Shown: positions 1 to 64,000 of the stretch, piece by piece
Position numbering within the stretch: position 1 is the first letter of the stretch
Layout of the letters: each line of letters starts with the position of its first letter
Virus record (IMG/VR): IMGVR_UViG_2643221865_000004
DNA length: 64,000 nucleotides
Origin: an uncultured virus (IMG/VR IMGVR_UViG_2643221865_000004)
Taxonomy: Duplodnaviria > Heunggongvirae > Uroviricota > Caudoviricetes
Direction: 5' to 3' (one strand)
The notes under the pieces: model-generated
What the model was told of the DNA's origin: nothing
Database searches by the model: none
What the model saw: the letters and a program-made list of their open reading frames with translations, nothing else
Position numbers and translations under genes: made by a program

Positions 1-29
1 GATCACTCTTCCACTCGGCGTCGTTTCTG

Positions 30-377
30 TCAGCCTTCGGTGTGGAACACCCTGACGTAGCGGTGGAGCACGAGGGCTGCGTGGGTGACGGAGTCGGCGG
101 CGGTGAAGTCGTCGGAGTAGGTGAGCGCGTTCGCGATCAGCCAGTACACGCCGTCTTCCGTGCTGTCCTGCTCGTCGGGGTCGTCGAGGTCCTCGAACCC
201 GGGGATGAAGTACGTCCCAGCACCGGGTTCGGCGAGTTCGTCCCAGTGTCGGCCGAGCTGGTACAGCCATTCGACTGCAGCGGATACCGGGTTTTCGGAC
301 TCGGTGACGTATTCGCGGAACTCCGCGAGGATGAGGTTGGGTTCAGCTGAACCGAGCCCGGAGGTGAGCGTATTCAT
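30..377 (-). CDS. hypothetical acidic protein (115 aa)
   Basis: ORF with GGAGAA SD; class C motif at 401-408 upstream. Confidence 0.7.
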   Translation of the reverse strand: MNTLTSGLGSAEPNLILAEFREYVTESENPVSAAVEWLYQLGRHWDELAEPGAGTYFIPGFEDLDDPDEQDSTEDGVYWLIANALTYSDDFTAADSVTHAALVLHRYVRVFHTEG

Positions 378-422
378 AGGTTCTCCATTCAGGATGGAGC
401 CATGTGGCAGCTCGCCTGACGG

Positions 423-1001
423 TCAGCTGTGAGCTGTGCAGAACCTGTCGATGTCGGCCACATCCGCGGCGGTGATCCCGACAGCTTCATCGGTGGCGAT
501 GAGCAGGCCGGGGATGCCGGCGGCCACATCGTCGATGTTGAACGCCCGGTTGATGAGCCGTTCGCCGGCGATCTCGACGTCGTCCGCCCAGATGAACGGC
601 TGGCCTGTGTGGGCGACCCGGGCTCGGAGGGCGTTCAGTTTCCAGCGGGCGTCGCGGAAGCCGCGGACCCGCGGTGGGATCTTGGCCAGCACGAAACCGC
701 CGGCGAGCTTCCCTCCCAGGGCCTGGTCGACGAGAGCGCGGGCGTTCGGCCCCCAGGTGGTCAGCCACCCCAGCTCGATCTGGTGGGTGCGGATGGTGTC
801 GTCGAGCGCTGCGATGATGTCGGCGTCGAAGTCGATGACGTACTTCTGCCCGTGCGCGGTGCGGACCAGCACCCGGGTCAGACGAGCGGACGGAGCCTTC
901 TTCTTGGTGTTCTCCTCGAAGACGTTGATGACACCGTCGACGTCCAGCGCGAGAAGCGGTCGGGAGCCGTCGAACAGGTCGATCGGGAGGAGGGTTTCCA
1001 T
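423..1001 (-). CDS. HAD-superfamily hydrolase (Swiss-army-knife RNA-repair HAD-like)
   Basis: LLALDVDGVIN (DxD), WLTTWG, FIWADD; start moved to ATG 1001 (METLL), 18 nt after class B motif. Confidence 0.8.
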   Translation of the reverse strand: METLLPIDLFDGSRPLLALDVDGVINVFEENTKKKAPSARLTRVLVRTAHGQKYVIDFDADIIAALDDTIRTHQIELGWLTTWGPNARALVDQALGGKLAGGFVLAKIPPRVRGFRDARWKLNALRARVAHTGQPFIWADDVEIAGERLINRAFNIDDVAAGIPGLLIATDEAVGITAADVADIDRFCTAHS

Positions 1002-1055
1002 GCCACCATCATGTGCGGACGCGCAATGTCTTGCCTGCACGCTAGTCTCAGCGGC

Positions 1056-1979
1056 ATGTCGCTGACTCAGCCTGATTCCTCGCGAGAGATCCCCCACAAA
1101 CCGGAGTACGACGACGCGGTCGCCGAGGCAGCCCAGCTGGGTGCTGAGATCGGTGCGGACTACCCGGGTCTGTGGGAGCCGGACGAAGTGGTGGCGGCGA
1201 ACCTCCGCGCCCTGGTGGAGACGCAGGTGAAGGCGCTCGCCCCGAAGCCCGCTGTGCAGAAAGGGTTGCACCTACTGAACGCGTTCCTGTTCGTGGTGGG
1301 GTTCGTCATCCTCATCTACGCGGCGGGGAACGGCAGCTCGAACGAGTACAGCCCGAACTACGGCCGGGACATGTCCGGCTGGTGGGTGGCGTACTGGATC
1401 GTCACTGCACTGTGGATTGGCGGTCTCTGGTTGACGATGTCGCGGTGGTCAAAGCGGGGTCAGGCTCACACCGGCCTGGTGATCCGGATCCAACCCGCCA
1501 TGTTGGATGCTGCGATTGGTGCGTTCTCCGAACGGAAAGTCGACGCTCTCAACTACACGGCGGACGACGCTGCGACCGAGTTCACGCCGGGCGGGCCGAT
1601 GCCGGCCCCGCAACCGTACGGCGTCTCCCATCAGGGTGCGGAGCAGCTGACGGCAGGGTGGATGCGGTTCTTCGGTGAAGCTGATGCTGTTGTGACACAG
1701 TTCACCGGCGATGGTGGGATCGACGCCCAGTCACAGCATTACATCGCGCAGACGAAGAACTACGCCGGGACTGTCGGTGTGGAGTCCGTCCGGGAGCTCG
1801 CCGGGGTGGTGGCCGCCGACGGCAGGAAAGGGCTGTTCTTCACCTCCGGCACCTACGCGGCCGGTGCGATCCAGTTCGCTGACCGGGTCGGGATCCTGCT
1901 GTTCAGGTACGACGCCGCGGCCGGGTCTCTGGAAGCGGCGAACGCTGCAGCGGAAGCGGTGTTCGTCCGTGGTCTCTAA
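1056..1979 (+). CDS. membrane-anchored Mrr-like (Mrr_cat) restriction endonuclease-fold protein
   Basis: Two TM segments, then DGGIDA..IAQTKNY and GLFFTSGTYAAGAIQFA (Mrr-type D..QxK); TAGTCT 7 nt before ATG 1056. Confidence 0.75.
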   Translation: MSLTQPDSSREIPHKPEYDDAVAEAAQLGAEIGADYPGLWEPDEVVAANLRALVETQVKALAPKPAVQKGLHLLNAFLFVVGFVILIYAAGNGSSNEYSPNYGRDMSGWWVAYWIVTALWIGGLWLTMSRWSKRGQAHTGLVIRIQPAMLDAAIGAFSERKVDALNYTADDAATEFTPGGPMPAPQPYGVSHQGAEQLTAGWMRFFGEADAVVTQFTGDGGIDAQSQHYIAQTKNYAGTVGVESVRELAGVVAADGRKGLFFTSGTYAAGAIQFADRVGILLFRYDAAAGSLEAANAAAEAVFVRGL

Positions 1980-2291
1980 TCAGAGGACGCCGTCGTACCG
2001 TTCGGCGCTGAGTTCCGTCAGCCAGTAGTGCGTGCATCTGCCGTCGTGGGCGGCCGGGGTGATGGGTTCCAGCTGGTAGCGGACGACGTAGATCTTGTTG
2101 TCGCGGTTGGCGTACTTGTGCAGCACTCCGTCGATGATCAGCGGGGACATGGTCGTCCCCGTCCCGGCGAACCGGAACCATTCGCCGGTCGCGGAGACGT
2201 AGCCGAACCATCGGCCGAAGTTCCATTTGTCAGCCCAAGGGTCGACTGACGGCTTGGCGGCTGTTGATGCCTGGCTGGTGCTCACTGGCAT
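1980..2291 (-). CDS. hypothetical protein
   Basis: ORF with SD (GAAAGG); class B motif at 2327-2336. Confidence 0.65.
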   Translation of the reverse strand: MPVSTSQASTAAKPSVDPWADKWNFGRWFGYVSATGEWFRFAGTGTTMSPLIIDGVLHKYANRDNKIYVVRYQLEPITPAAHDGRCTHYWLTELSAERYDGVL

Positions 2292-2358
2292 GCCTTTCGG
2301 GGACGGTTGTCTGCTCTCGGCTCCTTCATGTGCGGCGCCGGCCTGTCTTGCCGAAGCT

Positions 2359-3144
2359 CTAGGCGAGCATCTCCACGTCGAGGGTGTCGAGGGTGAGCAA
2401 CGCGATGTTCCCTTTCTGGGTGTCGCAGCCGAGGGAGTAGACGCGGCGGCCGTCTCCGTAGTCGCGTCCGTCCGGGACGTGCATGTGACCGTGGGCGAGG
2501 ATGCTCGGTCGGAGCGCTTCCCAGACTTGGCTGACCTGGGCGCGGGAATGTGCTGAGTAGCGGAGTTCGTCAGAGTGGAACCCGATCGGGTTCGTCGCCA
2601 GCAGCTGCTGCACCTTCAACGTGCCGTCGTTCACGGTCTCGTGGGTCAGCATGACATCGACCGGGCCGCCGGTCATCGCTGCAGCGACCTGCGTGTCGGT
2701 GATCTGCTCTTCCAACCACCAGTCACGGTTGACGGTCCGGTCCATGTAGTCGACGGAGTTCGCCCCGCCGAGGGACAGGAACCGGGTGGCGCCGAGGCGG
2801 AAGAAGTACGGGCGGGGAAGAACATGGATGTGGTCGGTCAGTTCGATGACCTGGCCGGGACGGCTCGCCCACAGCTTCTCCATGCGTGCATGGTCTTCAT
2901 GGTTGCCGAGGGTGACGAGGATCCGTTCGATGCCGGACTTCTTGCACCAGTAGTCGACAGACTTCAGGAACCCTTTCCCGCGCCGTTCCGGCCAGATGCC
3001 GAAGTCGCCGAGGTGCAGGATCGTCTTCACGTCAGGGGCGGCACGGTGCAGTTTCGGGAGGATCGTCTGCACCCAGGTGACGTTGCCGTGCCAGTCGCCT
3101 GCAAGCGCAACCCGGTGCTCGTCGGTTGAAGTGAGATCGTCCAT
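2359..3144 (-). CDS. calcineurin-like metallophosphoesterase
   Basis: GDWHG, LGDFG, GNHED, THE, HGHMH motifs; start ATG 3144 is 18 nt after class B motif. Confidence 0.88.
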   Translation of the reverse strand: MDDLTSTDEHRVALAGDWHGNVTWVQTILPKLHRAAPDVKTILHLGDFGIWPERRGKGFLKSVDYWCKKSGIERILVTLGNHEDHARMEKLWASRPGQVIELTDHIHVLPRPYFFRLGATRFLSLGGANSVDYMDRTVNRDWWLEEQITDTQVAAAMTGGPVDVMLTHETVNDGTLKVQQLLATNPIGFHSDELRYSAHSRAQVSQVWEALRPSILAHGHMHVPDGRDYGDGRRVYSLGCDTQKGNIALLTLDTLDVEMLA

Positions 3145-3173
3145 GCCGCCATCATGTGCGGCACCGCCCGGTT

Positions 3174-3338
3174 TCAGCGCAGTGACATGACGACCGCGGT
3201 GCCGATCGCAGCCCACACCGGGATGCTCAGCGCCGCCCCGATCAGGAACCCACGGAACTTCGACACAGCCTTCTCCCGTTCGATCCGGTAGGTGCGCCAG
3301 ACGACTTCAACGGCGGGCATGGGGAGGGTGTCGGTCAT
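3174..3338 (-). CDS. small membrane protein (54 aa, not in ORF track)
   Basis: Manual translation MTDTLPMPAVEVVWRTYRIEREKAVSKFRGFLIGAALSIPVWAAIGTAVVMSLR; C-terminal TM. Confidence 0.5.
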   Translation of the reverse strand: MTDTLPMPAVEVVWRTYRIEREKAVSKFRGFLIGAALSIPVWAAIGTAVVMSLR

Positions 3339-3451
3339 CAGGGCGGCTCAATCGTCTCGTGGTGTGGGTCGATCGTCCCAGTACAGGCTGAAGCCTTGTT
3401 GCTCAGGGGCTGTGAGCTACCGGTGCAACGGCCGTGAGGATGCCTCGGCTC

Positions 3452-3607
3452 TCAGATGAACTCGGACAACACCACGAGGAACAGCCCGACAAAGGAGATC
3501 ACTGTGGGTATCACTGTCGACACTGAGTTCTGAGCCTCGATGATCGTGGATCCCACGACGAGCAGGATCATCCCGGCCAAGACCACAGCCAACGCCGGCA
3601 ACGACAT
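3452..3607 (-). CDS. small two-TM membrane protein
   Basis: MSLPALAVVLAGMILLVVG...VISFVGLFLVVLSEFI; class B motif at 3695-3704. Confidence 0.45.
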   Translation of the reverse strand: MSLPALAVVLAGMILLVVGSTIIEAQNSVSTVIPTVISFVGLFLVVLSEFI

Positions 3608-3906
3608 GCTGTCGAACTTGTCGGAGATGAAACTGGTGTGGATGGCGAGGTGATGCACGGGGGTGGGTCTCCAGGGTCGGTGATGTGCCACCGCCATGTG
3701 CGGAAATGAGGAACCCTGCGCGACACCGCCCGCTCTGGGGTAAGGCCCTTCGCACCTATTGACGGACGCCTCTGCACGTTTCGGTGCCCCTCCGCACATG
3801 CAGGTTCCATGCAACCGAGATCAGCCACCGAGGCTCCACCCCTGCCTGCTGTCGGCCCCGCGTTTAGGTTCGAGCCGACATCTATCAAGATCGAGGCCGT
3901 GAGCGC

Positions 3907-4578
3907 ATGACAACATCGAAGACTGCTAGCCGGATCGCGATGGCTTGTGCACTCCTATTCATGGCTGTCGTCTGCCTTGCTGGCCTCGCATCATCCTCCC
4001 AAGTCAGCTCAACCCCTGTCAGCGTGGACATGTGGAAGTTCATCTCTAGGGCAGGCCAGATTGCAACTGTGGGCAGCGTCGTCGTTTCGGCGGTCGCCAT
4101 CATGTCAGACCGCATGAACAGCGCGAAGGAGAGAGCCGCGCAAACCGGCATCCAGAGAGAAGCCGCGCGGCCTTATGTCACAATCGGGCTCACTAATCGA
4201 GTTCCCGAAATCATTCTGGTGGTCACAAATCACGGGTCGACTGCCGCACGCGACCTCAAGTTCTCGATCAGTCCTCGCCCTTACGAGACCGACCTCCACG
4301 AGATGCTCAACGAGTCGGTCATGATGACCGAGGGGCTGCCGATCCTTGCTCCAAAGGAAAGCGTAGCCACCCTCTTCGACGTTGTGGGCGAGTACCTTGC
4401 GCGCAAGAGCCCGAACCGGAAGTACAGAATAAAGGTTTCGTACGTCGGCCCCTGGGGTGATCGCCACCAAGACACCTTCACCCTCGACCTCGAGTCGAGC
4501 AGGGGGCTCTTGACCCCCGGTGATACGACGAAACAAAGGGGAGCTCACGCCCTCGGCAAGCTCTTCGAAGGCGTTTAA
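3907..4578 (+). CDS. hypothetical membrane protein, lower GC
   Basis: N-terminal hydrophobic segments, then soluble domain (RPYV..VTNHGSTAARD); visibly more A/T than flanks. Confidence 0.7.
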   Translation: MTTSKTASRIAMACALLFMAVVCLAGLASSSQVSSTPVSVDMWKFISRAGQIATVGSVVVSAVAIMSDRMNSAKERAAQTGIQREAARPYVTIGLTNRVPEIILVVTNHGSTAARDLKFSISPRPYETDLHEMLNESVMMTEGLPILAPKESVATLFDVVGEYLARKSPNRKYRIKVSYVGPWGDRHQDTFTLDLESSRGLLTPGDTTKQRGAHALGKLFEGV

Positions 4579-4583
4579 TCAGC

Positions 4584-4623
4584 AGCCCGGCCAATGCCTC
4601 CTCCGAGGTCCCCTGGCCGGGCT
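4584..4623. terminator. hairpin between convergent genes
   Basis: AGCCCGGCCA...TGGCCGGGCT followed by TCTT. Confidence 0.7.
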
Positions 4624-4637
4624 TCTTGTCGCCGTGA

Positions 4638-6128
4638 TTAGCGCACCGCGTCGTATGCCTCGACTGCATTGTGGGACCTGAGCTCAGCCTCGACGGCCTT
4701 CTCTTCCGTTTCGGCGAGCCGCTGCTCCGCTCGTTCGAGTGCGGTGGTGTTGCGTTCGATGGCGCTGAGGGCGTTCGCCTGCTCCAGCTTGGCGAGGTTG
4801 TCTGGGGTCATGACGGTGGATGCGCCGCCCTGCTTGTACGCCCAGTCGGAGAGCTTCTGACGTGCGCTGGGTGTGATCTGCTCGTAGTCGCTGGGGTGCA
4901 CGTTCCCCTGCGCGTCGAAGTCGACGCTGAGACGCCAGAAGTTGGGGTTCTTGCTGTAGTCCTTGCCGTTGATGACGAACGGTGAGTCCTTGAAGTCCAG
5001 GGTGAACTTCTCTGTCCCGCCGAACCTCAGGCTGGCGCGCCCGAACGGAGTGTCGACCGTTGCTGGAAGGGTCGATCGGATTTCTGACGAGTCCTTCTCG
5101 AAGGTGTCGGCCCCGTAGGTCTGGCGGTAGCTTGTGGCGGCTTCCGCGGCCGCCTGCTTCTTCATGTCCAGGTCAGCCGCGGCTTCATCTCGTCGCTTCC
5201 GGGTGTGCCGGACGGAGCTGAGGGCGGATGAGAGACGCTTGGCGGTGAGGTTCTCCTCGGTCATGATCGCTGCGGCCCCACCTTGGGTGAACGCCCAGTC
5301 GGCGAGCTTCTTCTCAGCGGCGGGGGTGATGTTGCCGTAGCTGCTGCCCTCGGCCCGTCCGGACTTGACGAAGTCGACGCTGAGCGGGATGTAGGAGTCC
5401 GCTTCGCTGTAGTCCTTCCCGTTGACGACGAACGGGGAGCCCTTCTCGAACTTCAGTTGGAACATCGAGTCGTTGAAGTCGTCGATCCTGAGCTTGGCGC
5501 GTCCGAATGGGGTGTCGACGTGGGTGGGGAGCTCTTTGAGCGGGTCGGTCCTGTTCGCGAGGATCTCGTTGATCCGATCTTCGGCGGTGACTGCCGGCGC
5601 CGCCGGGGCGGTGAGGTCGACCTGACGGCCCTGCAGGATCGTTACTGACTCGCCGTTGCGGCCCTCCGCGGTGAGTTCGTAGTGTCCGGTGCCTTCGTTG
5701 TCCCAGTCGTCTCCGTCGACGGAGTCGAACAGGGCGACTGGCTGGTCGTCGGAGTTCGCGCGGGTGTCGATCACATCGAACCCTGCTTGGCCGGCGAGGG
5801 TGGCGATGTAGTCGTTGGAGTCATCGGCGTTCTTGATCTCGTCGGGGATGACACCGTTCGCGAACGGGTACTTCTGGAGCAGCTCGGTGCGGAGCTCATC
5901 CTTGCTGAGGACGGCACCGTCGTACTCGTACTGGGTGACCTTCTTCAGCGCCTCCTGGTACGCGGCGACGCGCTCGGGATCCCCGGCGATCTGAACCGGC
6001 ACACCGCCGATGAAGATCTGCCTGCCGAACTGGCCGCCGAGGTTCTTCCCTCCGGCGCCGATGGAGCCTGCCTGCTGGCGTGCGGATTCACGGTTCAACG
6101 CTGTGAGCGTGTTGGGTGTTGGTGACAT
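4638..6128 (-). CDS. hypothetical protein with internal domain duplication and N-terminal GGQF tag
   Basis: LPxxVDTPFGRAxLR...PFVxNGKDYS...ITPxAxxKLxDWA occurs twice; class A motif 18 nt upstream. Confidence 0.85.
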   Translation of the reverse strand: MSPTPNTLTALNRESARQQAGSIGAGGKNLGGQFGRQIFIGGVPVQIAGDPERVAAYQEALKKVTQYEYDGAVLSKDELRTELLQKYPFANGVIPDEIKNADDSNDYIATLAGQAGFDVIDTRANSDDQPVALFDSVDGDDWDNEGTGHYELTAEGRNGESVTILQGRQVDLTAPAAPAVTAEDRINEILANRTDPLKELPTHVDTPFGRAKLRIDDFNDSMFQLKFEKGSPFVVNGKDYSEADSYIPLSVDFVKSGRAEGSSYGNITPAAEKKLADWAFTQGGAAAIMTEENLTAKRLSSALSSVRHTRKRRDEAAADLDMKKQAAAEAATSYRQTYGADTFEKDSSEIRSTLPATVDTPFGRASLRFGGTEKFTLDFKDSPFVINGKDYSKNPNFWRLSVDFDAQGNVHPSDYEQITPSARQKLSDWAYKQGGASTVMTPDNLAKLEQANALSAIERNTTALERAEQRLAETEEKAVEAELRSHNAVEAYDAVR

Positions 6129-6188
6129 GCCGCGTATGTGTGTGGCTGCAGGGCATCAGGACCACCTAGTTCCGCGCATGTAGGTGGC

Positions 6189-8936
6189 ATGACGATGGAC
6201 AACTTTCCGCTCCCCGCTGACACCACCGGCATCACCGATGCGATCTCTCGCACCTCTGATGCTGTCGAGCTCGCGAAGAGCGCCATGGAATCGCAGCCCG
6301 GCACCGACCTTGCCATCAGCGGCGGCGGTGAGGCTGTGGACATGAAGCGTCGGTTCGCCGCCCAGTACGGTTCGCTGACCGCTGCCCGGTCGACGGCGTT
6401 GGTGGCGGCTGAGGAGGCGAAGGCGGAGATCAAACGTGTCCGCGACGCCGCTGATGCGATGATCCGCGCTGCTGAGGCTGACCTCCGAGCGAAGATGGCG
6501 GAGCTGGAACCTGTACTGAAGCAGGCGGAACGGCTGAAGGACGGCATCGCCGCCCTGAACCTGTACCTGGGCCGTGACGAGCACATCGAGACGTTGCGGA
6601 CCGGGGAGCCGGCACCAGCTGACACCCCTGTCCACATCCGTCAGCTGGTCGTGGCGATGGATGAGGAGTCCGCTCTCGCCGCTGAGAACGGCGGCATCGA
6701 CTTCCGCGACGTCGCCCTGTTCGACGAGTGGCTGCTCGCCGACCCGAAGAACCTGGACCAGGTGATCCCGGACCAGAAGGGGATCGTCGCTGCGATCGCC
6801 CGCCGCTCCATGGTCGACTACGGAGAGCCGTGGACGAACATGGTGATGAACGAGAAGAACCACGAGACGTGGTGGCTGATCCGGAACGGCGAGAACCTGT
6901 ACCGGATGACGATCAACGAGTTCAACGTCGGGTCCCGCCTCATCCCCCGCGCTGACGAGTTCACAGCCATGTTCGAACGCACCGGGTACGACGGGAAGAA
7001 GTACGCGTTGGAGCCCGGCTCCCGCGACTGGCTGAAAGCGGAGGAGATCGCTGACCTCCGCACCCGCCATTTCATGAAGATCGCCATGGTGCTGCAGGGC
7101 CTCGTCGCCCGCACCCCGATCCTTCACCCGCTGCCCACCCCGGACCTGAACCTGCTGGAGCAGGCCGCATACGACGACGGCTTCGTCCGCCTGATCGCCG
7201 ACGACGAGAACGCTCTCGGCACCGGACGGCCCGACTTCCACACCTGGCTGAAGGAGAAGAACGCGAACCTCCGCGTCGGCCTCCGCGTCGTCGGCGGATA
7301 CTCCGCCCGCACCTACCGGGAAGGTGAGGAGGACGCCGTCCACCCGAGCACCGCTTCCGCGCCGAAGTCCGCGACGCTGCAGATCATCAACCGGGAGCTG
7401 CCGGACGGGCGCCTGTCGTTCTCGTACAAACGCACCGACAAGGTGTGGGGCCGTTACGGGGAGACCACCCCGAAGACGTCCGCGTCGTACCGGTTCAGCC
7501 GGTCAGCGACCGACGTCCTCGCGGTCGACTTCTGCACCGCGGAGGAGATCGCCTACTACCTGGAGTCCCGCTCCGAACGCCGCAGCTACCTGAAGATGTT
7601 CCCGGTGCTCCGCGCCGCCCTCGCGTTGATCCGTGACGAGGAGGAGCAGGAAGCGCCGTTCCGTGACCTGATCACCGCCGAGCTGATGAAGCGTCACAAC
7701 CTCGACCAGGCCGACGCTCACACCCTCATGCAGGAGCTTGTCATCTGGTGGAAGACCGCGAACAAGTGGGGCCGCCCGCTGAACGGCGACCAGGACGCGG
7801 AAGCGAAAGCCGCCCGTGTCATCCTCGCTGAAGCGAAGCGCCGCGCAGCCTCCACCGGCACCAGCAACGAAGACGTCCTCGTCGCGTCCTTGGTGGAGCA
7901 GCACCCGGATGCGATCGTCGTCGCCCGCCGCACCAACGACTACGTCGTCGTCGAGCGCATCCGCCGGGAGTGGTCGCATGAGAACGACGAAGGGAACACC
8001 TGGCACCACACCGCTGTCCCCGGCAACGTGTTCGTCAACGTCCACACTGTGTCGAAGGCCGGGAAGGTCACCGGGACGAAGGAGTGGACGACGGTGAACC
8101 GCGCGCAGATCGCCAAGTGGGTCATCCTCCACCAGGCCGACGTCTGGGACAGCTGGAACATCGACGCGAAGGTGAAGGACTGGCTCACCGACGAGCAGAT
8201 CACCGACCTGATCCTCGAACCGGTCCTCGCCAAGATCATCGACGGTGGCGGCACCCCGCTTCTGGTGTCCATGAACCACAAACAGCCGAGCTCACACCGG
8301 TTCATTGAAGGCCACATCCACTACCTGCCCGCCGGGTTCGGTGAAGGGGACCTGCTCCCCCGCCACTTCACCACCCCGAGCGCATGGTTCACCTACGGCC
8401 GCAACGGTGCACTGTACGTCGACGCCCACCCCACCCAGAAGTCGTGGGCAGGCGGATGGAACAGGGAGTATGAACGACCCTGGGAGGGGCACTCGGAGGC
8501 TCGGCAGATCGTCTGGCAGGATGAGCCCGCCATCGTGTCGACGGAGAAGCACCGTGACGCGTGGGCGATGCTGGATAAGGTCCGCACAGCCAACGAGAGA
8601 ACCACCGAGGCGCTCATCGATTCGATCAACGACGGATACCGCGACCGGGTAATCGCCGCTGAGAAGCAGAAGTTCATGGACGACTTCCACGACGACACCC
8701 TCTGGGAGGGTCACCTGTCCACCCTGACGATCAAAGCGCCTCGGGATCAGCGATGGACGGGTCCGTCCTGGGATCAGAAGCGCACCTGGGGTGAGCTGTG
8801 GGGCGCGGTGAGCGCTGCAGTCGCAGCCGGCCGTGACCTGCACGGGCTCACCGTCGCGGAAGCGTTCGGTGCCGAAGCCGCAGCAGCATTCCCGGACGAT
8901 CTTGCTGAGCTCCGTTTCGCGGAGGCGTCCGAGTAG
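6189..8936 (+). CDS. large hypothetical protein with N-terminal coiled coil (915 aa)
   Basis: Long ORF with high-GC3 codon pattern; ATG 6189 is 18 nt after + strand class B motif TCCGCGCATG. Confidence 0.85.
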   Translation: MTMDNFPLPADTTGITDAISRTSDAVELAKSAMESQPGTDLAISGGGEAVDMKRRFAAQYGSLTAARSTALVAAEEAKAEIKRVRDAADAMIRAAEADLRAKMAELEPVLKQAERLKDGIAALNLYLGRDEHIETLRTGEPAPADTPVHIRQLVVAMDEESALAAENGGIDFRDVALFDEWLLADPKNLDQVIPDQKGIVAAIARRSMVDYGEPWTNMVMNEKNHETWWLIRNGENLYRMTINEFNVGSRLIPRADEFTAMFERTGYDGKKYALEPGSRDWLKAEEIADLRTRHFMKIAMVLQGLVARTPILHPLPTPDLNLLEQAAYDDGFVRLIADDENALGTGRPDFHTWLKEKNANLRVGLRVVGGYSARTYREGEEDAVHPSTASAPKSATLQIINRELPDGRLSFSYKRTDKVWGRYGETTPKTSASYRFSRSATDVLAVDFCTAEEIAYYLESRSERRSYLKMFPVLRAALALIRDEEEQEAPFRDLITAELMKRHNLDQADAHTLMQELVIWWKTANKWGRPLNGDQDAEAKAARVILAEAKRRAASTGTSNEDVLVASLVEQHPDAIVVARRTNDYVVVERIRREWSHENDEGNTWHHTAVPGNVFVNVHTVSKAGKVTGTKEWTTVNRAQIAKWVILHQADVWDSWNIDAKVKDWLTDEQITDLILEPVLAKIIDGGGTPLLVSMNHKQPSSHRFIEGHIHYLPAGFGEGDLLPRHFTTPSAWFTYGRNGALYVDAHPTQKSWAGGWNREYERPWEGHSEARQIVWQDEPAIVSTEKHRDAWAMLDKVRTANERTTEALIDSINDGYRDRVIAAEKQKFMDDFHDDTLWEGHLSTLTIKAPRDQRWTGPSWDQKRTWGELWGAVSAAVAAGRDLHGLTVAEAFGAEAAAAFPDDLAELRFAEASE

Positions 8937-8950
8937 GCACCACGGCACGA

Positions 8951-8993
8951 AGAAGCCCGGCCGGTCCTCATGTGAGGCTCAGGCCGGGCTTCT
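8951..8993. terminator. bidirectional intrinsic terminator
   Basis: AGAAGCCCGGCC...GGCCGGGCTTCT between convergent genes. Confidence 0.75.
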
Positions 8994-9006
8994 GTCGTGA
9001 GGCGGG

Positions 9007-9153
9007 TCAGTACACGTCGTTCCCGCAGTACGGGCACTTGTACTCAACGCTGGCGTGCATCTGGTCCTTGAACACCGTGTGGTTGTTGACGCAGGAGGCT
9101 TGCAGGTTCCAGTTACCGGTGCTGATCTTGGACGCTTCGGTCTTGAATCCCAT
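9007..9153 (-). CDS. small zinc-ribbon-like protein (48 aa, not in ORF track)
   Basis: MGFKTEASKISTGNWNLQASCVNNHTVFKDQMHASVEYKCPYCGNDVY; AAGGAG SD; CxxxH and CPYC. Confidence 0.65.
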   Translation of the reverse strand: MGFKTEASKISTGNWNLQASCVNNHTVFKDQMHASVEYKCPYCGNDVY

Positions 9154-9262
9154 CGGGCATCTCCTTCATCTCGGGTGTGCGCAGGAAAGGTGGGCCTGGA
9201 GAAATGCGCTGGCCCCAAGGTATCGGTGCGAACGCGCCAACGTCACCTTCGGCGTCTGGGAC

Positions 9263-9751
9263 TCAGGACCGCGGCACCGCGAGCTTCCCCGCTCGTGCCG
9301 ATGCGTTCGCGTTTCGAACCCGGCGTGGGATCTCCACCAGATCTGTGAGCCACCAGATGAAGAAGGTGATCAGCAGGACCAACCCGATCCAGATCAGGAA
9401 GTTCAACGCTGACACCATCGAGCCGATCACCATGCACAGCACCCCCAACGCGACCAGCCCAAGCTGCCCGCCGGCATTGCCGTACCGGCCGATGTACCAG
9501 TTGTGAGCGGAGACGAAGCCGAGGAAGATCGCGAACACGTACGCAACACCGACCGAGTAAGCCTCCTCGGGCTCCGTCGGAACCGGCGGCGCATACACAG
9601 GGCCGGTCACTCTAGGAACCGGAGGAGCAGCGGCCGGCGGTGGCGGCGCCGGAACGCCCCAGTTGTTCCCGTCCCACCACCTGAGTGTGCCACCAGGGTC
9701 GTGATACCACCCCGGCGGCGTCGCTGACGGGCCAGTCGGCGTTTCGGTCAT
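9263..9751 (-). CDS. DUF2510 + TM2 domain membrane protein
   Basis: PPGWYHDPGGTLRWWDGNNW, then AYVFAIFLGFVSAHNWYIGRYG; TACGGT 7 nt before ATG. Confidence 0.8.
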   Translation of the reverse strand: MTETPTGPSATPPGWYHDPGGTLRWWDGNNWGVPAPPPPAAAPPVPRVTGPVYAPPVPTEPEEAYSVGVAYVFAIFLGFVSAHNWYIGRYGNAGGQLGLVALGVLCMVIGSMVSALNFLIWIGLVLLITFFIWWLTDLVEIPRRVRNANASARAGKLAVPRS

Positions 9752-9847
9752 GTTTGCCACCGTAGTGAACTGCTGTTCTCTCCGGAACCCGCCAGTTCGG
9801 GCCTCATCCACTTCCCGTTTCTCGGCCTCTCGAGGGAAACTGGTCTC

Positions 9848-10195
9848 ATGGACGACATCCACCGCCTGCTCGCGATGCGTGACAAGTACGCGGACCTCCA
9901 CCCAGACTTCGTGTGGGACGAGGAGATCTCCGCCTGGTTCGTGAAGGATCTCGACGACCGGACCCGCGTGTGGGTGTCTCCGCTGATGTTCACGTTCGCT
10001 GTGATCGTCGGCGAGCCCGACGAACCGTTCTACGACGACCGGTGGTGCTTCGAGACGTCCGATGTAGCGCTGGCAGCGGCTGTCGCCTGGCAGGGCCCGT
10101 ACCCGGGCTCGGAGCCGGTCGGATGGCATCGGCATCCGACGTCCGGGCGCCGGCGCGCGGAAGGTGACCCGGCTTCGGAGTACGTCGCCCACTGA
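9848..10195 (+). CDS. hypothetical protein
   Basis: Compact ORF with protein-like composition (YDDRWCF..EPVGWHRH). Confidence 0.7.
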   Translation: MDDIHRLLAMRDKYADLHPDFVWDEEISAWFVKDLDDRTRVWVSPLMFTFAVIVGEPDEPFYDDRWCFETSDVALAAAVAWQGPYPGSEPVGWHRHPTSGRRRAEGDPASEYVAH

Positions 10196-10198
10196 CGT

Positions 10199-10408
10199 TC
10201 ACTCGGCGGAGAACTTCTCCCACCATGCACGCCGTCGCCCTTTCGGTTTCTGCGACGTGAGATGCCAGAATCCGCGGCAGGATTCGCATGGGTACGGGGC
10301 GACCGGCAGCTTCCCAGTTGGTGTGCCGTTCCGGCGGATCGCCTTCAACGCGGTGATCGCGTCACCGATCGACGTGTAGCGGCGTTTGGTGCAGGTGTGC
10401 TCAGGCAT
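10199..10408 (-). CDS. small basic Zn-binding protein
   Basis: CTKRRY...YPCESCRGFWHLT. Confidence 0.7.
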   Translation of the reverse strand: MPEHTCTKRRYTSIGDAITALKAIRRNGTPTGKLPVAPYPCESCRGFWHLTSQKPKGRRRAWWEKFSAE

Positions 10409-10558
10409 GCGTGTGCAGCCCCTCTCTTTTCCGGGGTTGGGCCTGCACTGCGAACCGGCCCTCCAAGATCGGGGACGGCGGCCTGACTACGTGGCGCTTC
10501 GTCGCGTCACGGTCGAGTTGAGATTAGCAGCAGCCGGACATCCGGCTGGTGGCGGCAC

Positions 10559-10593
10559 AAAGCCCGGCCTATCGGGATGACAGGCCGGGCTTT
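10559..10593 (-). terminator. intrinsic terminator
   Basis: AAAGCCCGGCCT...AGGCCGGGCTTT. Confidence 0.75.
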
Positions 10594-10606
10594 CAAGCGC
10601 ATCGGA

Positions 10607-10927
10607 TCAGTACTCTGCTGCGTACTTCGGGCAGGCGACCTGCATGCCGGCGATCGCCGTGTACCGGGCGACGGAGTCGCTGCCGAGCTCGGGGGCGGTC
10701 CGGTAGAGCATCGCCTTCCAGGTCGGCTGCTCCGTGCCGTCTTCCGCCTCGTCGCAGCCCACCTGGATCAGACCGCGGATGGCATCGTCATCCATCAGCG
10801 TCTGCGGGATGTTCTGGTTGGTCCGAGCGGCGTCCACGGCTTCCTGGCTGACGCCGGAAGAAGCGCATCCGGCGAGGGACAAGGTGATCAGGGCTGCCGC
10901 GGCGACGGCGAAGATGGGTGAGCGCAT
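10607..10927 (-). CDS. small lipoprotein (paralog 1)
   Basis: Lipobox LAGC; GAAGGA SD; two further Cys (GC, ACP). Confidence 0.8.
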   Translation of the reverse strand: MRSPIFAVAAAALITLSLAGCASSGVSQEAVDAARTNQNIPQTLMDDDAIRGLIQVGCDEAEDGTEQPTWKAMLYRTAPELGSDSVARYTAIAGMQVACPKYAAEY

Positions 10928-11037
10928 AGAGGTTCCTTCAGTTCTGCTGTGTGTCGGCTGGATACCGGCTTGCAGAGTATCTGGAAGCTCCGACATTGGC
11001 CGGGCGGCGCTCCAGAACCTTGCCGGAGCGGCGCGGC

Positions 11038-11598
11038 TCAGAGGTCTTCGAGCCGAGGATCGTCGAGCTCGAAGTCGAGGAGCCCCCGCTGCGAGGCGTC
11101 CGCGCACAGTTCCGTGTCGGACGCCTTCACGCAGAGAAGGGCGAGGAGGCCATGTGCGTCTTCGTCCGTGTACGTTGTCAAAGCGCCGGCGCCGGGATGC
11201 GCCTTCAGCGCTGCCACCCACTCGTCAGCAGTGGAGCATCCGGTGGCTGTTCTGAGAAGCTCGCGATCGTTGTTGAGCTCGGCGACGTCCGCCGCATCAG
11301 CCATTGACGTGTCGCACGACGGCGAGATCACCGGGTCGTCGAACGACTGAACGAGGAAAACGCCGATGCCTACCATCGCGGCGAGGCCGAGCATGATCAC
11401 GTTGACGCCGAAGCAGCCGATCCGACCCTTCGTTGCGGTCACCGCAACCTCGGGTGTGGCTGCGGGACCCGAAACCGTCGAGTCCGCCACGACAGTTGGC
11501 CTGGCGTAAGCCGTCCATTCGTTCCCGTCCCACCACTGTTCCACGGTTGGATCGGAAGGATGCGGGAACCAGCCAGCGGGAGGGAGCGAATCAGACAT
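11038..11598 (-). CDS. DUF2510-domain membrane protein
   Basis: PAGWFPHPSDPTVEQWWDGNEWT, TM, Cys-containing ectodomain. Confidence 0.78.
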   Translation of the reverse strand: MSDSLPPAGWFPHPSDPTVEQWWDGNEWTAYARPTVVADSTVSGPAATPEVAVTATKGRIGCFGVNVIMLGLAAMVGIGVFLVQSFDDPVISPSCDTSMADAADVAELNNDRELLRTATGCSTADEWVAALKAHPGAGALTTYTDEDAHGLLALLCVKASDTELCADASQRGLLDFELDDPRLEDL

Positions 11599-11690
11599 CG
11601 GTTGAAGTCTGCCAGCTCGCGCAGCTGACCGGCATGACGCGTAAGGGGGCCAGTCCCGCGGGCATTCGGCGGGTGCTCGGTGAGACAGCA

Positions 11691-11719
11691 AACGCCCCAC
11701 CTGATCCAGGCGGGGCGTT
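11691..11719 (-). terminator. intrinsic terminator
   Basis: AACGCCCC...GGGGCGTT downstream of 11735. Confidence 0.65.
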
Positions 11720-11734
11720 CACGTGTGGTGCTGA

Positions 11735-12757
11735 CTACATAGGCTCGGGGAAGGCTTCTGCCTTCTCGCCGCCGGCCTTGAACTTGAGGGTGCCGACGAT
11801 TGCGCCGTCGCGGTGCAGGTTCCACGCCTTCGCGGTGATGGCGAAGCGGTGGTACGGGGTCGCCTTCTTGGCGGATGCGCTGTCGCGAGCGAGGAAGTTG
11901 CGGAGGGCGAGGATGGGGTCACCCTCGGCGAGCCCGCTGCCCTTGATCAGCTTCTCGAAGAACGCCTTGCGGTCCAGCTCAGACTCCTCGTCGATGCGGT
12001 CGAACGCCCAGATGAGGATGGCGAGCTGCTTCATGGTGAGGCCGGGGACGCGCTTGGAGAGACCCTGGGCCTCGCGTGCGATGTCGCGCAGCTCGGGGTG
12101 CTGGCGGAGGAACTCGACTCCGGTGTTGATGGTGATCTTGCCCTTGGGGGCGCTGCCGGGGACGCGCTCTCCGAGCTCCCAGCCCTGGATCGCCTTGATG
12201 GCGGTGGCGAGGCCGATGGTGTTGACCTCGCCGGCGTATTCGAGGATGTCGATGAGGGTGCGGGCCTTGCCGGTGTCGACGTTCTTCACGTTCTCGTCGT
12301 CGACGCCGGTGACGACGACGTTGCGGATGGAGACGCCGGTCTCCATGCATCCGAGGAGGCGGTGCTGGCCGTCAGCGATGAGGCCGGTCTTGGTGATGCT
12401 GATCGACTGGCCGTTGAAGACGTAGTCGCCGTTGTTGAGGTCGGTGATGATCTTGTTGAGGTTCTCGGCGGACGGCTTGCGGTTCCTGGTGTTGCGGCCG
12501 ATGAGCATCCTCGCGTCCTCGGACGTGATGGTGACGACTGCGGCGTCTTCCTCCGCGAAGATGAACATGTGACCGTCGATGATGACGGAGTTCTCATCCA
12601 TCCAGCTGGTGTCGGCTACGGCGTCCTTGATGACGACCTCGGCAGCTTTCTTGGACACGGTGCGGCGCTTCGGGGCTGCCTTCTTGGCGGTGGCGCCGGC
12701 GGCGGCGACGGCTGCCTTCTTTGCGGTCGAGCTGGTCGTGGTGGCTGCAGCAGGCAA
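11735..12757 (-). CDS. ParB/Srx-like N-terminal domain protein (intact motif)
   Basis: NTRNRK..NGQSI..LIADGQHRL..VDTGKART; basic Ala/Lys-rich N-terminal tail; class B motif at 12800. Confidence 0.72.
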   Translation of the reverse strand: MPAAATTTSSTAKKAAVAAAGATAKKAAPKRRTVSKKAAEVVIKDAVADTSWMDENSVIIDGHMFIFAEEDAAVVTITSEDARMLIGRNTRNRKPSAENLNKIITDLNNGDYVFNGQSISITKTGLIADGQHRLLGCMETGVSIRNVVVTGVDDENVKNVDTGKARTLIDILEYAGEVNTIGLATAIKAIQGWELGERVPGSAPKGKITINTGVEFLRQHPELRDIAREAQGLSKRVPGLTMKQLAILIWAFDRIDEESELDRKAFFEKLIKGSGLAEGDPILALRNFLARDSASAKKATPYHRFAITAKAWNLHRDGAIVGTLKFKAGGEKAEAFPEPM

Positions 12758-12827
12758 GGGTGTGGTTCCGTTTCTCGGAGGGGTAATTGTCTAAGCCAAC
12801 ATGCGCGGACATGCGGAGAAATGCAGA

Positions 12828-12859
12828 GCAGCCCCGAACCATTTCAGGTCCGGGGCTGC
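12828..12859 (-). terminator. intrinsic terminator
   Basis: GCAGCCCCG...CGGGGCTGC. Confidence 0.65.
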
Positions 12860-12880
12860 ATCAACGGCTTTCTGACGCTA

Positions 12881-13744
12881 TCACTTCGCCTTCGGGAACG
12901 ACTCCGCACGGGTGCCGCCGCCGACGAAGGTCAGGTTCTTCTTCACGGTCTCACCCGACCGGTACAGGTTGAACGCCTTCACCGTGATCGCCAGCACCGT
13001 GCGGTTCGGGAGCTTGCTCATCGCGTCCTTGTTCACGATGAGCTGCTCACGCAGGACGAACACCGGGTCACCCTCGCCGTCGCTGTAGCCCTTGTGGAGC
13101 TTCTTGAAGAACTCAGCGGAGTCCTCGGTACTGACCGGGGCGAAGATCCACAGGAGCGTCGCGACCTGCTTCGTGGAGAGGAAGCCGAGCTTGCGGGACA
13201 GGTTCTCCGCGTCCGATGCGATCTGCTTCACCGACGGGTTCTTCGCCAGGAAGTCCAGGCTTGCCGGGATGGTGATCGCCGGACGGAACGGGTCCTTCTC
13301 CTGCTCGAACTCGCCGTTCTCGTACTCCTGGATGCCGTTCAGGGCAGCCTGCACGGCGTTGGCGCGGGTGATGCCGTTGTTGACTAGTGCGTCCTTCAGC
13401 TTGAACTGGGCGCCGCTGTCCATGGCGTTGCGTGCGGCGTAGGAGATGCCGGTGGCGATCGCCACCTTCACCGGAGTGTTGGCGCGGATGATGGCGGACA
13501 GCACGGCGGCGCCGTCGATCAGCTTGCCGTCGGGAGCGAACTTGATCGGGTTGCCGGTGAACATGAAGTTCCCGCCGCGGATGTCCGTCAGGATCTTCCG
13601 GACCGACTTCTGCGGCACGGGGCGGAGGTTCGCCGACGCGGCAAGGTAGCCCTCCGCGATCTTCGGGGTGACGATCGCGGAGATCGTCTTCTGGCTGGCG
13701 TGGTCGAGCTTGTCGATTGCGGGGGCGTTCTTCGTGTTGGTCAC
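12881..13744 (-). CDS. ParB/Srx-like paralog with degenerate motif
   Basis: Colinear with 11735..12757, but LIDGAAVL replaces IADGQHRL; shared C-terminus (EGDP..LR..KA.NL.R.G..AE.FP). Confidence 0.72.
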   Translation of the reverse strand: MTNTKNAPAIDKLDHASQKTISAIVTPKIAEGYLAASANLRPVPQKSVRKILTDIRGGNFMFTGNPIKFAPDGKLIDGAAVLSAIIRANTPVKVAIATGISYAARNAMDSGAQFKLKDALVNNGITRANAVQAALNGIQEYENGEFEQEKDPFRPAITIPASLDFLAKNPSVKQIASDAENLSRKLGFLSTKQVATLLWIFAPVSTEDSAEFFKKLHKGYSDGEGDPVFVLREQLIVNKDAMSKLPNRTVLAITVKAFNLYRSGETVKKNLTFVGGGTRAESFPKAK

Positions 13745-13842
13745 AGGTGGGGTCCTTGGTCCAGTGGGGCGGCGCGATTGCGTCCACTGGTCCTATGCGT
13801 GACCGGAGATGCCGGCTGTCAGTTTCTGCTCCCGGCGAGCGG

Positions 13843-14607
13843 CTACGGGCTGACGATCAGGGCGCCGCGGTTCAGCACAATCAGGTAGTCGTGGTGGTCG
13901 GCGTCGGTGATCGCGTCGTATCCGAGGGCTGCGGCGAGAGTGCCTTCGTTCCGCCAGACAGAACCGGAGAATGACTCTCGGTCGTCGAGGAGCCCGTCCT
14001 CGTTCTGCGGCAGGGAGTCCATGTACTCCTGGCGGAGGTCATGGATTTCCATCCAGTCGGCGATGTTCGCAGTGTCGGGCAGGGCGGCGATGATCCCGGT
14101 TCCAGGACCCTCGCCGTACAGGTCGATGGCGGTCGCCCGGTTCTCCTCGCCGCACATGAAGTAGGTGCCGCTCCCGGAGTCGCCCTTGCCGGGCCAGTAC
14201 TCCCCCGACTTGAACGCTGCCGCCTGCTCCGGGAGGGCCACCCCACGGCTCAGCAGTCCGAACCTGGTCTTGGCGGCCTCCCGGTACACAGCGACAGTGT
14301 CGGTCGCCTTCTGCGGGAGCGCATCGAACCCTTGGCGTCGGGCGATCTCAGCGAGGACAGGGTCGGCGCCTCGTTCGAAGATCCCGTAGTGGTCGTTGTC
14401 GGCGGGGACGAACAGTGCCTTCATCTCCTCGGACAGCTCATGGCTGTCCACGGAGCCGACACCGACAGTGAGCTGAAACACGTCTCGGGCGGGGTTGTTC
14501 GGGCAGTTAGCCCAGGCGGGTGAGTCCTCGAAGTGGAACGAGTCCACACAGGTGGTGCAGGGACGCTTCACGCGGCCAGTAGCAGTGGCGAGCATGGACA
14601 TGGTCAT
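13843..14607 (-). CDS. putative ADP-ribosyltransferase-fold protein
   Basis: LSRG...GSGTYF...AALGYDAI...YLIVLNRGALIV resembles ART-like domains attached to phage head/MuF proteins; N-terminal CxxC..H..C. Confidence 0.45.
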   Translation of the reverse strand: MTMSMLATATGRVKRPCTTCVDSFHFEDSPAWANCPNNPARDVFQLTVGVGSVDSHELSEEMKALFVPADNDHYGIFERGADPVLAEIARRQGFDALPQKATDTVAVYREAAKTRFGLLSRGVALPEQAAAFKSGEYWPGKGDSGSGTYFMCGEENRATAIDLYGEGPGTGIIAALPDTANIADWMEIHDLRQEYMDSLPQNEDGLLDDRESFSGSVWRNEGTLAAALGYDAITDADHHDYLIVLNRGALIVSP

Positions 14608-14608
14608 G

Positions 14609-15121
14609 TCACCAGCTCGCGAGGCCGACGTGGACGTAGTCGCTGTCCTCGTCGAAGCGGATGACGGTGGCGGAGAAGGCGCTGTCCGGCTGGTAGCCGG
14701 CCCATCCGTCGTTGGAAAACGTCTCCGACCCGGATCCCCAGCCGGCGTTGTGTTCCGTCGCCTGGAACTCGTGGGCGTCGTACCAGGAGCCGTTGAGCTC
14801 GAACAGGCGCATGTCGTACGACTCGTCGCCTTCGTCGATGTAGTCGAACTGGGAGGCGACCTCGCGGGGCACCTCAGCCAGCGACTGCAACGCGATCGGC
14901 TCCACCGTCTCGCTCATCGACACTTCACCGAACGGTGTGGTGAGCTTCCGCTCGGTCATCTCCACGGTTGGGGCGTCGACGGTGAGTGTGAGCCCTCCGG
15001 TGGTTGAGGCGCCGGGCTTGCAGCAGTCCTCCCACCCCTTGTCCTGGTAGTGCCAGTCCGGGTGGTTCGGTGCTGTGCTGGTGCAGAGGACCTGGTTCAG
15101 GCCGAGTTGCAGGGTGCTCAT
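14609..15121 (-). CDS. hypothetical acidic protein
   Basis: AAGGAG SD; class A motif at 15175-15186. Confidence 0.75.
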   Translation of the reverse strand: MSTLQLGLNQVLCTSTAPNHPDWHYQDKGWEDCCKPGASTTGGLTLTVDAPTVEMTERKLTTPFGEVSMSETVEPIALQSLAEVPREVASQFDYIDEGDESYDMRLFELNGSWYDAHEFQATEHNAGWGSGSETFSNDGWAGYQPDSAFSATVIRFDEDSDYVHVGLASW

Positions 15122-15208
15122 GGTCGATCTCCTTCTGTTCCGGGCGGGAATGCGGCCGCCCTATTTCGGAGACGTAGGTGTGTGGCTGGCTCTGGCGCGG
15201 ACCGGTTC

Positions 15209-15952
15209 CTAGAGGGTGATCTCGGGGGCACCGAAGCCGCGGGGAGCGTAGGAGCCTGCTGTCGACTTTCCGGTGGTCTTCGCCCGCGCTGCTCCGGAGC
15301 CCTGGCTTGCAGGTGCTTTCTGGGGTCCGCGGTATCGGGTGAAGGTGTCCGCCTGTTTCCGGGCGGCTTCCACCGCAGGCGCACGGTCGGGACCCTGCCA
15401 GTTGTAGCGGTGGAGTTTCGTCGCGTCGGCCATCTCTGTCAGCCGTCGGCCGGCGTCGCGCATCACGGTTCGGACCTGCTTGCGTTCCACGTCGGACGCG
15501 GTCCGCATCCTGGCGTCGAGCTCCTTCGTCCACTCTGCGATGCGACGGTTGGGCAGGTTCGCGTACCCGCCGAGCTTGTAGGAGTGCGCTTCGATCTGGG
15601 CGTTGGTCAGATCCTTTGCGATGTACTGGATAAGCCGTCGCTTCGCGGGGCCGTGATAGATCGCACCGTCGGTCTGCGCCTTCGCGGCCATGTCGTCAAG
15701 CCCAGATATTTCCAGCGTGTCGTAGACGACGTTGTGGCCGCCGGGGTTGCTTCCCCGCCATGCGTCGTGCGCTGCCTCCTGGGAGGGGTGGCCGGTGCTC
15801 ACCCACTGGAACGACGACCATTCGTAGTCGACATCCCATTCCGGGTCGTAGTCCTCGTCGTCGTAAGCGTCGTGGGTGTTGGCGGTGTAAAACCCTCGGT
15901 TCCAGGTGCCGTCCGGGGACTGCCAGATGACGTTCTCTCGGTTGAAGCTCAT
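15209..15952 (-). CDS. hypothetical protein with C-terminal STAGS(Y/F) tag
   Basis: Class A motif 18 nt upstream; C-terminus RAKTTGKSTAGSYAPRGFGAPEITL. Confidence 0.8.
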   Translation of the reverse strand: MSFNRENVIWQSPDGTWNRGFYTANTHDAYDDEDYDPEWDVDYEWSSFQWVSTGHPSQEAAHDAWRGSNPGGHNVVYDTLEISGLDDMAAKAQTDGAIYHGPAKRRLIQYIAKDLTNAQIEAHSYKLGGYANLPNRRIAEWTKELDARMRTASDVERKQVRTVMRDAGRRLTEMADATKLHRYNWQGPDRAPAVEAARKQADTFTRYRGPQKAPASQGSGAARAKTTGKSTAGSYAPRGFGAPEITL

Positions 15953-15982
15953 GCAATCTAGGTGTGTGGCTCGGGGGATGCA

Positions 15983-16016
15983 GGAAGCCCGCAGAACCGA
16001 AGTTCCACGGGCTTCC
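15983..16016 (-). terminator. intrinsic terminator
   Basis: GGAAGCCCG...CGGGCTTCC. Confidence 0.6.
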
Positions 16017-16030
16017 GCACACTGCCGAGG

Positions 16031-16960
16031 TCAGGCGGTGGCCAACTCGCTGTCCCGGTAGACGTCCGGTTCGATGTAGATGACCTTTGCGCTGGGCACT
16101 GCGGCGCGGATGCGCGCTTCGATCAGGTCGATCGACGATGCGACCTCCTCGAAGGAGATGCCGGCTGGGACGCTGACCTTGACCACTACGAGCAGCTCCT
16201 CAGGGCCGAGGTGCAGGGTGCGCATGTGGATGATCCGGTCTGCTTCGTCGCCGTTCAGGACGGCGTCGCGGATCGCGTCGACGTCGGACGGGGATGCGCC
16301 CTCGCCGATCAGGAGACTCTTCGTCTCGAAGCCGATGATGATGGCGACTCCGACGAGCAGCACTCCGATGAGGATGGTGCCGGCAGCGTCGAAGATGCCG
16401 TTCCCGGTGATCACGGTGAGGCCGACGCCGAGCAGCGCGAGGATCAGTCCGGTGATCGCAGCGAAGTCTTCCAGGATGACGACGAGGAGCTCCGGCGCTT
16501 TCGCGTCGCGGATGAACTGAGGCCAGGAGGCTGAGCCGCGCAGCTTGTTCGATTCCTTCATCGCTGTGCGGAGCGACATGCCTTCCAGGCCGATCGAGAC
16601 GACGAGGACGATCACGGGCAGGAGCCACACCTCGATCGGTTGCGGGTGGGACAGCTTCTCGATGCCTTCGTAGATGGAGTACAGGCCGCCGACGGTGAAC
16701 AGGATGAGAGCAACCAGGAACGCGTACACGTACCGTTCGCGGCCGTACCCGAAGGGATGGTGCTCGTCGGCTTTCCGGCGTGACTGGCGGCCGCCGAGGA
16801 GAAGCAGCACCTGGTTGCCGGAATCGGCGAATGAATGGATCGCTTCCGCGAGCATTGCTGCGCTGCCGGATACAGCGGCGGCGATCGACTTCGTCACGGC
16901 GATTCCGAGGTTCGCGGACAGGGCGGCGAAGATCGCTTTGTTGCTTCCGCTGGTGCTCAC
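16031..16960 (-). CDS. cation diffusion facilitator (CDF) metal transporter
   Basis: AEAIHSFADSGNQ, HPFGYGRERY, LEDFAA, ~6 TM, C-terminal IYIEPD; GTG start with AAGGGGG SD. Confidence 0.92.
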   Translation of the reverse strand: MSTSGSNKAIFAALSANLGIAVTKSIAAAVSGSAAMLAEAIHSFADSGNQVLLLLGGRQSRRKADEHHPFGYGRERYVYAFLVALILFTVGGLYSIYEGIEKLSHPQPIEVWLLPVIVLVVSIGLEGMSLRTAMKESNKLRGSASWPQFIRDAKAPELLVVILEDFAAITGLILALLGVGLTVITGNGIFDAAGTILIGVLLVGVAIIIGFETKSLLIGEGASPSDVDAIRDAVLNGDEADRIIHMRTLHLGPEELLVVVKVSVPAGISFEEVASSIDLIEARIRAAVPSAKVIYIEPDVYRDSELATA

Positions 16961-17097
16961 AGGCTGGCCCCCTTGATGTTCGTGGCCTGGCTGGAGTGCT
17001 TCATGTCGTTCTCGGCTTTCGGTTGTGGTGACGGTTTCACTACCTCCATGGGCGGATTCGACTGCTTTCACGCGGTCTCGGGTTCCTGTCCAAGGGA

Positions 17098-17132
17098 AGA
17101 AGCCCGGCGCCTTCGTGGGCAGCCGGGCTTCT
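17098..17132 (-). terminator. intrinsic terminator
   Basis: AGAAGCCCGGC...GCCGGGCTTCT. Confidence 0.75.
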
Positions 17133-17148
17133 CCTTGTTCTGATGGGC

Positions 17149-17469
17149 TCAGCCGAGCTGGTCCAGCTGGTCCAGCTTGTCGGGGCAGGCGGTCTGCATC
17201 CCCAGGGTGGCGACGTTCTTCGCGCCTTCAGCTGACAGGGCGGCGGGGTTCTCGGCGTAGACCTGCTCCGCCCATCCGCTGTAGGAGTCGGAGTGCTCGA
17301 CTCGGTCGCAGCCGGAGTGGGTGATCGAGGCGAGCTGCTCGTCGGTGAGCCCGTCGATGTTGAGGCCGGTGGAGCGCATCTCGTCGACGAGCGCTCCGTC
17401 GTTGGAGCATCCGGCGAGGGAGAGGACGATGGCTGCTGCGGCCGCGAAGGCGAGGATGGGTTTACGCAA
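17149..17469 (-). CDS. small lipoprotein (paralog 2)
   Basis: TTG start, lipobox LAGC, GCD..GMQTACP; same 321-nt length and similar 5' region as 10607..10927. Confidence 0.8.
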   Translation of the reverse strand: MRKPILAFAAAAAIVLSLAGCSNDGALVDEMRSTGLNIDGLTDEQLASITHSGCDRVEHSDSYSGWAEQVYAENPAALSAEGAKNVATLGMQTACPDKLDQLDQLG

Positions 17470-17543
17470 GAGGCTTCCTTCAGGTTTGCTGTGTGTCGGC
17501 TGGATCGCCTCGGGAAGGCTATGGGTGGCCGCCGACACCAACC

Positions 17544-18239
17544 TCAGTGGAACGCGTACCGTTCGATCGGTTCGATCAGCTGGCTGTACCGCTGAGCTTC
17601 AGCGTCCCAGTGCGGGTCCTGCGTCCGGTGCTGCAGGATGAGGGCGCTGTCGCGGGCGAGGACGAGCTGGTTGTACGCGTGCCCGTAGCAGGCGGCGATG
17701 CTCTGCAGGTCCTCTGCCGGCTTCTCCATCGCCTTGCCGATGTACTCCCAGTACTCCTTGTCGGCGCGCTCCGCGACACCTTCGACGGAGTCGGTGGACA
17801 CGTTCGGGTGGCGGATCACCTTCTCGAGGATGCCGGGGCCGGCGTGCACGTCGTCGACCAGCTTCGCCAAGGTTCCAGCGCCGGTGTTCGGGAGTTCGGT
17901 TGCCATGAAGCGGACGCGGGGACGGTTGTAGACGTCCTTCCGGTTCAGCTCGCGGCTGACAGCCGATTCGATCTCCTCCGCGGTCAAGTCCGGGTTGGAG
18001 AGGGCGTGCATGCGGTCGTCGGCGGACTTTCGGCCGTCGTAGGCCGGGAACGGGGAGAACACCCGACCGGGACGGATGAACTGGTTCTCGACCGGCGACA
18101 CCGACTCCGGCAGGTGCCCGCCGACGGGGATCTCCTCCCCTGCGGTGTGCTGCGCCTGGCGGAACTTCCCGTCCTTCGCGTGCGGGTGCTTCTGGTGGTG
18201 CTCAACGAGCTCCGCCCCGGTCAACGTTCCGTCCGACAT
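17544..18239 (-). CDS. helical-repeat (LRV/HEAT-like) family protein, paralog 1
   Basis: RMHALSNPDL..ELNRK..RHPNVS; N-terminal HPHAKDGKF; SD plus class A motif at 18269-18280. Confidence 0.8.
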   Translation of the reverse strand: MSDGTLTGAELVEHHQKHPHAKDGKFRQAQHTAGEEIPVGGHLPESVSPVENQFIRPGRVFSPFPAYDGRKSADDRMHALSNPDLTAEEIESAVSRELNRKDVYNRPRVRFMATELPNTGAGTLAKLVDDVHAGPGILEKVIRHPNVSTDSVEGVAERADKEYWEYIGKAMEKPAEDLQSIAACYGHAYNQLVLARDSALILQHRTQDPHWDAEAQRYSQLIEPIERYAFH

Positions 18240-18280
18240 GTGATGCCTTTCCTTTGTGGTCAGAGACGTAGGTGTGTGGC

Positions 18281-18961
18281 CTACCTGCGGCGCCGGTTGG
18301 TTTCCAGGTCGTGGTCGTCGGCGATGATGCGCAGGTCCTGGAGGATCTCCCCGATCGCGAGCGAGTCCCCGTCGAATCGGCGGCTGCTGCGGTTTTCGGT
18401 GTCGAGGTCGTCCAGGTCGGCGGCGATGTCGTTCACTCGTTCCACCTTCACGCGGGCTTCGTCGAACGGGTCGTCGGTTCCGGTGGGGGCGTCGAGGGTA
18501 TCGATGATCTTCTGCACCCATGCTGCTGGGCCGTCGTCGATGTCATGTTCGATGCTGCTCATCTGGGTGAGCATGTCCCGAAGCCCGTCGCCGTGCTGGT
18601 CGAGGGTGTCGGCGACAGCAGCGGTTCGCATCGCAGCTCCGACAGGGTCGACGTCGTCCATCCGCACGGCCATCGCTTCACGGATCCTCCCGACCAGTTC
18701 GATGTTCGCGATCGGGTCTGCAGTCACCGGCAGGATCTGCTGTCGTTCCACGACACCGTCCATTGTGAGAACCACTCCGCGGTACTGTCCGGCCGATCGG
18801 GCGCGGTCTCCGCGCATCGAGCACAGCAGCTCGTCGTTGGATCCGGCCATGTGTGAGGCTTTGACGCCGCAAGCTTCCGGGTGCGGGCAGGCCACCTCGT
18901 TCTTCGGCAGGGTTCGTTGGGGGTTCATGATGATCCTTTCGGTGGTGAAGTCGGGTGGCAC
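18281..18961 (-). CDS. hypothetical protein
   Basis: Abuts 18962 gene; CPHPEACG..H; start uncertain (18961 or 18929). Confidence 0.7.
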   Translation of the reverse strand: MPPDFTTERIIMNPQRTLPKNEVACPHPEACGVKASHMAGSNDELLCSMRGDRARSAGQYRGVVLTMDGVVERQQILPVTADPIANIELVGRIREAMAVRMDDVDPVGAAMRTAAVADTLDQHGDGLRDMLTQMSSIEHDIDDGPAAWVQKIIDTLDAPTGTDDPFDEARVKVERVNDIAADLDDLDTENRSSRRFDGDSLAIGEILQDLRIIADDHDLETNRRRR

Positions 18962-19642
18962 TCAGGCCTGTTGCCGCTTGGCCTGCTGGTTCAGGGCTTG
19001 GTAGTGGGTTGCCTCTCGGCTCCAGTGCATGACGGCGTTGTCGACGTTCCGGCTGGCGAGGACGGCGGCGACCCCGGCGAGGTGGCCGGTGGAGCGTTCC
19101 AGCTTCCAGTAGGCCGCGTTGAGCTCGTCGGCGTCGGTGGCGTCGGAGATGGAGTCGATGGCGTTCTGGTAGGCGGCGAAGCCGTCGACGCGGAGGCGTT
19201 GGATGGTCTCGTTGGACGTGTTCGGGTGGCGGAGGACGTTCTCCCGGATCCCGAGTCCTGCGGCGCCGCCGGAGCTGATGAAGTCGAGGAGCGTGCGCGA
19301 CGAGTTCGGGTGCTCGGACGCGATCATCTTCACCTCGTCGAAGTGCAGCCTGTCTTTCCGTGACAGCTCACGGAACACGATCTGCTCGAGCTCGTCGCCG
19401 AGCAGTTCCGGGTTCCGCAGTGCGTCCATGCGGACGGATCCTTCGTGGCGGTGGTTGTACTTCTCGTACGGGACGGCGCGGCGCCGGGCTGCGGTCGGGG
19501 ACGGTTCGATGAAGCTGAGGACGGGCGTTTCGCCGGGGACCTCACGGAGGGTGGGGAACTGGCCGGTGCGGGCGTCGTGGACGGTGCCGGACTTCTTCGA
19601 GAAGGTGACGGGGGCGGTGTAGCGCGGGTCATTGATCGGCAT
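18962..19642 (-). CDS. helical-repeat family protein, paralog 2
   Basis: RMDALRNPEL..ELSRK..RHPNTS; HDARTGQF; class A motif 19 nt upstream. Confidence 0.82.
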   Translation of the reverse strand: MPINDPRYTAPVTFSKKSGTVHDARTGQFPTLREVPGETPVLSFIEPSPTAARRRAVPYEKYNHRHEGSVRMDALRNPELLGDELEQIVFRELSRKDRLHFDEVKMIASEHPNSSRTLLDFISSGGAAGLGIRENVLRHPNTSNETIQRLRVDGFAAYQNAIDSISDATDADELNAAYWKLERSTGHLAGVAAVLASRNVDNAVMHWSREATHYQALNQQAKRQQA

Positions 19643-19802
19643 GAAGACGTAGGTGTGTGGCCGGCCTGGGTGAATCGCGCGCGGACCGGTAAAAGCAAGC
19701 CCTTACCCGCTCATCTTCACCGACAGAGAGCAGCCTGAAAGCTTCGATGTCGGGAGGTGCTGGGATGCTCACCATCCCCACCCACGACACGAAGGGCCAT
19801 CC

Positions 19803-20246
19803 TTGGCAGAACAGACCCTCGACCGCGACTACCTGTCCGAGATCACCGGCCTCGACGGAGCGGTACAGCTGACCAGCCGCCTGCTGGCCGGCCTGGTGTA
19901 CACAGGATGGCAGACCCGGTTCATGGAGAGCCCCGCCCGGATCCGGAAGCTCGGAGCTGAAACTGCAGAGCTCCGAGGCCGGGCCGCCGGAGACCGGGAC
20001 AGGATCCCCACCCCGATGGTTCAGCAGGTGTCGTGGATGATCGCCGAGCACGCCGAAGCTGTGACCACCGGACGGACCGACATGAACAGCCTGGTGCTGA
20101 TCATCGACGGTGACTGGGTCCGCGCCGGAGTGCACGACACCGAAACCGCCCCGTTCGTCATGGTCCGCGGCGGGTACAGCCGACCGACATTCGTTCAGCT
20201 GGCGATCGCCCTAGCCACGCTGAAAGAGCGGATGCTGGCCAGCTGA
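19803..20246 (+). CDS. hypothetical protein
   Basis: TTG start with GAAGGG SD. Confidence 0.6.
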   Translation: MAEQTLDRDYLSEITGLDGAVQLTSRLLAGLVYTGWQTRFMESPARIRKLGAETAELRGRAAGDRDRIPTPMVQQVSWMIAEHAEAVTTGRTDMNSLVLIIDGDWVRAGVHDTETAPFVMVRGGYSRPTFVQLAIALATLKERMLAS

Positions 20247-20270
20247 CACGCGCCGGAAGCCAGGCTCAGC

Positions 20271-21449
20271 TCAGCCGAGGCCTGCGCCGACCGCAGCCAT
20301 GAACGGTTGCGGGTTGATCCGGGCGCCGTCCTGGAACACTTCGAAATGCAGGTGGCAGCCGGTTGACGCACCCGTCGATCCGACGGAGGCGATGTTCTGC
20401 CCGGCGGTCACATGCTGCCCGACGGTCACGTAGATGCCGCCATCGACAATGTGGGCGTACCCGGTCTCCGTTCCGGCGCCGTGGGAGATCCTGATGAAGT
20501 TGCCGTACGTGCCGAGGGGACCAGCCCACACCACCGTTCCGGAGTACGCAGCGAAGATCGGGGAGCCGCACGCAGCGCCGAGGTCGGTCCCGTAATGGGT
20601 GCCGCCGGAGCAGCCCCCGGCGGTGCAGATGACAGACCTGGGGCCGAACCGGTCTGTGATGCTGCCAGCGGCGGGGCGGGCCCACCCCGACGTCTGCACG
20701 ATCCCCGGCAGCCCAGCTGTTCCGGAGAACCCAGCCACAGTCGCTGTCTCCGTCGCCTGCAGGAACTTCAGCTGCTCCACCATCTGGGCCACCTGAGCCG
20801 CCTGAGCGGTAACAGCAGCCTGAGCGGCCTTCTGCAAGGCGGTCGCCTCGGCGAGCTTCTTCTTCGTGGAGTCCCGCAGCTTCTTCGTGGCGGCCTCGGC
20901 GGCCGAAGCGTTCCGGTCCAGTGCGTCCGCAGTCTTGGACGCTACGGTCGCGGACTCATACAGGTCGGCGGTGCCGTCAGCCAGCTTCGACAGACGACCC
21001 AACTTCGACAGCATCTCGGTGGCGCCACCCTCATCGCTGAGGAACAGCTTCGCGGTGGTAGCCGAGGGGTCCCCGCCACCCCGATACATCTGCGCTGCGA
21101 TCCTCCCGGCCTGAGCTTCGGTGCGGCGAGCTTCACGTCGGGCGGCATCCGCCTTCACCTGCAAGGTGTCTGACCGTTCCGCGGCAGCGTCCAACTTCTG
21201 CTGCGCTTCCTCCAACGCGGCCGCGGCGGTTGTTGCGGCTTTCTGGGCGGCGGCTGCCTTCCCCTGCTGCTTGGCGAGGAGCGCCTGCAACTGGCCGACC
21301 TTCGCCACTGTCTGTTCGGTGGAGGTCTTCGCTGCAAGGACATCGTCCCAGTTCGGTGCGGTGTCGGCAGCTGCCGGGGTAGCGACAAGGAGCACAACTG
21401 CGACTGCAGCGACAACGGACGCGGCGATCCGGCTGGTGCGGTTGGGCAT
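20271..21449 (-). CDS. secreted coiled-coil M23 peptidase (peptidoglycan endopeptidase)
   Basis: Signal peptide, coiled coil, HYGTD, YAH, CHLHFEV; CAGGAG SD; class C motif at 21503. Confidence 0.9.
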   Translation of the reverse strand: MPNRTSRIAASVVAAVAVVLLVATPAAADTAPNWDDVLAAKTSTEQTVAKVGQLQALLAKQQGKAAAAQKAATTAAAALEEAQQKLDAAAERSDTLQVKADAARREARRTEAQAGRIAAQMYRGGGDPSATTAKLFLSDEGGATEMLSKLGRLSKLADGTADLYESATVASKTADALDRNASAAEAATKKLRDSTKKKLAEATALQKAAQAAVTAQAAQVAQMVEQLKFLQATETATVAGFSGTAGLPGIVQTSGWARPAAGSITDRFGPRSVICTAGGCSGGTHYGTDLGAACGSPIFAAYSGTVVWAGPLGTYGNFIRISHGAGTETGYAHIVDGGIYVTVGQHVTAGQNIASVGSTGASTGCHLHFEVFQDGARINPQPFMAAVGAGLG

Positions 21450-21570
21450 GGATTGGTGCTCCTGGGTGGGGTGTGCCGGGCGGGTGGACGGCGACATGAA
21501 GACATGTGGCAAGTCCTCAGATGCCGAGGTTTGCCACATGTCTCCGCGGTGAACCCGAAAGGCATTTCCC

Positions 21571-23259
21571 GTGTACCGCAACGCCCGTATCCCTGCCCGC
21601 CGTCTGATCTCGAACGTCAGGGCCGCGATCGACTTGGCGTCGATCATGGTCGGTGTCCTCGTCATCGCCATCGTCGGAGGGGTGATCTCAACGTCGCTCT
21701 TCGCCGTGGTCCCCTGGGCGCAGGATGAGGCCGCAAAGCAGTCGCTAGGTGCCGTCATGGATGCGGAGTCAGCGGAGCGGGGAGCCGGAGATGACCATGC
21801 ATTCAAGTCGACAGACCAGCTTGGCCAGTACCTGCACGACCCCACCGGCGTCGCCGTAGATGCGAACGAGGACGGCAGCTGCTACGTCGCAGCCTCACGG
21901 TCGGCCACGACAGAGACGTTCTACGTCACGTCGACCAACCCGAAGCCCGTGAAGTACGAGTACGGGGTCACCGACACATCCAGCTGCGTCCCGTTCTCAG
22001 ACGTGCTCGCCCAACTGCCGGCAGTCGCCGTCTCAATGCCCGGCTCCGGCCAGTACCTGAAAGAGATCGTCGGGACCGCCAACGACTACGCCGTTGCCCC
22101 GAACCTCGGAGCGATCGAACGAGGTCTTGTCACCGACCCCGGGTTCAACAACACCCGCGCCGCGCACCCCGAGATCACCGCACCGTGGACGGATGTGGCT
22201 CCCACCGTGAAGCCCGCCTCGAACACCCAGTTCTCCATCGGTTTCGACGACGGTCAGGCACAGCCCAGCGGCAGCGACGTCAACTTCGGCAAGCGCGTCG
22301 GAGTCGTCACATTCGACAAGGTGTACGTCGGCGCCGTCCAGGTGTACGGCGGACAGAAGGTGCTGTGCACGCTCCCCGAGGAGATCAACACCGCGAAGGC
22401 TTTCCTTGACGCTGTCGGTGCAGACCTCACCTGCCCGACATCGACCAGCGGACAGGCGATCGTCAGCATGTGGGCGTGGGGCAACTCAGTTGCACCGACC
22501 GCCGACGCCCGCGGCAACGGATATGGAGAGATGACCCCCGAGAACATCGCGAAGTTCGCCTCCGCCCGGAGGCTCACCTCGGTGAACGTGTCAGTGCCCT
22601 GGGCGGCATCCAACGCCGGCCCGATCCGAGACTGGGTGCACAACACCGTCGAAGCGCTCCACAACCGCGGCATCAAGGCGTACGCACTCGGCGGCGAGAA
22701 CACCTGGGTCGACTCCCCCATCCTCGCGGCAACCTGGGCTGAATCAGCGCTGGCATCAGGAGACTTCGACGGCATCCAGTTCGACATCGAACCGTGGGTT
22801 CTCGGCTACGACGCTTCCGTGTACGCCCCGAAGCTCGCAACGCTGTTCGATGCGACCCGTGCAGAGATCGGCGGGTCCGTCCCCGTCAACTCCGACCTCC
22901 CGTGGTGGCTCGCAGTCACCGACGCCGGCGGCCAGTCCGCAATGGACGTCATCCTCCCCCACATCGACTCAGCAGCAGTCGTCGTGTTCATCGACCACGC
23001 AGACGGCGCGGGCGGCATCATCCAGATCGCAGCCCCGGCTGTAGCGAAGATGGCAGCGTCAGGCAAGCCGTGGACGGTTGGTGTAGAGACGGAGAACCCC
23101 GTGACTGTGAACATCGGCCCGGAGTTCACCTTCTACGAAGAAGGAGCCAAGGCCCTCAACACCGAAGCGAAGAAGGTGAAGACCGCGTTCAAGAACATCG
23201 CCGGGTTCAAGGGTGTGACCGTGGAGCACATGCGCAGCTGGGCTCAGCTCCGCCCCTGA
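21571..23259 (+). CDS. pilin-like N-terminus fused to glycoside-hydrolase-like TIM barrel
   Basis: IDLASIMVGVLVIAIVGGVI..VPWAQDEAAKQSL (pilin-like helix); FDGIQFDIEPW (GH18-like DxxxxDxE); class C motif at 21533. Confidence 0.6.
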   Translation: MYRNARIPARRLISNVRAAIDLASIMVGVLVIAIVGGVISTSLFAVVPWAQDEAAKQSLGAVMDAESAERGAGDDHAFKSTDQLGQYLHDPTGVAVDANEDGSCYVAASRSATTETFYVTSTNPKPVKYEYGVTDTSSCVPFSDVLAQLPAVAVSMPGSGQYLKEIVGTANDYAVAPNLGAIERGLVTDPGFNNTRAAHPEITAPWTDVAPTVKPASNTQFSIGFDDGQAQPSGSDVNFGKRVGVVTFDKVYVGAVQVYGGQKVLCTLPEEINTAKAFLDAVGADLTCPTSTSGQAIVSMWAWGNSVAPTADARGNGYGEMTPENIAKFASARRLTSVNVSVPWAASNAGPIRDWVHNTVEALHNRGIKAYALGGENTWVDSPILAATWAESALASGDFDGIQFDIEPWVLGYDASVYAPKLATLFDATRAEIGGSVPVNSDLPWWLAVTDAGGQSAMDVILPHIDSAAVVVFIDHADGAGGIIQIAAPAVAKMAASGKPWTVGVETENPVTVNIGPEFTFYEEGAKALNTEAKKVKTAFKNIAGFKGVTVEHMRSWAQLRP

Positions 23260-23276
23260 ATTGCTCCTGCGCCGGC

Positions 23277-24125
23277 TCAGCCGCGTCGGAGGAACGACAG
23301 CAGCGTGCGTCGCTTCGACGCGGGCGCGGGCGCGGGCACGGTTTCGGATCGGGGCGGCAACGCCGGGACGTCGGCCAGGACGAGCGGCGTCCGCTCCGGA
23401 AGGGGCGGAACAGGCGGCAGGTCGTAGATGACCGGCTGGGTTGCGGCAGGGCGCCACGGAGGCAGCGGCGGAACCGGGACCTCCCCGACAGGAGCGATCC
23501 GCTCCCGCGGTGCGGGTGCCGGCTTCAGGTGCTCCGGAATGGTGATCAACTTCGGGCCGCCAGGTGCGGTTGCCGCAGGCTGGAGACCTCCGGGCGGCGC
23601 CCATGGGCTCTCTGCCGGATCAGTTTCGGACAGCTCGTCCCATGCCGGCATCTGGATGAGCCCGGAGACGACAGTCTCGGAGGCCAGGCGCGCCTGCAGG
23701 ACGTGGTCCTCGGCTGAGCCGACGACGCTGAGGGCGGAGCCGCTCATGCGGGTCTGGTTGCGGAGGTACTGGTCGTCGACAACACGGGTGGGGTCACCGT
23801 CGATCCACCATTCGTCATCTCCGGCTTTCGTGTATCGGTAGCCGCGGGACAGCACATCGGTCTTCGCCGGCACGTCGGACGGGTCAACGTCGGCAGCTTC
23901 GTATGAGAAGTCGACTTCGATCTCGTCGGCAAGGACCGGGGTTGAATCCAAGACGGTGGTCGACGCGTCGTGTGGTGCTGCACCGTGCCAGGCTGCAGCA
24001 GGCACGCCTCCACCTTTGCCTTGGGCGCGACGGATGTTGCCGTCTGAACCTTTCACGCACAGGCCGTAGCCCGGGATGAAGCGGGTCTCGGATGGAACTG
24101 TCGGGGTCTTCTTGGTTTTCGGCAT
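23277..24125 (-). CDS. hypothetical protein with proline-rich C-terminus
   Basis: Class A motif 18 nt upstream; PPLPP-type repeats. Confidence 0.78.
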   Translation of the reverse strand: MPKTKKTPTVPSETRFIPGYGLCVKGSDGNIRRAQGKGGGVPAAAWHGAAPHDASTTVLDSTPVLADEIEVDFSYEAADVDPSDVPAKTDVLSRGYRYTKAGDDEWWIDGDPTRVVDDQYLRNQTRMSGSALSVVGSAEDHVLQARLASETVVSGLIQMPAWDELSETDPAESPWAPPGGLQPAATAPGGPKLITIPEHLKPAPAPRERIAPVGEVPVPPLPPWRPAATQPVIYDLPPVPPLPERTPLVLADVPALPPRSETVPAPAPASKRRTLLSFLRRG

Positions 24126-24148
24126 GCGATGTAGGTGTGTGGCGCCAA

Positions 24149-24823
24149 TCAGTAGTCGTACAGGTCAGCGACGGACGCGGCGAGGTCATGGACGTGTGCG
24201 ACGTCAGCCCAGGGGCGACCGTCGATGTCGGCGACTCCGCGGGCGGCGAGGACGTTGGAGACCAAACCGATGTGCTCGGCGACTCGTGAGAACGACACCT
24301 TCGCTTCGTCGATGCCGGCGGCGACGCCTTCCCGGTGGGCGTAGAAGTTGGAGACGGCCTCCTGGTAGAACCGAGTCAGTGTCTCCACGCTTGCTTCAGG
24401 GTGGACGGCTGCGGCGTTTCGGACAGGCAGGTGGGCAAGCCCAGTGTGCTGAGTGATGGCGTGCAGCAGCCCGCAGTCGGCGGACGGGTGCGATGCGATC
24501 GCGGCGAGGGCCGGGGCGGACTTGTACGTGTTCCGTCGGCCCAGCTCGAACTGGGCCGCTTCGGTGATCTCTCCCAGCTCGAGGTGGGGGTTGGCGAGAG
24601 CGTCGAGGCGTGCGTATTCAGCAGCGTCCGGCACGTAGATCGGGTACTCGTCGAAGTCCGCGAAGGGGCGGGTGTAGTCGTGGTCCTCGTCGGTGAACTC
24701 CAAGTAGGCATCGGCGGGGTGACCGACGACCTTCTTGAACTGCATGGTGATCGGGTCTCGGTCGCGTGCGGCTTCGAACTCGGCGAGGCTCCGGCCGAAC
24801 AGTTTCCTGGTCTTCGATGGCAT
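24149..24823 (-). CDS. helical-repeat family protein, paralog 3
   Basis: RLDALANPHL..ELGRR..VHPEAS; RDPITMQF; AAGGAG SD; tandem A (24857) and C (24915) motifs. Confidence 0.8.
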   Translation of the reverse strand: MPSKTRKLFGRSLAEFEAARDRDPITMQFKKVVGHPADAYLEFTDEDHDYTRPFADFDEYPIYVPDAAEYARLDALANPHLELGEITEAAQFELGRRNTYKSAPALAAIASHPSADCGLLHAITQHTGLAHLPVRNAAAVHPEASVETLTRFYQEAVSNFYAHREGVAAGIDEAKVSFSRVAEHIGLVSNVLAARGVADIDGRPWADVAHVHDLAASVADLYDY

Positions 24824-24924
24824 AGCGGTTGTGCTCCTTCTACGGTTTCGGATCCGTATGTGTGCGGGCGGATTCCGGCTGTGTCGGTCCGGGCGTTTCG
24901 CCGCGCCGGGGAGACATGTGGCGA

Positions 24925-25986
24925 CTAGGCGGTGGGAGCGGTCCTGGCGAGGTTTTCCAGCATCTGGATCTCCTGCGACCAGTCGTTCGACTTGTCGGTG
25001 GACATGAACCCGATGACGGTGTCGGTTACGGACGGGAGCAGCATCGGGTCGTCGATCGCGGCTTCCAGGTCGTCGATCTCGCCAGCCCAGTCGTTGCTGT
25101 CATCTCCGTGCAGCATCTCGGTGACCATGGAGATCGTCAGCTCGCGGTGCTCGCGCACGTCGATGCGTTCATTCGCCGCTGCGTTCACAGGGCGGGCGGC
25201 GTCATCGATCGGCAGCCCCTGCTTGAAGGTGAACGTCCCATCGCCGAGACGGCCCTGGTCCTCCGAAGGAGCGGCCACGCGTCGTGCGCGGTCGACGATC
25301 CCTTGCAGCTTGGTGACTGCCAGGTCGTTCTGCTTGTGGAGCGCTTCGGTGAGCTGTTCGTCGGTCGGGTCGGTACCGGCCAAGCCGGCGCCGCTGATCA
25401 GCTCGTCGCGTCGACGGCGCGGCGTGATGTCCTGCTCCTGGGCGGTCGGGCGGATGTAGCTCGGGATGGCGCGCAGATTCGCGGCGTGATACACCCCGAC
25501 GGGGAGGTTGTCGTGGTTGTCCTTCCGGACCTTCTCCAGCGTGCGGATGACGCCTTCGCCGACCCCGCGGCCGCCTGCGGCGATCCGGGCTGCGTCACGA
25601 GCGATGGCGACGTCGACGGGGATGGGGAAGTCGATGACGTGGACGATCGCGCCCAAGCTGTTCGCGAACGCTGCAGTGTCATGCAACGAGCCGGTCTTCA
25701 CGTGGGTGTTGTCGAGGATGACGTCGTGGCCGGCGGCGACAGCCTGTCGGACCAGCTCCTCAGAGGCGAGGGTCACCTGGTTCTCGTCGATCTCCGGACC
25801 CCAGTAGGTTCCGAACATGTCGAAGCGGAGGTCATCCCGGTTCACCCGGACGGTGTGACCATCCGACGATGCTTCCTGCAGCTTCGCCCAGGTGGTCTTT
25901 CCGGAGCCGGGGATCCCGCGGGTTAGGTAGACGCGCGGAGGCTGTGCGAGATCGCGGGAGCTCTGGTGTGCTTGTGTGAGAGTCAT
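24925..25986 (-). CDS. AAA_33 / polynucleotide-kinase-like P-loop kinase
   Basis: GIPGSGKT, VNRDDLR, VILDNTH, AIARDAAR; ATGA overlap with upstream gene. Confidence 0.85.
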   Translation of the reverse strand: MTLTQAHQSSRDLAQPPRVYLTRGIPGSGKTTWAKLQEASSDGHTVRVNRDDLRFDMFGTYWGPEIDENQVTLASEELVRQAVAAGHDVILDNTHVKTGSLHDTAAFANSLGAIVHVIDFPIPVDVAIARDAARIAAGGRGVGEGVIRTLEKVRKDNHDNLPVGVYHAANLRAIPSYIRPTAQEQDITPRRRRDELISGAGLAGTDPTDEQLTEALHKQNDLAVTKLQGIVDRARRVAAPSEDQGRLGDGTFTFKQGLPIDDAARPVNAAANERIDVREHRELTISMVTEMLHGDDSNDWAGEIDDLEAAIDDPMLLPSVTDTVIGFMSTDKSNDWSQEIQMLENLARTAPTA

Positions 25987-27059
25987 CGGAGGCCCAACGC
26001 CTTCGCGATCTCATCCGTGGACATGGCGGCGACTTCCGCCTTCGCCTTCTTCGCAGCGGCGCGCTTCGCAGAGGCCTTCGCCTTCTCGGCGGCTGCGTAC
26101 TCCTGGTCGCGGTCGGTGGCGGTGCGGACGAACGGGATGAACGAGCCGCTGGCTCGGGTGTAGTCGCCGCCGCGGTCGATGGTGTGACGACCGTACTGTT
26201 CGATGATCGCCTCGAGTCGCTTCTCCATCCGTGCGGTTCGGTCGTTCAACGCGTACGGGGCGTACTCCTTCGGGTCGCGGGTTTCCGCGTCGGTGAGGCC
26301 GTTGATGACGACGTGGATGGACTGCCCGCCGGCGTACTTGTCCGTGTTCACTGTCCAGGTGGCGTGGTCTGGGATCAGTCCGGCCTTCTGGGCGTACTTG
26401 AAGTCCTGGCGGACGCTCGCTGCGACCTTGGCGACGTCGGGGTAGGTGCCGTCGTACTTTGCGCCCCGGAACTGTCCATTCCAGGCGTCGCCGAGGTACT
26501 CGTCACCTTCGGCGAAGATGTCGTACTTCACTCCGTCGCGCCACCACTCCTCTGACCCGTCCGGGTGGACGACGGCGGGGTCGCCGAGTCGGTGGGGCTG
26601 CCCGTCGTGGAAGTAGCGGTGGACGCCGCCCTCTTCGATGTGGGCTTCCCAGGAGTGGCCGTCTTCGTCGTAGGCCCAGTACTGGGTGCGGATGCCGTCG
26701 GCGTCCGTGTGGGTGTAGCGGAGCTCCAGCTTGACGTCGTCGGAGAAGGGCTCGAACAGGTAGTTGCCGTCGAGCATGTAGTACCCGCCGCCGTCGCGGT
26801 AAACGACTGCGTGGCCGTCTTCGCGGTGCAGAGCTCGGGAGCCGTCTGCCGAGGTCTTGAAGTATTGAGTGGTGCCGTGCTCGTTGACCTCGACGGTGTC
26901 GTACCCGCCGGCGGCCGTTGAGGTGAGCTCGCCGAAGTCGGCGTCGCTCAGGACGTGGCTGACGAATGTGCCTGGCTTCGCAGTGCTGTTGGCGGCGGCG
27001 TGGCCGGCGCCGTTCCGGTCGACGGTGGCGGGGCCGGTGAATGTCTTCTGATTTCCCAT
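25983..27059 (-). CDS. protein with HRxDGxA repeats and probable LPD29-like domain
   Basis: LHREDGHAV, PHRLGDPAVVHPDGSEEWW; GAKY..AASVRQD..TVNTDKYAGGQSIHV; class A motif 18 nt upstream. Confidence 0.55.
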   Translation of the reverse strand: MGNQKTFTGPATVDRNGAGHAAANSTAKPGTFVSHVLSDADFGELTSTAAGGYDTVEVNEHGTTQYFKTSADGSRALHREDGHAVVYRDGGGYYMLDGNYLFEPFSDDVKLELRYTHTDADGIRTQYWAYDEDGHSWEAHIEEGGVHRYFHDGQPHRLGDPAVVHPDGSEEWWRDGVKYDIFAEGDEYLGDAWNGQFRGAKYDGTYPDVAKVAASVRQDFKYAQKAGLIPDHATWTVNTDKYAGGQSIHVVINGLTDAETRDPKEYAPYALNDRTARMEKRLEAIIEQYGRHTIDRGGDYTRASGSFIPFVRTATDRDQEYAAAEKAKASAKRAAAKKAKAEVAAMSTDEIAKALGLR

Positions 27060-27083
27060 ACGCCGTAGGTGTGTGGCGTCGCC

Positions 27084-27941
27084 CTAGCCGCGGCCGACAC
27101 GCACGTGGACGGCGGTGATGTCGTCGACATGCTTCGAGCGCGGGTAGGTGATGAAGTCTGGGTCGTTGTCGTACGCCTGCAGGAGCCGGATCGCAGGGAT
27201 GTGCAGGGAGGTTTCGGTGACGGTGCGGCGAAGGTGGTCCCAGTCATCGAACAGCCCGATCTCCACCGCTGCCGCGTACCCGTCGGTGGCGAGGATGACG
27301 TCGGTCACCTGTGTGGCGTCCCACTCCCGGTAGGTGGCCAGCGGGATGCCGGCGCCGTCGAGGGTGAGGACGGAGTAGCCGTGTGGGGTGTTCATGTGTC
27401 GGCGTGCGAACACTTTCGCGTCGTGGACGTACTTCATGCCCTCACGGGCGGTGATTCCGCGAGCGTCGGCTTCCGACTGTGCGGCGGCGAGCATGTCGGC
27501 GTCCAGCTGGAGAAGGACGGGGCTGTTCAGCTCTTCGAAGGTGCCGTCGGTGAGGAACACCACCGCTGACACGTCTGCGAAGGACAGCACTTGCAGCTTC
27601 CCGTCGCGGACTCGAGCGATGGCGCCGGCGGCGGACGGTCGGAACTCGGTCGGGCGGGACGGGTCTGAGAGGGTTCGGCCGGGTTCGGTGTCGGCGACGG
27701 CCGCCACGGCTTCGGCAGCGATGTCGTGGAGGGTGCCGGGGCCGGATACGGTGGCTGCGAGCTGTTGGGTGAGGGTGTGGGAGAACCATTCGACGTCGGT
27801 GCCCCAGTCGGTGATCTGCTCCCCTCCGAGCCCGGAGGCTCCGTCTAGGACGATCGCTGCGTCGCTAGTGACGGCGAACGCGTCTTCAGAGAATGAGCGT
27901 CGGCCGCGGGCGTAGGTGCTGGAGCTGAGGTTGTGTGCCAC
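27084..27941 (-). CDS. PP2C-like phosphatase (paralog 1)
   Basis: SEDA..VLDGASG..ADV..ILATDG..DDITAV; class C motif 18 nt upstream. Confidence 0.85.
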   Translation of the reverse strand: MAHNLSSSTYARGRRSFSEDAFAVTSDAAIVLDGASGLGGEQITDWGTDVEWFSHTLTQQLAATVSGPGTLHDIAAEAVAAVADTEPGRTLSDPSRPTEFRPSAAGAIARVRDGKLQVLSFADVSAVVFLTDGTFEELNSPVLLQLDADMLAAAQSEADARGITAREGMKYVHDAKVFARRHMNTPHGYSVLTLDGAGIPLATYREWDATQVTDVILATDGYAAAVEIGLFDDWDHLRRTVTETSLHIPAIRLLQAYDNDPDFITYPRSKHVDDITAVHVRVGRG

Positions 27942-27976
27942 GCCCTGAAGGCATGTGGCGGAAGCTTCTCGCCCTG

Positions 27977-28825
27977 TCAGGCGAATCGGAGGTGGACGGC
28001 GGTCATGTCGTCGATCGCCTTGAACCGCGGGTGCTTCTCGAAGTCGGGGTCGGCGGTGTACGCGTCGATGATCTTGTCGGCGACCGCAGCGAGGCCGTCC
28101 TTGTTGATTGCGGTCAGCAGCTCGCTGTAGGTGTCGTACACGCCGGCGCAGGTGACCGCGGCGGCGTACCCGTCTGTGAGGAGCAGCACTTCTTGTACGG
28201 TACCGGCGGGGTAGCTGGCGGACAGTCCGTTCTGGACTCCGGACCCGTCCAGGCTGAGGACCGGGTAGCCGTGGTCTTCGTCGTTGATCAGGGTCCGCTT
28301 CCGCACCTTCAGGTGGCCGATGTGGTTGACGGCTTCTCGGAAGGTGATGCCTTGCTCGTCAGCGATCTGACGGGCGGCGACGAACATGGTCTCTTCGATC
28401 TGCGGCAGGACGGTGTCTGTGATGACGTCGACACCGCCGTCGTGCCGGACGACGGCTACGACATCCGCGAGGACGTGCACCTGGACGTTTCCGCGCCAGA
28501 CGCGGCATGCGGTGCCGGCGGCCGCGGGCTGGAACTCGACCGGGTGTGTTCCGTCGATGAGGGCGCTCGGGGAGACTGAGTGCAGGTCTGCGAGGCTTCG
28601 GGCGAACGCTTGGGCGACTGTCGGTGCGCTCTGCAGGTGACTGGTGGTGCCGATGGCGGTGTTGTGGGCGAACCATTGGGAGTCGCTGGACCAGCCTGAC
28701 TCGTTCACGTCGCCGAGCCCGGAGGCGCCGTCGATGAGGACGGCGGAGTTCGCGGTGACGGAGAATGCATCCTCGGAGAAGTCACAGCGGCCGCGGGCGT
28801 AGGTGTTGATGGTTGGGTGGCGCAC
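27977..28825 (-). CDS. PP2C-like phosphatase (paralog 2)
   Basis: SEDA..LIDGASG..LLLTDG..DDMTAV; start moved to GTG 28825 (18 nt after class C motif; aligns with paralog 1). Confidence 0.85.
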   Translation of the reverse strand: MRHPTINTYARGRCDFSEDAFSVTANSAVLIDGASGLGDVNESGWSSDSQWFAHNTAIGTTSHLQSAPTVAQAFARSLADLHSVSPSALIDGTHPVEFQPAAAGTACRVWRGNVQVHVLADVVAVVRHDGGVDVITDTVLPQIEETMFVAARQIADEQGITFREAVNHIGHLKVRKRTLINDEDHGYPVLSLDGSGVQNGLSASYPAGTVQEVLLLTDGYAAAVTCAGVYDTYSELLTAINKDGLAAVADKIIDAYTADPDFEKHPRFKAIDDMTAVHLRFA

Positions 28826-28969
28826 ATCGGGAAGGCATGTGGCAGAAATGCTGGCATCCTTGGCCGCCGGTGTATCCAGCAGGCCGAGGAATGACAGGTT
28901 GAGCGGACCGCCGCGAAGGGCGTTGACGCCAGCCTCGCGACGGTCCGAGTTGATGATGGTCACGGGCGT

Positions 28970-29866
28970 CTAGGCCGCCTTGGGGGCGAGCCGGACCATG
29001 TCCTTGGGTGCGTTGATGCGACCGACGCCGGGGATCTCCACCTTGTAGGTGACTCCGTTCACCTTGACGATCTTTCCGACGAGGCCGTGGTACTTCGGGG
29101 AGCGGGGCGCGTAGATGACGACCTGCGAGTCGTTGGGGATTCGGTATCCGGTCGGGACGGGGCGGGCGTCATCCGCGGTGAATGCCGCCTTGGTGGCAGC
29201 AGGCTGCAGCGCGTGGAGAGCGGCGCGAACCTCGGCGGCGCTCTTCCCGGGGACCGGGTGGTTGGCGCCGCGGCCGCCGACGACGAAGTTGACGTTCTGG
29301 AAGTGGATGGTCCAGCGGGTGCCGTCCATCTTCGCGAACTCGTACTTGGTCTGTCGGGGCTGGACGATGATGCCGACTTCGCCGGTCTTGGTGATGATCT
29401 TGTCGCCGCGGCGGGCGAGCGGCGTGAATCGGCCCTGGAACACCTCGCGGTAGGCGGGCTCGCCAACCTCAGCGCCGGCGTTGTCGATCTTGGCGGCGTT
29501 GATCGCCTTCTGCTTCGCGGTGTAGTACGGGTTGGATCCGCAACGCTCTCCGGTGCAGCCGATCTCGCGCGCCTTCCGCTTCCACTCGGCGCCGTGGTGG
29601 ACGGACTTGCCGCGGCTTCCGTAGTAGGAGCGCTCGTAGGTGACCCCGACGAGAGCGTGCGCGATCTCGTGGAGGATCGTGTTGAGGACCTCAGCCTCGG
29701 TGGCGACCGCTGCGTACTTGCGGCTGATGGTGATCCTCTTGGACGCGAAGTGGCAGCAGCCCATTCGGCGTTCGGCGTTGTCCCACTGGAAGCGCCAGCC
29801 GGCTTCGATGAGGTTGTGCTCGGTCATCTTCTGGTGGGTGAGGGTGCGTGCTGCTGTCAGGTCCAT
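28970..29866 (-). CDS. SprT-like zinc metalloprotease with C-terminal SH3/KOW-like domains
   Basis: RRMGCC..ILHEIAHA..HHGAEWK; AAGGAG SD; class B motif at 29893. Confidence 0.85.
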   Translation of the reverse strand: MDLTAARTLTHQKMTEHNLIEAGWRFQWDNAERRMGCCHFASKRITISRKYAAVATEAEVLNTILHEIAHALVGVTYERSYYGSRGKSVHHGAEWKRKAREIGCTGERCGSNPYYTAKQKAINAAKIDNAGAEVGEPAYREVFQGRFTPLARRGDKIITKTGEVGIIVQPRQTKYEFAKMDGTRWTIHFQNVNFVVGGRGANHPVPGKSAAEVRAALHALQPAATKAAFTADDARPVPTGYRIPNDSQVVIYAPRSPKYHGLVGKIVKVNGVTYKVEIPGVGRINAPKDMVRLAPKAA

Positions 29867-29940
29867 GAGGTTCTCCTTCTTCTCGTCACCTTCATGTGCG
29901 GCATGCGGAGAAAATGGTGAACAGCGACTCGGCGGACGAA

Positions 29941-29970
29941 GAAGGGCCGGAGTGCGAAACCCCGGCCCTT
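29941..29970 (-). terminator. intrinsic terminator
   Basis: GAAGGGCCGG...CCGGCCCTTC. Confidence 0.7.
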
Positions 29971-29984
29971 CCTCTACCTAGCTA

Positions 29985-32900
29985 TCAGGCGGTACGTCGA
30001 CGACGGATCCACAGGACCATTGCGGCGACCAGGAACGCGATCGACAGCAGGGTGCCGGCGAGGATGCCGCCGTAGATCAGCTTGACGCTGACGCCGGAGT
30101 ACTCGATGACGTCCATGAGGCCCTTGATGCGGGACCGCTTCAGGGTGGTGCGCTCGTGGAAGTCGGTGAAGTCGCCGGCGGAGATCACGGTGCCGTCAGC
30201 GGCGTGGAGAGTCGCGACCCACTGGACCTTGCCGAGCTGGGTGACGAGCTGTCCGGCCGACTTGACGGTGATCACTTGGTCGTTGGACTCCTGACCGACC
30301 TTGGAGACGCCTTCTCCGTTCACCGGGAACTTCTGCTCATGCCATGAGGCGTTGAACAGGTGAGCTTCGTCCTGGACGAGCTCCTCACCCTGCGGCGCCA
30401 GGTAGGCATCGAAGGTGAGGTACGAACCCGGGGCGACGATGCCGGTGACGGTCGCAGTGTCGTAGGCGTCCTCGCCGATGTAGCCCTGGGCTGCCTCGGT
30501 GGCGAAAGTCGGCCACTGGACGCTGGTGATCTCGTCCTTCTGACCGCACTCTCCGGTGTGGATGACGGTGTCGTTGACCGTGGCGACTTCCTGCCAGAAG
30601 ATCGTTCCGACGTCGGTGGCCTTCACAGCGAAGTCCTCCGAGGTGACGTCGCCTTCCATGTCGAGGTGGTGCGTCTTCGTGGACTGAAGGACACGGTTGT
30701 CTGCTGTGCAGACAGGTGCTGCTTCAGCGTCGGTGTCCTCGTCGGCCGCGGCGGGCTGAAGGTAGGCGTTGAACTGGATGTCGACACCTTCGGGCGGGAG
30801 GAACCCTTCCACCTTGGCGTTGTCGCGGACGGTGGAGAACGGTGTGGCGAACGGCTCAGCATTGGTCGAGACCTTCGGGACGCTCAGCTTGGAAGCTTCG
30901 TCGGGGTTCTGGCCGCAGACGTCCTTCCAGATCTCCACGTCGCCGATCTTGGCGGTGGCGACCCAGAGGATGGTGGACTCGGTGAACCCGTCACCGACGT
31001 CGGACATGACAACCTTGAACGCTTCGGACTTCGCCTCCCCTGCCTCGGTGAGGTGGGTGGGGGCGGTCGAGTTGTAGACCCGGTTCTCCGGTGCGCACAC
31101 CGGGGTGCCGTCACCGTTCGGGTCCTGGCGGAAACCTTCGAAGGTGATGTCGATGCCCTCAGGGCGGAGGAACCCGGTGACGGTGGCAGTGTCGGTGACG
31201 GTGGATCCGGGCACGGACTGGTCGAGAGCGTCGGTGACGACGTTCGGGACGGACACAATCGTGGTTTCATCCGGGTCGGTCCCGCAGCCGTCCTGCCAGA
31301 CCTGGACTCCGTTGATGGAGCCTGTCGCGACCCACAGGATGGTGCCGGCGTGGGACATGTCCAGCTTGAAGTCGTCCGAGCGGGCCTCGCCGGCAGTGGT
31401 CAGGTGAACAGCGGATGCGTTGGTCAGACCAGCGCCGGCGGTGGTGACGTCGCAGACCGGGGTGGTGTACCCGGCAGGCTGAACGTAGCCGGCCCAGGTG
31501 ACGTCGACTCCTTCAGCGGGGATGAACCCGGAGACGGTAGCGGAGTCGAACACGGTGGAGCCCGGCGTGGACTGGTCGAGCGCGTCCGTCTTGAACTTCG
31601 GGACGGAGACCTTTGTCTGCTCGTTCGGGTCGGTGCCGCAGCCGTCCTGCCAGACCGGAACGGTGCCGATTCGGGCGGAAGCGACCCACAGCAGGGTGCC
31701 CTGGTGGCGCATGTCGAGGTGGAACACTTCGGACTGGACATCACCGGACGCGGTGACGGGGGTCCACGCTGCGCTCTTCAGGACGCTGTTCGCGGCGGTG
31801 CAGATGGGAGTGGTGTACCCGTCGGGCTGAACGAACGCTTCCCAGCTCAGGAACACCTTCTCGGCGGGGATGAACCCGTTGACGTTGGCGGTGTCGACCG
31901 CGGTGGACCCGGGAGTGGATTCGGTCGTGGCGACAGTCTTGAACGTCGGGACCTTCACTGCGGTGCGCTCGTCGGGGTCGGTGCCGCAGCCGTCCTTCCA
32001 CACCTCGACCGTGCCGACTTTCGCCGTTGCGACCCAGACGAGGACGCCGACGTGGGACATGTCGAGGTTGGTGGCGTTGGAGCTCTTGGTTCCGGCGGTG
32101 GTGAAGTGCTGGGTGCCGGGGGTGACGCCCGGCCATACGGCCAGGTTCGCGGTGGTGCACGTCGCGGTGGTGAAACCAGCGGGCTGCACGTACGCCGCCC
32201 AGGTGACGTCCACACCTTCCGGTGAGATGAAGCCGGTGACGGTGATCGTGTCGGACGCGGTCGAGCCTGGTGCGGACTGGTCGGTGGCGTCAGTCTTGAA
32301 TGTCGGGACTGACACGATGGTGGTTTCATCCGGGTCGGTGCCGCAGCCGTCCTTCCAGAACTGCGTGGTGGTGCCGCCGAGGTTGGCGGTTGCCACCCAG
32401 TAGATCTTGCCGACATGGGCTTTGGTCAGCCCGAAGGGGTCAGTGGTGAGCTTCTGAGGTGTGGTGCCTGCCGCGAGGAACTTCTTCGGGCTCGTGTACA
32501 GCAGGGTCTTCCCCGTGCCTGTGTCGACGCAGGCAGGCGTGGTGGCGCCGGGCTTCTGCAGGTACGCCTTGAAGGTGACGTCGATCCCCTGTGCGGGCAC
32601 GACACCGGTGATGGTCACCGTGTCCTTCATGGTGGAGCCCGGTGTGGCCTGCACGGTCGCGTTGGTGGAGAAGGACGGGATCACGAACGGGGTCTCAGCG
32701 GTGAGTCCGAATGCGTCCTGGTCGACGTACCCGTCGGGGAGGAAGTTCTTCACCAAGGTGGTCTGGTCTGCCTCTGCGACCTTCCACACCCAGGTGTAGT
32801 AGCCGGTGCCGGCCACCGTCTTGATCGCAGCGCCGGTGCCAGGGTCGCGGGCAATCGCGGAGTAGGAGATGTTGGGGCCGTCGGCCGCGGTCGTAGTCAC

Positions 32901-34109
32901 CGTAGCTGTTCCTGCGACCTTGGACAGGGCGCTGGCGGGCACGGTGGTCGACTGGGTCGGCTTGGTGCTGAAAGGCCCGTACAGCGTCCCCTTGGCCTTC
33001 AGGACGATGAAGTTGCCGCCGTTGGTCGCCCAGGTGGTTCCGTTCTTCACTCCGAACGTGACCGTGTCGGCGAAGTTCTGCCCGGCTTTCAGGTAGGCGG
33101 TGGGGACGGACGTGGTGACTGTCGGCTCGAAGTTCACCTGGCGGTTTACGGGGTCGGTGCCGCTGATCTTGAAGCTCTGGTACTCGGCGCCGGTTCCGTT
33201 CACAATGCGCTGCTGATCCGCGTCAGAGTAGTAGACGTTCACCGAGTCGGCCGTGGTTCCAGCGTTCGACTGGAAGGTACCCGTCGCCGAGATCTTGTAG
33301 GAGCTCGCTCCTGTCGGTGGGACGCCGGTGATCGCGTAGGCGACGCCGGGCTTGATGTCGGTGCGGGTGGCGCCGGCGCCCTTGAACCGGCCGTTGGTGA
33401 GGGTGACAGTGCCCGCCTTGGTGTTCGCGGGGGTGTTCTTGACGGTGATGGTTCCGTTGTAGTTGTTGTTCCCGTCGACCGCGAAGGTGATCTGACCGTA
33501 GCCGTCGGGGATCTGGTAGTTGTAGTTCGCGAGCGTCTCCGCCCAGATCCAGTCGACGTCGGCCTGGATTGCTCCGTCTCCGTTGGACCAGAAGCGTCCG
33601 TCGGGGTTGGAGGCTGAGCCGCGGTGGTCGTTCAACGAGGTGAGGTTGTACACGGAGGCGCTGACCGCGGCGGCGGTCGAGTTCGCCATCGCGGCGCCGT
33701 TCTCCTGGCCCCAGCGGTTCAGGATGTAGTTCAGCTTTCGGGTGTCGTCGCTTCCGAGGTATCGGGAGGTGGTGCCGCGCCCGTCAAGGTGACCTGACGA
33801 GAGGTTCGGTCCGCCGGTGGCACCGGACGGCCAGTCGTTGACGGGGTCGATGCAGTACGCCCAACCCCAGCTTCCTGTTCCGTACGCGCCGAGGTCGCCG
33901 CCATAAGGGGTGACGGTGCTCGAGTGCGGGCCGTTGGATGCAGCCTGGACGGTGATCGCGGTGAGTGCTCCACCGGAGATGACGGCGACGACAGCGGCGA
34001 TCGCCGTGATGGTGCGTACGATGCGGCGGCGCGGAGACACAGCTCCGGCGTGGGAACCGGCGGCAGCACTGCGGGCGGCGCGACCGAACAGCTTCTCTGG
34101 AAGCTTCAC
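29985..34109 (-). CDS. large surface adhesin-like protein with tandem Ig-like repeats
   Basis: Signal peptide; ~6 repeats of ~120 aa (PGST..DT..VxGF..P.C...W.DGCGTDPDE); C-terminal TM + RRRR. Confidence 0.85.
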   Translation of the reverse strand: MKLPEKLFGRAARSAAAGSHAGAVSPRRRIVRTITAIAAVVAVISGGALTAITVQAASNGPHSSTVTPYGGDLGAYGTGSWGWAYCIDPVNDWPSGATGGPNLSSGHLDGRGTTSRYLGSDDTRKLNYILNRWGQENGAAMANSTAAAVSASVYNLTSLNDHRGSASNPDGRFWSNGDGAIQADVDWIWAETLANYNYQIPDGYGQITFAVDGNNNYNGTITVKNTPANTKAGTVTLTNGRFKGAGATRTDIKPGVAYAITGVPPTGASSYKISATGTFQSNAGTTADSVNVYYSDADQQRIVNGTGAEYQSFKISGTDPVNRQVNFEPTVTTSVPTAYLKAGQNFADTVTFGVKNGTTWATNGGNFIVLKAKGTLYGPFSTKPTQSTTVPASALSKVAGTATVTTTAADGPNISYSAIARDPGTGAAIKTVAGTGYYTWVWKVAEADQTTLVKNFLPDGYVDQDAFGLTAETPFVIPSFSTNATVQATPGSTMKDTVTITGVVPAQGIDVTFKAYLQKPGATTPACVDTGTGKTLLYTSPKKFLAAGTTPQKLTTDPFGLTKAHVGKIYWVATANLGGTTTQFWKDGCGTDPDETTIVSVPTFKTDATDQSAPGSTASDTITVTGFISPEGVDVTWAAYVQPAGFTTATCTTANLAVWPGVTPGTQHFTTAGTKSSNATNLDMSHVGVLVWVATAKVGTVEVWKDGCGTDPDERTAVKVPTFKTVATTESTPGSTAVDTANVNGFIPAEKVFLSWEAFVQPDGYTTPICTAANSVLKSAAWTPVTASGDVQSEVFHLDMRHQGTLLWVASARIGTVPVWQDGCGTDPNEQTKVSVPKFKTDALDQSTPGSTVFDSATVSGFIPAEGVDVTWAGYVQPAGYTTPVCDVTTAGAGLTNASAVHLTTAGEARSDDFKLDMSHAGTILWVATGSINGVQVWQDGCGTDPDETTIVSVPNVVTDALDQSVPGSTVTDTATVTGFLRPEGIDITFEGFRQDPNGDGTPVCAPENRVYNSTAPTHLTEAGEAKSEAFKVVMSDVGDGFTESTILWVATAKIGDVEIWKDVCGQNPDEASKLSVPKVSTNAEPFATPFSTVRDNAKVEGFLPPEGVDIQFNAYLQPAAADEDTDAEAAPVCTADNRVLQSTKTHHLDMEGDVTSEDFAVKATDVGTIFWQEVATVNDTVIHTGECGQKDEITSVQWPTFATEAAQGYIGEDAYDTATVTGIVAPGSYLTFDAYLAPQGEELVQDEAHLFNASWHEQKFPVNGEGVSKVGQESNDQVITVKSAGQLVTQLGKVQWVATLHAADGTVISAGDFTDFHERTTLKRSRIKGLMDVIEYSGVSVKLIYGGILAGTLLSIAFLVAAMVLWIRRRRTA

Positions 34110-34479
34110 AGGTCACCTCATTTTCTACTCAGGCGGAAGATCTTCACTGAGTAGGTATGTGGCGAATGCTGGGGTCAGGTACTGGCGGCCGGCCAGCGAC
34201 AAACCATGCGTTTCCGCGCATGCAGGTGTCGAAGAAAGATAGACGAACTGGGTCCAGAAATTGCTCGTGAAAAGCGAACAAAAGCGAACAGGCCCGCACA
34301 TGTTTGTAATGAAGAAGGAAGACACATGCGAAACGAAACGGAGCAGTCGATGATCGAGAGAAATCACCCCGTATCGCGCATGTTGTTCACGTCAGGGAGA
34401 CGCGCAACTCCCTCAAATACCACCTGTGGCTTCCACCCCGGCTCTCATGCCGGGAGCCGGGATGCCGCCACGGGGAAGC

Positions 34480-35610
34480 TCACTCAGGAATGTCGCAACC
34501 GTAGACGTTGACCGTCTGGCCGTCGATTGAGTAGTCGTACGCGTAGTCGACGTTGATGATCGACGTGCCACCGGCACCGGGGTTGTGGCTGTACATGAGG
34601 AACGACGGGAAGCCGTCGCAGCCGGGACGGTAGTCACCGTTCGCCTGAACGTAGACGTTCTCGTCGAGGACGGGAGGAGCCGGGTTGCTGGGAGCGCCAC
34701 CATCTGAGCTGGGGGCACCGCCGGACGACGGAGCACCACCAGACGAGGGCGCACCGGAGCCGCTGTCGCCCGAGCCGCCGTCGCTGTACTCAGAGTCGTC
34801 AGAGTAACCGCCCTCGTCGGCCTGAGCTGCTGCATCCGCTGCAGCCTGTGCTTCTGCTGCTGCCTTCGCGGCAGCTGCGGCGGCAGCGGCGGCTACCGCG
34901 GTGGCCTGGGACTTGTTGACGGCGTCGTCGGCGGTCTTGACCGCGGCGAGGGCCTTGGCGACATCACCGTCGCCGGAGATGGCCGCGTTCAGTACCTTCA
35001 CGGCCTTCGCGACAGCGTCCTTCGAGGCCTTGTCTGCCAGCGTCTGCTTCTTGGTGACCTGGTCGGCGACCGGGCCGGCTGACTTCGCAGCTGCGAGGTA
35101 TGCGGCGGTGACGGCCTTCTTCGCCTTGGCGATCGCCTTGATGTCGTCGCCGGCGGCTGCCTTCACGAGTGCGTCGCGGGCTGTTTCGAATGCTGCAGCC
35201 TGCTTCGGGTCGATGTAGCCCTTGTAGGTGGCGCCGAACTTCGCGAACGTGTCGTTGTAGCTGGTGGCGTCCTTCTGGGCGGCGGTGAGCTCGGCGGCTG
35301 CCTTCAGCTCGGCGGCCTGCTCGGCTGCGAGCTGCTCGGCGACGACCTGCTTGTTGTGCTCGTCGACGGCGGTGACGGTGACCGGGATGGCGACGGCGGA
35401 GATGACGATGACGGCGGCTGCGACAGCGGCGATGACCTTGGTCGGCTTCGGCAGCTGGTTCCAGAACGCCGAGGCCTTGCCGGTGAGTGTGGCGGGAGCG
35501 GGAGGTGCGAATGTGGGCACCTCGACCTGCTCGGTCGATGCGGCGGTGGGCTCAGCCCAGGCGGCCGCCTCGGTGGGGGCGTCGGTGGTCGGCGTGGTGT
35601 TCTCGGTCAT
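34480..35610 (-). CDS. membrane-anchored Ala-rich coiled-coil protein
   Basis: TM, coiled coil, GAPSS repeats, small Cys-containing C-terminal domain; AAGGAG SD. Confidence 0.82.
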   Translation of the reverse strand: MTENTTPTTDAPTEAAAWAEPTAASTEQVEVPTFAPPAPATLTGKASAFWNQLPKPTKVIAAVAAAVIVISAVAIPVTVTAVDEHNKQVVAEQLAAEQAAELKAAAELTAAQKDATSYNDTFAKFGATYKGYIDPKQAAAFETARDALVKAAAGDDIKAIAKAKKAVTAAYLAAAKSAGPVADQVTKKQTLADKASKDAVAKAVKVLNAAISGDGDVAKALAAVKTADDAVNKSQATAVAAAAAAAAAKAAAEAQAAADAAAQADEGGYSDDSEYSDGGSGDSGSGAPSSGGAPSSGGAPSSDGGAPSNPAPPVLDENVYVQANGDYRPGCDGFPSFLMYSHNPGAGGTSIINVDYAYDYSIDGQTVNVYGCDIPE

Positions 35611-36020
35611 CGGTACTCAATCTCCTTGTGCTGCACAGTTGGGTACCCTGATGCCGGCTAAGGGGAAATGATATCTGCGTGTCCGTTAGTCCTCGTCGTA
35701 GTCTCTTCAGCCGTTTCAGGGTGTCGCGTTCCGGCTTTTCCGGTTCGCGACTTTCTTGCTTGATACCTGCATGTGCGGCACTCCAGGGGTTCTGCGGAAC
35801 GCAATGACGGATCCGTCCGGTGTCAAATCGGGGGTTGTTGCGGCGCGTCGCCTTTAATAGAGCCGATCTGCGGGGTTCTGCACAAAACACCAGCACCCCC
35901 ACAACTGGGTACAGTTTCGGGTCTCAAAGCCGACAGAACAGACCTGATCCGCACATCCGAACGCGCAATGGGCGGCAGGTCCGAAGACCCACCGCCCAAT
36001 CTGGTACCCCTGATCTGGTG

Positions 36021-36914
36021 TCAGGCGAAGCCCCACGTACGAAGCTGAACCCGGGTCAGCCAGGAGTCTGCCCATGCCTGGTCGCCGCACTGAGGCAGCG
36101 AGGTGGATGCCATGCCCGACTCGATCTTCGCCTCCAGCTCCGCCCCCTCCGCGAGGACATCGTCGAGCGACCGGTCACCGCGACGGATGGCACGAATCGA
36201 CTCGGCCACATCCTCAGGAAGCGGAATGTGGAGCGTGCCGTCGTTCAGGACGCCGAGCCCCTGATGACCCAGACGGATGTAGTGGGCGGCGAACTTCGAG
36301 TCGAACCCGTGGGCGTCGATGAGCTCCGGTCGGGAGATCCGGCGGTTCTTCTTCGTCGCCGACACGTTCTCCTTCTGTCGCTGCATGTAGTGGAAGTGAG
36401 CCTTGACCAGCTCCACGGACATGAACCTGTGGCGGTTCTCCCGAAGCTCAGCACCGAACTCATTCTCGAATAGCAGGTAGGACTCGTCCACGAACAGCGG
36501 TGTGAGGACGCTGGGGTTGCCGTTCACGGCCAGCGACGCCCACTTCCGGGCCGGGTAGATCTTGATGTCGAAGTCGCCAGCCAGTGAACGCGGAGCCTTC
36601 CTGCGAAGCTCCGATTCCTCATGAGCCAGAGCCTCGGGTGTCCTGGCCCGGAGAAGTGCCTCCTTCTGCGCTCGCTCCACAGCGGTGCGGTACGTCCACT
36701 GGGCGGGCGACATGCCGGTGCCGAGGACGTCGTTGATAGCTTCAACCGCGATGCCCAGGTGGTCGATGTCGGAGTTCCCGTCGGACAGGGCCGTGCCGTG
36801 CACCTCGGACCCGTCGATGGTGCGCAGAAGAATAGGGAGCGCGTCGAGCTCCTCGAGGCTGAGCCGCTGCTCTGAAGGCATGATGGGGTCCGATCGTTCA
36901 GGTGATTTCTTCAT
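36021..36914 (-). CDS. DNA polymerase beta-superfamily nucleotidyltransferase (RlaP/YcgL-like)
   Basis: GSEVHG..SDID, NGNPS, FDSKFAAHYIRL; start uncertain (36914 or 36881). Confidence 0.82.
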   Translation of the reverse strand: MKKSPERSDPIMPSEQRLSLEELDALPILLRTIDGSEVHGTALSDGNSDIDHLGIAVEAINDVLGTGMSPAQWTYRTAVERAQKEALLRARTPEALAHEESELRRKAPRSLAGDFDIKIYPARKWASLAVNGNPSVLTPLFVDESYLLFENEFGAELRENRHRFMSVELVKAHFHYMQRQKENVSATKKNRRISRPELIDAHGFDSKFAAHYIRLGHQGLGVLNDGTLHIPLPEDVAESIRAIRRGDRSLDDVLAEGAELEAKIESGMASTSLPQCGDQAWADSWLTRVQLRTWGFA

Positions 36915-36930
36915 CACCTACATGGGCGGA

Positions 36931-37251
36931 TCAGACCAGTTCTGCGGCAGCCAGCTCGTCGATACGGGTGACCGTGGTGGTCACTCGGTGGGTGCCGGCG
37001 TACCCCTCGTTTGCGTCGAGCCCGCCGATGATGAACTGGGCCGGGCGACCGACCGTGCAGTCGATCAGCTGGAAAAGTTGCACCGCATCGCCGTCGCGGC
37101 GGAGCGGGGATGACGGGTCCGCGAGTTCGATGTCGGTGATGCCGACGCTCGGCAGCCGGGTGAGGGTCCTGCCGTCGATGTCGATCAGGTATTCACTGCC
37201 ACTGGCAGTCGCGACCCGGTAAGCGCCGGCCACAGAGTTGAGGGTTTCCAT
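36931..37251 (-). CDS. hypothetical protein
   Basis: Class B motif 18 nt upstream; YRVATASGSEYLID..LRRDGD..RVTTTVTRI. Confidence 0.78.
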   Translation of the reverse strand: METLNSVAGAYRVATASGSEYLIDIDGRTLTRLPSVGITDIELADPSSPLRRDGDAVQLFQLIDCTVGRPAQFIIGGLDANEGYAGTHRVTTTVTRIDELAAAELV

Positions 37252-37323
37252 GCCACGGTCATGTGCGGACAGACGCAGAAACGGCCGCCGGTGTGCACCG
37301 ACGGCCGCCTCATCTGCCGTGTG

Positions 37324-40300
37324 TTACTGCTGGTTCTTGGTCTTCCACTGGTCGAACGCCTGAGCGTCAGCCAGGTTGGTCGACGCGGCCCGCTGCTGCG
37401 CGAACACCGGCTGGAGCGTCGGCCCGGCCGGGGCCGGAGCCTGCTGCGGTGCCTGCTGCGGGGCGGCGCCGGGAACTGCTGCGCCCGGAGCGGGTGCTGC
37501 AGGTGCGCCACCCGGGTTGGTGCGCTGCGTTGCAGCCTTCGCCACGTGCTTCTCGTACTCGGTCTGGCCTTGGACCTTGTCCGAGACTTCCTTCGCCTTC
37601 AGGAGCCGTTCTCGGATCTCGGTTTCCTGTGTCGCGTAGGTGTCGGCCTTCGCGCTGTCCGCCAGGGTCATCTTGTCGGACACCTTCTTGTGCAGCTTCA
37701 CTGCACTGTAGGCAGCGATTCCGACGGGACCTGCGATGACGGCCGCTGTTGCCGGCAGGCCGTGCTTCAGGGCCCAACCGGTGCCCTTGGCTGCTTCCTT
37801 CGTCACGGAGCCGAGCGCCTGCTTGGAGAACTTCACCGGGTGCTTCGCGAGGTCCCGGAGGTCCTCCCCTGCCTGGTCCTTCCAGTTCCACTTCGGGTCG
37901 CGGAGCTTCTCGCGGCCTTCGGGTGTCGCTGCTTCCTGCGGTGCGGTGAGCACCGACGCGGCGGAGTCGCCGTCGTGGAGCAAGTCGTCGAACGGCTTGG
38001 CCTCCTTCTCGTCCGGGGCTTCCGGTGCGAAGCTGCCGTCGATGGTGGAGTCGCGGCCGAACTCGGTCGACGCTGCAGCCATGTCTGCGGCTGCTGACGG
38101 GTTCGTCGGTCCGGCATCGTTCGCGGCGGCGGTGCCTGCAGCTGCACCCGCAGCGGCGGCAGCCGCGGCGGCCGCGGCGGTGTCGTCCTTGCCGAAGAGC
38201 TCCTCCCGGATGCGTGCTTCCATGGCGGTGGTGTCGCCGGTCTGGTCGAACAGCTTCCGTTCCTTCTTCGCGGCGTTCGCCTCGTCCTTGTTCTTCTTCT
38301 CCAGGGCCTTCGTCTCAGCCTTGGTGCGGGGCAGGTCGCCGGAGCCGGAACGGTTGCCGGCAGCACCGGATGCTCCGTTTCCGCCGGGGCCGGAGGTGAT
38401 GCCTCGGCCGGTCGCCAGGGGGTTGCCGTTCTCGTCGACGCCGCCCTTGTTGCGGTTCAGGCCGAGGGTGTCGCGAGCCTTTCCGGTCGCCTTGTTCCAG
38501 GTGCGGTTCTGGACCGAGTTCACCAGTGCGCCGCCGGCTGCTGCAGCTCCGCCGCCCCACGCCATCATTCCGGCTGGGGTCATCGGTGACGGCTTCTTCA
38601 GGACGTTCTTGAACAGCATGTGGAGGCCGACCATGGCGAAGATCGGTGCCATGCCCACCCAGACGATGCTGATCAGGGTGCCTGGTGCGGCGAGGACCAG
38701 CCCCATGTCGATCATCGACTGGGTCATCCAGGTGACGAGGACGAAGATGAGGGTGCTGGCGGAGGCGAGGACGGTGAAGCCGACGACCTGCTTCAGCATG
38801 CTGGCGAGCTTCGCTCCGGGGCCCTCGCGGGAGAACATGGAGGCGATGAGGGTGATCATCATGGTCATGACTGTGAGGACGGCCATGATCTTGGCGAACA
38901 TGATGATGCCGGACAGGGCAACGCCGAGGATCAGCGTGACGACGATCGTGGACAGGTAGGACATCAGGATGAGTCCGAGGGATGCGAACCCGTCGCCGGA
39001 GTTGACGCTGTTGACGAAGTTCGTCACCTCAGGGTCGTTGCTGTACTCGTTGATCTCGGCGGATCCGCCTTCGCCGACGCCGATGCGGAATCCGCTCCAG
39101 TAGTCGTCTTCGCCGTCAGCGCCGTCCATGCCGTTGCCGGACACCTGGGTGTCGTGCTGCCACCAGGTCTTGCAGTACTGGGCGTCCATCCAGGGCTTGC
39201 TGGTGTCTCCGAAGCGGTACTTGAACGCGTCCTCGATGTACCAGCTGTCGCCGTCCCAGTTGCAGGCGGCCCAGGCGATCATCGACTTGGCTTCGTCGGC
39301 GTTGTTGTACTGGTGCCATGCGCGGGACTTGTCGCCCGTGTTGTTTCCGGCTTCTGCTGAGCTGGCGATACCGGGGACGCCGTCGGTGGTCAGGTTGAAC
39401 TGTGTGGTGGTGCTGACACCGATGAGCTGGTCGGCGCGGTGGCACCAGACCTTGTTGGCGTAGGGGTTGCCGGCGCCGAACTGGACGGACTTCCAGGTTT
39501 CCAGGGCGGTGGTCTGCCAGAGGGAGCTGATCGATTCGAGGGTGGCTGAGGAGCCGTTGGATTTGAACGCGGACTGCTGGGCGGCGGCGATGTTCGCTTC
39601 GTACCTGTCGCAGGAGAGCTGCCCGCCGAGTTTGCCTTCGACCTCCGCGGTGCCGGTGGACGGGTCGGAGAAGTTGATGGCGTTCAGGGAGCTGAGGGCG
39701 GCGTTCATGCCGTCGTCGAGGAAGCCGGTGGTGGTTTTCAGCAGCCAGGCCGGCGATCCGGTGCCGGGTGTGAAGCCGGCGCCGGTGCCGTGGCTGGCTG
39801 TAGCTCCGGTTCCGAGCATGCCGATGAAGGCTACGGTGCCGACGACGCCGAGCATCCGCTTCCACAGGCGGGAGGAGTCACGGCCGCGGGCTTGGTTCCA
39901 GAAGATGGCGCCGAGCAGGGCGATCGCCACGGCCACGAAGATGAGCGGCTGCGACCAGACGGCGTTCTTCAGCTTCTTCGTTCCCTCGTCGATCTTCTCC
40001 CCGAGAGCGTCGATCGGCTGCATGTCTGCAGCGAAGTCGGACAGCATCCCGGTGAGTCCCCAGAGGAGGCTGAGCCCGGAGAGACACATCTCCTTCATGG
40101 ACTTCTGGACGTTGAGACCGGCGGACTTGAAGATGTCGTCCGGCTCGCGGACGTACAGTTTCGACGTGATGTCGGACCAACGGTTCAGCCCGATCCACTC
40201 GCTCGTCTTCGGGTCGTCGCTGCCGGACGGCTTGACCGACGGCGACGGGTCGCCGAGGGCTGCCGACGCCTGGACTGACGTGGAAGCGAGCTCGACCTGA

Positions 40301-40440
40301 GCTGACGCCACAGACTGGGTGATCTCGGACTGGTGGCTGATGACTGCGGCGTTTGCGGCGGTCGGTGCGAAGACGATGGACAGCGCGATGAACGCCCCGA
40401 TGAGGGTGGCCAGTCGAGTGCGTCTGGTGGGGGTGTTCAT
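37324..40440 (-). CDS. polytopic conjugative membrane protein (VirB6/TrbL/TcpH-like)
   Basis: Signal peptide, TM block, extracellular loop, 5-TM block, long low-complexity cytoplasmic tail; operon with 40453 and 40987. Confidence 0.6.
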   Translation of the reverse strand: MNTPTRRTRLATLIGAFIALSIVFAPTAANAAVISHQSEITQSVASAQVELASTSVQASAALGDPSPSVKPSGSDDPKTSEWIGLNRWSDITSKLYVREPDDIFKSAGLNVQKSMKEMCLSGLSLLWGLTGMLSDFAADMQPIDALGEKIDEGTKKLKNAVWSQPLIFVAVAIALLGAIFWNQARGRDSSRLWKRMLGVVGTVAFIGMLGTGATASHGTGAGFTPGTGSPAWLLKTTTGFLDDGMNAALSSLNAINFSDPSTGTAEVEGKLGGQLSCDRYEANIAAAQQSAFKSNGSSATLESISSLWQTTALETWKSVQFGAGNPYANKVWCHRADQLIGVSTTTQFNLTTDGVPGIASSAEAGNNTGDKSRAWHQYNNADEAKSMIAWAACNWDGDSWYIEDAFKYRFGDTSKPWMDAQYCKTWWQHDTQVSGNGMDGADGEDDYWSGFRIGVGEGGSAEINEYSNDPEVTNFVNSVNSGDGFASLGLILMSYLSTIVVTLILGVALSGIIMFAKIMAVLTVMTMMITLIASMFSREGPGAKLASMLKQVVGFTVLASASTLIFVLVTWMTQSMIDMGLVLAAPGTLISIVWVGMAPIFAMVGLHMLFKNVLKKPSPMTPAGMMAWGGGAAAAGGALVNSVQNRTWNKATGKARDTLGLNRNKGGVDENGNPLATGRGITSGPGGNGASGAAGNRSGSGDLPRTKAETKALEKKNKDEANAAKKERKLFDQTGDTTAMEARIREELFGKDDTAAAAAAAAAAGAAAGTAAANDAGPTNPSAAADMAAASTEFGRDSTIDGSFAPEAPDEKEAKPFDDLLHDGDSAASVLTAPQEAATPEGREKLRDPKWNWKDQAGEDLRDLAKHPVKFSKQALGSVTKEAAKGTGWALKHGLPATAAVIAGPVGIAAYSAVKLHKKVSDKMTLADSAKADTYATQETEIRERLLKAKEVSDKVQGQTEYEKHVAKAATQRTNPGGAPAAPAPGAAVPGAAPQQAPQQAPAPAGPTLQPVFAQQRAASTNLADAQAFDQWKTKNQQ

Positions 40441-40452
40441 GGAGTCTTCGTC

Positions 40453-40983
40453 CTAGTCGAGAAGGTCTGAGCGTGTGGTGGGGGTGGCTTGGGTCTTGGC
40501 CGTCTTCCCGTAGGCGGGTGCGAGGGAGACATCCCGTCGGGTCTTCCCCTTCGCAGGCAGAGGGTCGGGGCCGAACAGGTCCGGCCCGGGGATGGAGGTC
40601 CCGCCGAGCACCGCCTCCGAAGAGGAGACGACCCGGCCGATGCTGGAGTGCTTCGGGAGTGGGACGCCGCAGACGAGGATCTGCTTCGACAGCTCCTTGG
40701 CGGCTTTCCGGTCGACCAGCAGTTTGTACATCGGCATCTGCAGGCCCTTCTGTGCCCTGTACCGGAACAGGAACCATCCCAGTACAGAGCACAGAGCAGG
40801 CACGATGACGAGGGCGGGCATGCCGATGATCGCGTAGACGATGATCGTCGGGAACAACGAGGCGATGAGCGAGAAGATCGTGATGATCGTCGTCGTCTTA
40901 TCAGCCTCGAAGGTCAGGATGATGATCTTCCGGTCGACGTTCTTCTTTCGCCCAGTGAGGTGCGTGAGCGAATAGAAGTACAT
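40453..40983 (-). CDS. two-TM protein (TcpE/PrgI/VirB3-like by position)
   Basis: Two TM helices; lies between pilin-like and VirB6-like genes. Confidence 0.5.
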   Translation of the reverse strand: MYFYSLTHLTGRKKNVDRKIIILTFEADKTTTIITIFSLIASLFPTIIVYAIIGMPALVIVPALCSVLGWFLFRYRAQKGLQMPMYKLLVDRKAAKELSKQILVCGVPLPKHSSIGRVVSSSEAVLGGTSIPGPDLFGPDPLPAKGKTRRDVSLAPAYGKTAKTQATPTTRSDLLD

Positions 40984-40986
40984 GGC

Positions 40987-41322
40987 TTACGCGGAGGTGC
41001 CGGAGATCGACTGCAGCAGCTTCACTGCGGCGTTGATGACGAGCTGGAGGGCTGTCAGGATCGCCGGGATCAGGAAGTTCGGGCCGATCATCAGTCCGCC
41101 GAGGGCCAGGGTCCACCAGATGGGGCTCTGGCGGGCGCCGCCTCCGCGTCGCTTGTCCCAGAAGAACTTCAGGATGGACCATGCGATCAGGGCGACGCCG
41201 ACGATGGTGACCGTCGTCTCGACGGCGCTTCCCTCGTAGGAGCCCGACACCTTCTGCCAGAAGGTGCTCCATGCGCCCTTGAGGTCCAGCGTGCTGGAGG
41301 TTCCTGCGGTGTGGATGAGCAT
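40987..41322 (-). CDS. small two-TM protein (VirB2/TrbC pilin-like by size and position)
   Basis: 111 aa, two hydrophobic helices, GAAAGG SD; tandem C (41375) and A (41418) motifs. Confidence 0.5.
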   Translation of the reverse strand: MLIHTAGTSSTLDLKGAWSTFWQKVSGSYEGSAVETTVTIVGVALIAWSILKFFWDKRRGGGARQSPIWWTLALGGLMIGPNFLIPAILTALQLVINAAVKLLQSISGTSA

Positions 41323-41476
41323 TATGTGTGCCTTTCAGGTCGTTGCGGCTTTCCAGCCGGGGCTGACCGCAAGACATGTGGCGAATCGCCGGTGTCCTTG
41401 TAGGTCAACCGGAGGCATAAGTGTGCGGCCGGTTCAGGAGTCCCGAACCGGCCGCTGGTGGTGCTTGTGACGCTGC

Positions 41477-42694
41477 TTAGACGAGACGGCGCGTGCGCTT
41501 CTCGGCTCCTTCAGTCGCCAGGTGGAGTGCGGACTCCCACAGCTCGTGGGCGTAGTCAGCGCGAGCGCGGACCATCTCCACGAAGTCCTCCTTGGCGGAC
41601 TGGGTGATGTTTCCGAACGGGGCGAACAGGGCGTCCGAACCGTCGGTCTTGTAGCCGAACATGAAGTCGCTGCAGGCGTCGAGGACGTCCTCCTGGTTGC
41701 GGAGGGTGGCGGCGACCTTGCGGCCTTCCTTCTCGGTGAAGAGGTCGGAGACCGGTGCGGGTGCGTCGAACGCGACGGCGACAGCCGGGTAGAAGTTCCG
41801 TCGGGTCTGGGCGAGGCTGAGGTTCCCGACTTCGCGGGCTTCCAGCATCTGGTCTGCGACGGAGCCCTCGCCCACGTAGGTGGTGCCGCGGCCGTAGCCG
41901 GAGTCCTCCATGACCTCGTCAGCGAACGTCTCCGAGTACGCGTCGAGGCTGGTGTTGCCTCCGGCGAGGTACTTCTCGAACCCCTTCTCCGGGCGGTTGC
42001 GGGGGTTGAAGTTGGAGCCGACACGCATCTCCTTGGCGAGCAGCGACACCTCACGCTTGGTGTAGCTCACGCCGACACGCTCAGCTTCGTCGATGGCCTG
42101 CTTCAGCAGACCGATCGCCTTCTTCGTCTCGTGGCGGACGCCTTCGTTGATGATGCGCGACGGGATCTTGTTCCCGACGGACTGGATGACCTTCTTGTTG
42201 ACGACCTTGCCGACGTGGACACGGTCGTACATCTCGGCGACGAGGGTGCCGGCGGCTTCCGTCATCTGCTCGTACGTCATCGGGGTGCGGCTGTAGATGC
42301 CGGCCATGACCTTGTTGGCTTCGTGGAGCAGCTGGCTTGCGCCTTCGCGGACGATCTTGTTGTCGGAGGAGCGGATCATCGCGGTGAAGTTGGCGTAGCC
42401 TTCGTCGTCGATGTCGTAGTCGTCCGACTCGTCGTCCTCGTCCTCAGCGACGTTCTCAGCGTCGACGTCGTTCAGGTCCTCGTCGGCGTCCGGCTCGGTG
42501 AGGTGCTCGTAGGTGGCGAGGAGCTCGTCGAGGTTCTCCGGCTCGACGATGTCGGTTCCGAGGACCATGCCGTCGACGCGGTAGGTCTTCTCGCCGTAGC
42601 GTCCCTTCTCGCCCAGACCCTGCTTGCGGGGCTGGACCGTCTGGACTGCAACGAGCTTCGGAGCGGCGGTCGTGGAGGTGGTGTTTTTCGTCAT
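41477..42694 (-). CDS. hypothetical protein, possibly a divergent sigma-like factor
   Basis: Start moved to ATG 42694 (18 nt after class A motif); QPR..GRY tag, acidic tract, GVSYTKRE...TSLD; function speculative. Confidence 0.75.
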   Translation of the reverse strand: MTKNTTSTTAAPKLVAVQTVQPRKQGLGEKGRYGEKTYRVDGMVLGTDIVEPENLDELLATYEHLTEPDADEDLNDVDAENVAEDEDDESDDYDIDDEGYANFTAMIRSSDNKIVREGASQLLHEANKVMAGIYSRTPMTYEQMTEAAGTLVAEMYDRVHVGKVVNKKVIQSVGNKIPSRIINEGVRHETKKAIGLLKQAIDEAERVGVSYTKREVSLLAKEMRVGSNFNPRNRPEKGFEKYLAGGNTSLDAYSETFADEVMEDSGYGRGTTYVGEGSVADQMLEAREVGNLSLAQTRRNFYPAVAVAFDAPAPVSDLFTEKEGRKVAATLRNQEDVLDACSDFMFGYKTDGSDALFAPFGNITQSAKEDFVEMVRARADYAHELWESALHLATEGAEKRTRRLV

Positions 42695-42762
42695 GAACCG
42701 TAGGTGTGCGGCACATTTCGGGTCCGATTCGGTGACGGCGTGTCGCCAGTGCTGACGCGGAA

Positions 42763-43473
42763 TTAGCCGTTCAGGCCGGGGACCAATTTCAGGTCCGCGA
42801 GAGGCCACAGGACCACGGCGGCTCGCCCCATGACGAGGTCTTCGTCGACGTACGGTCCGGACGGGTCGTCCTGGTGGAATCGGGAGTCCGCGGAGTTCTC
42901 CCGGTTGTCTCCCATGACCCACAACTTCCCGTCGGGGACGGTGATGTCGAACGGGACTGTGGAGGCGCTGGTGACGGTCCTCGGCAGGTACGGTTCGTCC
43001 AGCGGGGCGTCGTTCAGGAGGAGGACCCCGTCTGATCCGACGGCCACGTGGTCGCCGGGGAGGCCGATGACGCGTTTGACGAGCAGGTCTCCGTGGGTGT
43101 CGGCGATCACTTTCGCGTCCACCAGGAACTCGTACAGCGGGTCCGGCATGGTTTGGGTGTTCGGAGGAAGCCATCCGCCCGGGTCTTCGAACACGACGAC
43201 GTCGCCTCGTTCGATATCGAATACGTGCCCGGTGAGTTGCTCCACGCCGACCCTGTCGCCGACCTTCAACGTCGGGTCCATCGATGCGCTGGGGATCAGG
43301 GCGAGGGTGAACAGGTACTGCCGGATGAGGACGGCGGCGACGATGGAGACGGCGATCACGATCGTGTAGCTCAGCAGGCGTCTCCACCCGCGGCCGCGTC
43401 GCTGCTTCGTCATCGCCTTCCGGCGCGTCGGCTGTGCGCGGCGGCCCCGCGACTTCTCTGTCTCATCCGTCAC
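42763..43473 (-). CDS. lepB: signal peptidase I
   Basis: IPSASMDPTL, LLVKRVIGLPGD, GDNRENSADSR; class C motif 18 nt upstream. Confidence 0.95.
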   Translation of the reverse strand: MTDETEKSRGRRAQPTRRKAMTKQRRGRGWRRLLSYTIVIAVSIVAAVLIRQYLFTLALIPSASMDPTLKVGDRVGVEQLTGHVFDIERGDVVVFEDPGGWLPPNTQTMPDPLYEFLVDAKVIADTHGDLLVKRVIGLPGDHVAVGSDGVLLLNDAPLDEPYLPRTVTSASTVPFDITVPDGKLWVMGDNRENSADSRFHQDDPSGPYVDEDLVMGRAAVVLWPLADLKLVPGLNG

Positions 43474-43498
43474 ACGGGAAAGGCATGTGGCGGAACGG

Positions 43499-44323
43499 TC
43501 AGGTTCGGCAGCCGACCAGGATCGCTTTCATGGACTCCCGCTCGCCGTCTGTGACGGTCAGCGCGTACTTCGTTTTCACGGTGATCTGGCGGGCCAGGAA
43601 GTCGCAGGCGTAGGTGACGTCCGGTGGGGCCCACTGGTCGGCGGGACGGCCGGCCCGAGCGGACGAGGATGCTTCGTCGACGGTGATCATGTTCAGCGGG
43701 TCGTTGGCGAACTTCACCAGCTTCACCGGGTTCCAGGTGCTCGCCCCGGACTGCCAAGCGTCAGCGAGGCCCACAACGCGGTCCACGGTGATGGAGGCGG
43801 GGCTCTGCTTGCTGGTGTACTCCACCTTCGCTCCGGTGTACGGGTCGGTCAGCGAACCGGACTTCACCGTGCAGCCGTCCTTCGACTTCACCACTTTGGT
43901 GAGGTCGCGGTCCAAGGTGTCCGCGAAGGTGTCGCAGCCGTTCCTGTTGATGTCGACCCATCCGTCGCCGAACTCCGATGCGTCGAAGTTGTCGGCTGGG
44001 TCGTCTGTCGCGCCGAGCTTCTCCAAGCTCTTCAGGGCGCTCTTCGCTGAGATCGTCAGCTTCTTCGCCGGGGTGGCGGACTTCTTATCGTCGATGGTCT
44101 GCTCCACCTCAGCGGGTTCGCCCGGCGGGGCGTCGTCCGCTTCCTCTTCGGCGGTGGTGGACCCGGTGACAGACATGATCGCTGACGCGACTTCGCCGAG
44201 GGCGGCGTTCACTTTCGGCATCTGTCCGGAGGTGCTGAGCAGCACCACCAAGGCGATGACTCCGAGGAGGACGACGAAGCCGTTCTGGAAGAACCCTCCG
44301 CCGTTGTTCTGTCCGGGGCGCAT
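43499..44323 (-). CDS. secreted DUF1524/HNH-fold protein with substituted active-site residues
   Basis: FGDGWVD..NGCDT..LDRD..DPYTG..ITVDRVV..AW.SGA..FANDPLN. Confidence 0.8.
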   Translation of the reverse strand: MRPGQNNGGGFFQNGFVVLLGVIALVVLLSTSGQMPKVNAALGEVASAIMSVTGSTTAEEEADDAPPGEPAEVEQTIDDKKSATPAKKLTISAKSALKSLEKLGATDDPADNFDASEFGDGWVDINRNGCDTFADTLDRDLTKVVKSKDGCTVKSGSLTDPYTGAKVEYTSKQSPASITVDRVVGLADAWQSGASTWNPVKLVKFANDPLNMITVDEASSSARAGRPADQWAPPDVTYACDFLARQITVKTKYALTVTDGERESMKAILVGCRT

Positions 44324-44487
44324 CAGAACGGGACGGTGACGTCGATGGGGATGAACGGTCGGTCCGACAGCTGCACGGCGTCCAGGAAGACTGTGACGTC
44401 AGGCTGCGCCGCCTCATCGAACATGCTGGCGAAATCATCCGCGTTGATGGAGTCGGTGACGGCGTCCGCGTCGAAGAAAATGTCCAT
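44323..44487 (-). CDS. small acidic protein
   Basis: ATG 44487 is 18 nt after class B motif; TGATG coupling to the next gene. Confidence 0.6.
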   Translation of the reverse strand: MDIFFDADAVTDSINADDFASMFDEAAQPDVTVFLDAVQLSDRPFIPIDVTVPF

Positions 44488-44506
44488 GAGGCTTACATGC
44501 GCGGTT

Positions 44507-45064
44507 TCACGCAGCAATGCGGGAAACAGGGCTCAGCTGGATCGGGGCCGCCCCGATGCCGGCAACCTCCAAGGTGCGCTTGGCGGCAGCAGCCACGACA
44601 GCGTCATCGGCGTCGGAGAGGAAGTCCAGGATCTCCGGGTGGAGGCACCTGTTGCGGGCGGCGACCAGCTGCTCCTCGGGGAACGCTTCGTCGACCAGGT
44701 CCAGCTGCACTGTGAACGGGAGCTTCCCGAAGCTCGGGTTGGCGAACGCGCCGGCCGGGACCAGCAGACGGCTCTCGTGAAGGTGGAGCAGGTCGCCGGC
44801 GTTCAGCGATCGGTTCGACTGCGCAGCCTCAGCGATCAGCAGGTTCTCGTCCGCCGCCATGCTGAGCGCCGCCCGCCGGTCAGCCCAGGCGGCCTCCTGG
44901 GCGCGGGCGTCGTCGTACCGACGGAACCCAGCCTCCCAGTCGGCGGTGAACTCGTCAGCTTCCCATTGGAAGTCGGGGAGTTCAGCTTCGTGGCAGGGAG
45001 CTGAGGAGTACCGGCCGTTGCTGCTGCGGGGCTGGTCGATGAGAGCTGAGTCGGTGGTCTGCAT
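44507..45064 (-). CDS. hypothetical helical protein with QPR..GRY tag
   Basis: Class A motif 18 nt upstream. Confidence 0.8.
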   Translation of the reverse strand: MQTTDSALIDQPRSSNGRYSSAPCHEAELPDFQWEADEFTADWEAGFRRYDDARAQEAAWADRRAALSMAADENLLIAEAAQSNRSLNAGDLLHLHESRLLVPAGAFANPSFGKLPFTVQLDLVDEAFPEEQLVAARNRCLHPEILDFLSDADDAVVAAAAKRTLEVAGIGAAPIQLSPVSRIAA

Positions 45065-45082
45065 GAGTTCTAGGTGTGTGGC

Positions 45083-45973
45083 TCAGAAGTGCAGCGGCGC
45101 GCCTTCGTAGCCGCCGAAGTTCCGGTTCGTGAACGAACCGGCGGTGGACGCAGCGGAGGTCTTCCCGCGCTGGGTGCGTGCCGGCGACTGCCCCTGTGAC
45201 TTCAACGCCTGGTTCAAGTTCCGGCGGCTGGCTGCGGCAGCTGACCGCGCCAGCTTGTCGTAATCACCTCGGGAGTAACGCTTCCCGTCAGTCATGACGA
45301 ACTCGTCTGTCTGCCACGGGGCTTCGATCGCACCGATCGGCCCGAACCCAACGGTGACGTAGTTCCCGCCGTTTCCGTAGTCCCGGCCCTCACGGTTGTA
45401 CTCGTCGTTGCCGGAGATCACGCCCCCGGTGTTCTTCCGCCATTTGACGTCGCGGAGCGACTTGAAGAACGCCTCGGCGACAGCGCCGCCGCGTGCTGAA
45501 CTGACTGCGTGGTTGTTCTCGCCCACGGACCAGGTGACGGTACCTCTGTCCTTGTTGAAGGTGATGCATCCGCCATGAGGGGACGCGCTGAACTCCGTGG
45601 TGCGGTTGGTGGGGAAGTTCATGTCTGACTTCAACACCCGCGTCGGCTTGTCCTTGAATGCTCGGCCGTACTTGACCACCGCTTCGATGTCGTCAGAGAG
45701 GTCCACGTCGATGGAGACGCCGGAGGACCACCGGGATGGGGCGCTGATCACCTTCTTGGTTCTGGCGTGCTTGTCGCAGTAGTCGTCGAACGCTTTGTTG
45801 TACTCGCCGCGGTCCGACTTCTGCTTGGCGGTCAGTCCAGCCCAGAACTTCTGGGTGTGCTCGAACACCACCTCCTTGTGGGCGCGGTCGGCTTCTTCGA
45901 CGGCTTTGCGGAGCTGGGCGAACCCGGACGAAGGAAGGGTGATGGTCCCCTCCTCCCATTCGTACTTGGACAT
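45083..45973 (-). CDS. hypothetical protein with C-terminal STAGSF tag
   Basis: GGAG SD, operon with 45988; C-terminus RGKTSAASTAGSFTNRNFGGYEGAPLHF. Confidence 0.8.
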   Translation of the reverse strand: MSKYEWEEGTITLPSSGFAQLRKAVEEADRAHKEVVFEHTQKFWAGLTAKQKSDRGEYNKAFDDYCDKHARTKKVISAPSRWSSGVSIDVDLSDDIEAVVKYGRAFKDKPTRVLKSDMNFPTNRTTEFSASPHGGCITFNKDRGTVTWSVGENNHAVSSARGGAVAEAFFKSLRDVKWRKNTGGVISGNDEYNREGRDYGNGGNYVTVGFGPIGAIEAPWQTDEFVMTDGKRYSRGDYDKLARSAAAASRRNLNQALKSQGQSPARTQRGKTSAASTAGSFTNRNFGGYEGAPLHF

Positions 45974-45987
45974 GTTCTAGCTCCGGC

Positions 45988-46890
45988 TCAGACGGCAGCG
46001 TCGTAGTAGATCTCGAACTCGATGTCCGAGCCGAACGGTGGAACCAGGCGGGTGCCGGCGGTTCCCGTGCCGGCGCGGTCGGTCATACGAACCGGGGAGC
46101 CGTTCTCGAGGATGTCGGGGAGGTCATCCTCGGACTTGCCGAGAGCTGAGACGACATCGGAGGTGTGCGCCTTCGTGGAGTCGAACCAGAAGATGAACGA
46201 CGACGGGGTCTCGCGTGTCGGGTCGCCCAACGCTTCACCGCGGACGGTGGCGGCATGGGCATAGCCGAGAGCTTTGGCGAAGCGGCGCATCTCGTCGTCG
46301 TCCAGAGGGCGGGTGGTCTGGATACGGATCTGGCTGGTGTCGTAGGTGGGCTGAGCGCCGGCGCCGGAACGGCGGAACACGGTCCCGTCGTCGGTGATGA
46401 CCGTGTCGTGGAACGAGCCGAGGCGGGCGGCCTCAGCTGCGTTGGGGAACGAATACGTCGTAGTGGGTGTGGTTTGAGCAGCGCGAGCCGGCGTCGGGAC
46501 GGCGACGGGCGTCACGGGTGCGGCGACATGGAGGCCGAGGACCTTCTCCAAGCTGACAGCGACGTCCACACGGCCGGACGCAGCGAGCTCGTTGATGAGG
46601 GCGGACACACGGGTGGCGTCCTCGTCGGAGTACCCGTGCTCCTCCTCGAACAGCTCTCGGTACAGGTCGGCACGGACCAGGTCGTTGTCGGCATGAGCCT
46701 GGTTCAGACGGTCCGCGAACTCCTCTGTTGCCGTCAGGCCCAGGGTCTTGCCGTTTCGGGCCAGCCAGTCGGAGACGTCGGCGGCGCTGACGTTCTCGCG
46801 GATGGTGGTCTGTGCTGCCGCGAAGGTGCGGAAGTCGGCGCGGCCGTTGGCGGCACGGTTGGTGTGGATGCTGGTGTCGAACTTGCTCAT
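45988..46890 (-). CDS. hypothetical protein (paralog of 54575..55450)
   Basis: DDGTVF..RIQTTRPL; class A motif 19 nt upstream. Confidence 0.8.
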   Translation of the reverse strand: MSKFDTSIHTNRAANGRADFRTFAAAQTTIRENVSAADVSDWLARNGKTLGLTATEEFADRLNQAHADNDLVRADLYRELFEEEHGYSDEDATRVSALINELAASGRVDVAVSLEKVLGLHVAAPVTPVAVPTPARAAQTTPTTTYSFPNAAEAARLGSFHDTVITDDGTVFRRSGAGAQPTYDTSQIRIQTTRPLDDDEMRRFAKALGYAHAATVRGEALGDPTRETPSSFIFWFDSTKAHTSDVVSALGKSEDDLPDILENGSPVRMTDRAGTGTAGTRLVPPFGSDIEFEIYYDAAV

Positions 46891-46920
46891 GACGTTCTAG
46901 GTGTGTGGCGCAGCCCCAGG

Positions 46921-48381
46921 TCAGCTCAGGCCGTCCCGGTAGTTCTCTTCCGTCCAGGCCCACTGGTCGATGATCGGCGAGACTTCGTAACCGGCGGCGA
47001 TGATCTGCTGCTCGTTCTCGCTGGTGCGGGCGCGGTACGGTTCCCCCGCCGCCCACAGGTCCGGAGTGTCGATGTGCAGGTGGGCGACGTCGATCGGGAT
47101 TCCTGCGCGCTGGACGAGTCGGAGTCGTCCCGGGGTTCCGCCGGCAGTGACGAACGCGGCGACACCGTTCGCGGCGGCAGTGCGAAGACCGGAGCCGTGG
47201 TGCTGGTTCGAGCGGCGGCCGTCGGCCAGGGCCATCGTCCACGGTGACAGGTCAGTCAGTTTCGCATCCGCCAGCGCACCCCATTGGGCGGGTTCCGTGA
47301 ACCCGGAGTTCCGGTACGCGGCCGCCTGGGTCGGGGTGGTCCGCCCGAGCGTGACAGCGTTGACGATCCGGTCGGCGTTCCGGGAGCCGGACGGTGCTGA
47401 ACCGAGCAAGTCACGCCATGCCCGGAACTGGGGAGCGCTGGTGACGCCAGCTGCAGTCAGGGCGGTGAGCTCGGCGATGCTCAACGACTTCTCGGCGGTG
47501 CGCAAGCTCTTCGCGTGCTGGCCTTCGACGCCAGCAGCGACCAGGGCGGCGACGTCAGCCGGTGCGAAGTTCGCGCCGTACAGCTTCGCGGAGCCCGCAG
47601 ACACCATCCATTCCGGCTTACGGGCGTACCGGAGGTTGTGGTCGATGTACTTCGACACCAGGTCAGGCTTCAGCTTCGACTCGGCCGCGAACTCATCGAA
47701 GTCGTGCGGGTTGAACGCGTCGGGGTGGCCGGCGACAACCCACGGTTCCACGCCGGTGTTCGCGTACGCGGCGGCGTCATCCGGGGTGATGCCGGTGTCG
47801 TGCAGGGTTCGGAGCAGTGACCAGTCGCGAGCCCAGAGGCGCAGCTTCGGGTTGTCGTTGATCGCAGCCATCCAAGTGGCAGCGTCATCATCGTCGAGGT
47901 CACCGAGTGCGACAATCGGGTCAGGGGCGCCGGAGAAGCCGAGCTCCATCAGACGGTCGATCCGGTCCGAGGTGATTCCCTTCTCCAGCAGCGGCTGCAG
48001 GTGGCCGCGGTACCGCTGGTTGTCGCGGGTGGCGACCGCCATCAGGTCGTTGACGGTGAGGCTGTTCTCGTCCAGGAACTCCGCCGACGGCACGCCATGA
48101 GGCTGCCAGCCGAACGTCGGCACAGTCGCCTCCGCATACTCGGCGTAGAACCGGGCGTCGACAGAAGAGTGAAGGGAGCGTTGGATGTCCCGCTGGGCGT
48201 GATGCCGGGCACCGGTCTCGGTAAATGCCCCCGTCGCCATGTACACGTCGAAGATCCGCTCCTCGGCGCTCTTCTCGGGGACCAGGTCGGCGAACTCCTT
48301 CGCGGACTGAGCCTTATCGGAGAACTCGCCGATGACGTTGCGGTTGACGTCATCCTCGCTGAAACGCTTGATGGTGGGCAT
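46921..48381 (-). CDS. helical-repeat hypothetical protein (paralog of 48405..49880)
   Basis: Start ATG 48381, 18 nt after class A variant; shared SLR.AEKSLS and VQRAGIPID. Confidence 0.82.
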   Translation of the reverse strand: MPTIKRFSEDDVNRNVIGEFSDKAQSAKEFADLVPEKSAEERIFDVYMATGAFTETGARHHAQRDIQRSLHSSVDARFYAEYAEATVPTFGWQPHGVPSAEFLDENSLTVNDLMAVATRDNQRYRGHLQPLLEKGITSDRIDRLMELGFSGAPDPIVALGDLDDDDAATWMAAINDNPKLRLWARDWSLLRTLHDTGITPDDAAAYANTGVEPWVVAGHPDAFNPHDFDEFAAESKLKPDLVSKYIDHNLRYARKPEWMVSAGSAKLYGANFAPADVAALVAAGVEGQHAKSLRTAEKSLSIAELTALTAAGVTSAPQFRAWRDLLGSAPSGSRNADRIVNAVTLGRTTPTQAAAYRNSGFTEPAQWGALADAKLTDLSPWTMALADGRRSNQHHGSGLRTAAANGVAAFVTAGGTPGRLRLVQRAGIPIDVAHLHIDTPDLWAAGEPYRARTSENEQQIIAAGYEVSPIIDQWAWTEENYRDGLS

Positions 48382-48404
48382 GGGTTCTACGTGTGTGGGG
48401 CGTG

Positions 48405-49880
48405 TCACACCTGGTAGGTGTCCTCGGACCACTGCAGAGGCGTTCCGGCTCCGCGGCCGAACCGGGCCGGCTCCTCAGCTTCCAGCTGCGCCTGACGGGC
48501 CCGGAACTTCTCCCCCGCCTTCCACAGGTCGCGGGTTCGGATGAACCGGTGCGCCTGATCGATCGGGATCCCGGCGCGCTGCACGATCCGAAGCTGGTCC
48601 GGGGTGCCGCCGGCCGCGGCGAACGATGCAAGACCGGCCGCCGCCGGGCCGTACAGGCTGAACCCGTGGATGCTGTTGGCGCGGCGGCCGTCGAGCAGAG
48701 CGGCGTGCCAAGGGGTGAGATCGTCGATGCCGGAAGCGGCGATGGTGTTCCAGTGCTCAGGCTGGTCCCAGCCGAACTCCTTGTAGTGGGCGGCGCGGCG
48801 GGCGGTGGTGCCGGCAGCGGCAGCCAATCGGGTGATCTTCCCGATCCGCTCCACGTCGGCGTTGTACCCGTACTCGGGGACGCCGGCGAGCTCACGCCAT
48901 CCCTTCAGCTCGTCACCAGAGACGATCCCGGCAGCGGCGAGTCTCAGGAGATCCTTTGCGCTCAGGCTCTTCTCCGCGCCGCGGAGGCTTCGCATCTGCT
49001 TCGGGTCCATGCCTTCGCTCGACAGCCACGACATGTCAGACGGGTCGAAGTTCGGGCCGTACGCGACAACGACCTCAGGTGAGACAGCACGGAGCGAGTG
49101 GCGGATGTTGTGTTCTAGGAATGCTTCCAGCCGCGGCGTCTTCAGTTTGGACTTTGAGGCGTACTCACGGATCGCCTCCGGTGTGACACCCCATGAGCTG
49201 TACTGGGCGATGAACGAGCCAGAAACGCCGGTCCCGGCGAAGGACTTCACCAGGTGAGGATCGAGCCCCTTGTCGACCACAGCCTTCAGGTCACGGTACG
49301 TCCGCACCGTCTCGCGCAGCTCCTTGTGTTCCTTCAACGCCAGAACCCAGCCTTGCACCTGCAGTTGGGTGGCGTTCGAGTAGGCGAGCAACGCCTCCGG
49401 CTGAGCGGGGACTCCGAGCGCGATGTAGTCCTCCACCTTCTCTGCGGTCATCCCAGCAAACAGCAGCTTCTCGGTGCTGTTCCGGTACCGGCCGCCGTCC
49501 AGCTCAGCCAACGCCAGCATCTCCTCGACGGTGTGACCGGAACCCCACAAGCGGATCAGGTTCGGGAGCCCGAAGTTGTCCCGCCGGCCGATGGTCGCCA
49601 CCCGGTAGTCGGCGCCGAACTCAGCAGGGATCCCGCGGCGCTCGAAAGCCTCCAGGTCACGATCAGCGATCTCACGCGCAGCATGCTCGGTGTACGAGCC
49701 CAGACTCATGAGGGTCTGGAAGATCCGCTCGCCCTGCTCCGACGTGACAGTCGGCATGGCGTCCAGCGGTCCGAACTCTGCAGCATGCAACGCCTCAGCG
49801 GCCGGGTCCAAGGCGTATTGGCCGGACGCGACGAAGATCAGCTGGTTCTTGTTGTTGCGGCGGGTGACTTTGTTGGGCAT
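48405..49880 (-). CDS. helical-repeat hypothetical protein
   Basis: Class A motif 19 nt upstream; tandem paralog. Confidence 0.82.
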   Translation of the reverse strand: MPNKVTRRNNKNQLIFVASGQYALDPAAEALHAAEFGPLDAMPTVTSEQGERIFQTLMSLGSYTEHAAREIADRDLEAFERRGIPAEFGADYRVATIGRRDNFGLPNLIRLWGSGHTVEEMLALAELDGGRYRNSTEKLLFAGMTAEKVEDYIALGVPAQPEALLAYSNATQLQVQGWVLALKEHKELRETVRTYRDLKAVVDKGLDPHLVKSFAGTGVSGSFIAQYSSWGVTPEAIREYASKSKLKTPRLEAFLEHNIRHSLRAVSPEVVVAYGPNFDPSDMSWLSSEGMDPKQMRSLRGAEKSLSAKDLLRLAAAGIVSGDELKGWRELAGVPEYGYNADVERIGKITRLAAAAGTTARRAAHYKEFGWDQPEHWNTIAASGIDDLTPWHAALLDGRRANSIHGFSLYGPAAAGLASFAAAGGTPDQLRIVQRAGIPIDQAHRFIRTRDLWKAGEKFRARQAQLEAEEPARFGRGAGTPLQWSEDTYQV

Positions 49881-49898
49881 GCACCCATAAGTGTGTGG

Positions 49899-50279
49899 CT
49901 ACGCGGCCTCAGCGGGAGCTTCATCCGTGGCGGCAGCCTTCGTCCGCGGCGCAGGAGCTCCAGCCTTCACAGCCTTGCCGACACAGCCCAGAGTGAGCGT
50001 GCATTTCGTCGGGACGGTGCCGGTGCCGATGAACGCCACCTTGTCGCACTCCTTGCACCACGTCAGGGTCACCGGGGCGCCCTTCTGGACGCTCAGGAAC
50101 GACACCACCGACTGCTCATACTCACGAACCAACGCCAGCTGCTCATCAGTCAGGCGCGGCTCAACACCGGTGCGGACCAGCTCCTCCCACGTCTCGCAAC
50201 GGTTCTTCGCGATCGCGACCAACGCGATCTCCGCAGCACGGAATGCCGGGTGGACAGGCTTCTCAGCAACCTCAGTCAT
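49899..50279 (-). CDS. small Cys-rich (Zn-ribbon) protein
   Basis: WCKEC..KC..GC; GAGG SD; ATGA overlap with upstream gene. Confidence 0.7.
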   Translation of the reverse strand: MTEVAEKPVHPAFRAAEIALVAIAKNRCETWEELVRTGVEPRLTDEQLALVREYEQSVVSFLSVQKGAPVTLTWCKECDKVAFIGTGTVPTKCTLTLGCVGKAVKAGAPAPRTKAAATDEAPAEAA

Positions 50280-50524
50280 CGAACATCTTCCTCTCGTGCG
50301 TCCATGACGACGCTGAACAGAACCCACAGACCGGCAGCCAACGAGAACAGCACCGCGAAGAACAGACCGTTCATCGACGTGCTCCCGGAAACGAACTGCA
50401 CAGCGCCGAGCAGCAACCCGACCGTGGTCAGCGCAGCCCCCAGCGCGGTTGCGCGGCGGCGACGGAAATCAGGGGTGGTGGGTGCGGCCGCCGTGTCGGG
50501 GTGGGCGGCGGTCATCGTCTTCAT
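50276..50524 (-). CDS. small two-TM protein
   Basis: ATG 50524 is 18 nt after class B motif. Confidence 0.7.
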   Translation of the reverse strand: MKTMTAAHPDTAAAPTTPDFRRRRATALGAALTTVGLLLGAVQFVSGSTSMNGLFFAVLFSLAAGLWVLFSVVMDAREEDVR

Positions 50525-50544
50525 GGCACCAACATGTGCGGATC

Positions 50545-53364
50545 TCATCTCTTCTTCCGCTTCTTCTCGACGACGGCGACGGTGAGCTCGCGGACGATGT
50601 CGGACGCTGACTTCATGTCTTCGACGTTGTCGACGACGGACACATCGTGGTCACCGCCGAGGACGGCGCTGAGCGTCTTCCCCTTGGTGTTCTGGACCTT
50701 CTGGATGCGTTCGTCGAGTGTGCCGTAGGCGACCAAGGTGAGGGTGGAGGTGGTTCGTTTCTGGTTGACGCCTTGGATGCGGTCCATGGCCTGCAGCACG
50801 TTCATCGGTGTCCAGTCGGTCTCCACGAACCAGGCGTCCGAGGAGCGGGTCAGGTCGATGCCGACACCGGCGGCGATGATCGAAGCGGCGAGCACCGGGA
50901 TCTCCCCTGCCTGGAACCTGCGTACGACGTCGTCCTTCTGCTTCTGGCTCATGCCGCCGATGATCATGGCGGAGCCTTCGACGTGGCCGTCGAGGGCGGA
51001 TGCCATCGCTTCGGTGACGTCTCGGTGGTGGGTCCAGACGATCAGGGGCCGGTTGTAGATGGGTCGGCCGTCGGGGAGGTACTCGATGGTGTTCTTGACG
51101 TGGTCGATCACCATCTCCGCAGCTCCGGGGATCTTCGACATGCCGGCTGCGCGGCGGAGGATGGAGAGCAGGCCGATGTTCTCGTTCGAGAACTGGTCGA
51201 TCGCTTCGTCGTTCGGGAGGGACCCCATCTGGTCGACGTACTTGTCGACCCATTCGCCGATCTCGTCGTTGACGGTCTCGTGGGCTTCGTTGAACAGTTT
51301 CAGGTCGACGTCGAGGATCAGCTTGTCGTGGGTGCCGGCTGTTCCGATGCCGACCTGCGCCTTGGAGCGTCGCACCCACACCTGGTCGCGGAGGAGATTC
51401 TGGAGTCGCAGCTGGCCGGTCTTCTTCGCGTGGAGGCGGCCGAACTTGTCCCGGGTGCAGAACAGCTTCAGGAACCCGTCGACACCGCCGAAGATCGGGC
51501 CGAGGTGGCCTGACATCTCCAGCAGCGGGGTGAGCTCCATCGGGCTGGCGGCGATCGGGGTTCCGGTCAGAGGGATGACCATCTTCTCGGCGACTGCGGC
51601 GATGTCGAGCACCGCTTCGCAGCGTTTCGTCCCGTAGGTTCCTTCGCGGTGGGCTTCGTCGACGATGACGACCTGCGGGGACCAGGCCATGATCTTCTTC
51701 TTCAGCTCCTCGCGGGCGGCGATCAACGAGTCGGAGACGATGACGACCCCGGTCTCCGGGAGCTCCGGCTCTTTGCGGCCGGACTTGAACACGGCGATCT
51801 TCCCGTCGGACTTGCCGCCCCGGTTGTACAGGCCGGACTCTTCGACGTTCACAGACCAGTTGGTGAGCACCAGCGGGGGTGTGATGATCAGGGTGCGGTG
51901 CGACTTCAGGAGGGTCGCGGCGGCCAGTGACGTGCGGGTGTTGTGGGTGAGGACGTAGTCGCGGGTGACGAACAGGCTGTCGGGGGCGTCCACTTCGATG
52001 CACTGGCATTCGACGGGCTCGGCGAGCTGTTCGATGCTGGTGATCCACCGCTCAGGGGTGGTCTGTTCCCACAGACCGGAGAGCTGGTGGGATTCGTGGA
52101 ACGGGTTCATCGGGGTGGTGAACACCACCTCGGATGGCCCTTCGAGGTGCTCGGCGACACCGCCGAGGGAGCGGATCAGGTCGATGGTGGTTCTGGCGTG
52201 CTCAGGACCGGCGACCTGGATGGCTGCGCCGCCGCGGTTCCAGATGAGACCGTTGGAGTTCATCTGGAAGCGTAGGGCGTTCACCCTCACGTCGACCGGC
52301 TTCAGCAGGAGGGAGTCGGTGTTGAGTTCGGTGTCGAACTGGATCGGGTTCACGACCGGCACCTGCCACGGATCCCCAGTGGTCGGGTCCTGCAGGCCGG
52401 AGTTCAGGATGTCGAGCGTCGTCATGATCCGGGTGCCGGATCCGTGCACCTCCCAGAGGTGCTCGCCGTCGGCGATGACGTAGGCGCCGTCGGAGAAGGT
52501 GACCCGGTACACGTCACGGGCTCCCTGGTAGAAGACGCCGGTGATGTTGTGCGGGACCCCGTCGGATCCGATGACCTGGTCGCCTTCGACGAGGTCGCCC
52601 ATCGGGCGGAACCCGGTCGGGGTGAGGACCGGCTCGGTCAGCGGCAGCGCCTTCCCGACGCGGGGTTCGTCGAACAGGCCGTTGTGGCCGGCGGCGACGG
52701 CGTAGGCGCCGATCTCCTGGAAGTCGAACATCGGCAATCCGAACCAGGGTGCGAACACGCCGTTGATCCGCTTAAGCTGTTCGTTCTCCTCAGCGGTCAG
52801 CGACGCGAGACTGGTGGCGGATCCTGCCTTGGAGAGAAGGGCGACGTTCTCAGGTGCGACGTTGACGCGGCTGCGGAGCCGGATCGCTTCATCGATGGCG
52901 TCCTGGTGGTGGTGGATGCCGGGCCTGAGGGTGCCTTCCATGGTGAGCATGTCGATGGTGGGGACCATGAACAGGCCCCGCTTCTTGTCCCAGATCGCGC
53001 CCCATCCGAGCAGCTCAGCTGCCAGGTCGAAACCGAGGAATCTGTGCCGGACCATGGTGCGGCGTTTGTTCGGGTGGAGCTTCGCGATCGGGGTGACGAG
53101 GTCGTCGAGGTTCCGGCAGTCGTACAGGTCGGAGGCTGGGTCGTTCGCCCAGATGATCCGGAAGCCGGCGTCGGTGATGATCTGCTGCGGTGTCGGGCCG
53201 ATGCCGGTGACCACCCAGCCGCCGAGGTCCTTGTCGAACCGGCGTCCGGGGAGGGCTTTCACCCATGGCTGCAGGGGCTTCCGGGTGCGCGAGTGAACGG
53301 CGTTGCGTCCGAAACGGAGCAGCAGTTCAGGGTTGCGTCGGGATCCGCGCAGCAAAGCGTCCAT
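50545..53364 (-). CDS. SNF2/HARP-like DEAH helicase containing an intein
   Basis: DEPRVGK[intein]T, VDEAH, LTGTP, GVGIDLT, QAMDRI. Confidence 0.92.
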   Translation of the reverse strand: MDALLRGSRRNPELLLRFGRNAVHSRTRKPLQPWVKALPGRRFDKDLGGWVVTGIGPTPQQIITDAGFRIIWANDPASDLYDCRNLDDLVTPIAKLHPNKRRTMVRHRFLGFDLAAELLGWGAIWDKKRGLFMVPTIDMLTMEGTLRPGIHHHQDAIDEAIRLRSRVNVAPENVALLSKAGSATSLASLTAEENEQLKRINGVFAPWFGLPMFDFQEIGAYAVAAGHNGLFDEPRVGKALPLTEPVLTPTGFRPMGDLVEGDQVIGSDGVPHNITGVFYQGARDVYRVTFSDGAYVIADGEHLWEVHGSGTRIMTTLDILNSGLQDPTTGDPWQVPVVNPIQFDTELNTDSLLLKPVDVRVNALRFQMNSNGLIWNRGGAAIQVAGPEHARTTIDLIRSLGGVAEHLEGPSEVVFTTPMNPFHESHQLSGLWEQTTPERWITSIEQLAEPVECQCIEVDAPDSLFVTRDYVLTHNTRTSLAAATLLKSHRTLIITPPLVLTNWSVNVEESGLYNRGGKSDGKIAVFKSGRKEPELPETGVVIVSDSLIAAREELKKKIMAWSPQVVIVDEAHREGTYGTKRCEAVLDIAAVAEKMVIPLTGTPIAASPMELTPLLEMSGHLGPIFGGVDGFLKLFCTRDKFGRLHAKKTGQLRLQNLLRDQVWVRRSKAQVGIGTAGTHDKLILDVDLKLFNEAHETVNDEIGEWVDKYVDQMGSLPNDEAIDQFSNENIGLLSILRRAAGMSKIPGAAEMVIDHVKNTIEYLPDGRPIYNRPLIVWTHHRDVTEAMASALDGHVEGSAMIIGGMSQKQKDDVVRRFQAGEIPVLAASIIAAGVGIDLTRSSDAWFVETDWTPMNVLQAMDRIQGVNQKRTTSTLTLVAYGTLDERIQKVQNTKGKTLSAVLGGDHDVSVVDNVEDMKSASDIVRELTVAVVEKKRKKR
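51940..52650 (-). mobile_element. intein (237 aa), Ala1 start, class 3 WCT signature, decayed endonuclease
   Basis: ALPLTEPVLTPTG...ADGEHLW...CQCIEV...YVLTHN/T inserted between K and T of helicase motif I. Confidence 0.9.
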
Positions 53365-53401
53365 ATGGTTCTATGCGCGACGGAAGTGCCCGGCTGTCCT
53401 G

Positions 53402-54499
53402 TTAGGCGGCTTTCTTCGTGGCGGGGCGACGCTTCGCGGCGGGCTTCCGGGGGCGAGGCTTCGACGAGCCGACGTACTCGACCTTCCCGGGTGACGCCAT
53501 CTTCAGCGGGCCGTCTGCCAGGACCCCGGCGACAGCCTTGGAGACAGCCTTGGCGGAGTCCTTGACGGTGTCGGTTCCGTTCATCGACCAGCCGGCGACG
53601 TAGGTGGACGCTGCCCCACCGATCTGCGGTGACATTCCGTGGGAGCGGGACAGGACGTAGGAGAAGGATTCAGCTTCCACCTCCATGACTCCGCGCTTCC
53701 CGCCGTTGTGGCCGGTGTGGTATTCGTCGAGCCGCTCGAGGTGGCCCATCTTGATGTGGCCGAGCTCGTGCGCGAGGGTGGTGACTCGTTCTGCCGGTGA
53801 GAGGCGGGCGTCGACGACGACCTGCTTCGTGGACGGACGGGTGAACCCGTGTGCGTTGCCGGCGATCGGTTCGTACGCGACGGTGAACCCGAGGCCGGTG
53901 ATCTCCTGTTCGATCGCTTGCTGGAACCCTGCTGGCGGCTCTTCCGTCAGCTCCTCGTACGCTTCGGGGAGCGGGTCGCCGTCGGTTTGGGAGACGTCGA
54001 ACACCTTCACGGACTTGTACGCCCAGAAGGTGTCCTCGACGTCGTTGCCGGAGCTGTCCTTCTTCGTCTTCGTGATCGGGGTGCCGGCGAGGATGACGAT
54101 GCCCTTCTCCCCCGCCTTCGGGTAGCGGCCCAGCGACTTCCAGGTGCCGGATCCGGCGACTCGGGTTGCGTCGGGTCGCTGGAACATGATGAGCAGCTGG
54201 TTGTTCGGGGAGTAGTGGTGGAACTTCGACATGGTGCGGAGGTACGCGTTCCAGTTGTCGTCGTTGGCGAGTTCGCCGACCCGGCGGGCGAGTTCCTCCT
54301 GGACGGCTTTGGTGCGGTCCTCGATCTTGTCGTAGTGGCGCTGGTACACGTCGTCGGCGTACGGGTCGGAGGGCTGCAGCGCATCCGCTTCGAACTGGCT
54401 GAAGACATGCTCCGTGTACTTCCCGTCGACGGAGTGGTGGTCGCCGTTGCCGTCCACGGATACGGTCACCTGGGTGTTCGCTACTGTCGCTGTCGCCAT
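53402..54499 (-). CDS. ArdC-like ssDNA-binding protein + zincin metallopeptidase domain
   Basis: FHHYSPNNQLLI..WKSLGR..VFDVSQT; LAHELGH..EVEAES; class A motif 18 nt upstream. Confidence 0.88.
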   Translation of the reverse strand: MATATVANTQVTVSVDGNGDHHSVDGKYTEHVFSQFEADALQPSDPYADDVYQRHYDKIEDRTKAVQEELARRVGELANDDNWNAYLRTMSKFHHYSPNNQLLIMFQRPDATRVAGSGTWKSLGRYPKAGEKGIVILAGTPITKTKKDSSGNDVEDTFWAYKSVKVFDVSQTDGDPLPEAYEELTEEPPAGFQQAIEQEITGLGFTVAYEPIAGNAHGFTRPSTKQVVVDARLSPAERVTTLAHELGHIKMGHLERLDEYHTGHNGGKRGVMEVEAESFSYVLSRSHGMSPQIGGAASTYVAGWSMNGTDTVKDSAKAVSKAVAGVLADGPLKMASPGKVEYVGSSKPRPRKPAAKRRPATKKAA

Positions 54500-54530
54500 G
54501 CTCTGTAGGTGTGTGGCTGTGAGACGACGA

Positions 54531-54556
54531 AAGGGGCGGCCGGTAGGCCACCCCTT
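54531..54556 (-). terminator. intrinsic terminator
   Basis: AAGGGG(C)GGCC...GGCC(A)CCCCTT. Confidence 0.6.
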
Positions 54557-54574
54557 GTCAGTCGTGCATACGGG

Positions 54575-55450
54575 TCAGTCAGCTTCGAAGAAGAACTCGA
54601 ACACCGGCGGCTTCTCGATGCCGGAGAAGCGGCGCGATCCGGCCGGGGCGACCTTGTCGGACTTCCGTTCGCGGGTGCCTTCGCTGACGTAGGCGCGCAG
54701 CCAGCCGAGGTACTCGTCGACGTTGTCGGCCTTCAGGACCGGCGGGAACGTGACGATGAGGGATGTCGGCGAGTCCGACTTCTCGAACACCACGTCGCCG
54801 TCGACGGCGTGGAGTTCAGCCGCCCAGCCGTGGTTGGCGAGGTTGAGGAAGTGCTCCCGCTCGTCATCGGTGAGTGGTCGGCTGGTCTGGAACCGGCCGC
54901 GCTGCGGGAACATGGGGGCGCGGCTGCCGTCGTGGTAGCGCTCGAAGACGGTGCCGTCGTCCTCCACGAGGAAGTCGAACAGTTCGCCGGCCTGGACGCG
55001 GGGGTCGTTGATCGACGCGGTGGTTGCACTGTCGGTGTCGAGGATGTTGACGAGTGCGATGCGGTCGACGGCTTCCTTCAGGCTGGAGGCGAGGGAAGTG
55101 TTACCGGTCTCCTGCAGGATCTCAGCGGATGCGGCGGCTACGGCGTGGAGGGTGCGGAAGTCTGCGTCGTCCTTCACCCCGCCGAGCTCGTGAGCGACCT
55201 CGCGGTGGACGAACTGGAGGGTGAGGTCGTCGATGACGTGCACGTCGGTGAGTCGTTCCACCATCAGCTCACGGCCTCCCTCGGGGAGGTCGTTGCCGGG
55301 CTTGGCGAGCCACGCGTCGATGGTCTGCTCGAACGTCTGCGCGTCGAGGCCGCTTTCGGCGGCGCTGAGCTCGCGGCTCTCCCAGAATCCGGGGTTGATG
55401 AGGCTGTTCACCTGACGGGGCTGGTTGGTGGTTGCTGGTGCGGTGTTCAT
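54575..55450 (-). CDS. hypothetical protein (paralog of 45988..46890) with QPR tag
   Basis: DDGTVF..RFQTSRPL; class A motif 19 nt upstream. Confidence 0.8.
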   Translation of the reverse strand: MNTAPATTNQPRQVNSLINPGFWESRELSAAESGLDAQTFEQTIDAWLAKPGNDLPEGGRELMVERLTDVHVIDDLTLQFVHREVAHELGGVKDDADFRTLHAVAAASAEILQETGNTSLASSLKEAVDRIALVNILDTDSATTASINDPRVQAGELFDFLVEDDGTVFERYHDGSRAPMFPQRGRFQTSRPLTDDEREHFLNLANHGWAAELHAVDGDVVFEKSDSPTSLIVTFPPVLKADNVDEYLGWLRAYVSEGTRERKSDKVAPAGSRRFSGIEKPPVFEFFFEAD

Positions 55451-55493
55451 GGTTTCCTAAGTGTGCGGCCGGGGTACGGCTGCGTTCCTTTCT

Positions 55494-56234
55494 CTAGTTG
55501 AGGACGGTGGGTTCGTTGAATGCGACGATCCGCATGGTTTCTGGGGAGACGGTGATCTCCCAGACGCCGGTGCGGATGACGGTGAGGGGTTTGCCGTTGG
55601 AGAGGTAGTGGGCTGTGTAGGGGGCGACGACGGTGAGGGAGAATCCGGAGTCGTACTGACCGTTCACACCGGTCAGCGGCTCCCGCCCCCAGTCGATGCC
55701 GGTCAGGTCGACACCTTCGTTGTCCCACGGGTTGGAGATCCGCGGTTCGGAGGTGAGGTAGCTGGAGCCATCGGCGAAGTACGGGGCGAGACGTGCCGCC
55801 CGAGCCGCTGCGCTCTCGCCGGCGACGATCGTGGAGTACTCCTTCACCGCAGCGGTGCCGAGTGCTTTCAAGGCGGGGACGTCGGCTGAGTCGGACCCGC
55901 CGCCGGTCCCGTCTTCGAACCCGTCGGCGCCGGTCGCGGACTCACCGTCGTGGGTGTGCTCACCGTCGGTGCCGGGATCTTCGCCGTCTTCGCTGTCCAG
56001 GGGCCCTTGCTCGTCCTCACCGTCGCTGGGCTCCGGCACTTCGGTCGGCTTGTCTGTGTTGCCGCCGGTGCTGCTGCCGGGGATCTCCACAGGTGCGGAG
56101 GTGCCGCCGGACGGAGCCTTCGTCTCCTCCGGTTCGGCGGGTTTGGTGGGCCCGGAGAGCACATTGAATAGGATGACCGCGATCGCAGCCACCACACCCA
56201 GCACTCCGAGGATGATCTTCGTTCGTTCGTTCAT
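55494..56234 (-). CDS. membrane-anchored protein, probable transfer accessory
   Basis: N-terminal TM, acidic linker, globular C-terminal domain; directly downstream of cell-wall hydrolase. Confidence 0.7.
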   Translation of the reverse strand: MNERTKIILGVLGVVAAIAVILFNVLSGPTKPAEPEETKAPSGGTSAPVEIPGSSTGGNTDKPTEVPEPSDGEDEQGPLDSEDGEDPGTDGEHTHDGESATGADGFEDGTGGGSDSADVPALKALGTAAVKEYSTIVAGESAAARAARLAPYFADGSSYLTSEPRISNPWDNEGVDLTGIDWGREPLTGVNGQYDSGFSLTVVAPYTAHYLSNGKPLTVIRTGVWEITVSPETMRIVAFNEPTVLN

Positions 56235-56244
56235 GGTGGCTTCC

Positions 56245-58604
<2,360 letters not shown>

Positions 58605-58611
<7 letters not shown>

Positions 58612-59069
58612 GCCCGATCAGCCCGCCATTCGACCTTCCCGGACACACCGGCCGGGAAGTAGCGGGCGCGGCGTCGTTCCAGACGCCAGATGTAGGTGCG
58701 GGTGGGGACGGTGGCGGACTTCGCCAGGTTGTGGGTCGGGCAGAGCATCTGCAGGTTCGACATGGCTGTCGCCCCGCCTCGTGAGTGCGGGTAGATGTGG
58801 TCGCCGTGAGTGCCGGGCTTGGAGCAGCGGAACCACATCGGGTCCTTGTGCTCGCACCGGCCTCGCCCTGCCCGGCGGGCGCCTTCAGCCTTCTGGGCGG
58901 GTGTGAAAAGTCGTGCTCCGTCGGGGCGGTGGCCGCGACGGTTGAACGCCTTCTTCGCCTTCGACCACCCGCGGAACAACGCGATCAGGAGCACGAACCC
59001 CAGCGCGGCTGCGAACATCGGCTGGTCGCCGAGGAACTGGAATGCAGCGTCAACGTTCGGTGTGTCCAT
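58605..59069 (-). CDS. HNH endonuclease with N-terminal TM
   Basis: RCE..C..HGDHIYPHSRGGAT..NLQMLCPTHNLAKS; class C motif 18 nt upstream. Confidence 0.88.
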
Positions 59070-59090
59070 GCCTTCGAGGCATGTGGCGAG

Positions 59091-60083
59091 TTACTCGCAG
59101 TCGCCAGAGAATTGGCTTTGGATGTCGGGTGAGATTCCGGAGTAGGTGGCTGTGTACACGCCGGCGCCGCCCTTCAGCACCTTCGTCAATGAGCCGCTAC
59201 CGGTGATGGTTCCTCCGCCGGTAGAGCCGGCTGGTCCCTTGACAGTCAGGGTCAGTGTTCCCGATCCGCCAAGACGGAAGCTGACGGTGTTCCCGCTGGA
59301 GTAGCACTCGGTGGTGAACGTGGACGACGCCGATGTTGGAACTCCGGGCTTCACGACTGGGTTGCCGCCACCACCGCCGCCACCGCCGGAACTGGGAGTC
59401 CCCGGGTCGGCAGGTGCCGGCTGCACGGGGGCCGGCTGCACAGGCGCTGGCTGCTCAGGCGCGGGCTGCTGAGGTGCGGGCTGCTGCGGTGTTTGCTCCT
59501 CGGCCTCGTTCTTGGCTGCTTCCTCCGCCGCCTTCTCCGCTGCGGCCTTGGCGTCGGCAGCCTTCTTGTCGGCGGCGGCCTTCTTGTCAGCCGCCGCTTT
59601 CTTCACCGCGTCGGTCTTCTCGTTCAGCCCGTCGGTGGCGTCGGCGAGCGATGACGTGCAGGAAAGGATCTCGGCCGGGCTCGATGACTTCTTCACATAG
59701 TCGGTGCACCGGTCGAACCACATCTGCGGTGTCTTCAGGTCCGACGCTACGACTTTGGCTTTCGTCGCGTCGGAGAGCGCTTTCGCGGACTTCTTCAGTT
59801 GCCCTTCCGCTGCTTTCTTCGCTGCGTCCAGGTCGTCTTTGTTGACGGTCGGTTTGGCGGTCTTCGAGGTGCCTGCGACATCGCCGGCGGTCTCTTTGAC
59901 CCAACCGGAGACGGTGCCGTACAGGGGTCCCCACTGGGTTCCCACTCCCGCGGTCAGCGAGCCGACGATGACGGCGGCGAGGAGGATCCGCGCTGTCTTC
60001 GTGCGGGCGTAGTACTTGGCGGTGTCACGTTTCCGGCGCAGCAGGACGACGGGTGCGTCATCGGCGTGGTCGGTGCGTTTCAC
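59091..60083 (-). CDS. membrane-anchored/secreted protein with Q/P-rich linker
   Basis: TM, helical domain, QPAP repeats, beta-rich C-terminal domain; class C motif 18 nt upstream. Confidence 0.8.
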   Translation of the reverse strand: MKRTDHADDAPVVLLRRKRDTAKYYARTKTARILLAAVIVGSLTAGVGTQWGPLYGTVSGWVKETAGDVAGTSKTAKPTVNKDDLDAAKKAAEGQLKKSAKALSDATKAKVVASDLKTPQMWFDRCTDYVKKSSSPAEILSCTSSLADATDGLNEKTDAVKKAAADKKAAADKKAADAKAAAEKAAEEAAKNEAEEQTPQQPAPQQPAPEQPAPVQPAPVQPAPADPGTPSSGGGGGGGGNPVVKPGVPTSASSTFTTECYSSGNTVSFRLGGSGTLTLTVKGPAGSTGGGTITGSGSLTKVLKGGAGVYTATYSGISPDIQSQFSGDCE

Positions 60084-60117
60084 GCACCGTTGACATGTGG
60101 CGACAGGAGGGTACGAG

Positions 60118-60152
60118 AAAGCCCCGCACCCAGGTGAGGGTGCGGGGCTTTC
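60118..60152 (-). terminator. intrinsic terminator
   Basis: GAAAGCCCCGCACC...GGTGCGGGGCTTTC. Confidence 0.8.
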
Positions 60153-60194
60153 GACTTGCTGTTCAGATCACAGGAGCGAGCTCCTGCTCACCTG

Positions 60195-60743
60195 CTAGAA
60201 GTCGTAGTCGTCGTCATCCACGGCGACGGCCGCGGGGGCGGCAGCGACGGGGACGGCGACGGGGGCTGCCACGGGGGCAGCGACGGCCGGAGCTGCGACA
60301 GCAGCTGCGGGTGCAGCCACGGCGGCTGCGGCGGGGGCGCCGACGGGAGCGGCGGCGACGGCGGTCGTCGGCGTGTTCTTCGCACGGCGAGTGAACGTCG
60401 TGGTGCCGAAGCGGAGCGTGGGGCCGACCTCGTCGACCTCGAGCTCGATCACGGTGCGCTTCTCGCCCTCCTTCGTCTCGTACGAGCGCTGCTTGAGCTC
60501 GCCGATGGCGAAGACGTTGTCGCCCTTGTGGGCCGACGCGGCGAAGTTCTCCGCGTACTCACGCCACAGCGAAGCACGGATGAACAGCGGCTCGCCGTCC
60601 TTGAACTGGCCCGACTCACGGTCGAAGACGCGGGGCGTCGACGCGATCGTGAAGTTGGCGACTGCCACACCGCTCTGGGTGTAGCGGAGCTCCGGGTCAG
60701 CGGTCAGGTTGCCGACGATGGGGAAGCCGTACTGGTTCGTCAT
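60195..60743 (-). CDS. ssb: single-stranded DNA-binding protein
   Basis: [30 protein letters not shown]; acidic tail DDDDYDF. Confidence 0.95.
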
Positions 60744-60862
60744 TTCTGGGTATCTTCTTTCGTTTCGTATCAGTGAATGGCGGCGTGTGTGCTGCCACAT
60801 CCTTCATGTGCGGATTCAGCACGTTTTGCTGAAACCGGTTCTTCCGGCGGGTGCCGGCAGGT

Positions 60863-61141
60863 TTATAGGTGTGCGGTCTCGTGAACGAGGGTCCGTCGGA
60901 TGGTGGAGAAGACCTTCTCCTCGCTGGCGCCGGTTTCGTTCTGCACCAGCTGAATCAGGAGACGGCTGATGTTGGAGAGCGCGTGGACGCGACGCTCCAA
61001 CGTGAGGCCGGCGGATGCGTAACCGGCGGCGGTTGCGTCGTCGTGGCTGAGTGCCTCCAGGGCGGCGAGCATCTGGAGTGCGTCGTCGGCCGGGTTCAGC
61101 CACTGGGTGGTGTCGGTGTTGTCGGAGACGATGGTGCTCAT
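60863..61141 (-). CDS. small helical hypothetical protein (92 aa)
   Basis: MSTIVSD...; ATGA overlap with Orn-like gene. Confidence 0.6.
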   Translation of the reverse strand: MSTIVSDNTDTTQWLNPADDALQMLAALEALSHDDATAAGYASAGLTLERRVHALSNISRLLIQLVQNETGASEEKVFSTIRRTLVHETAHL

Positions 61142-61788
61142 ACGGCTACTTCCTGGTGTGCGACACGCTGTGCGTGGGCGCGGTACATGTCCGCTTGGAT
61201 TCGGGCTTCGGCGAGGTGGAGGCGAATGTCGACGATGGCGCGGTGGTTCTTCCCGTCGTTCACGCCGGTCAGGTCGGTGCCGGTTGCGCGGCGGTATGCC
61301 TTCCGGACGAGGCCGACGTCGTTGGTCTCTCGGTCGTCCAGCAGGGAACGCAGCGCCGGGGTCTTGTGGAGCAGCATCTTCGTGTCGTACTGCCAGACAC
61401 CGGACCCGGACAGGACCAGGGTTCCGTTGTGCGGGTAGCTCTTGATCAGGTCGATGATCTGACGCTCGACGAGCTCGACGGTGGGGAGCTCCTGTCGGAG
61501 GATCGGGTCGGAGATGATCGCCATCAGCCCGTTGCCGGTGTGCATCTCGCGCACCGGATCGTTCGCGGCGGCGCGGTTGACGGCGGCTTCGGAGGCGAAC
61601 ACCACAGCTTCGTACTCGAACAGGGTGTCGAGGTTGTTGTTGGTCCCGATGACACCGAACTCGATGATGTCGTCCAGGACCGGGTCGAGCCCTGTCGCTT
61701 CCAGGTCGACCCAGAGATGGGTGAGGGTGTTGTCGGTCATGGTGGTGTGGTCTGCCGGGACGGCAGCCTCCATTCGGATGTAGGGCAT
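61138..61788 (-). CDS. orn: oligoribonuclease-like DEDDh exonuclease
   Basis: LWVDLEATGLD..IIE..MHTGNGL..HRAIVDI; class B motif at 61804. Confidence 0.8.
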   Translation of the reverse strand: MPYIRMEAAVPADHTTMTDNTLTHLWVDLEATGLDPVLDDIIEFGVIGTNNNLDTLFEYEAVVFASEAAVNRAAANDPVREMHTGNGLMAIISDPILRQELPTVELVERQIIDLIKSYPHNGTLVLSGSGVWQYDTKMLLHKTPALRSLLDDRETNDVGLVRKAYRRATGTDLTGVNDGKNHRAIVDIRLHLAEARIQADMYRAHAQRVAHQEVAV

Positions 61789-61814
61789 GGGGTCTGATTC
61801 CTTCATGTGCGGAC

Positions 61815-64000
61815 TCACGGGATAATGAAGCCGCCGAGGATGCCGCCCGTCCTGCGGTCCAACTTCGAGTCGGGCATGTGGAACGGTTCGGGCTTCTTCG
61901 GCTGGTTGACGCCGTTCTTCTTGAACAGGCTGGAGAGGGCTGCACGGTCGGCGGCGTCCTCGTCGTCGTCACCGTCAGCTGCAGGAGCAGCCTGTGCAGG
62001 TGCCGGCTCCGCGGGGACGCCGAACATCTCCTCGTCAGACAGCTCATCGCCGAGAAGGTCGAGAAGGTCGTCGGGGACGTCTGCGGGGATGTCGAACTCG
62101 TACATGTCGACCGGTGCGTCCACGGGGAACGGCAGGTCGATCAGGTCGTCCGGGACAGACGGTGCGGTCGGTGCTGTCGGCGTCTGGTCGACGGCAGGCG
62201 CCGCGGGCAGTTCCGGTGCGGGGAGGCGGGAGTTGTCCTTCGCGCGTCCGTTCGGCCCGACAGCAGGTGGCTTCGACTTCGCCTTCTCGACGGGGGTCTT
62301 CACCAGCTTCAGAAGCTGCAGAACCGGGACTTCGGGCAGTTCACGGGGTGCGCTGCGGGCGGTGTCCTGGATGAACGCTCCAACAGCCGGGTCGGTCAGG
62401 CTGATCGGGAACACCCGGCGGAACGTCATCTCCTTCGTGGTGACGGTTTCGATGACGTTGCCGTCCTCATCCTCGACGTCGCGGGAGCGCATCTGCACGG
62501 AACCGAACGCGGCGACGATCGAACCGACCTCCGGGGCGTTCCTCACCGTCTTCAGCGCGTCGTCCCACATGACGCCGGCGATCCGAGCGCCAGCAGCTTC
62601 GAGGGTGATGTTGGCGCGTCGGCCCTTCGCGTACGGGGACTCCGCCCACTGAGACAGCAGCCCTGCAGTGAGGACGTCGGCGTTGTGGGTGTCGGGAATC
62701 TTGTTGACCGGCTTCGCGCGGGCGCCCTGGCTTCGGGACACCTTCTGGAGGCGCCAGTCGTCGTCGAGCTCCACACCGGGCAGCGTCCACGCCATCATCT
62801 GCTCGCGCAGGGACCGCAGCGGGTGTTCGCCGAGCGAAACTCCGAGACGGGCACGCTGACGCATCGACTTCTCCAGGATCCCGAACTCGGCGTCCGGGAT
62901 CGGAAGCCTGGAGTTGCTGCGAAGCGCTCGGACCACCATCAGCTGGCCGAGGCGGGGGCCGAATGAGTCCATTGCTCCGGCTTCGATCAGGCCTTCCAGG
63001 CCTGCGATCGACGGAGCCTTCTTGTCGGGGACGTTGTAGAGGCGGGTGACGAGCGTCCCGAGACCGGTGAACGGAACCTTCGCGTGGTCGCGGATCTCTA
63101 CGATGTCCTCGCCGAGCTGGCCGACCTTGTCGATCTCAGCAAGGCCGATGCGGACGGAGAGGCCTTCCGGCGAGGTGACCTTCTGGGAACGGTTCACGTC
63201 GGGCGGGAGGATCTCCACGCCTTCCTCCTGGAGGGCGTCGATCGCGGCGAGGCGTCGTTCCTTCTCGCTGGTGGTTGCGAGGATCGCAGCGCCATACTCA
63301 GCCGGCCAGTTCGCTTTCAGGAACGCGGTGATGTACGAAATCTGGGCGTACGCGGCGGAGTGTGAGGCGTTGAACAGGTACGAAGCCGAACCCTTCATCG
63401 CCTCCATCAGCTTCTCGGCGGTCTCCCGCTTGAACTTGATGCTGGTGACGTTTCCGTTCTCGTCACGGAACTCCTGCACGGCGCCGTCGAGGAAGTACTT
63501 GGTGACCTCCGCCATGACGTCGGCCTTCTTCTTCGCCACCGCCTTGCGGAGCTTGGAGCGGAGGACAGCATCGAAGCCGGCGACGACTGAACCCAGACGC
63601 ATGAGCTGCTCCTGGTAGACCCATACGCCGTAGGTCTCACCGAGGACGGACGCGATGGCTTCCTGCTCTGCAGGGTCGTCGGTGAACTGGGAGTAGTCGA
63701 CCTGGGCGGTGCCGGCCTTACGGTCGGAGTACTGGTCGACCATGCCTGCGGACAGGGGTCCGGGGCGGAACAGGGCGAGGATGGCGGAGAGGTCGTTCAG
63801 TGACTCCGGTCCGACATCCTGTGCGACCTTCTTCATGCCGGACGATTCCATCTGGAACACACCGGCGGTCTGGCCGGCGCGGAGCACCGAGTAGGCCTTG
63901 TCGACGCGGGAGTCGCCCTTCGTGTTCGGGTGCGGGAGGTTGCGGGCGTCGAGGTGCTCGCCGGTGGTCTCCTCGATGAACTCGATCGCCTGGGAGACGA
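61815..64000 (-). CDS. dnaE: DNA polymerase III alpha subunit (5'-truncated by window edge)
   Basis: GVFQMESSGM, ALFRPGP, VYQEQLM, YLFNASHSAAY, ILPPDVNRS, OB fold; frame open to window end. Confidence 0.95.
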   Translation of the reverse strand, partial: VSQAIEFIEETTGEHLDARNLPHPNTKGDSRVDKAYSVLRAGQTAGVFQMESSGMKKVAQDVGPESLNDLSAILALFRPGPLSAGMVDQYSDRKAGTAQVDYSQFTDDPAEQEAIASVLGETYGVWVYQEQLMRLGSVVAGFDAVLRSKLRKAVAKKKADVMAEVTKYFLDGAVQEFRDENGNVTSIKFKRETAEKLMEAMKGSASYLFNASHSAAYAQISYITAFLKANWPAEYGAAILATTSEKERRLAAIDALQEEGVEILPPDVNRSQKVTSPEGLSVRIGLAEIDKVGQLGEDIVEIRDHAKVPFTGLGTLVTRLYNVPDKKAPSIAGLEGLIEAGAMDSFGPRLGQLMVVRALRSNSRLPIPDAEFGILEKSMRQRARLGVSLGEHPLRSLREQMMAWTLPGVELDDDWRLQKVSRSQGARAKPVNKIPDTHNADVLTAGLLSQWAESPYAKGRRANITLEAAGARIAGVMWDDALKTVRNAPEVGSIVAAFGSVQMRSRDVEDEDGNVIETVTTKEMTFRRVFPISLTDPAVGAFIQDTARSAPRELPEVPVLQLLKLVKTPVEKAKSKPPAVGPNGRAKDNSRLPAPELPAAPAVDQTPTAPTAPSVPDDLIDLPFPVDAPVDMYEFDIPADVPDDLLDLLGDELSDEEMFGVPAEPAPAQAAPAADGDDDEDAADRAALSSLFKKNGVNQPKKPEPFHMPDSKLDRRTGGILGGFIIP

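What the first reader, a model, noticed from the sequence alone, without database searches (positions are those of the whole stretch)
401..61813. Element-wide non-canonical promoter-like motif fixed 18-19 nt before leaderless start codons
Seen: about 45 copies of a (G/T)CC(A/G)CA(C/T) core, upstream of genes and oriented with them on both strands. In ~25 cases the first base lies 18 nt (four cases 19 nt) before ATG/GTG with no SD, e.g. GCCACACACCTACATCGC-ATG (24125), GCCGCACATGATGGCGGC-ATG (3144), GCCACATGCCTTCAGGGC-GTG (27941). Where the motif is further upstream, the gene usually has a normal SD. The rule picks starts that paralog alignment independently supports (28825, 48381). Known: actinobacterial leaderless genes normally have TANNNT about 7 nt before ATG, as the few motif-less genes here do (1056, 9751). 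Inference: a promoter read by an element-encoded sigma factor, RNA polymerase or activator.
Basis: partly seen in the sequence, partly recalled or inferred. Interest (0 to 1): 0.9.

Follow-up and report, generated by a model that had tools for sequence, protein, structure and literature searches.

The report
Megaplasmid-private promoter for leaderless genes
A 701-kb plasmid-like replicon of a soil-type actinobacterium puts its own 12-base signal, unlike the host's promoters, exactly six bases before the start codon of many of its genes, so it very probably runs a private transcription code that related giant plasmids share.

Summary
The core KCCRCAY is followed at exactly 18 nt by a coding ATG/GTG 18 times in the window and 132 times on the whole 701-kb contig C5. 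No other contig shows a peak.

A 12-nt matrix finds 318 sites on C5:
- 127 lie 17-19 nt before a coding start.
- 156 lie elsewhere between genes, and 154 of these point at the next gene.
- Only 35 lie inside genes, though genes cover 89% of C5.

Spacing is all-or-none: either no leader, or a leader of at least 12 nt carrying a Shine-Dalgarno word. Base 19 is a purine and base 18 a pyrimidine even where no start codon is present. The motif ends at -7, where the host's TANNNT hexamer ends. The best reading is a one-piece promoter that starts RNA on the 19th base.

The reader of the motif is unresolved. C5 encodes five sigma-type proteins. The best candidate is a very divergent one (P0002), shared with Curtobacterium and Arthrobacter-type megaplasmids that carry the same motif (pACHL01: 90 copies). 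A related 149-kb plasmid has the motif but no recognisable sigma.

No transcript 5' ends were available. An earlier report of this scan (e1-5753074) found the same kind of signal on other DNA.

The parts
3151..3162 (-). motif GCCGCACATGAT, 18 nt before ATG 3144 (metallophosphoesterase)
6135..6146 (-). motif GCCACACACATA, 18 nt before ATG 6128
15959..15970 (-). motif GCCACACACCTA, 18 nt before ATG 15952
19650..19661 (-). motif GCCACACACCTA, 19 nt before ATG 19642
24132..24143 (-). motif GCCACACACCTA, 18 nt before ATG 24125
27066..27077 (-). motif GCCACACACCTA, 18 nt before ATG 27059
27948..27959 (-). motif GCCACATGCCTT, 18 nt before GTG 27941 (PP2C-like)
28832..28843 (-). motif GCCACATGCCTT, 18 nt before GTG 28825; this start fits the paralog's N-terminus
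42701..42712 (-). motif GCCGCACACCTA, 18 nt before ATG 42694
43480..43491 (-). motif GCCACATGCCTT, 18 nt before GTG 43473 (signal peptidase S26)
45071..45082 (-). motif GCCACACACCTA, directly after the upstream TGA and 18 nt before ATG 45064
46898..46909 (-). motif GCCACACACCTA, 19 nt before ATG 46890
49888..49899 (-). motif GCCACACACTTA, directly after the upstream TAG and 19 nt before ATG 49880
50531..50542 (-). motif TCCGCACATGTT, 18 nt before ATG 50524 (82-codon ORF that my gene caller did not call; uncertain)
54506..54517 (-). motif GCCACACACCTA, 18 nt before ATG 54499 (ArdC-like)
55458..55469 (-). motif GCCGCACACTTA, 19 nt before ATG 55450
59076..59087 (-). motif GCCACATGCCTC, 18 nt before ATG 59069 (HNH)
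60090..60101 (-). motif GCCACATGTCAA, 18 nt before GTG 60083
1008..1019 (-). weaker copy (under 12 bits) TCCGCACATGAT, 18 nt before ATG 1001 (HAD_SAK_2)
37258..37269 (-). weaker copy TCCGCACATGAC, 18 nt before ATG 37251
48388..48399 (-). variant CCCACACACGTA (first base C), 18 nt before ATG 48381; this start fits the paralog
397..408 (-). motif with a leader: 31 nt before start 377
2325..2336 (-). motif with a leader: 51 nt before start 2285
15175..15186 (-). motif with a leader: 65 nt before start 15121
18269..18280 (-). motif with a leader: 56 nt before start 18224
21499..21510 (-). motif in a 73-nt divergent gap; the likely start is ATG 21449 behind AGGAG (read by eye)
21533..21544 (+). motif in the same divergent gap, 38 nt before GTG 21571 (pilin-like protein), with AAAGG in between
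24911..24922 (-). motif with a leader: 99 nt before start 24823
29891..29902 (-). motif with a leader: 36 nt before ATG 29866 (SprT-like); GAGAAGAAGGAG follows base 18
34152..34163 (-). motif with a leader: 54 nt before GTG 34109 (1374-aa conjugation-type protein)
35768..35779 (-). motif 169 nt before start 35610
41371..41382 (-). motif with a leader: 60 nt before start 41322
41418..41429 (-). second motif, 107 nt before start 41322
60803..60814 (-). motif with a leader: 71 nt before start 60743 (SSB)
61802..61813 (-). motif before the exonuclease-like gene; my caller took the ATG inside the motif as the start, so the true start is unclear
53362..53376 (-). second, rarer motif class GCATAG-AACCAT-ATG, heading the 939-codon SNF2 helicase ORF (ATG 53364)
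1043..1048 (+). host-type -10 hexamer TAGTCT, 13 nt before ATG 1056 (Mrr-like)
9759..9764 (-). host-type -10 hexamer TACGGT, 13 nt before ATG 9751

Best explanation
The 12-nt motif is a one-piece promoter used across contig C5, a 701-kb accessory megaplasmid. It comes in three sub-types: GCCRCAYACNTA, GCCACATGYCYY, and KCCGCACATGWW followed by GGTGRY. It occupies -18 to -7, has no -35 partner, and directs RNA polymerase to start on the 19th (sometimes 20th) base.

In about 125 genes that base is the A or G of the start codon, so the message has no leader and no Shine-Dalgarno site. In about 155 others a leader of at least 12 nt carrying a Shine-Dalgarno word follows. About a third of C5 genes are headed this way, often directly behind the stop codon of the preceding gene.

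Shown from sequence: the placement, orientation, spacing and base preferences of the motif; its restriction to the replicon; and its conservation on related elements.

Inferred: that the motif is recognised by a sigma-70-family factor other than the host's housekeeping sigma, encoded by this family of elements. The leading candidate is the divergent sigma-like protein P0002 (C5:648134-649015, outside the window).
For: Placement
- C5 has 132 motif copies at offset 18 against 5-36 at other offsets. No other contig has a peak.
- The matrix scan at 12 bits or more gives 318 sites on C5 (0.454 per kb) against 0.017-0.046 per kb on the other large contigs.
- Of the 318 sites, 127 lie 17-19 nt before a coding start, 156 lie elsewhere between genes, and 35 lie inside genes. 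Crude gene calls cover 89% of C5.
- 154 of the 156 point at a co-oriented gene. None of the 156 lies 22-29 nt from the predicted start (19 lie under 17 nt, where my caller chose an ATG inside or beside the motif); most of the rest lie 30-100 nt away.
- Convergent gaps hold a motif in 1 of 76 cases. Tandem gaps hold a co-oriented motif in 215 of 678 cases and an opposed one in 0.

Start-site signature
- At -1, C is 67% and T 22% of 132 sites.
- In leadered sites, base 19 is G/A in 74 of 79 (type 2) and 47 of 48 (type 3). Base 18 is C/T in 71 of 79 and 42 of 48.
- There is no sequence information upstream of -19.

No room for another promoter
- Divergent gaps of 45, 48 and 58 nt hold two back-to-back motifs, each 17-18 nt from its start.

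Non-coding targets
- Motifs lie 44 and 96 nt before tRNA groups at C5:19808 and C5:6700.

Geometry matches the host's leaderless promoters
- On the chromosome, TANNNT begins 12 nt (422 cases) or 13 nt (228 cases) before coding starts, against about 25 at other offsets. C5 has only 13 and 17.
- Both signals end at -7.

Translation
- SD-like words occur before 6 of 127, 85 of 127 and 303 of 607 starts in the three gene groups.
- In mycobacteria a +1 ATG/GTG suffices for leaderless translation (PMC4633059, passages read).

Conservation on related elements
- Island on C1.
- Plasmid G089:C2, 22 sites on one strand.
- Islands in G389 and G095.
- Agromyces humi, 13 matches against 2 in the control.
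- pACHL01, CCGCACA-N10-RTG 90 against 1 in the control. pS16, 24 against 1.

Candidate reader
- P0002 has homologs with Sigma70_r3 hits.
- The top ~49 Foldseek rows are sigma-containing entries (nearly all sigma chains), spanning the full length.
- Its N-terminal domain aligns to the sigma-2 domains of sigma-E, SigW and SigC at Z 8.2-8.5, rmsd 2.8-3.1 A, over 87-92 residues.
- tblastn finds it on 8 megaplasmids of 375-608 kb.
Against: - No transcript 5' end is available. No RNA run was listed for this DNA.
- The last six bases of the motif (CACCTA, TGCCTT, CATGTT) are a poor match to any described -10 element, so recognition is inferred from position only.
- Plasmid G089:C2 has 22 sites but no match to the P0002 profile (E up to 0.1), to Sigma70_r4_2 or to Sigma70_r3.
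- The P0002 relatives in G389 and G095 look truncated or broken.
- The only protein family shared at tblastn E 1e-3 by C5, the C1 island, G089:C2 and the G389 island is a type IV pilin-like family.
- Any backbone gene would co-occur with the motif by descent, so co-occurrence with P0002 is weak evidence.
- The fold Z values for P0002 are in the range the tool calls 'middling' for helical proteins. The model's mean pLDDT is 69.5, from a 7-row alignment.
- 49 of 97 leaderless motif genes with a co-directional neighbour sit under 40 nt behind its stop. This would also suit an RNA-level signal inside operons.
Confidence: 0.6

Rival explanations
1. The motif is a promoter, but a host-encoded factor reads it: a host alternative sigma, or host RNA polymerase aided by a general factor. 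The elements simply exploit that factor.
For: Plasmid G089:C2 carries 22 motif sites, yet no sigma-type domain was found on it. The core CCGCACA is shared by plasmids living in two host families, Microbacteriaceae and Micrococcaceae. That would suit a conserved host factor.
Against: - Host chromosomes have essentially no copies. In G000 the other large contigs carry 0.017-0.046 sites per kb, and most high-scoring C1 sites lie in one island.
- All four exact GCCGCACACGTA copies in G089 lie on the plasmid.
- None of 400 other family genomes has more than 2 matches to GCCRCAYRCCTW-N6-RTG.
- A host sigma with no chromosomal regulon would be odd.
Confidence: 0.17
2. The motif is the operator of an element-encoded global regulator, laid over a weak promoter of another kind. 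This would resemble phage stoperators or the 34-bp plasmid-only box over the -10 of pMP7017 promoters.
For: - The motif is asymmetric, lies between genes and is co-oriented with them.
- pMP7017 gives a precedent for a plasmid-only motif at promoters, which its authors read as a transcription-factor site (PMC10832533, passages read).
- Three sub-types could be three operators.
Against: - No host-type TANNNT lies at the required place within or beside the motif.
- There is no sequence information upstream of -19.
- The distance to the start point is fixed to within 1 nt, and bases -1 and +1 follow the initiation rule. An operator alone need not impose either.
- Gaps of 45-58 nt hold nothing but two motifs.
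Confidence: 0.1
3. The motif acts in RNA. It would be either a processing site that cuts polycistronic transcripts 6 nt downstream to release leaderless messages, or a non-SD ribosome-loading signal.
For: Many copies lie directly behind the previous gene's stop. 49 of 97 leaderless motif genes with a co-directional neighbour have gaps under 40 nt. CTGA is found within 32 nt upstream of 106 of 283 sites. The distance to the start codon is fixed.
Against: - The motif also stands 30-100 nt before genes that have their own SD.
- It stands before tRNA groups.
- It occurs back-to-back in short divergent gaps, where transcription must begin.
- The purine at base 19 and pyrimidine at base 18 in leadered sites fit initiation.
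- Only 17 of 318 sites lie in the sense strand inside genes.
Confidence: 0.06

Closest known systems
Leaderless housekeeping promoters of Actinobacteria (TANNNT, 6-7 nt, then ATG/GTG as +1)
   Same: The geometry is the same. The element ends at -7, a 6-nt (less often 7-nt) spacer follows, the start codon is the first transcribed base, and there is no SD. The host chromosome itself has about 650 such promoters. A +1 RTG is sufficient for translation in mycobacteria (PMC4633059, passages read).
   Different: The sequence differs. -12 to -7 reads CACCTA, TGCCTT or CATGTT rather than TANNNT. Six further, nearly invariant bases (KCCRCA) lie at -18 to -13. The motif is confined to one replicon and its relatives.
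Private promoters of mobile elements read by their own sigma: SigN of plasmid pBS32 in Bacillus subtilis (PMC6751061, listing and abstract seen); phage T4 late promoters with gp55 (recalled)
   Same: An element-specific promoter word is absent from the host chromosome, and sigma-type genes sit on the element. As in the T4 late promoters (recalled), there is a -10-region element only and no -35.
   Different: Here the code heads about a third of 831 genes on a 701-kb replicon. It is fused to start codons. It is conserved over plasmids of two bacterial families.
34-bp plasmid-only motif over the -10 of 19 promoters of the Bifidobacterium breve megaplasmid pMP7017 (PMC10832533, passages read)
   Same: Both are actinobacterial conjugative megaplasmids with a tRNA array and a tmRNA, carrying a conserved promoter-associated motif that is absent from host chromosomes.
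   Different: The pMP7017 motif surrounds a canonical TATACT -10, and its authors read it as a regulator site. The genes there have leaders and ribosome-binding sites. Here no canonical hexamer is present, and many genes are leaderless.
Sigma-28 (FliA/WhiG) promoters, long -10 element GCCGATAA (recalled)
   Same: Both have a long, GC-rich -10-region element that begins with GCCG or GCCA.
   Different: The register differs by about 3 nt and there is no TAAA -35. C5's own FliA-type sigma heads a flagellar cluster that contains no motif sites.
Stoperators of Cluster A and start-associated sequences of Cluster K mycobacteriophages (recalled, not checked here)
   Same: Both are short asymmetric words repeated across an element, oriented with transcription, lying near gene starts.
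   Different: Start-associated sequences include the ribosome-binding site. Stoperators have no fixed distance to starts. Here SD words are missing and the distance is fixed to within 1 nt.
Earlier report of this scan, e1-5753074 (233-kb actinobacterial element)
   Same: It describes a signal ending six bases before start codons, private to the element, and says related Arthrobacter-type megaplasmids have their own versions.
   Different: It concerns other DNA, and I did not see its motif letters. Here the motif is traced to named public plasmids (pACHL01, pS16), and a second class (GCATAG) is seen.

Membership tests
Actinobacterial sigma-A leaderless promoter | TANNNT hexamer at -12 to -7 | tested here: not met
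   In 132 sites, -12 is C 56% / T 43%, -11 is A 50% / G 42%, and -7 is A 40% / T 26%. No sub-type has T, A and T together.
Actinobacterial sigma-A leaderless promoter | Element ends 6-7 nt before a +1 ATG/GTG, with no SD | tested here: met
   100 sites at 18 nt and 24 at 19 nt. The host's TANNNT begins at 12 nt (422) and 13 nt (228). SD-like words precede 6 of 127 starts.
Actinobacterial sigma-A leaderless promoter | Used throughout the host chromosome | tested here: not met
   0.017-0.046 sites per kb on the other large contigs against 0.454 on C5. There is no offset-18 peak off C5.
ECF-sigma promoter | Conserved -35 (GGAAC-like) 16-17 nt upstream of a short -10 | tested here: not met
   Information content is at most 0.12 bit at every position from -60 to -19. 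The words enriched upstream are stop codons and A/T-rich words.
Promoter (any class) | Primary transcript 5' ends at a fixed distance downstream | not testable with these tools
   No RNA run was listed for this DNA. Indirect support only: Y at -1 and R at +1.
Promoter (any class) | Lies upstream of and is co-oriented with transcription units, including non-coding ones, and is rare inside genes | tested here: met
   154 of 156 co-oriented. 35 of 318 intragenic. 1 of 76 convergent gaps occupied. Two tRNA groups preceded by a motif.
Sigma-70 family (for candidate reader P0002) | Sigma-2 domain fold | tested here: met
   Residues ~7-120 align to the sigma-2 domains of sigma-E, SigW and SigC at Z 8.2-8.5, rmsd 2.8-3.1 A, over 87-92 residues. 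All top rows are sigma factors. Caveat: these Z values are middling for helical domains, and the model's mean pLDDT is 69.5.
Sigma-70 family (for candidate reader P0002) | Region 3 / region 4 sequence signatures | tested here: inconclusive
   Sigma70_r3 scores 26.7 bits (cut-off 25.3) in the C1 paralog and is precomputed for P0003 and P0004. P0002 itself has no Pfam hit on record. The best PDB profile hits are SigA region 3, at E 0.017. No region 4 hit was found.
Sigma-70 family (for candidate reader P0002) | Binds core RNA polymerase and directs initiation at the motif | not testable with these tools
   Needs in vitro transcription or genetics.
Operator / stoperator array | Cognate DNA-binding repressor, and sites without a fixed distance to the start point | tested here: inconclusive
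   The distance is fixed to within 1 nt, which is unlike stoperators as I recall them. No repressor was sought.

The most novel reading that the evidence does not exclude
A widespread family of 0.15-0.7-Mb Micrococcales megaplasmids runs a largely self-contained gene-expression layer. Known members are this one, Curtobacterium pS16, Pseudarthrobacter pACHL01 and related ICE-like islands. The layer would consist of a dedicated, highly divergent sigma; at least two non-canonical promoter classes (KCCGCACA... and GCATAG...) wired as a cascade, with the sigma operon itself under the GCATAG class in both C5 and pACHL01; gene-by-gene leaderless transcription; and the plasmid's own near-complete tRNA set and tmRNA. 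The plasmid's genes would thereby be insulated from host regulation, much as in a giant phage.
Probability: 0.3. Interest if true: 0.85.

Novelty: new variant of a known kind. Interest (0 to 1): 0.72.

Why it matters
If this is a private promoter code, it matters in four ways.
- It explains how a 701-kb accessory replicon controls about 830 mostly unknown genes apart from the host.
- It gives exact start codons for well over a hundred genes here and on public plasmids, where annotation pipelines that expect a ribosome-binding site may misplace them.
- It offers an orthogonal promoter/sigma pair for high-GC actinobacteria.
- It makes the question directly testable, because the same motif sits on plasmid pACHL01 of a cultivable, long-sequenced strain, Pseudarthrobacter chlorophenolicus A6.

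I found no description of the motif in four full-text searches.

Tried and rejected
- **RNA evidence.** The run search listed no RNA holder, and no reads were laid.
- **Phage-type RNA polymerase.** PF00940 gave no hit in the genome, but the search rang in none of its 14 control genomes either, so it is uninformative. A regex for a DxDGD-type catalytic motif in C5 proteins gave only implausible hits.
Rejected. It heads a flagellar cluster with no motif sites. About 50%-identical copies are chromosomal in 57 of 200 other family genomes, and none of the 400 family genomes searched for the motif pattern has more than 2 matches.
- **The two divergent ECF-like paralogs (C5:356507-357157 and C5:475959-476735).** They have no motif upstream and no homolog in the C1 island, in G089:C2 or in the 5.8-billion-protein set. 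They cannot be the general reader. They might serve the C5-only sub-type 3, which is speculation.
- **A -35 element.** None found.
- **A shared regulator across the four motif-bearing elements.** The only shared family is pilin-like.
- **Close DNA relatives among PLSDB plasmids.** No megablast match for window 24000-44000.
- **Genome-contig scan with the P0002 alignment.** It returned one locus only.
- **GCATAG-N6-8-RTG genome-wide.** No excess overall: 59 against 57 in the control. Only a C5 subset with GCATAGAR...YATG looks real.
- **Recurrent single chromosomal matches in other genera** (for example GCCGCACACCTACGACCTGTG). I took these for conserved coding sequence because G000 has a diverged in-gene version. 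This was not checked further.
- **Script limit.** Only 2 script calls remained at the end, so I made no covariation analysis between P0002 residues and motif variants.

Full report
**Setting**

The window is G000:C5:571971-635970. The genome is 4.54 Mb in 11 contigs. C5 is 701,121 bp at 65.2% G+C, while the other large contigs are 68-69%. Genus-mates in the sample are 3.3-3.8 Mb, so C5 looks like an accessory megaplasmid.

Named relatives of its proteins are Agromyces, Curtobacterium, Leifsonia and Microbacterium. The host is therefore a member of the Microbacteriaceae.

The window genes are typical of actinobacterial conjugative elements: ArdC-like, SNF2 helicase, M23 peptidases, SSB, HNH, SprT-like, signal peptidase and the start of a DnaE. 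Most of the 59 proteins scanned have no Pfam family. I called genes with a crude codon-usage model. It gives 831 genes covering 89% of C5, 63 of them in the window. Starts from this caller are approximate.

The 7-mer KCCRCAY alone is only weakly enriched: 129 matches against 104 +/- 10 in shuffles. What is far beyond chance is where it sits.
- For each offset 0-60, I counted copies followed by ATG/GTG opening at least 60 codons. The window gives 18 at offset 18, 4 at offset 19, and 0-6 elsewhere.
- On all of C5 the count is 132 at offset 18 against 5-36 at other offsets. No other contig has a peak; C1, for example, has 28 at offset 18 within a background of 16-48.
- The hits are spread over the whole 701 kb.

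**Anatomy of the motif**

Aligning the 132 sites shows a 12-nt element from -18 to -7, weak preferences at -3 to -1 (G, G, then C 67% / T 22%), and nothing upstream of -19.

There are three sub-types on C5:
- GCCRCAYACNTA: 77 sites, 51 of them leaderless.
- GCCACATGYCYY: 138 sites, 49 leaderless.
- KCCGCACATGWW followed by GGTGRY: 80 sites, 25 leaderless.

A 12-nt matrix at 12 bits or more finds 318 sites on C5 (0.454 per kb) against 0.017-0.046 per kb on the other large contigs.

**Context of the 318 sites**

- 127 lie 17-19 nt before a coding start (100 at 18 nt, 24 at 19, 3 at 17).
- 156 lie elsewhere between genes.
- 35 lie inside genes, 17 in sense and 18 in antisense.
- Of the 156, 154 point at a co-oriented downstream gene. 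Of the 156, 19 lie under 17 nt from the predicted start (my caller chose an ATG inside or beside the motif), 1 at 17-21 nt, none at 22-29 nt, and most of the rest 30-100 nt away.
- An SD-like word precedes 6 of 127 motif-at-18 starts, 85 of 127 starts with the motif further upstream, and 303 of 607 other starts.
- In the leadered sites the 19th base is G/A in 74 of 79 (type 2) and 47 of 48 (type 3). The 18th base is C/T in 71 of 79 and 42 of 48. Typical leaders read GAACC... or GAGAAGAAGGAG....
- Convergent gaps hold a motif in 1 of 76 cases. Tandem gaps hold a co-oriented one in 215 of 678 and an opposed one in 0.
- Divergent gaps of 45, 48 and 58 nt consist of little more than two back-to-back motifs, each 17-18 nt from its own start.
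- C5 also carries 42 tRNA genes and a tmRNA. Two tRNA groups are directly preceded by a motif, at 44 and 96 nt.
- In all, 272 of 831 C5 genes have a co-oriented motif within 200 nt upstream, as do 30 of 63 window genes. Of these, 123 on C5 and 17 in the window have leaderless geometry.

**What this means**

The all-or-none spacing is what a transcription start at base 19 predicts. So is the pyrimidine-purine step at bases 18 and 19 where no start codon is present. The same holds for the copies before tRNAs and the short divergent gaps.

The host gives a yardstick. On the chromosome, TANNNT begins 12 nt (422 cases) or 13 nt (228 cases) before coding starts, against about 25 at other offsets. 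C5 has only 13 and 17. The host's -10 hexamer and the C5 motif thus end at the same position (-7) with the same 6- or 7-nt spacer.

The C5 motif reads CACCTA, TGCCTT or CATGTT where the host has TANNNT. It adds six nearly invariant bases at -18 to -13, the stretch contacted by sigma region 3 in extended -10 promoters (established knowledge, recalled). I therefore read it as a one-piece promoter for a sigma-70-type factor with altered specificity.

Leaderless ATG/GTG messages are translated efficiently in actinobacteria (PMC4633059, passages read).

**Who reads it?**

C5 has five sigma-type ORFs, all outside the window.

(i) A FliA/WhiG-type sigma lies at the head of a flagellar cluster that contains no motif sites. 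About 50%-identical copies are chromosomal in 57 of 200 other family genomes.

(ii) A canonical ECF sigma lies at C5:302838-303332. ECF promoters need a -35, and none is present here.

(iii, iv) Two divergent ECF-like paralogs, 29% identical to each other, have no motif upstream and no relatives elsewhere.

(v) P0002 (293 aa, C5:648134-649015) is the last gene of an operon with a ParA/CpaE-like ATPase.
- It has no Pfam hit of its own, but its homologs carry Sigma70_r3.
- An AlphaFold model was made (mean pLDDT 69.5, 7-row alignment).
- The top ~49 Foldseek rows are sigma-containing entries (nearly all sigma chains), spanning the full length, at E from 2e-3 and TM 0.2-0.27.
- In the second look its N-terminal domain matches sigma-2 domains at Z 8.2-8.5, rmsd 2.8-3.1 A, over 87-92 residues. 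The tool warns that such Z values are middling for helical proteins.
- Homologs lie in a second element of the same genome, in Agromyces humi, in 4 of 400 other family genomes, and on 8 PLSDB megaplasmids of 375-608 kb from Curtobacterium, Pseudarthrobacter, Paenarthrobacter and Arthrobacter.

**Relatives carry the motif**

- **C1 island.** C1:~350-480 kb has lower G+C, an integrase, and conjugation genes up to 52% identical to window proteins. It holds 8 copies of GCCGCACACGTA plus type-2 copies, several 18-19 nt before ATG.
- **Family sample.** Among 400 other family genomes, clustered copies of that word occur in G389 (6), G089 (4) and G095 (3). Elsewhere there are at most 3 scattered copies.
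- **G089:C2.** This 148.8-kb plasmid of another genus has a 55-kb module encoding RepA, ParA, type IV pilus genes, FtsK-like proteins and an RNA ligase. The module has 22 sites, all on the gene strand and 21 of them between genes, many 18-19 nt before ATG.
- **Agromyces humi.** 13 pattern matches against 2 in the control.
- **pACHL01.** This plasmid of Pseudarthrobacter chlorophenolicus A6 has CCGCACA-N10-RTG 90 times against 1 in the control, nearly all as CCGCACACATN-N6-ATG.
- **pS16.** This Curtobacterium plasmid has that word 24 times against 1, and a second word, GCATAGR-N6-RTG, 87 times against 1.
- **The GCATAG class** also heads genes on pACHL01, including the operon that holds its P0002 homolog. 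On C5 about 13 copies of GCATAGAR-N5-6-YATG exist. They include the head of the P0002 operon, its divergent neighbour, and the SNF2 gene in the window at 53364.

The pattern GCCRCAYRCCTW-N6-RTG is found 38 times in G000, and at most twice in each of the 400 other family genomes.

**Against the P0002 idea**

- G089:C2 has the motif, but no match to the P0002 profile or to Sigma70_r4_2 or Sigma70_r3.
- The copies in G389 and G095 look truncated.
- The only family shared by all four elements that I compared is pilin-like.
- Co-occurrence through common descent proves little.

My estimates are about 0.35 for the P0002 family, about 0.2 for another element protein, and about 0.17 for a host factor. 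The remainder covers the non-promoter readings.

**Rivals**

- **Operator over another promoter.** This would not explain the missing hexamer, the 1-nt precision or the Y/R step.
- **RNA processing or ribosome-loading signal.** This fits the tight packing behind stop codons: 49 of 97 leaderless motif genes with a co-directional neighbour lie under 40 nt behind its stop. It does not fit the leadered genes with their own SD, the tRNA groups or the short divergent gaps.

**Comparison with what is known**

- The geometry is that of actinobacterial leaderless promoters, but the word is different and private.
- Private promoters with an element-borne sigma are known from phages (recalled) and from pBS32/SigN (PMC6751061, listing and abstract).
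- A plasmid-only promoter-associated box is known from the Bifidobacterium megaplasmid pMP7017, where it surrounds a canonical -10 (PMC10832533, passages read).
- I found no paper describing this motif or the P0002 family. Subscription journals are not covered by these searches.
- An earlier report of this scan (e1-5753074) reached a like reading on other DNA. I tested its claim about Arthrobacter-type megaplasmids here and it holds.

**Verdict**

The promoter reading is well supported by sequence logic but lacks 5'-end data. The element-encoded reader is plausible, with one concrete candidate and one clear counter-example.

Noticed in passing
G000:C5:5894-22352 (outside the window), plus C5:144366, 692440, 696020, 700551: C5 carries 42 tRNA genes and a tmRNA (tag ANASRSDFALAA). 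38 tRNAs and the tmRNA lie in one array on one strand. This is a near-complete decoding set on a plasmid-like replicon. pS16 appears to have a tRNA array next to its sigma-like operon, judging by gaps in its locus tags.
   Followed up: partly
G000:C5:102706-111210 (L015): A flagellar gene cluster (fliC, fliD, fliS, rod genes, fliE, fliF, fliG, fliH) with its own FliA-type sigma lies on the megaplasmid. It is the only FliA-type gene in this genome.
   Followed up: partly
window 21571-23259 (+) and 12 further C5 genes: Thirteen paralogs share a type IV pilin-like N-terminus (AAIDLASIMVGVIVIAI...), followed by very different C-terminal parts of 123-1057 aa. This is the only family shared by all four motif-bearing elements I compared.
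   Followed up: partly
G000:C1:~350000-480000: An ICE-like island on a chromosomal contig has lower G+C (0.63-0.66). It holds an integrase and conjugation genes related to the window's. It also holds defence genes (Pycsar effector, PIN, Eco57I-type methylase) and its own sigma-like gene.
   Followed up: partly
window 53362-53376 (-); C5:644470, 643809: A second motif class, GCATAGAR-N5-6-YATG, has about 13 copies on C5. It heads the SNF2 helicase gene in the window and the operon of the sigma-like gene. The same word is the main one on Curtobacterium pS16 (87 copies).
   Followed up: partly
window 17544-19642 (-): Three tandem genes of 226 codons each, with no Pfam family. They are probably tandem paralogs.
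   Followed up: no
window 423-1001 and 36021-36917 (-): HAD_SAK_2 and RlaP domains ('Swiss Army Knife' RNA-repair proteins) occur here. RNA ligase and further HAD_SAK_2 genes occur on related plasmids. RNA-repair functions seem to belong to this plasmid family.
   Followed up: no
PMC10832533, 34-bp motif of pMP7017: The published pMP7017 box contains the word TCCACAT just downstream of its -10, which fits the KCCRCAY core. This may be coincidence.
   Followed up: no
G000:C3 (6,049 bp, 62.7% G+C): This small contig of lower G+C has 2 matrix sites at 12 bits or more in 6 kb. It may belong to C5 or to another element.
   Followed up: no

What the first reader, a model, noticed from the sequence alone, without database searches (positions are those of the whole stretch)
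401..61813. Three motif variants sort genes into functional regulons (cargo / nucleic-acid enzymes / transfer-envelope)
Seen: class C precedes the M23 peptidase, pilin-like protein, VirB2/3/6-like operon, signal peptidase I, HNH-hydrolase operon, the 59091 secreted protein and both PP2C genes. The adhesin has an A/C hybrid (GCCACATACCTA). Class B precedes HAD, metallophosphoesterase, ParB-like, SprT, RlaP-like, SSB and Orn. Class A precedes the peptide-tagged hypotheticals and ArdC. There are exceptions (e.g. class B before 34480..35610, class C before 30..377). Inference: a phage-like staged transcription cascade on a conjugative element.
Basis: partly seen in the sequence, partly recalled or inferred. 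Interest (0 to 1): 0.85.

Follow-up and report, generated by a model that had tools for sequence, protein, structure and literature searches.

The report
Function-sorted private promoter classes, megaplasmid
A 701-kb actinobacterial megaplasmid heads its genes with short promoter-like words of its own, and which word a gene carries tracks what its protein does, a sorting that related giant plasmids keep although their words differ.

Summary
A fourth, D = GACAGCCGG-N10-CGCGCATAGA, was missed. All lie almost only on the window's own 701-kb, lower-GC contig.

In each class the word ends where a -10 hexamer would end, 6-7 nt before an ATG/GTG. Otherwise it precedes a leader that usually carries a Shine-Dalgarno-like word.

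Of 824 genes I called on the contig, 357 have a site in front.
- **Hydrophobic (membrane-like) segment:** class C 67/118, B 41/159, A 7/68. The difference survives collapsing paralogues.
- **Nucleic-acid enzymes:** most frequent behind B (24/159).
- **N-terminal G-x-G-Q-F-like tag:** found only behind A.

A Curtobacterium megaplasmid with about 50% identical DnaE shows the same three-way split with different words. Orthologues keep their class in 22 of 28 pairs.

The words are most likely promoters read by element-specific factors. The contig has four sigma-family genes, but no reader could be assigned. A timed, phage-like cascade and conjugative transfer remain untested.

The parts
15175..15186 (-). 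class A site GCCACACACCTA, 53-nt leader before gene 14609-15121
15959..15970 (-). class A site, 6 nt before the ATG of 15209-15952
18269..18280 (-). class A site, 29-nt leader before 17544-18239 (tag score 8.5)
19650..19661 (-). class A site, 7 nt before the ATG of 18962-19642
24132..24143 (-). class A site, 6 nt before the ATG of 23277-24125
27066..27077 (-). class A site, 6 nt before the ATG of 25983-27059
34152..34163 (-). hybrid word GCCACATACCTA (T at position 7), 42-nt leader before the 1351-aa surface protein 29985-34040
41418..41429 (-). class A variant GCCGCACACTTA, 36 nt upstream of the class C site at 41371-41382
42701..42712 (-). class A site GCCGCACACCTA, 6 nt before the ATG of 41477-42694
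45071..45082 (-). class A site, 6 nt before the ATG of 44507-45064 (tag score 10.9)
46898..46909 (-). class A site, 7 nt before the ATG of 45988-46890
49888..49899 (-). class A site GCCACACACTTA, 7 nt before the ATG of 48405-49880
54506..54517 (-). class A site, 6 nt before the ATG of the ArdC-like gene 53402-54499 (tag score 17.0)
55458..55469 (-). class A site GCCGCACACTTA, 7 nt before the ATG of 54575-55450
6135..6146 (-). class A variant GCCACACACATA, 6 nt before the ATG at 6128 of ORF 4638-6128 (tag score 14.7); missed by my strict pattern
397..408 (-). class C site GCCACATGGCTC, 19 nt before gene 30-377
21533..21544 (+). class C site before 21571-23259 (2 hydrophobic segments); divergent partner of the site at 21499-21510
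21499..21510 (-). class C site GCCACATGTCTT pointing leftward; its gene is not settled by my gene calls
24911..24922 (-). class C site, 87-nt leader before 24149-24823
27948..27959 (-). class C site, 6 nt before the GTG of the PP2C_2 gene 27084-27941
28832..28843 (-). class C site, 6 nt before the GTG of 27977-28825, a paralogue of the PP2C gene
41371..41382 (-). class C site, 48-nt leader before the membrane-protein operon 40987-41322 / 40453-40983 / 37324-40440
43480..43491 (-). class C site, 6 nt before the GTG of signal peptidase I (Peptidase_S26) 42763-43473
59076..59087 (-). class C site, 6 nt before the ATG of the HNH gene 58605-59069, which overlaps the M23 peptidase gene 56245-58611
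60090..60101 (-). class C variant GCCACATGTCAA, 6 nt before the start of 59091-60083 (hydrophobic N-terminus)
2323..2334 (-). class B site CGCACATGAAGG before 1980-2285
3149..3160 (-). class B site; its CATGAT hexamer lies 6 nt before the ATG of the metallophosphoesterase gene 2359-3144
3691..3702 (-). class B site before 3452-3658
6173..6184 (+). class B site (CGCGCATGTAGG), leaderless, before 6189-8936
11147..11158 (-). class B-like match CGCACATGGCCT; it lies inside my gene call 11038-11544 and was paired by my script with 10607-10927; the pairing is uncertain
12796..12807 (-). class B site before 11735-12757
29889..29900 (-). class B site, 22-nt leader before the SprT-like gene 28970-29866
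37256..37267 (-). class B site, leaderless, before 36931-37251, followed by the RlaP gene 36021-36881
44492..44503 (-). class B site, leaderless, before 44323-44487, followed by the GmrSD_C gene 43499-44323
50529..50540 (-). class B site, leaderless, before 50276-50524
60801..60812 (-). class B site directly before the SSB gene 60195-60800
61800..61811 (-). class B site before the RNase_T (Orn-like) gene 61138-61788
53368..53379 (-). class D site CGCGCATAGAAC with GGACAGCCGGG upstream, 3 nt before the ATG of the SNF2 helicase gene 50545-53364

Best explanation
The words are the -10 regions of promoters private to a 701-kb megaplasmid. Each word ends 6-7 nt before the transcription start. In about half of the sites that start would be the A or G of the start codon, giving a leaderless mRNA. 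In the rest, a leader with a ribosome-binding site follows.

The words fall into at least four classes, and I propose that different specificity factors on the host core polymerase read them. Candidates are the element's sigma-family proteins: one ordinary ECF type, two very divergent ECF-like paralogues and one flagellar type. Factors not yet recognisable are also possible. Each class would then be a separately controllable regulon.
- **A:** soluble proteins with a shared N-terminal tag, including ArdC.
- **B, and probably D:** DNA/RNA enzymes and general genes.
- **C:** membrane, secreted and surface proteins.

**Shown**
- The classes exist and are confined to the element.
- Their spacing to start codons is fixed.
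- They correlate with protein properties.
- Class membership is conserved in a distant relative.

**Inferred**
- The words are promoters.
- Different factors read different classes.
- Which factor reads which class.
For: **Confinement to the element (C5 against the other ten contigs)**
- A: 63 against 1.
- C: 104 against 13.
- B, strict pattern: 154 against 20.
- The class A 12-mer occurs 35 times in this genome and at most once in each of 300 other genomes of the family. Of those, 285 have none.

**Geometry**
- A start codon follows 6 or 7 nt after the A word in 47 of 70 sites.
- It follows 6 nt after the C word in 42 of 125 sites.
- It follows 6 nt after the CATGNN hexamer of B in 42 of 173 sites.
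- It follows 3-4 nt after the 12-mer of D in 10 of 12 sites.
- Sites with a 15-55-nt leader mostly carry a Shine-Dalgarno-like 4-mer before the start: A 14/15, B 64/81, C 37/54.
- B and D also have conserved upstream boxes: aGAACC for B, and TGACAGCCGG 18 nt before the hexamer for D.
- No consensus sigma-70 promoter was found in 40001-60000.

**Sorting**
- Hydrophobic segment: C 67/118, B 41/159, A 7/68. C against B, p = 2.5e-7.
- After collapsing paralogues: C 48/94, B 41/154, A 6/62 families.
- Pfam nucleic-acid enzymes: B 24/159, C 7/118, A 2/68.
- Envelope or transfer proteins: C 19/118, B 6/159.
- Tag score above 8: A 20/67, B 0/142, C 0/114.
- One base tracks function. A words with T at position 7 head hydrophobic proteins in 6/10 cases, against 1/58 with C at that position.
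- The classes are finely interleaved: 209 runs among 357 sited genes, against 235 +/- 8.6 in shuffles.

**Conservation in plasmid pS16 (DnaE about 50% identical)**
- Its words are CCGCGCATAG[AG], GCCGCATC[CT] and CGCGCACA[TG].
- Hydrophobic segment: 28/129, 30/54 and 5/60 respectively.
- Tag: 1/121, 0/47 and 25/60 respectively.
- Of the 28 orthologue pairs sited in both elements (151 reciprocal best hits in all), 22 keep the matching class. Permutation gives 10.5 on average and at most 19 in 5000 trials.

**Candidate readers**
- Four sigma-family genes lie on C5.
- A fold model of the 220-aa one has mean pLDDT 64.9. All 15 of its top PDB matches are sigma factors (14 of the ECF type), and it matches the sigma-E domain bound to -10 DNA.
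Against: - No transcript data: no RNA run was listed, so no start site is shown.
- The hexamers do not fit the actinobacterial TANNNT rule, and class C has G where the near-invariant A(-11) should be.
- No reader is assigned. The two divergent sigma-like paralogues and the ECF gene have no detectable counterpart in pS16, although pS16 keeps all three classes.
- pS16's only other region-4 hit reads as a LuxR-type regulator.
- The flagellar-type sigma probably reads a classical sigma-28-like promoter instead, CTAA-N16-GCCGATAG, before a basal-body operon.
- A single factor with graded affinities could explain part of the pattern.
- I assigned the function categories by hand.
- No Pfam family, or only a DUF, was found for 112/159 B genes, 79/118 C genes and 62/68 A genes.
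- Gene calls are my own GC3-based calls, so some starts are wrong.
- The hydrophobicity test is crude.
- No chance control was run for the Shine-Dalgarno count.
Confidence: 0.6

Rival explanations
1. There is one promoter family read by one factor. On this reading the 'classes' are strength or ancestry variants that spread with gene cassettes, and they do not mark separately regulated sets.
For: - A and C share GCCACA; B and D share CGC[A/G]CAT.
- Hybrid words exist.
- Only two sigma-like or region-4 genes could be detected on pS16, against its three classes.
Against: - The classes are interleaved gene by gene rather than lying in blocks.
- Orthologues keep their class while the words themselves have changed (22/28).
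- Protein properties differ sharply between classes in two elements.
- The tag is found only behind class A.
Confidence: 0.15
2. All genes share one basal promoter, and the variable half of the word is an operator for element-encoded repressors or activators, as with the KorA/KorB regulons of IncP plasmids. The sorting would then come from transcription factors rather than sigma factors.
For: - The C and B words contain short palindromes (ACATGT, GCATGC, CACATGTG).
- The contig encodes nine helicase-associated-domain (HA) proteins and other possible DNA binders.
- Two HA genes sit behind class D sites.
Against: - The words are strictly co-oriented with the gene downstream and end at a fixed distance from the start codon. 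A symmetric operator does not need that.
- No second, shared -10 element is visible next to the words.
Confidence: 0.15
3. The words act in the RNA (translation signal, processing site or stability tag) or in DNA rearrangement (cassette junction), not in transcription initiation.
For: - The words sit at gene boundaries, often just after the stop codon of the gene upstream.
- Start-associated sequences of cluster K mycobacteriophages are a precedent for repeated words before start codons (recalled, not checked).
Against: - In 173 of 369 sites only up to 8 nt separate the word from the start codon, and no ribosome-binding site lies between.
- Where a leader exists, its length varies from 15 to 130 nt and it usually carries its own Shine-Dalgarno-like word.
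- B and D have a second conserved box at promoter-like spacing.
Confidence: 0.05

Closest known systems
SigN (ZpdN) and its promoters on Bacillus subtilis plasmid pBS32 (PMC6751061; search listing and abstract only)
   Same: A large plasmid carries its own sigma factor, which directs host polymerase to plasmid promoters.
   Different: - pBS32 has one sigma and one promoter type in a Firmicute, tied to DNA damage.
- Here there are at least four word classes sorted by protein function.
- They are used by some 357 of 824 genes.
- Most are built for leaderless mRNAs.
- The readers are unidentified.
Temporal promoter classes of large phages (T4 early/middle/late; SPO1 gp28, then gp33/34). Recalled, not checked here.
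   Same: A mobile genome marks gene sets with distinct non-host promoter words that its own specificity factors read on host core polymerase.
   Different: - Those classes are known to be timed; no timing is shown here.
- The sets here follow protein destination or function rather than a known infection stage.
- The element replicates as a plasmid (RepA/ParA).
Leaderless promoters of Actinobacteria (PMC4633059, passages read; the TANNNT rule itself is recalled)
   Same: A -10 element is placed so that transcription would start at the A/G of an ATG/GTG, with no Shine-Dalgarno sequence.
   Different: - The hexamers are CACCTA, TG[C/T]CTN, CATGNN and CATAGA instead of TANNNT.
- Conservation runs 6 further bases upstream.
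- The words are nearly absent from the host chromosome.
ECF and sigma-28 regulons of bacteria (recalled)
   Same: - An alternative sigma serves a set of envelope proteins, which is what class C looks like.
- The contig has ECF-like and FliA-like genes.
   Different: - Class C has no conserved -35 box.
- It does not match GGAAC-N16-17-CGT or TAAA-N15-GCCGATAA.
- No sigma could be tied to it.
Earlier notes of this scan on related elements (e1-5753074, e1-5753129, e1-5328026; AI notes)
   Same: Private leaderless promoter words on actinobacterial megaplasmids, and one word reserved for N-terminally tagged proteins.
   Different: - Shown here for a different, 701-kb element.
- An envelope class is added.
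- A replicon-wide test is added.
- Class conservation is shown between orthologues of two elements.

Membership tests
Leaderless promoter (a -10 element ending 6-7 nt before an RTG start) | Fixed distance of 6-7 nt from the conserved element to an ATG/GTG that opens the gene, with no Shine-Dalgarno sequence between | tested here: met
   - Sharp spacing peaks.
- Sites with the start within 8 nt: A 51/70, B 59/165, C 53/122, D 10/12. Start codons are ATG or GTG except for 4 TTG.
Leaderless promoter (a -10 element ending 6-7 nt before an RTG start) | The mapped 5' end of the transcript coincides with the start codon | not testable with these tools
   No RNA run was listed for this DNA.
Housekeeping sigma-A promoter of Actinobacteria (TANNNT -10; recalled consensus) | T at -12, A at -11 and T at -7 of the hexamer | tested here: not met
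   - The hexamers at -12..-7 are CACCTA (A), CATGNN (B), TG[C/T]CTN (C) and CATAGA (D).
- The scan for the E. coli-type consensus found 0 sites in 40001-60000.
ECF-sigma promoter (GGAAC -35, about 16-17 nt spacer, CGT -10; recalled consensus) | Both boxes at that spacing | tested here: not met
   - Class B has aGAACC, but only 10 nt before CGC[A/G]CATG.
- A and C show no conserved -35 box.
Sigma-28 (FliA) promoter (TAAA-N15-GCCGATAA; recalled consensus) | GCCGATAA-like -10 with a TAAA box 15 nt upstream | tested here: not met
   - A and C share only GCC with it.
- A good match, CTAA-N16-GCCGATAG, lies elsewhere, before a flagellar basal-body operon on C5.
Separate regulons read by separate specificity factors | Class membership is a conserved property of a gene, not of its neighbourhood | tested here: met
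   - 22 of 28 orthologue pairs keep the matching class in pS16, against 10.5 by permutation.
- The classes are interleaved.
Separate regulons read by separate specificity factors | A factor identified for each class | tested here: inconclusive
   - Four sigma-family genes lie on C5.
- Three of them have no detectable counterpart in pS16, which keeps the classes.
Phage-like timed transcription cascade | Classes are expressed in sequence, each stage encoding the factor for the next | not testable with these tools
   - The only link seen is a class C site 122 nt before the FliA-like gene.
- The other three sigma-family genes have no A-D site upstream.
Conjugative plasmid | Relaxase, coupling protein and mating-pair apparatus | tested here: inconclusive
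   - Found: RepA/ParA, four FtsK-like ATPases, ArdC, M23 and CHAP hydrolases, and two T2SSE/T2SSF pilus-type loci.
- No relaxase family appeared among the Pfam hits.
- PLSDB types the relatives as non-mobilizable.

The most novel reading that the evidence does not exclude
A whole family of Micrococcales megaplasmids of 375-700 kb runs its own multi-channel transcription system on host core polymerase.
- Promoter words and their still unrecognised reading factors co-evolve, so each plasmid lineage has a private code.
- The channels themselves are ancient and fixed: tagged soluble proteins that travel or act with the DNA, envelope proteins, and DNA/RNA housekeeping.
- One base at -12 (C or T) would be enough to move a gene from the 'tagged cargo' channel to the 'envelope' channel.
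Probability: 0.3. Interest if true: 0.85.

Novelty: new variant of a known kind. Interest (0 to 1): 0.75.

Why it matters
Giant actinobacterial plasmids are mostly made of genes with no known function. A promoter code that sorts those genes into a few sets gives a first functional handle on hundreds of unknown proteins. It also predicts which proteins are made together.

It would further show that a plasmid, like a large phage, can keep its gene expression apart from the host's while using the host's polymerase. The code shifts between lineages while the gene sets stay the same. That makes it a natural experiment in how promoters and their reading factors evolve together.

The class reserved for N-terminally tagged proteins ties two unexplained features of these plasmids together. 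It also makes the tag's purpose testable.

My four literature searches on this found no description of such a code. This scan has seen related cases in other elements.

Tried and rejected
- **RNA evidence:** no RNA holder was listed for window:44000-50000, so no start site or expression data could be had.
- **Own polymerase:**
  - The Rpb1 catalytic domain (PF00623) matches only the chromosomal gene on contig C6.
  - The T7-type family (PF00940) found nothing, but it also rang in none of the control genomes. That blank says little.
- **Readers in relatives:**
  - tblastn of the four sigma-family proteins against pS16 found only the FliA-like one, at 43% identity.
  - A two-sequence profile of the divergent paralogues gave only weak region-4 matches in pS16 and in plasmid D40.
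  - pS16's second region-4 hit reads as a LuxR/GerE-type helix-turn-helix by its sequence. That reading rests on my recall of the family.
- **Class C as the FliA regulon:**
  - I considered this because a class C site precedes the FliA-like gene, and my operon-level table put 13 flagellar genes under C.
  - I rejected that table. It carries a class across gaps of up to 597 nt, and the flagellar cluster itself has almost no A-D sites.
  - Only the first-gene counts are used in this report.
- **A fifth class:** the 189 genes with an upstream gap of at least 50 nt and no A-D site show only Shine-Dalgarno-like words as enriched 6-mers.
- **Terminators:** terminator-like hairpins in 40001-60000 number 16, against 12.9 +/- 3.3 in shuffles, which is not informative.
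- One call was one base over the size limit and was resent.
- **pACHL01:**
  - Its envelope-linked word (ACGCATG: 12/24 hydrophobic, against 7/51 and 7/61) and its tag-linked word (GCCGCACA: 15/61, against 3/51) were chosen after I had looked at the table.
  - These results are therefore exploratory only.

Full report
**What the element is**

The window is bases 571971-635970 of contig C5 of a 4.54-Mb genome. C5 is 701,121 bp with 65.2% G+C. Nine of the other ten contigs have 67.9-69.3%; a 6-kb contig has 62.7%.

My GC3-based gene caller finds 824 genes covering 87% of C5. Pfam scans of 823 of these calls gave a family to 230 of them, at E <= 1e-5 (E <= 0.001 for the window).

C5 carries:
- RepA and ParA;
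- its own DnaE, gyrase A/B, two NAD-dependent ligases, SSB and ribonucleotide reductase;
- many nucleases and RNA-repair enzymes;
- a full flagellar cluster;
- a Wadjet system;
- a type I-E Cas set;
- two pilus-type T2SSE/T2SSF loci;
- at least 33 tRNA genes.

Its RepA and DnaE are closest to those of megaplasmids of Curtobacterium and relatives. These are 41-43% and about 50% identical respectively. The DnaE-bearing plasmids measure 375-608 kb and come from Curtobacterium, Pseudarthrobacter, Paenarthrobacter and Arthrobacter. The RepA hits include Frondihabitans and Cnuibacter. C5 is therefore a megaplasmid of that family.

**The words**

- A = GCC[A/G]CACACCTA
- B = CGC[A/G]CATG
- C = GCCACATG[C/T]CTN
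- The adhesin's GCCACATACCTA is an A/C hybrid.

K-mer enrichment upstream of genes recovers these words. It also reveals a fourth class, D, which has TGACAGCCGG 18 nt before a CATAGA hexamer inside CGCGCATAGA.

All classes are private to C5.

| Class | On C5 | On the other ten contigs |
|---|---|---|
| A | 63 | 1 |
| C | 104 | 13 |
| B (strict pattern) | 154 | 20 |
| D (loose pattern) | 15 | 16, at a five-fold lower density |

The class A 12-mer occurs 35 times in this genome. It occurs at most once in each of 300 other genomes sampled from the same family, and 285 of them have none.

**Geometry**

For every class the distance from the word to the first in-frame start codon of the gene downstream has one sharp peak.
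- A: 6 or 7 nt in 47 of 70 sites.
- C: 6 nt in 42 of 125 sites.
- B: 6 nt after the CATGNN hexamer in 42 of 173 sites.
- D: 3-4 nt after the 12-mer in 10 of 12 sites.

With the start codon as +1, the words fill -18 to -7, where a -10 hexamer and its upstream extension lie. Counting starts within 8 nt as leaderless gives A 51/70, B 59/165, C 53/122 and D 10/12.

Most of the sites with 15-55-nt leaders carry a Shine-Dalgarno-like 4-mer before the start: A 14/15, B 64/81, C 37/54. I ran no chance control for that count.

A fixed distance when no leader exists, and a variable leader with its own ribosome site otherwise, is what a promoter predicts. An RNA signal does not predict it. Leaderless mRNAs starting at an ATG/GTG are common and efficient in Actinobacteria (PMC4633059, passages read).

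The hexamers CACCTA, CATGNN, TG[C/T]CTN and CATAGA do not fit the TANNNT rule, which I cite from memory. No E. coli-type consensus promoter is found in 40001-60000.

**The window**

One search lists every gene of the window with its site.
- **C** stands before signal peptidase I, the three-gene membrane operon at 37324-41322, and the HNH gene whose operon holds the M23 peptidase.
- **C** also stands before the 59091-60083 protein, the PP2C gene and its paralogue, and 30-377.
- **B** stands before the metallophosphoesterase, SprT, the gene ahead of RlaP, SSB and the RNase_T gene.
- **A** stands before ArdC and a run of proteins without Pfam families.
- The SNF2 helicase has a class D site.

Pfam did not confirm the names 'HAD', 'ParB-like', 'pilin-like' or 'VirB2/3/6-like'.

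**Test across the replicon**

Of the 824 genes, 357 have a site within 130 nt upstream on their own strand: A 68, B 159, C 118, D 12.

I assigned function categories to the Pfam names before mapping the classes.

| Category | A | B | C |
|---|---|---|---|
| Nucleic-acid enzymes | 2/68 | 24/159 | 7/118 |
| Envelope, transfer or flagellar | 3/68 | 6/159 | 19/118 |
| No family or only a DUF | 62/68 | 112/159 | 79/118 |

For nucleic-acid enzymes, B against C gives p = 0.02. For envelope proteins, B against C gives p = 5e-4.

A measure that needs no annotation gives the clearest result. It asks whether a protein has a hydrophobic stretch (Kyte-Doolittle, window 19, mean >= 1.6).

| Class | With a hydrophobic stretch | Share |
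|---|---|---|
| C | 67/118 | 57% |
| B | 41/159 | 26% |
| A | 7/68 | 10% |

C against B gives p = 2.5e-7, and C against A gives p = 1.5e-10. Counting each paralogue family once gives C 48/94, B 41/154 and A 6/62 (p = 1.3e-4 and 4.7e-8). The share is the same for leaderless and leadered C genes (30/52 and 37/66).

The classes are interleaved gene by gene. There are 209 runs among 357 sited genes, against 235 +/- 8.6 in shuffles. So they are not simply blocks of common descent.

**Class A and the tag**

Class A proteins share a loose N-terminal motif, roughly [D/N]-G-x-G-[Q/K/R]-[F/Y] within the first 50 residues. A position matrix scored leave-one-out exceeds 8 bits in 20 of 67 class A proteins. 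It does so in 0 of 142 B, 0 of 114 C and 0 of 11 D proteins.

Of the 11 unsited genes above 10 bits, 7 lie directly downstream of a class A gene. One more, at window 4638-6128, has the variant word GCCACACACATA.

ArdC carries the tag with a score of 17.0.

Earlier notes of this scan describe such tags, and one tag-specific promoter, on related elements. They liken the tagged proteins to solo domains of polyvalent proteins (PMC5512222 seen as listing and abstract only). I treat those notes as leads.

**The hybrid word**

Among class A sites, 10 have T instead of C at position 7, which is -12. Six of these 10 head proteins with hydrophobic segments, against 1 of 58 with C at that position (p = 1.3e-5).

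**Relatives**

I fetched plasmid pS16 of Curtobacterium sp. MCSS17_016 (NZ_CP126255.1, 545,759 bp) whole and analysed it the same way. It has none of the C5 words but shows three analogous sets.

| pS16 word | Spacing to start | Genes | Hydrophobic | Tag above 8 (matrix trained on C5) |
|---|---|---|---|---|
| (T)CCGCGCATAG[A/G] and close variants | 6 nt | 129 | 28/129 | 1/121 |
| GCCGCATC[C/T] | 8-10 nt | 54 | 30/54 | 0/47 |
| CGCGCACA[T/G] | 7 nt | 60 | 5/60 | 25/60 |

The tag is clearer there, for example ...ARxGDGKFGxQH....

Between C5 and pS16 there are 151 reciprocal best hits with median identity 42%. In 28 of them both genes have a site. In 22 of those 28 the classes correspond (A with CGCGCACA, B/D with CATAG, C with GCCGCATC). 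Permutation gives a mean of 10.5 and a maximum of 19 in 5000 trials. ArdC, SSB, an FtsK-like ATPase, a YdjM membrane protein and a glutaredoxin are examples.

Class membership has therefore been kept while the words changed.

Two further relatives were looked at more briefly.
- In pACHL01 of Pseudarthrobacter chlorophenolicus, a word ACGCATG goes with hydrophobic proteins (12/24, against 7/51 and 7/61). GCCGCACA goes with the tag (15/61, against 3/51). I chose these words after seeing the data, so this is only suggestive.
- Plasmid D40 shows yet other variants in the 29 kb I read.

**Who reads the words**

No polymerase catalytic subunit is detectable on C5 (one search is uninformative).

C5 has four sigma-family genes.
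- A FliA-like one at the head of the flagellar cluster.
- A 165-aa ECF sigma.
- Two paralogues of 220 and 258 aa in which Pfam sees only region 4.

A model of the 220-aa protein has moderate confidence (mean pLDDT 64.9). All 15 of its best PDB matches are sigma factors aligned over 160-200 columns, 14 of them of the ECF type. It also matches the sigma-E domain bound to -10 DNA (TM 0.74 on the target). The two paralogues are therefore very divergent ECF-like sigmas.

Three of the four genes have no A-D site upstream and may depend on host promoters. The FliA-like gene has a class C site 122 nt upstream.

I could not tie any factor to a class.
- Only the FliA-like gene has a detectable counterpart in pS16.
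- A classical sigma-28-like promoter before a flagellar operon suggests that this sigma does its usual job.

The readers are either evolving too fast to be matched, as the changing words would lead one to expect, or they are proteins of a kind not yet recognised.

**Verdict**

The reading as function-sorted regulons is well supported. Promoter function is strongly suggested by geometry but is not shown.

The 'staged cascade' and 'conjugative' parts are open. In four literature searches I found no description of such a code. The closest published case I found is the single plasmid sigma SigN of pBS32 (abstract only).

Noticed in passing
G000 contig C5, about 5.9-22.4 kb (loci L001 and L002): An array of at least 33 tRNA genes covering most amino acids lies on the megaplasmid. 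Beside it are RNA-repair genes: RNA ligase, Thg1-like, Ro60/TROVE and a CCA-adding-type enzyme, with RtcB at the other contig end.
   Followed up: partly
G000 contig C5, 102.7-132 kb (loci L006 and L007): A complete flagellar gene cluster with its own FliA-like sigma, CsrA and FliW lies on the plasmid. It carries almost no class A-D sites, and one sigma-28-like promoter (CTAA-N16-GCCGATAG) lies before a basal-body operon.
   Followed up: partly
G000 contig C5, about 534.6-543.6 kb (loci L028 and L029): Type I-E Cas genes are present (Cas3, a Cse1-Cse2 fusion, Cas7, Cas5, Cas6e). No Cas1 or Cas2 appeared among the Pfam hits, and an HA-domain gene lies between cas3 and cse1. I did not look for a CRISPR array.
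   Followed up: no
window 34204-34386, + strand: Three class B-like words (CGCGCATGCAGG, CGCACATGTTTG, CGCGCATGTTGT) lie 80 nt apart on the + strand. They sit in the gap between the adhesin gene and 34480-35610 and point at only a small ORF.
   Followed up: no
window 1006-1017, - strand: A perfect leaderless class B site (CGCACATGATGG, then 4 nt, then ATG) lies inside my + strand gene-1979. It is in frame with the - strand ORF 423-1271. One of the two calls is probably wrong in this stretch.
   Followed up: no
window 30888-32425: The 1351-aa surface protein gene holds four to five tandem repeats of about 354 nt, 66-77% identical (families D1, D7, D8 and D10).
   Followed up: no
G000 contig C5, 559651-559686: Two class A words face each other back to back, 12 nt apart. 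Each lies 6 nt before the ATG of a divergent gene, so this is a fully symmetric divergent promoter pair.
   Followed up: no
G000 contig C5, nine genes (for example 359279-359776 and 425 kb): Nine proteins carry helicase-associated (HA, PF03457) domains without a helicase. Two of them sit behind class D sites, and one has an orthologue in pS16. They are possible DNA-binding regulators.
   Followed up: no
W03 (pACHL01) 378959-379171: A strong sigma region-2 match (E = 3e-25) lies in an open frame of 1016 aa on the Pseudarthrobacter megaplasmid. That is far longer than an ordinary sigma factor.
   Followed up: no
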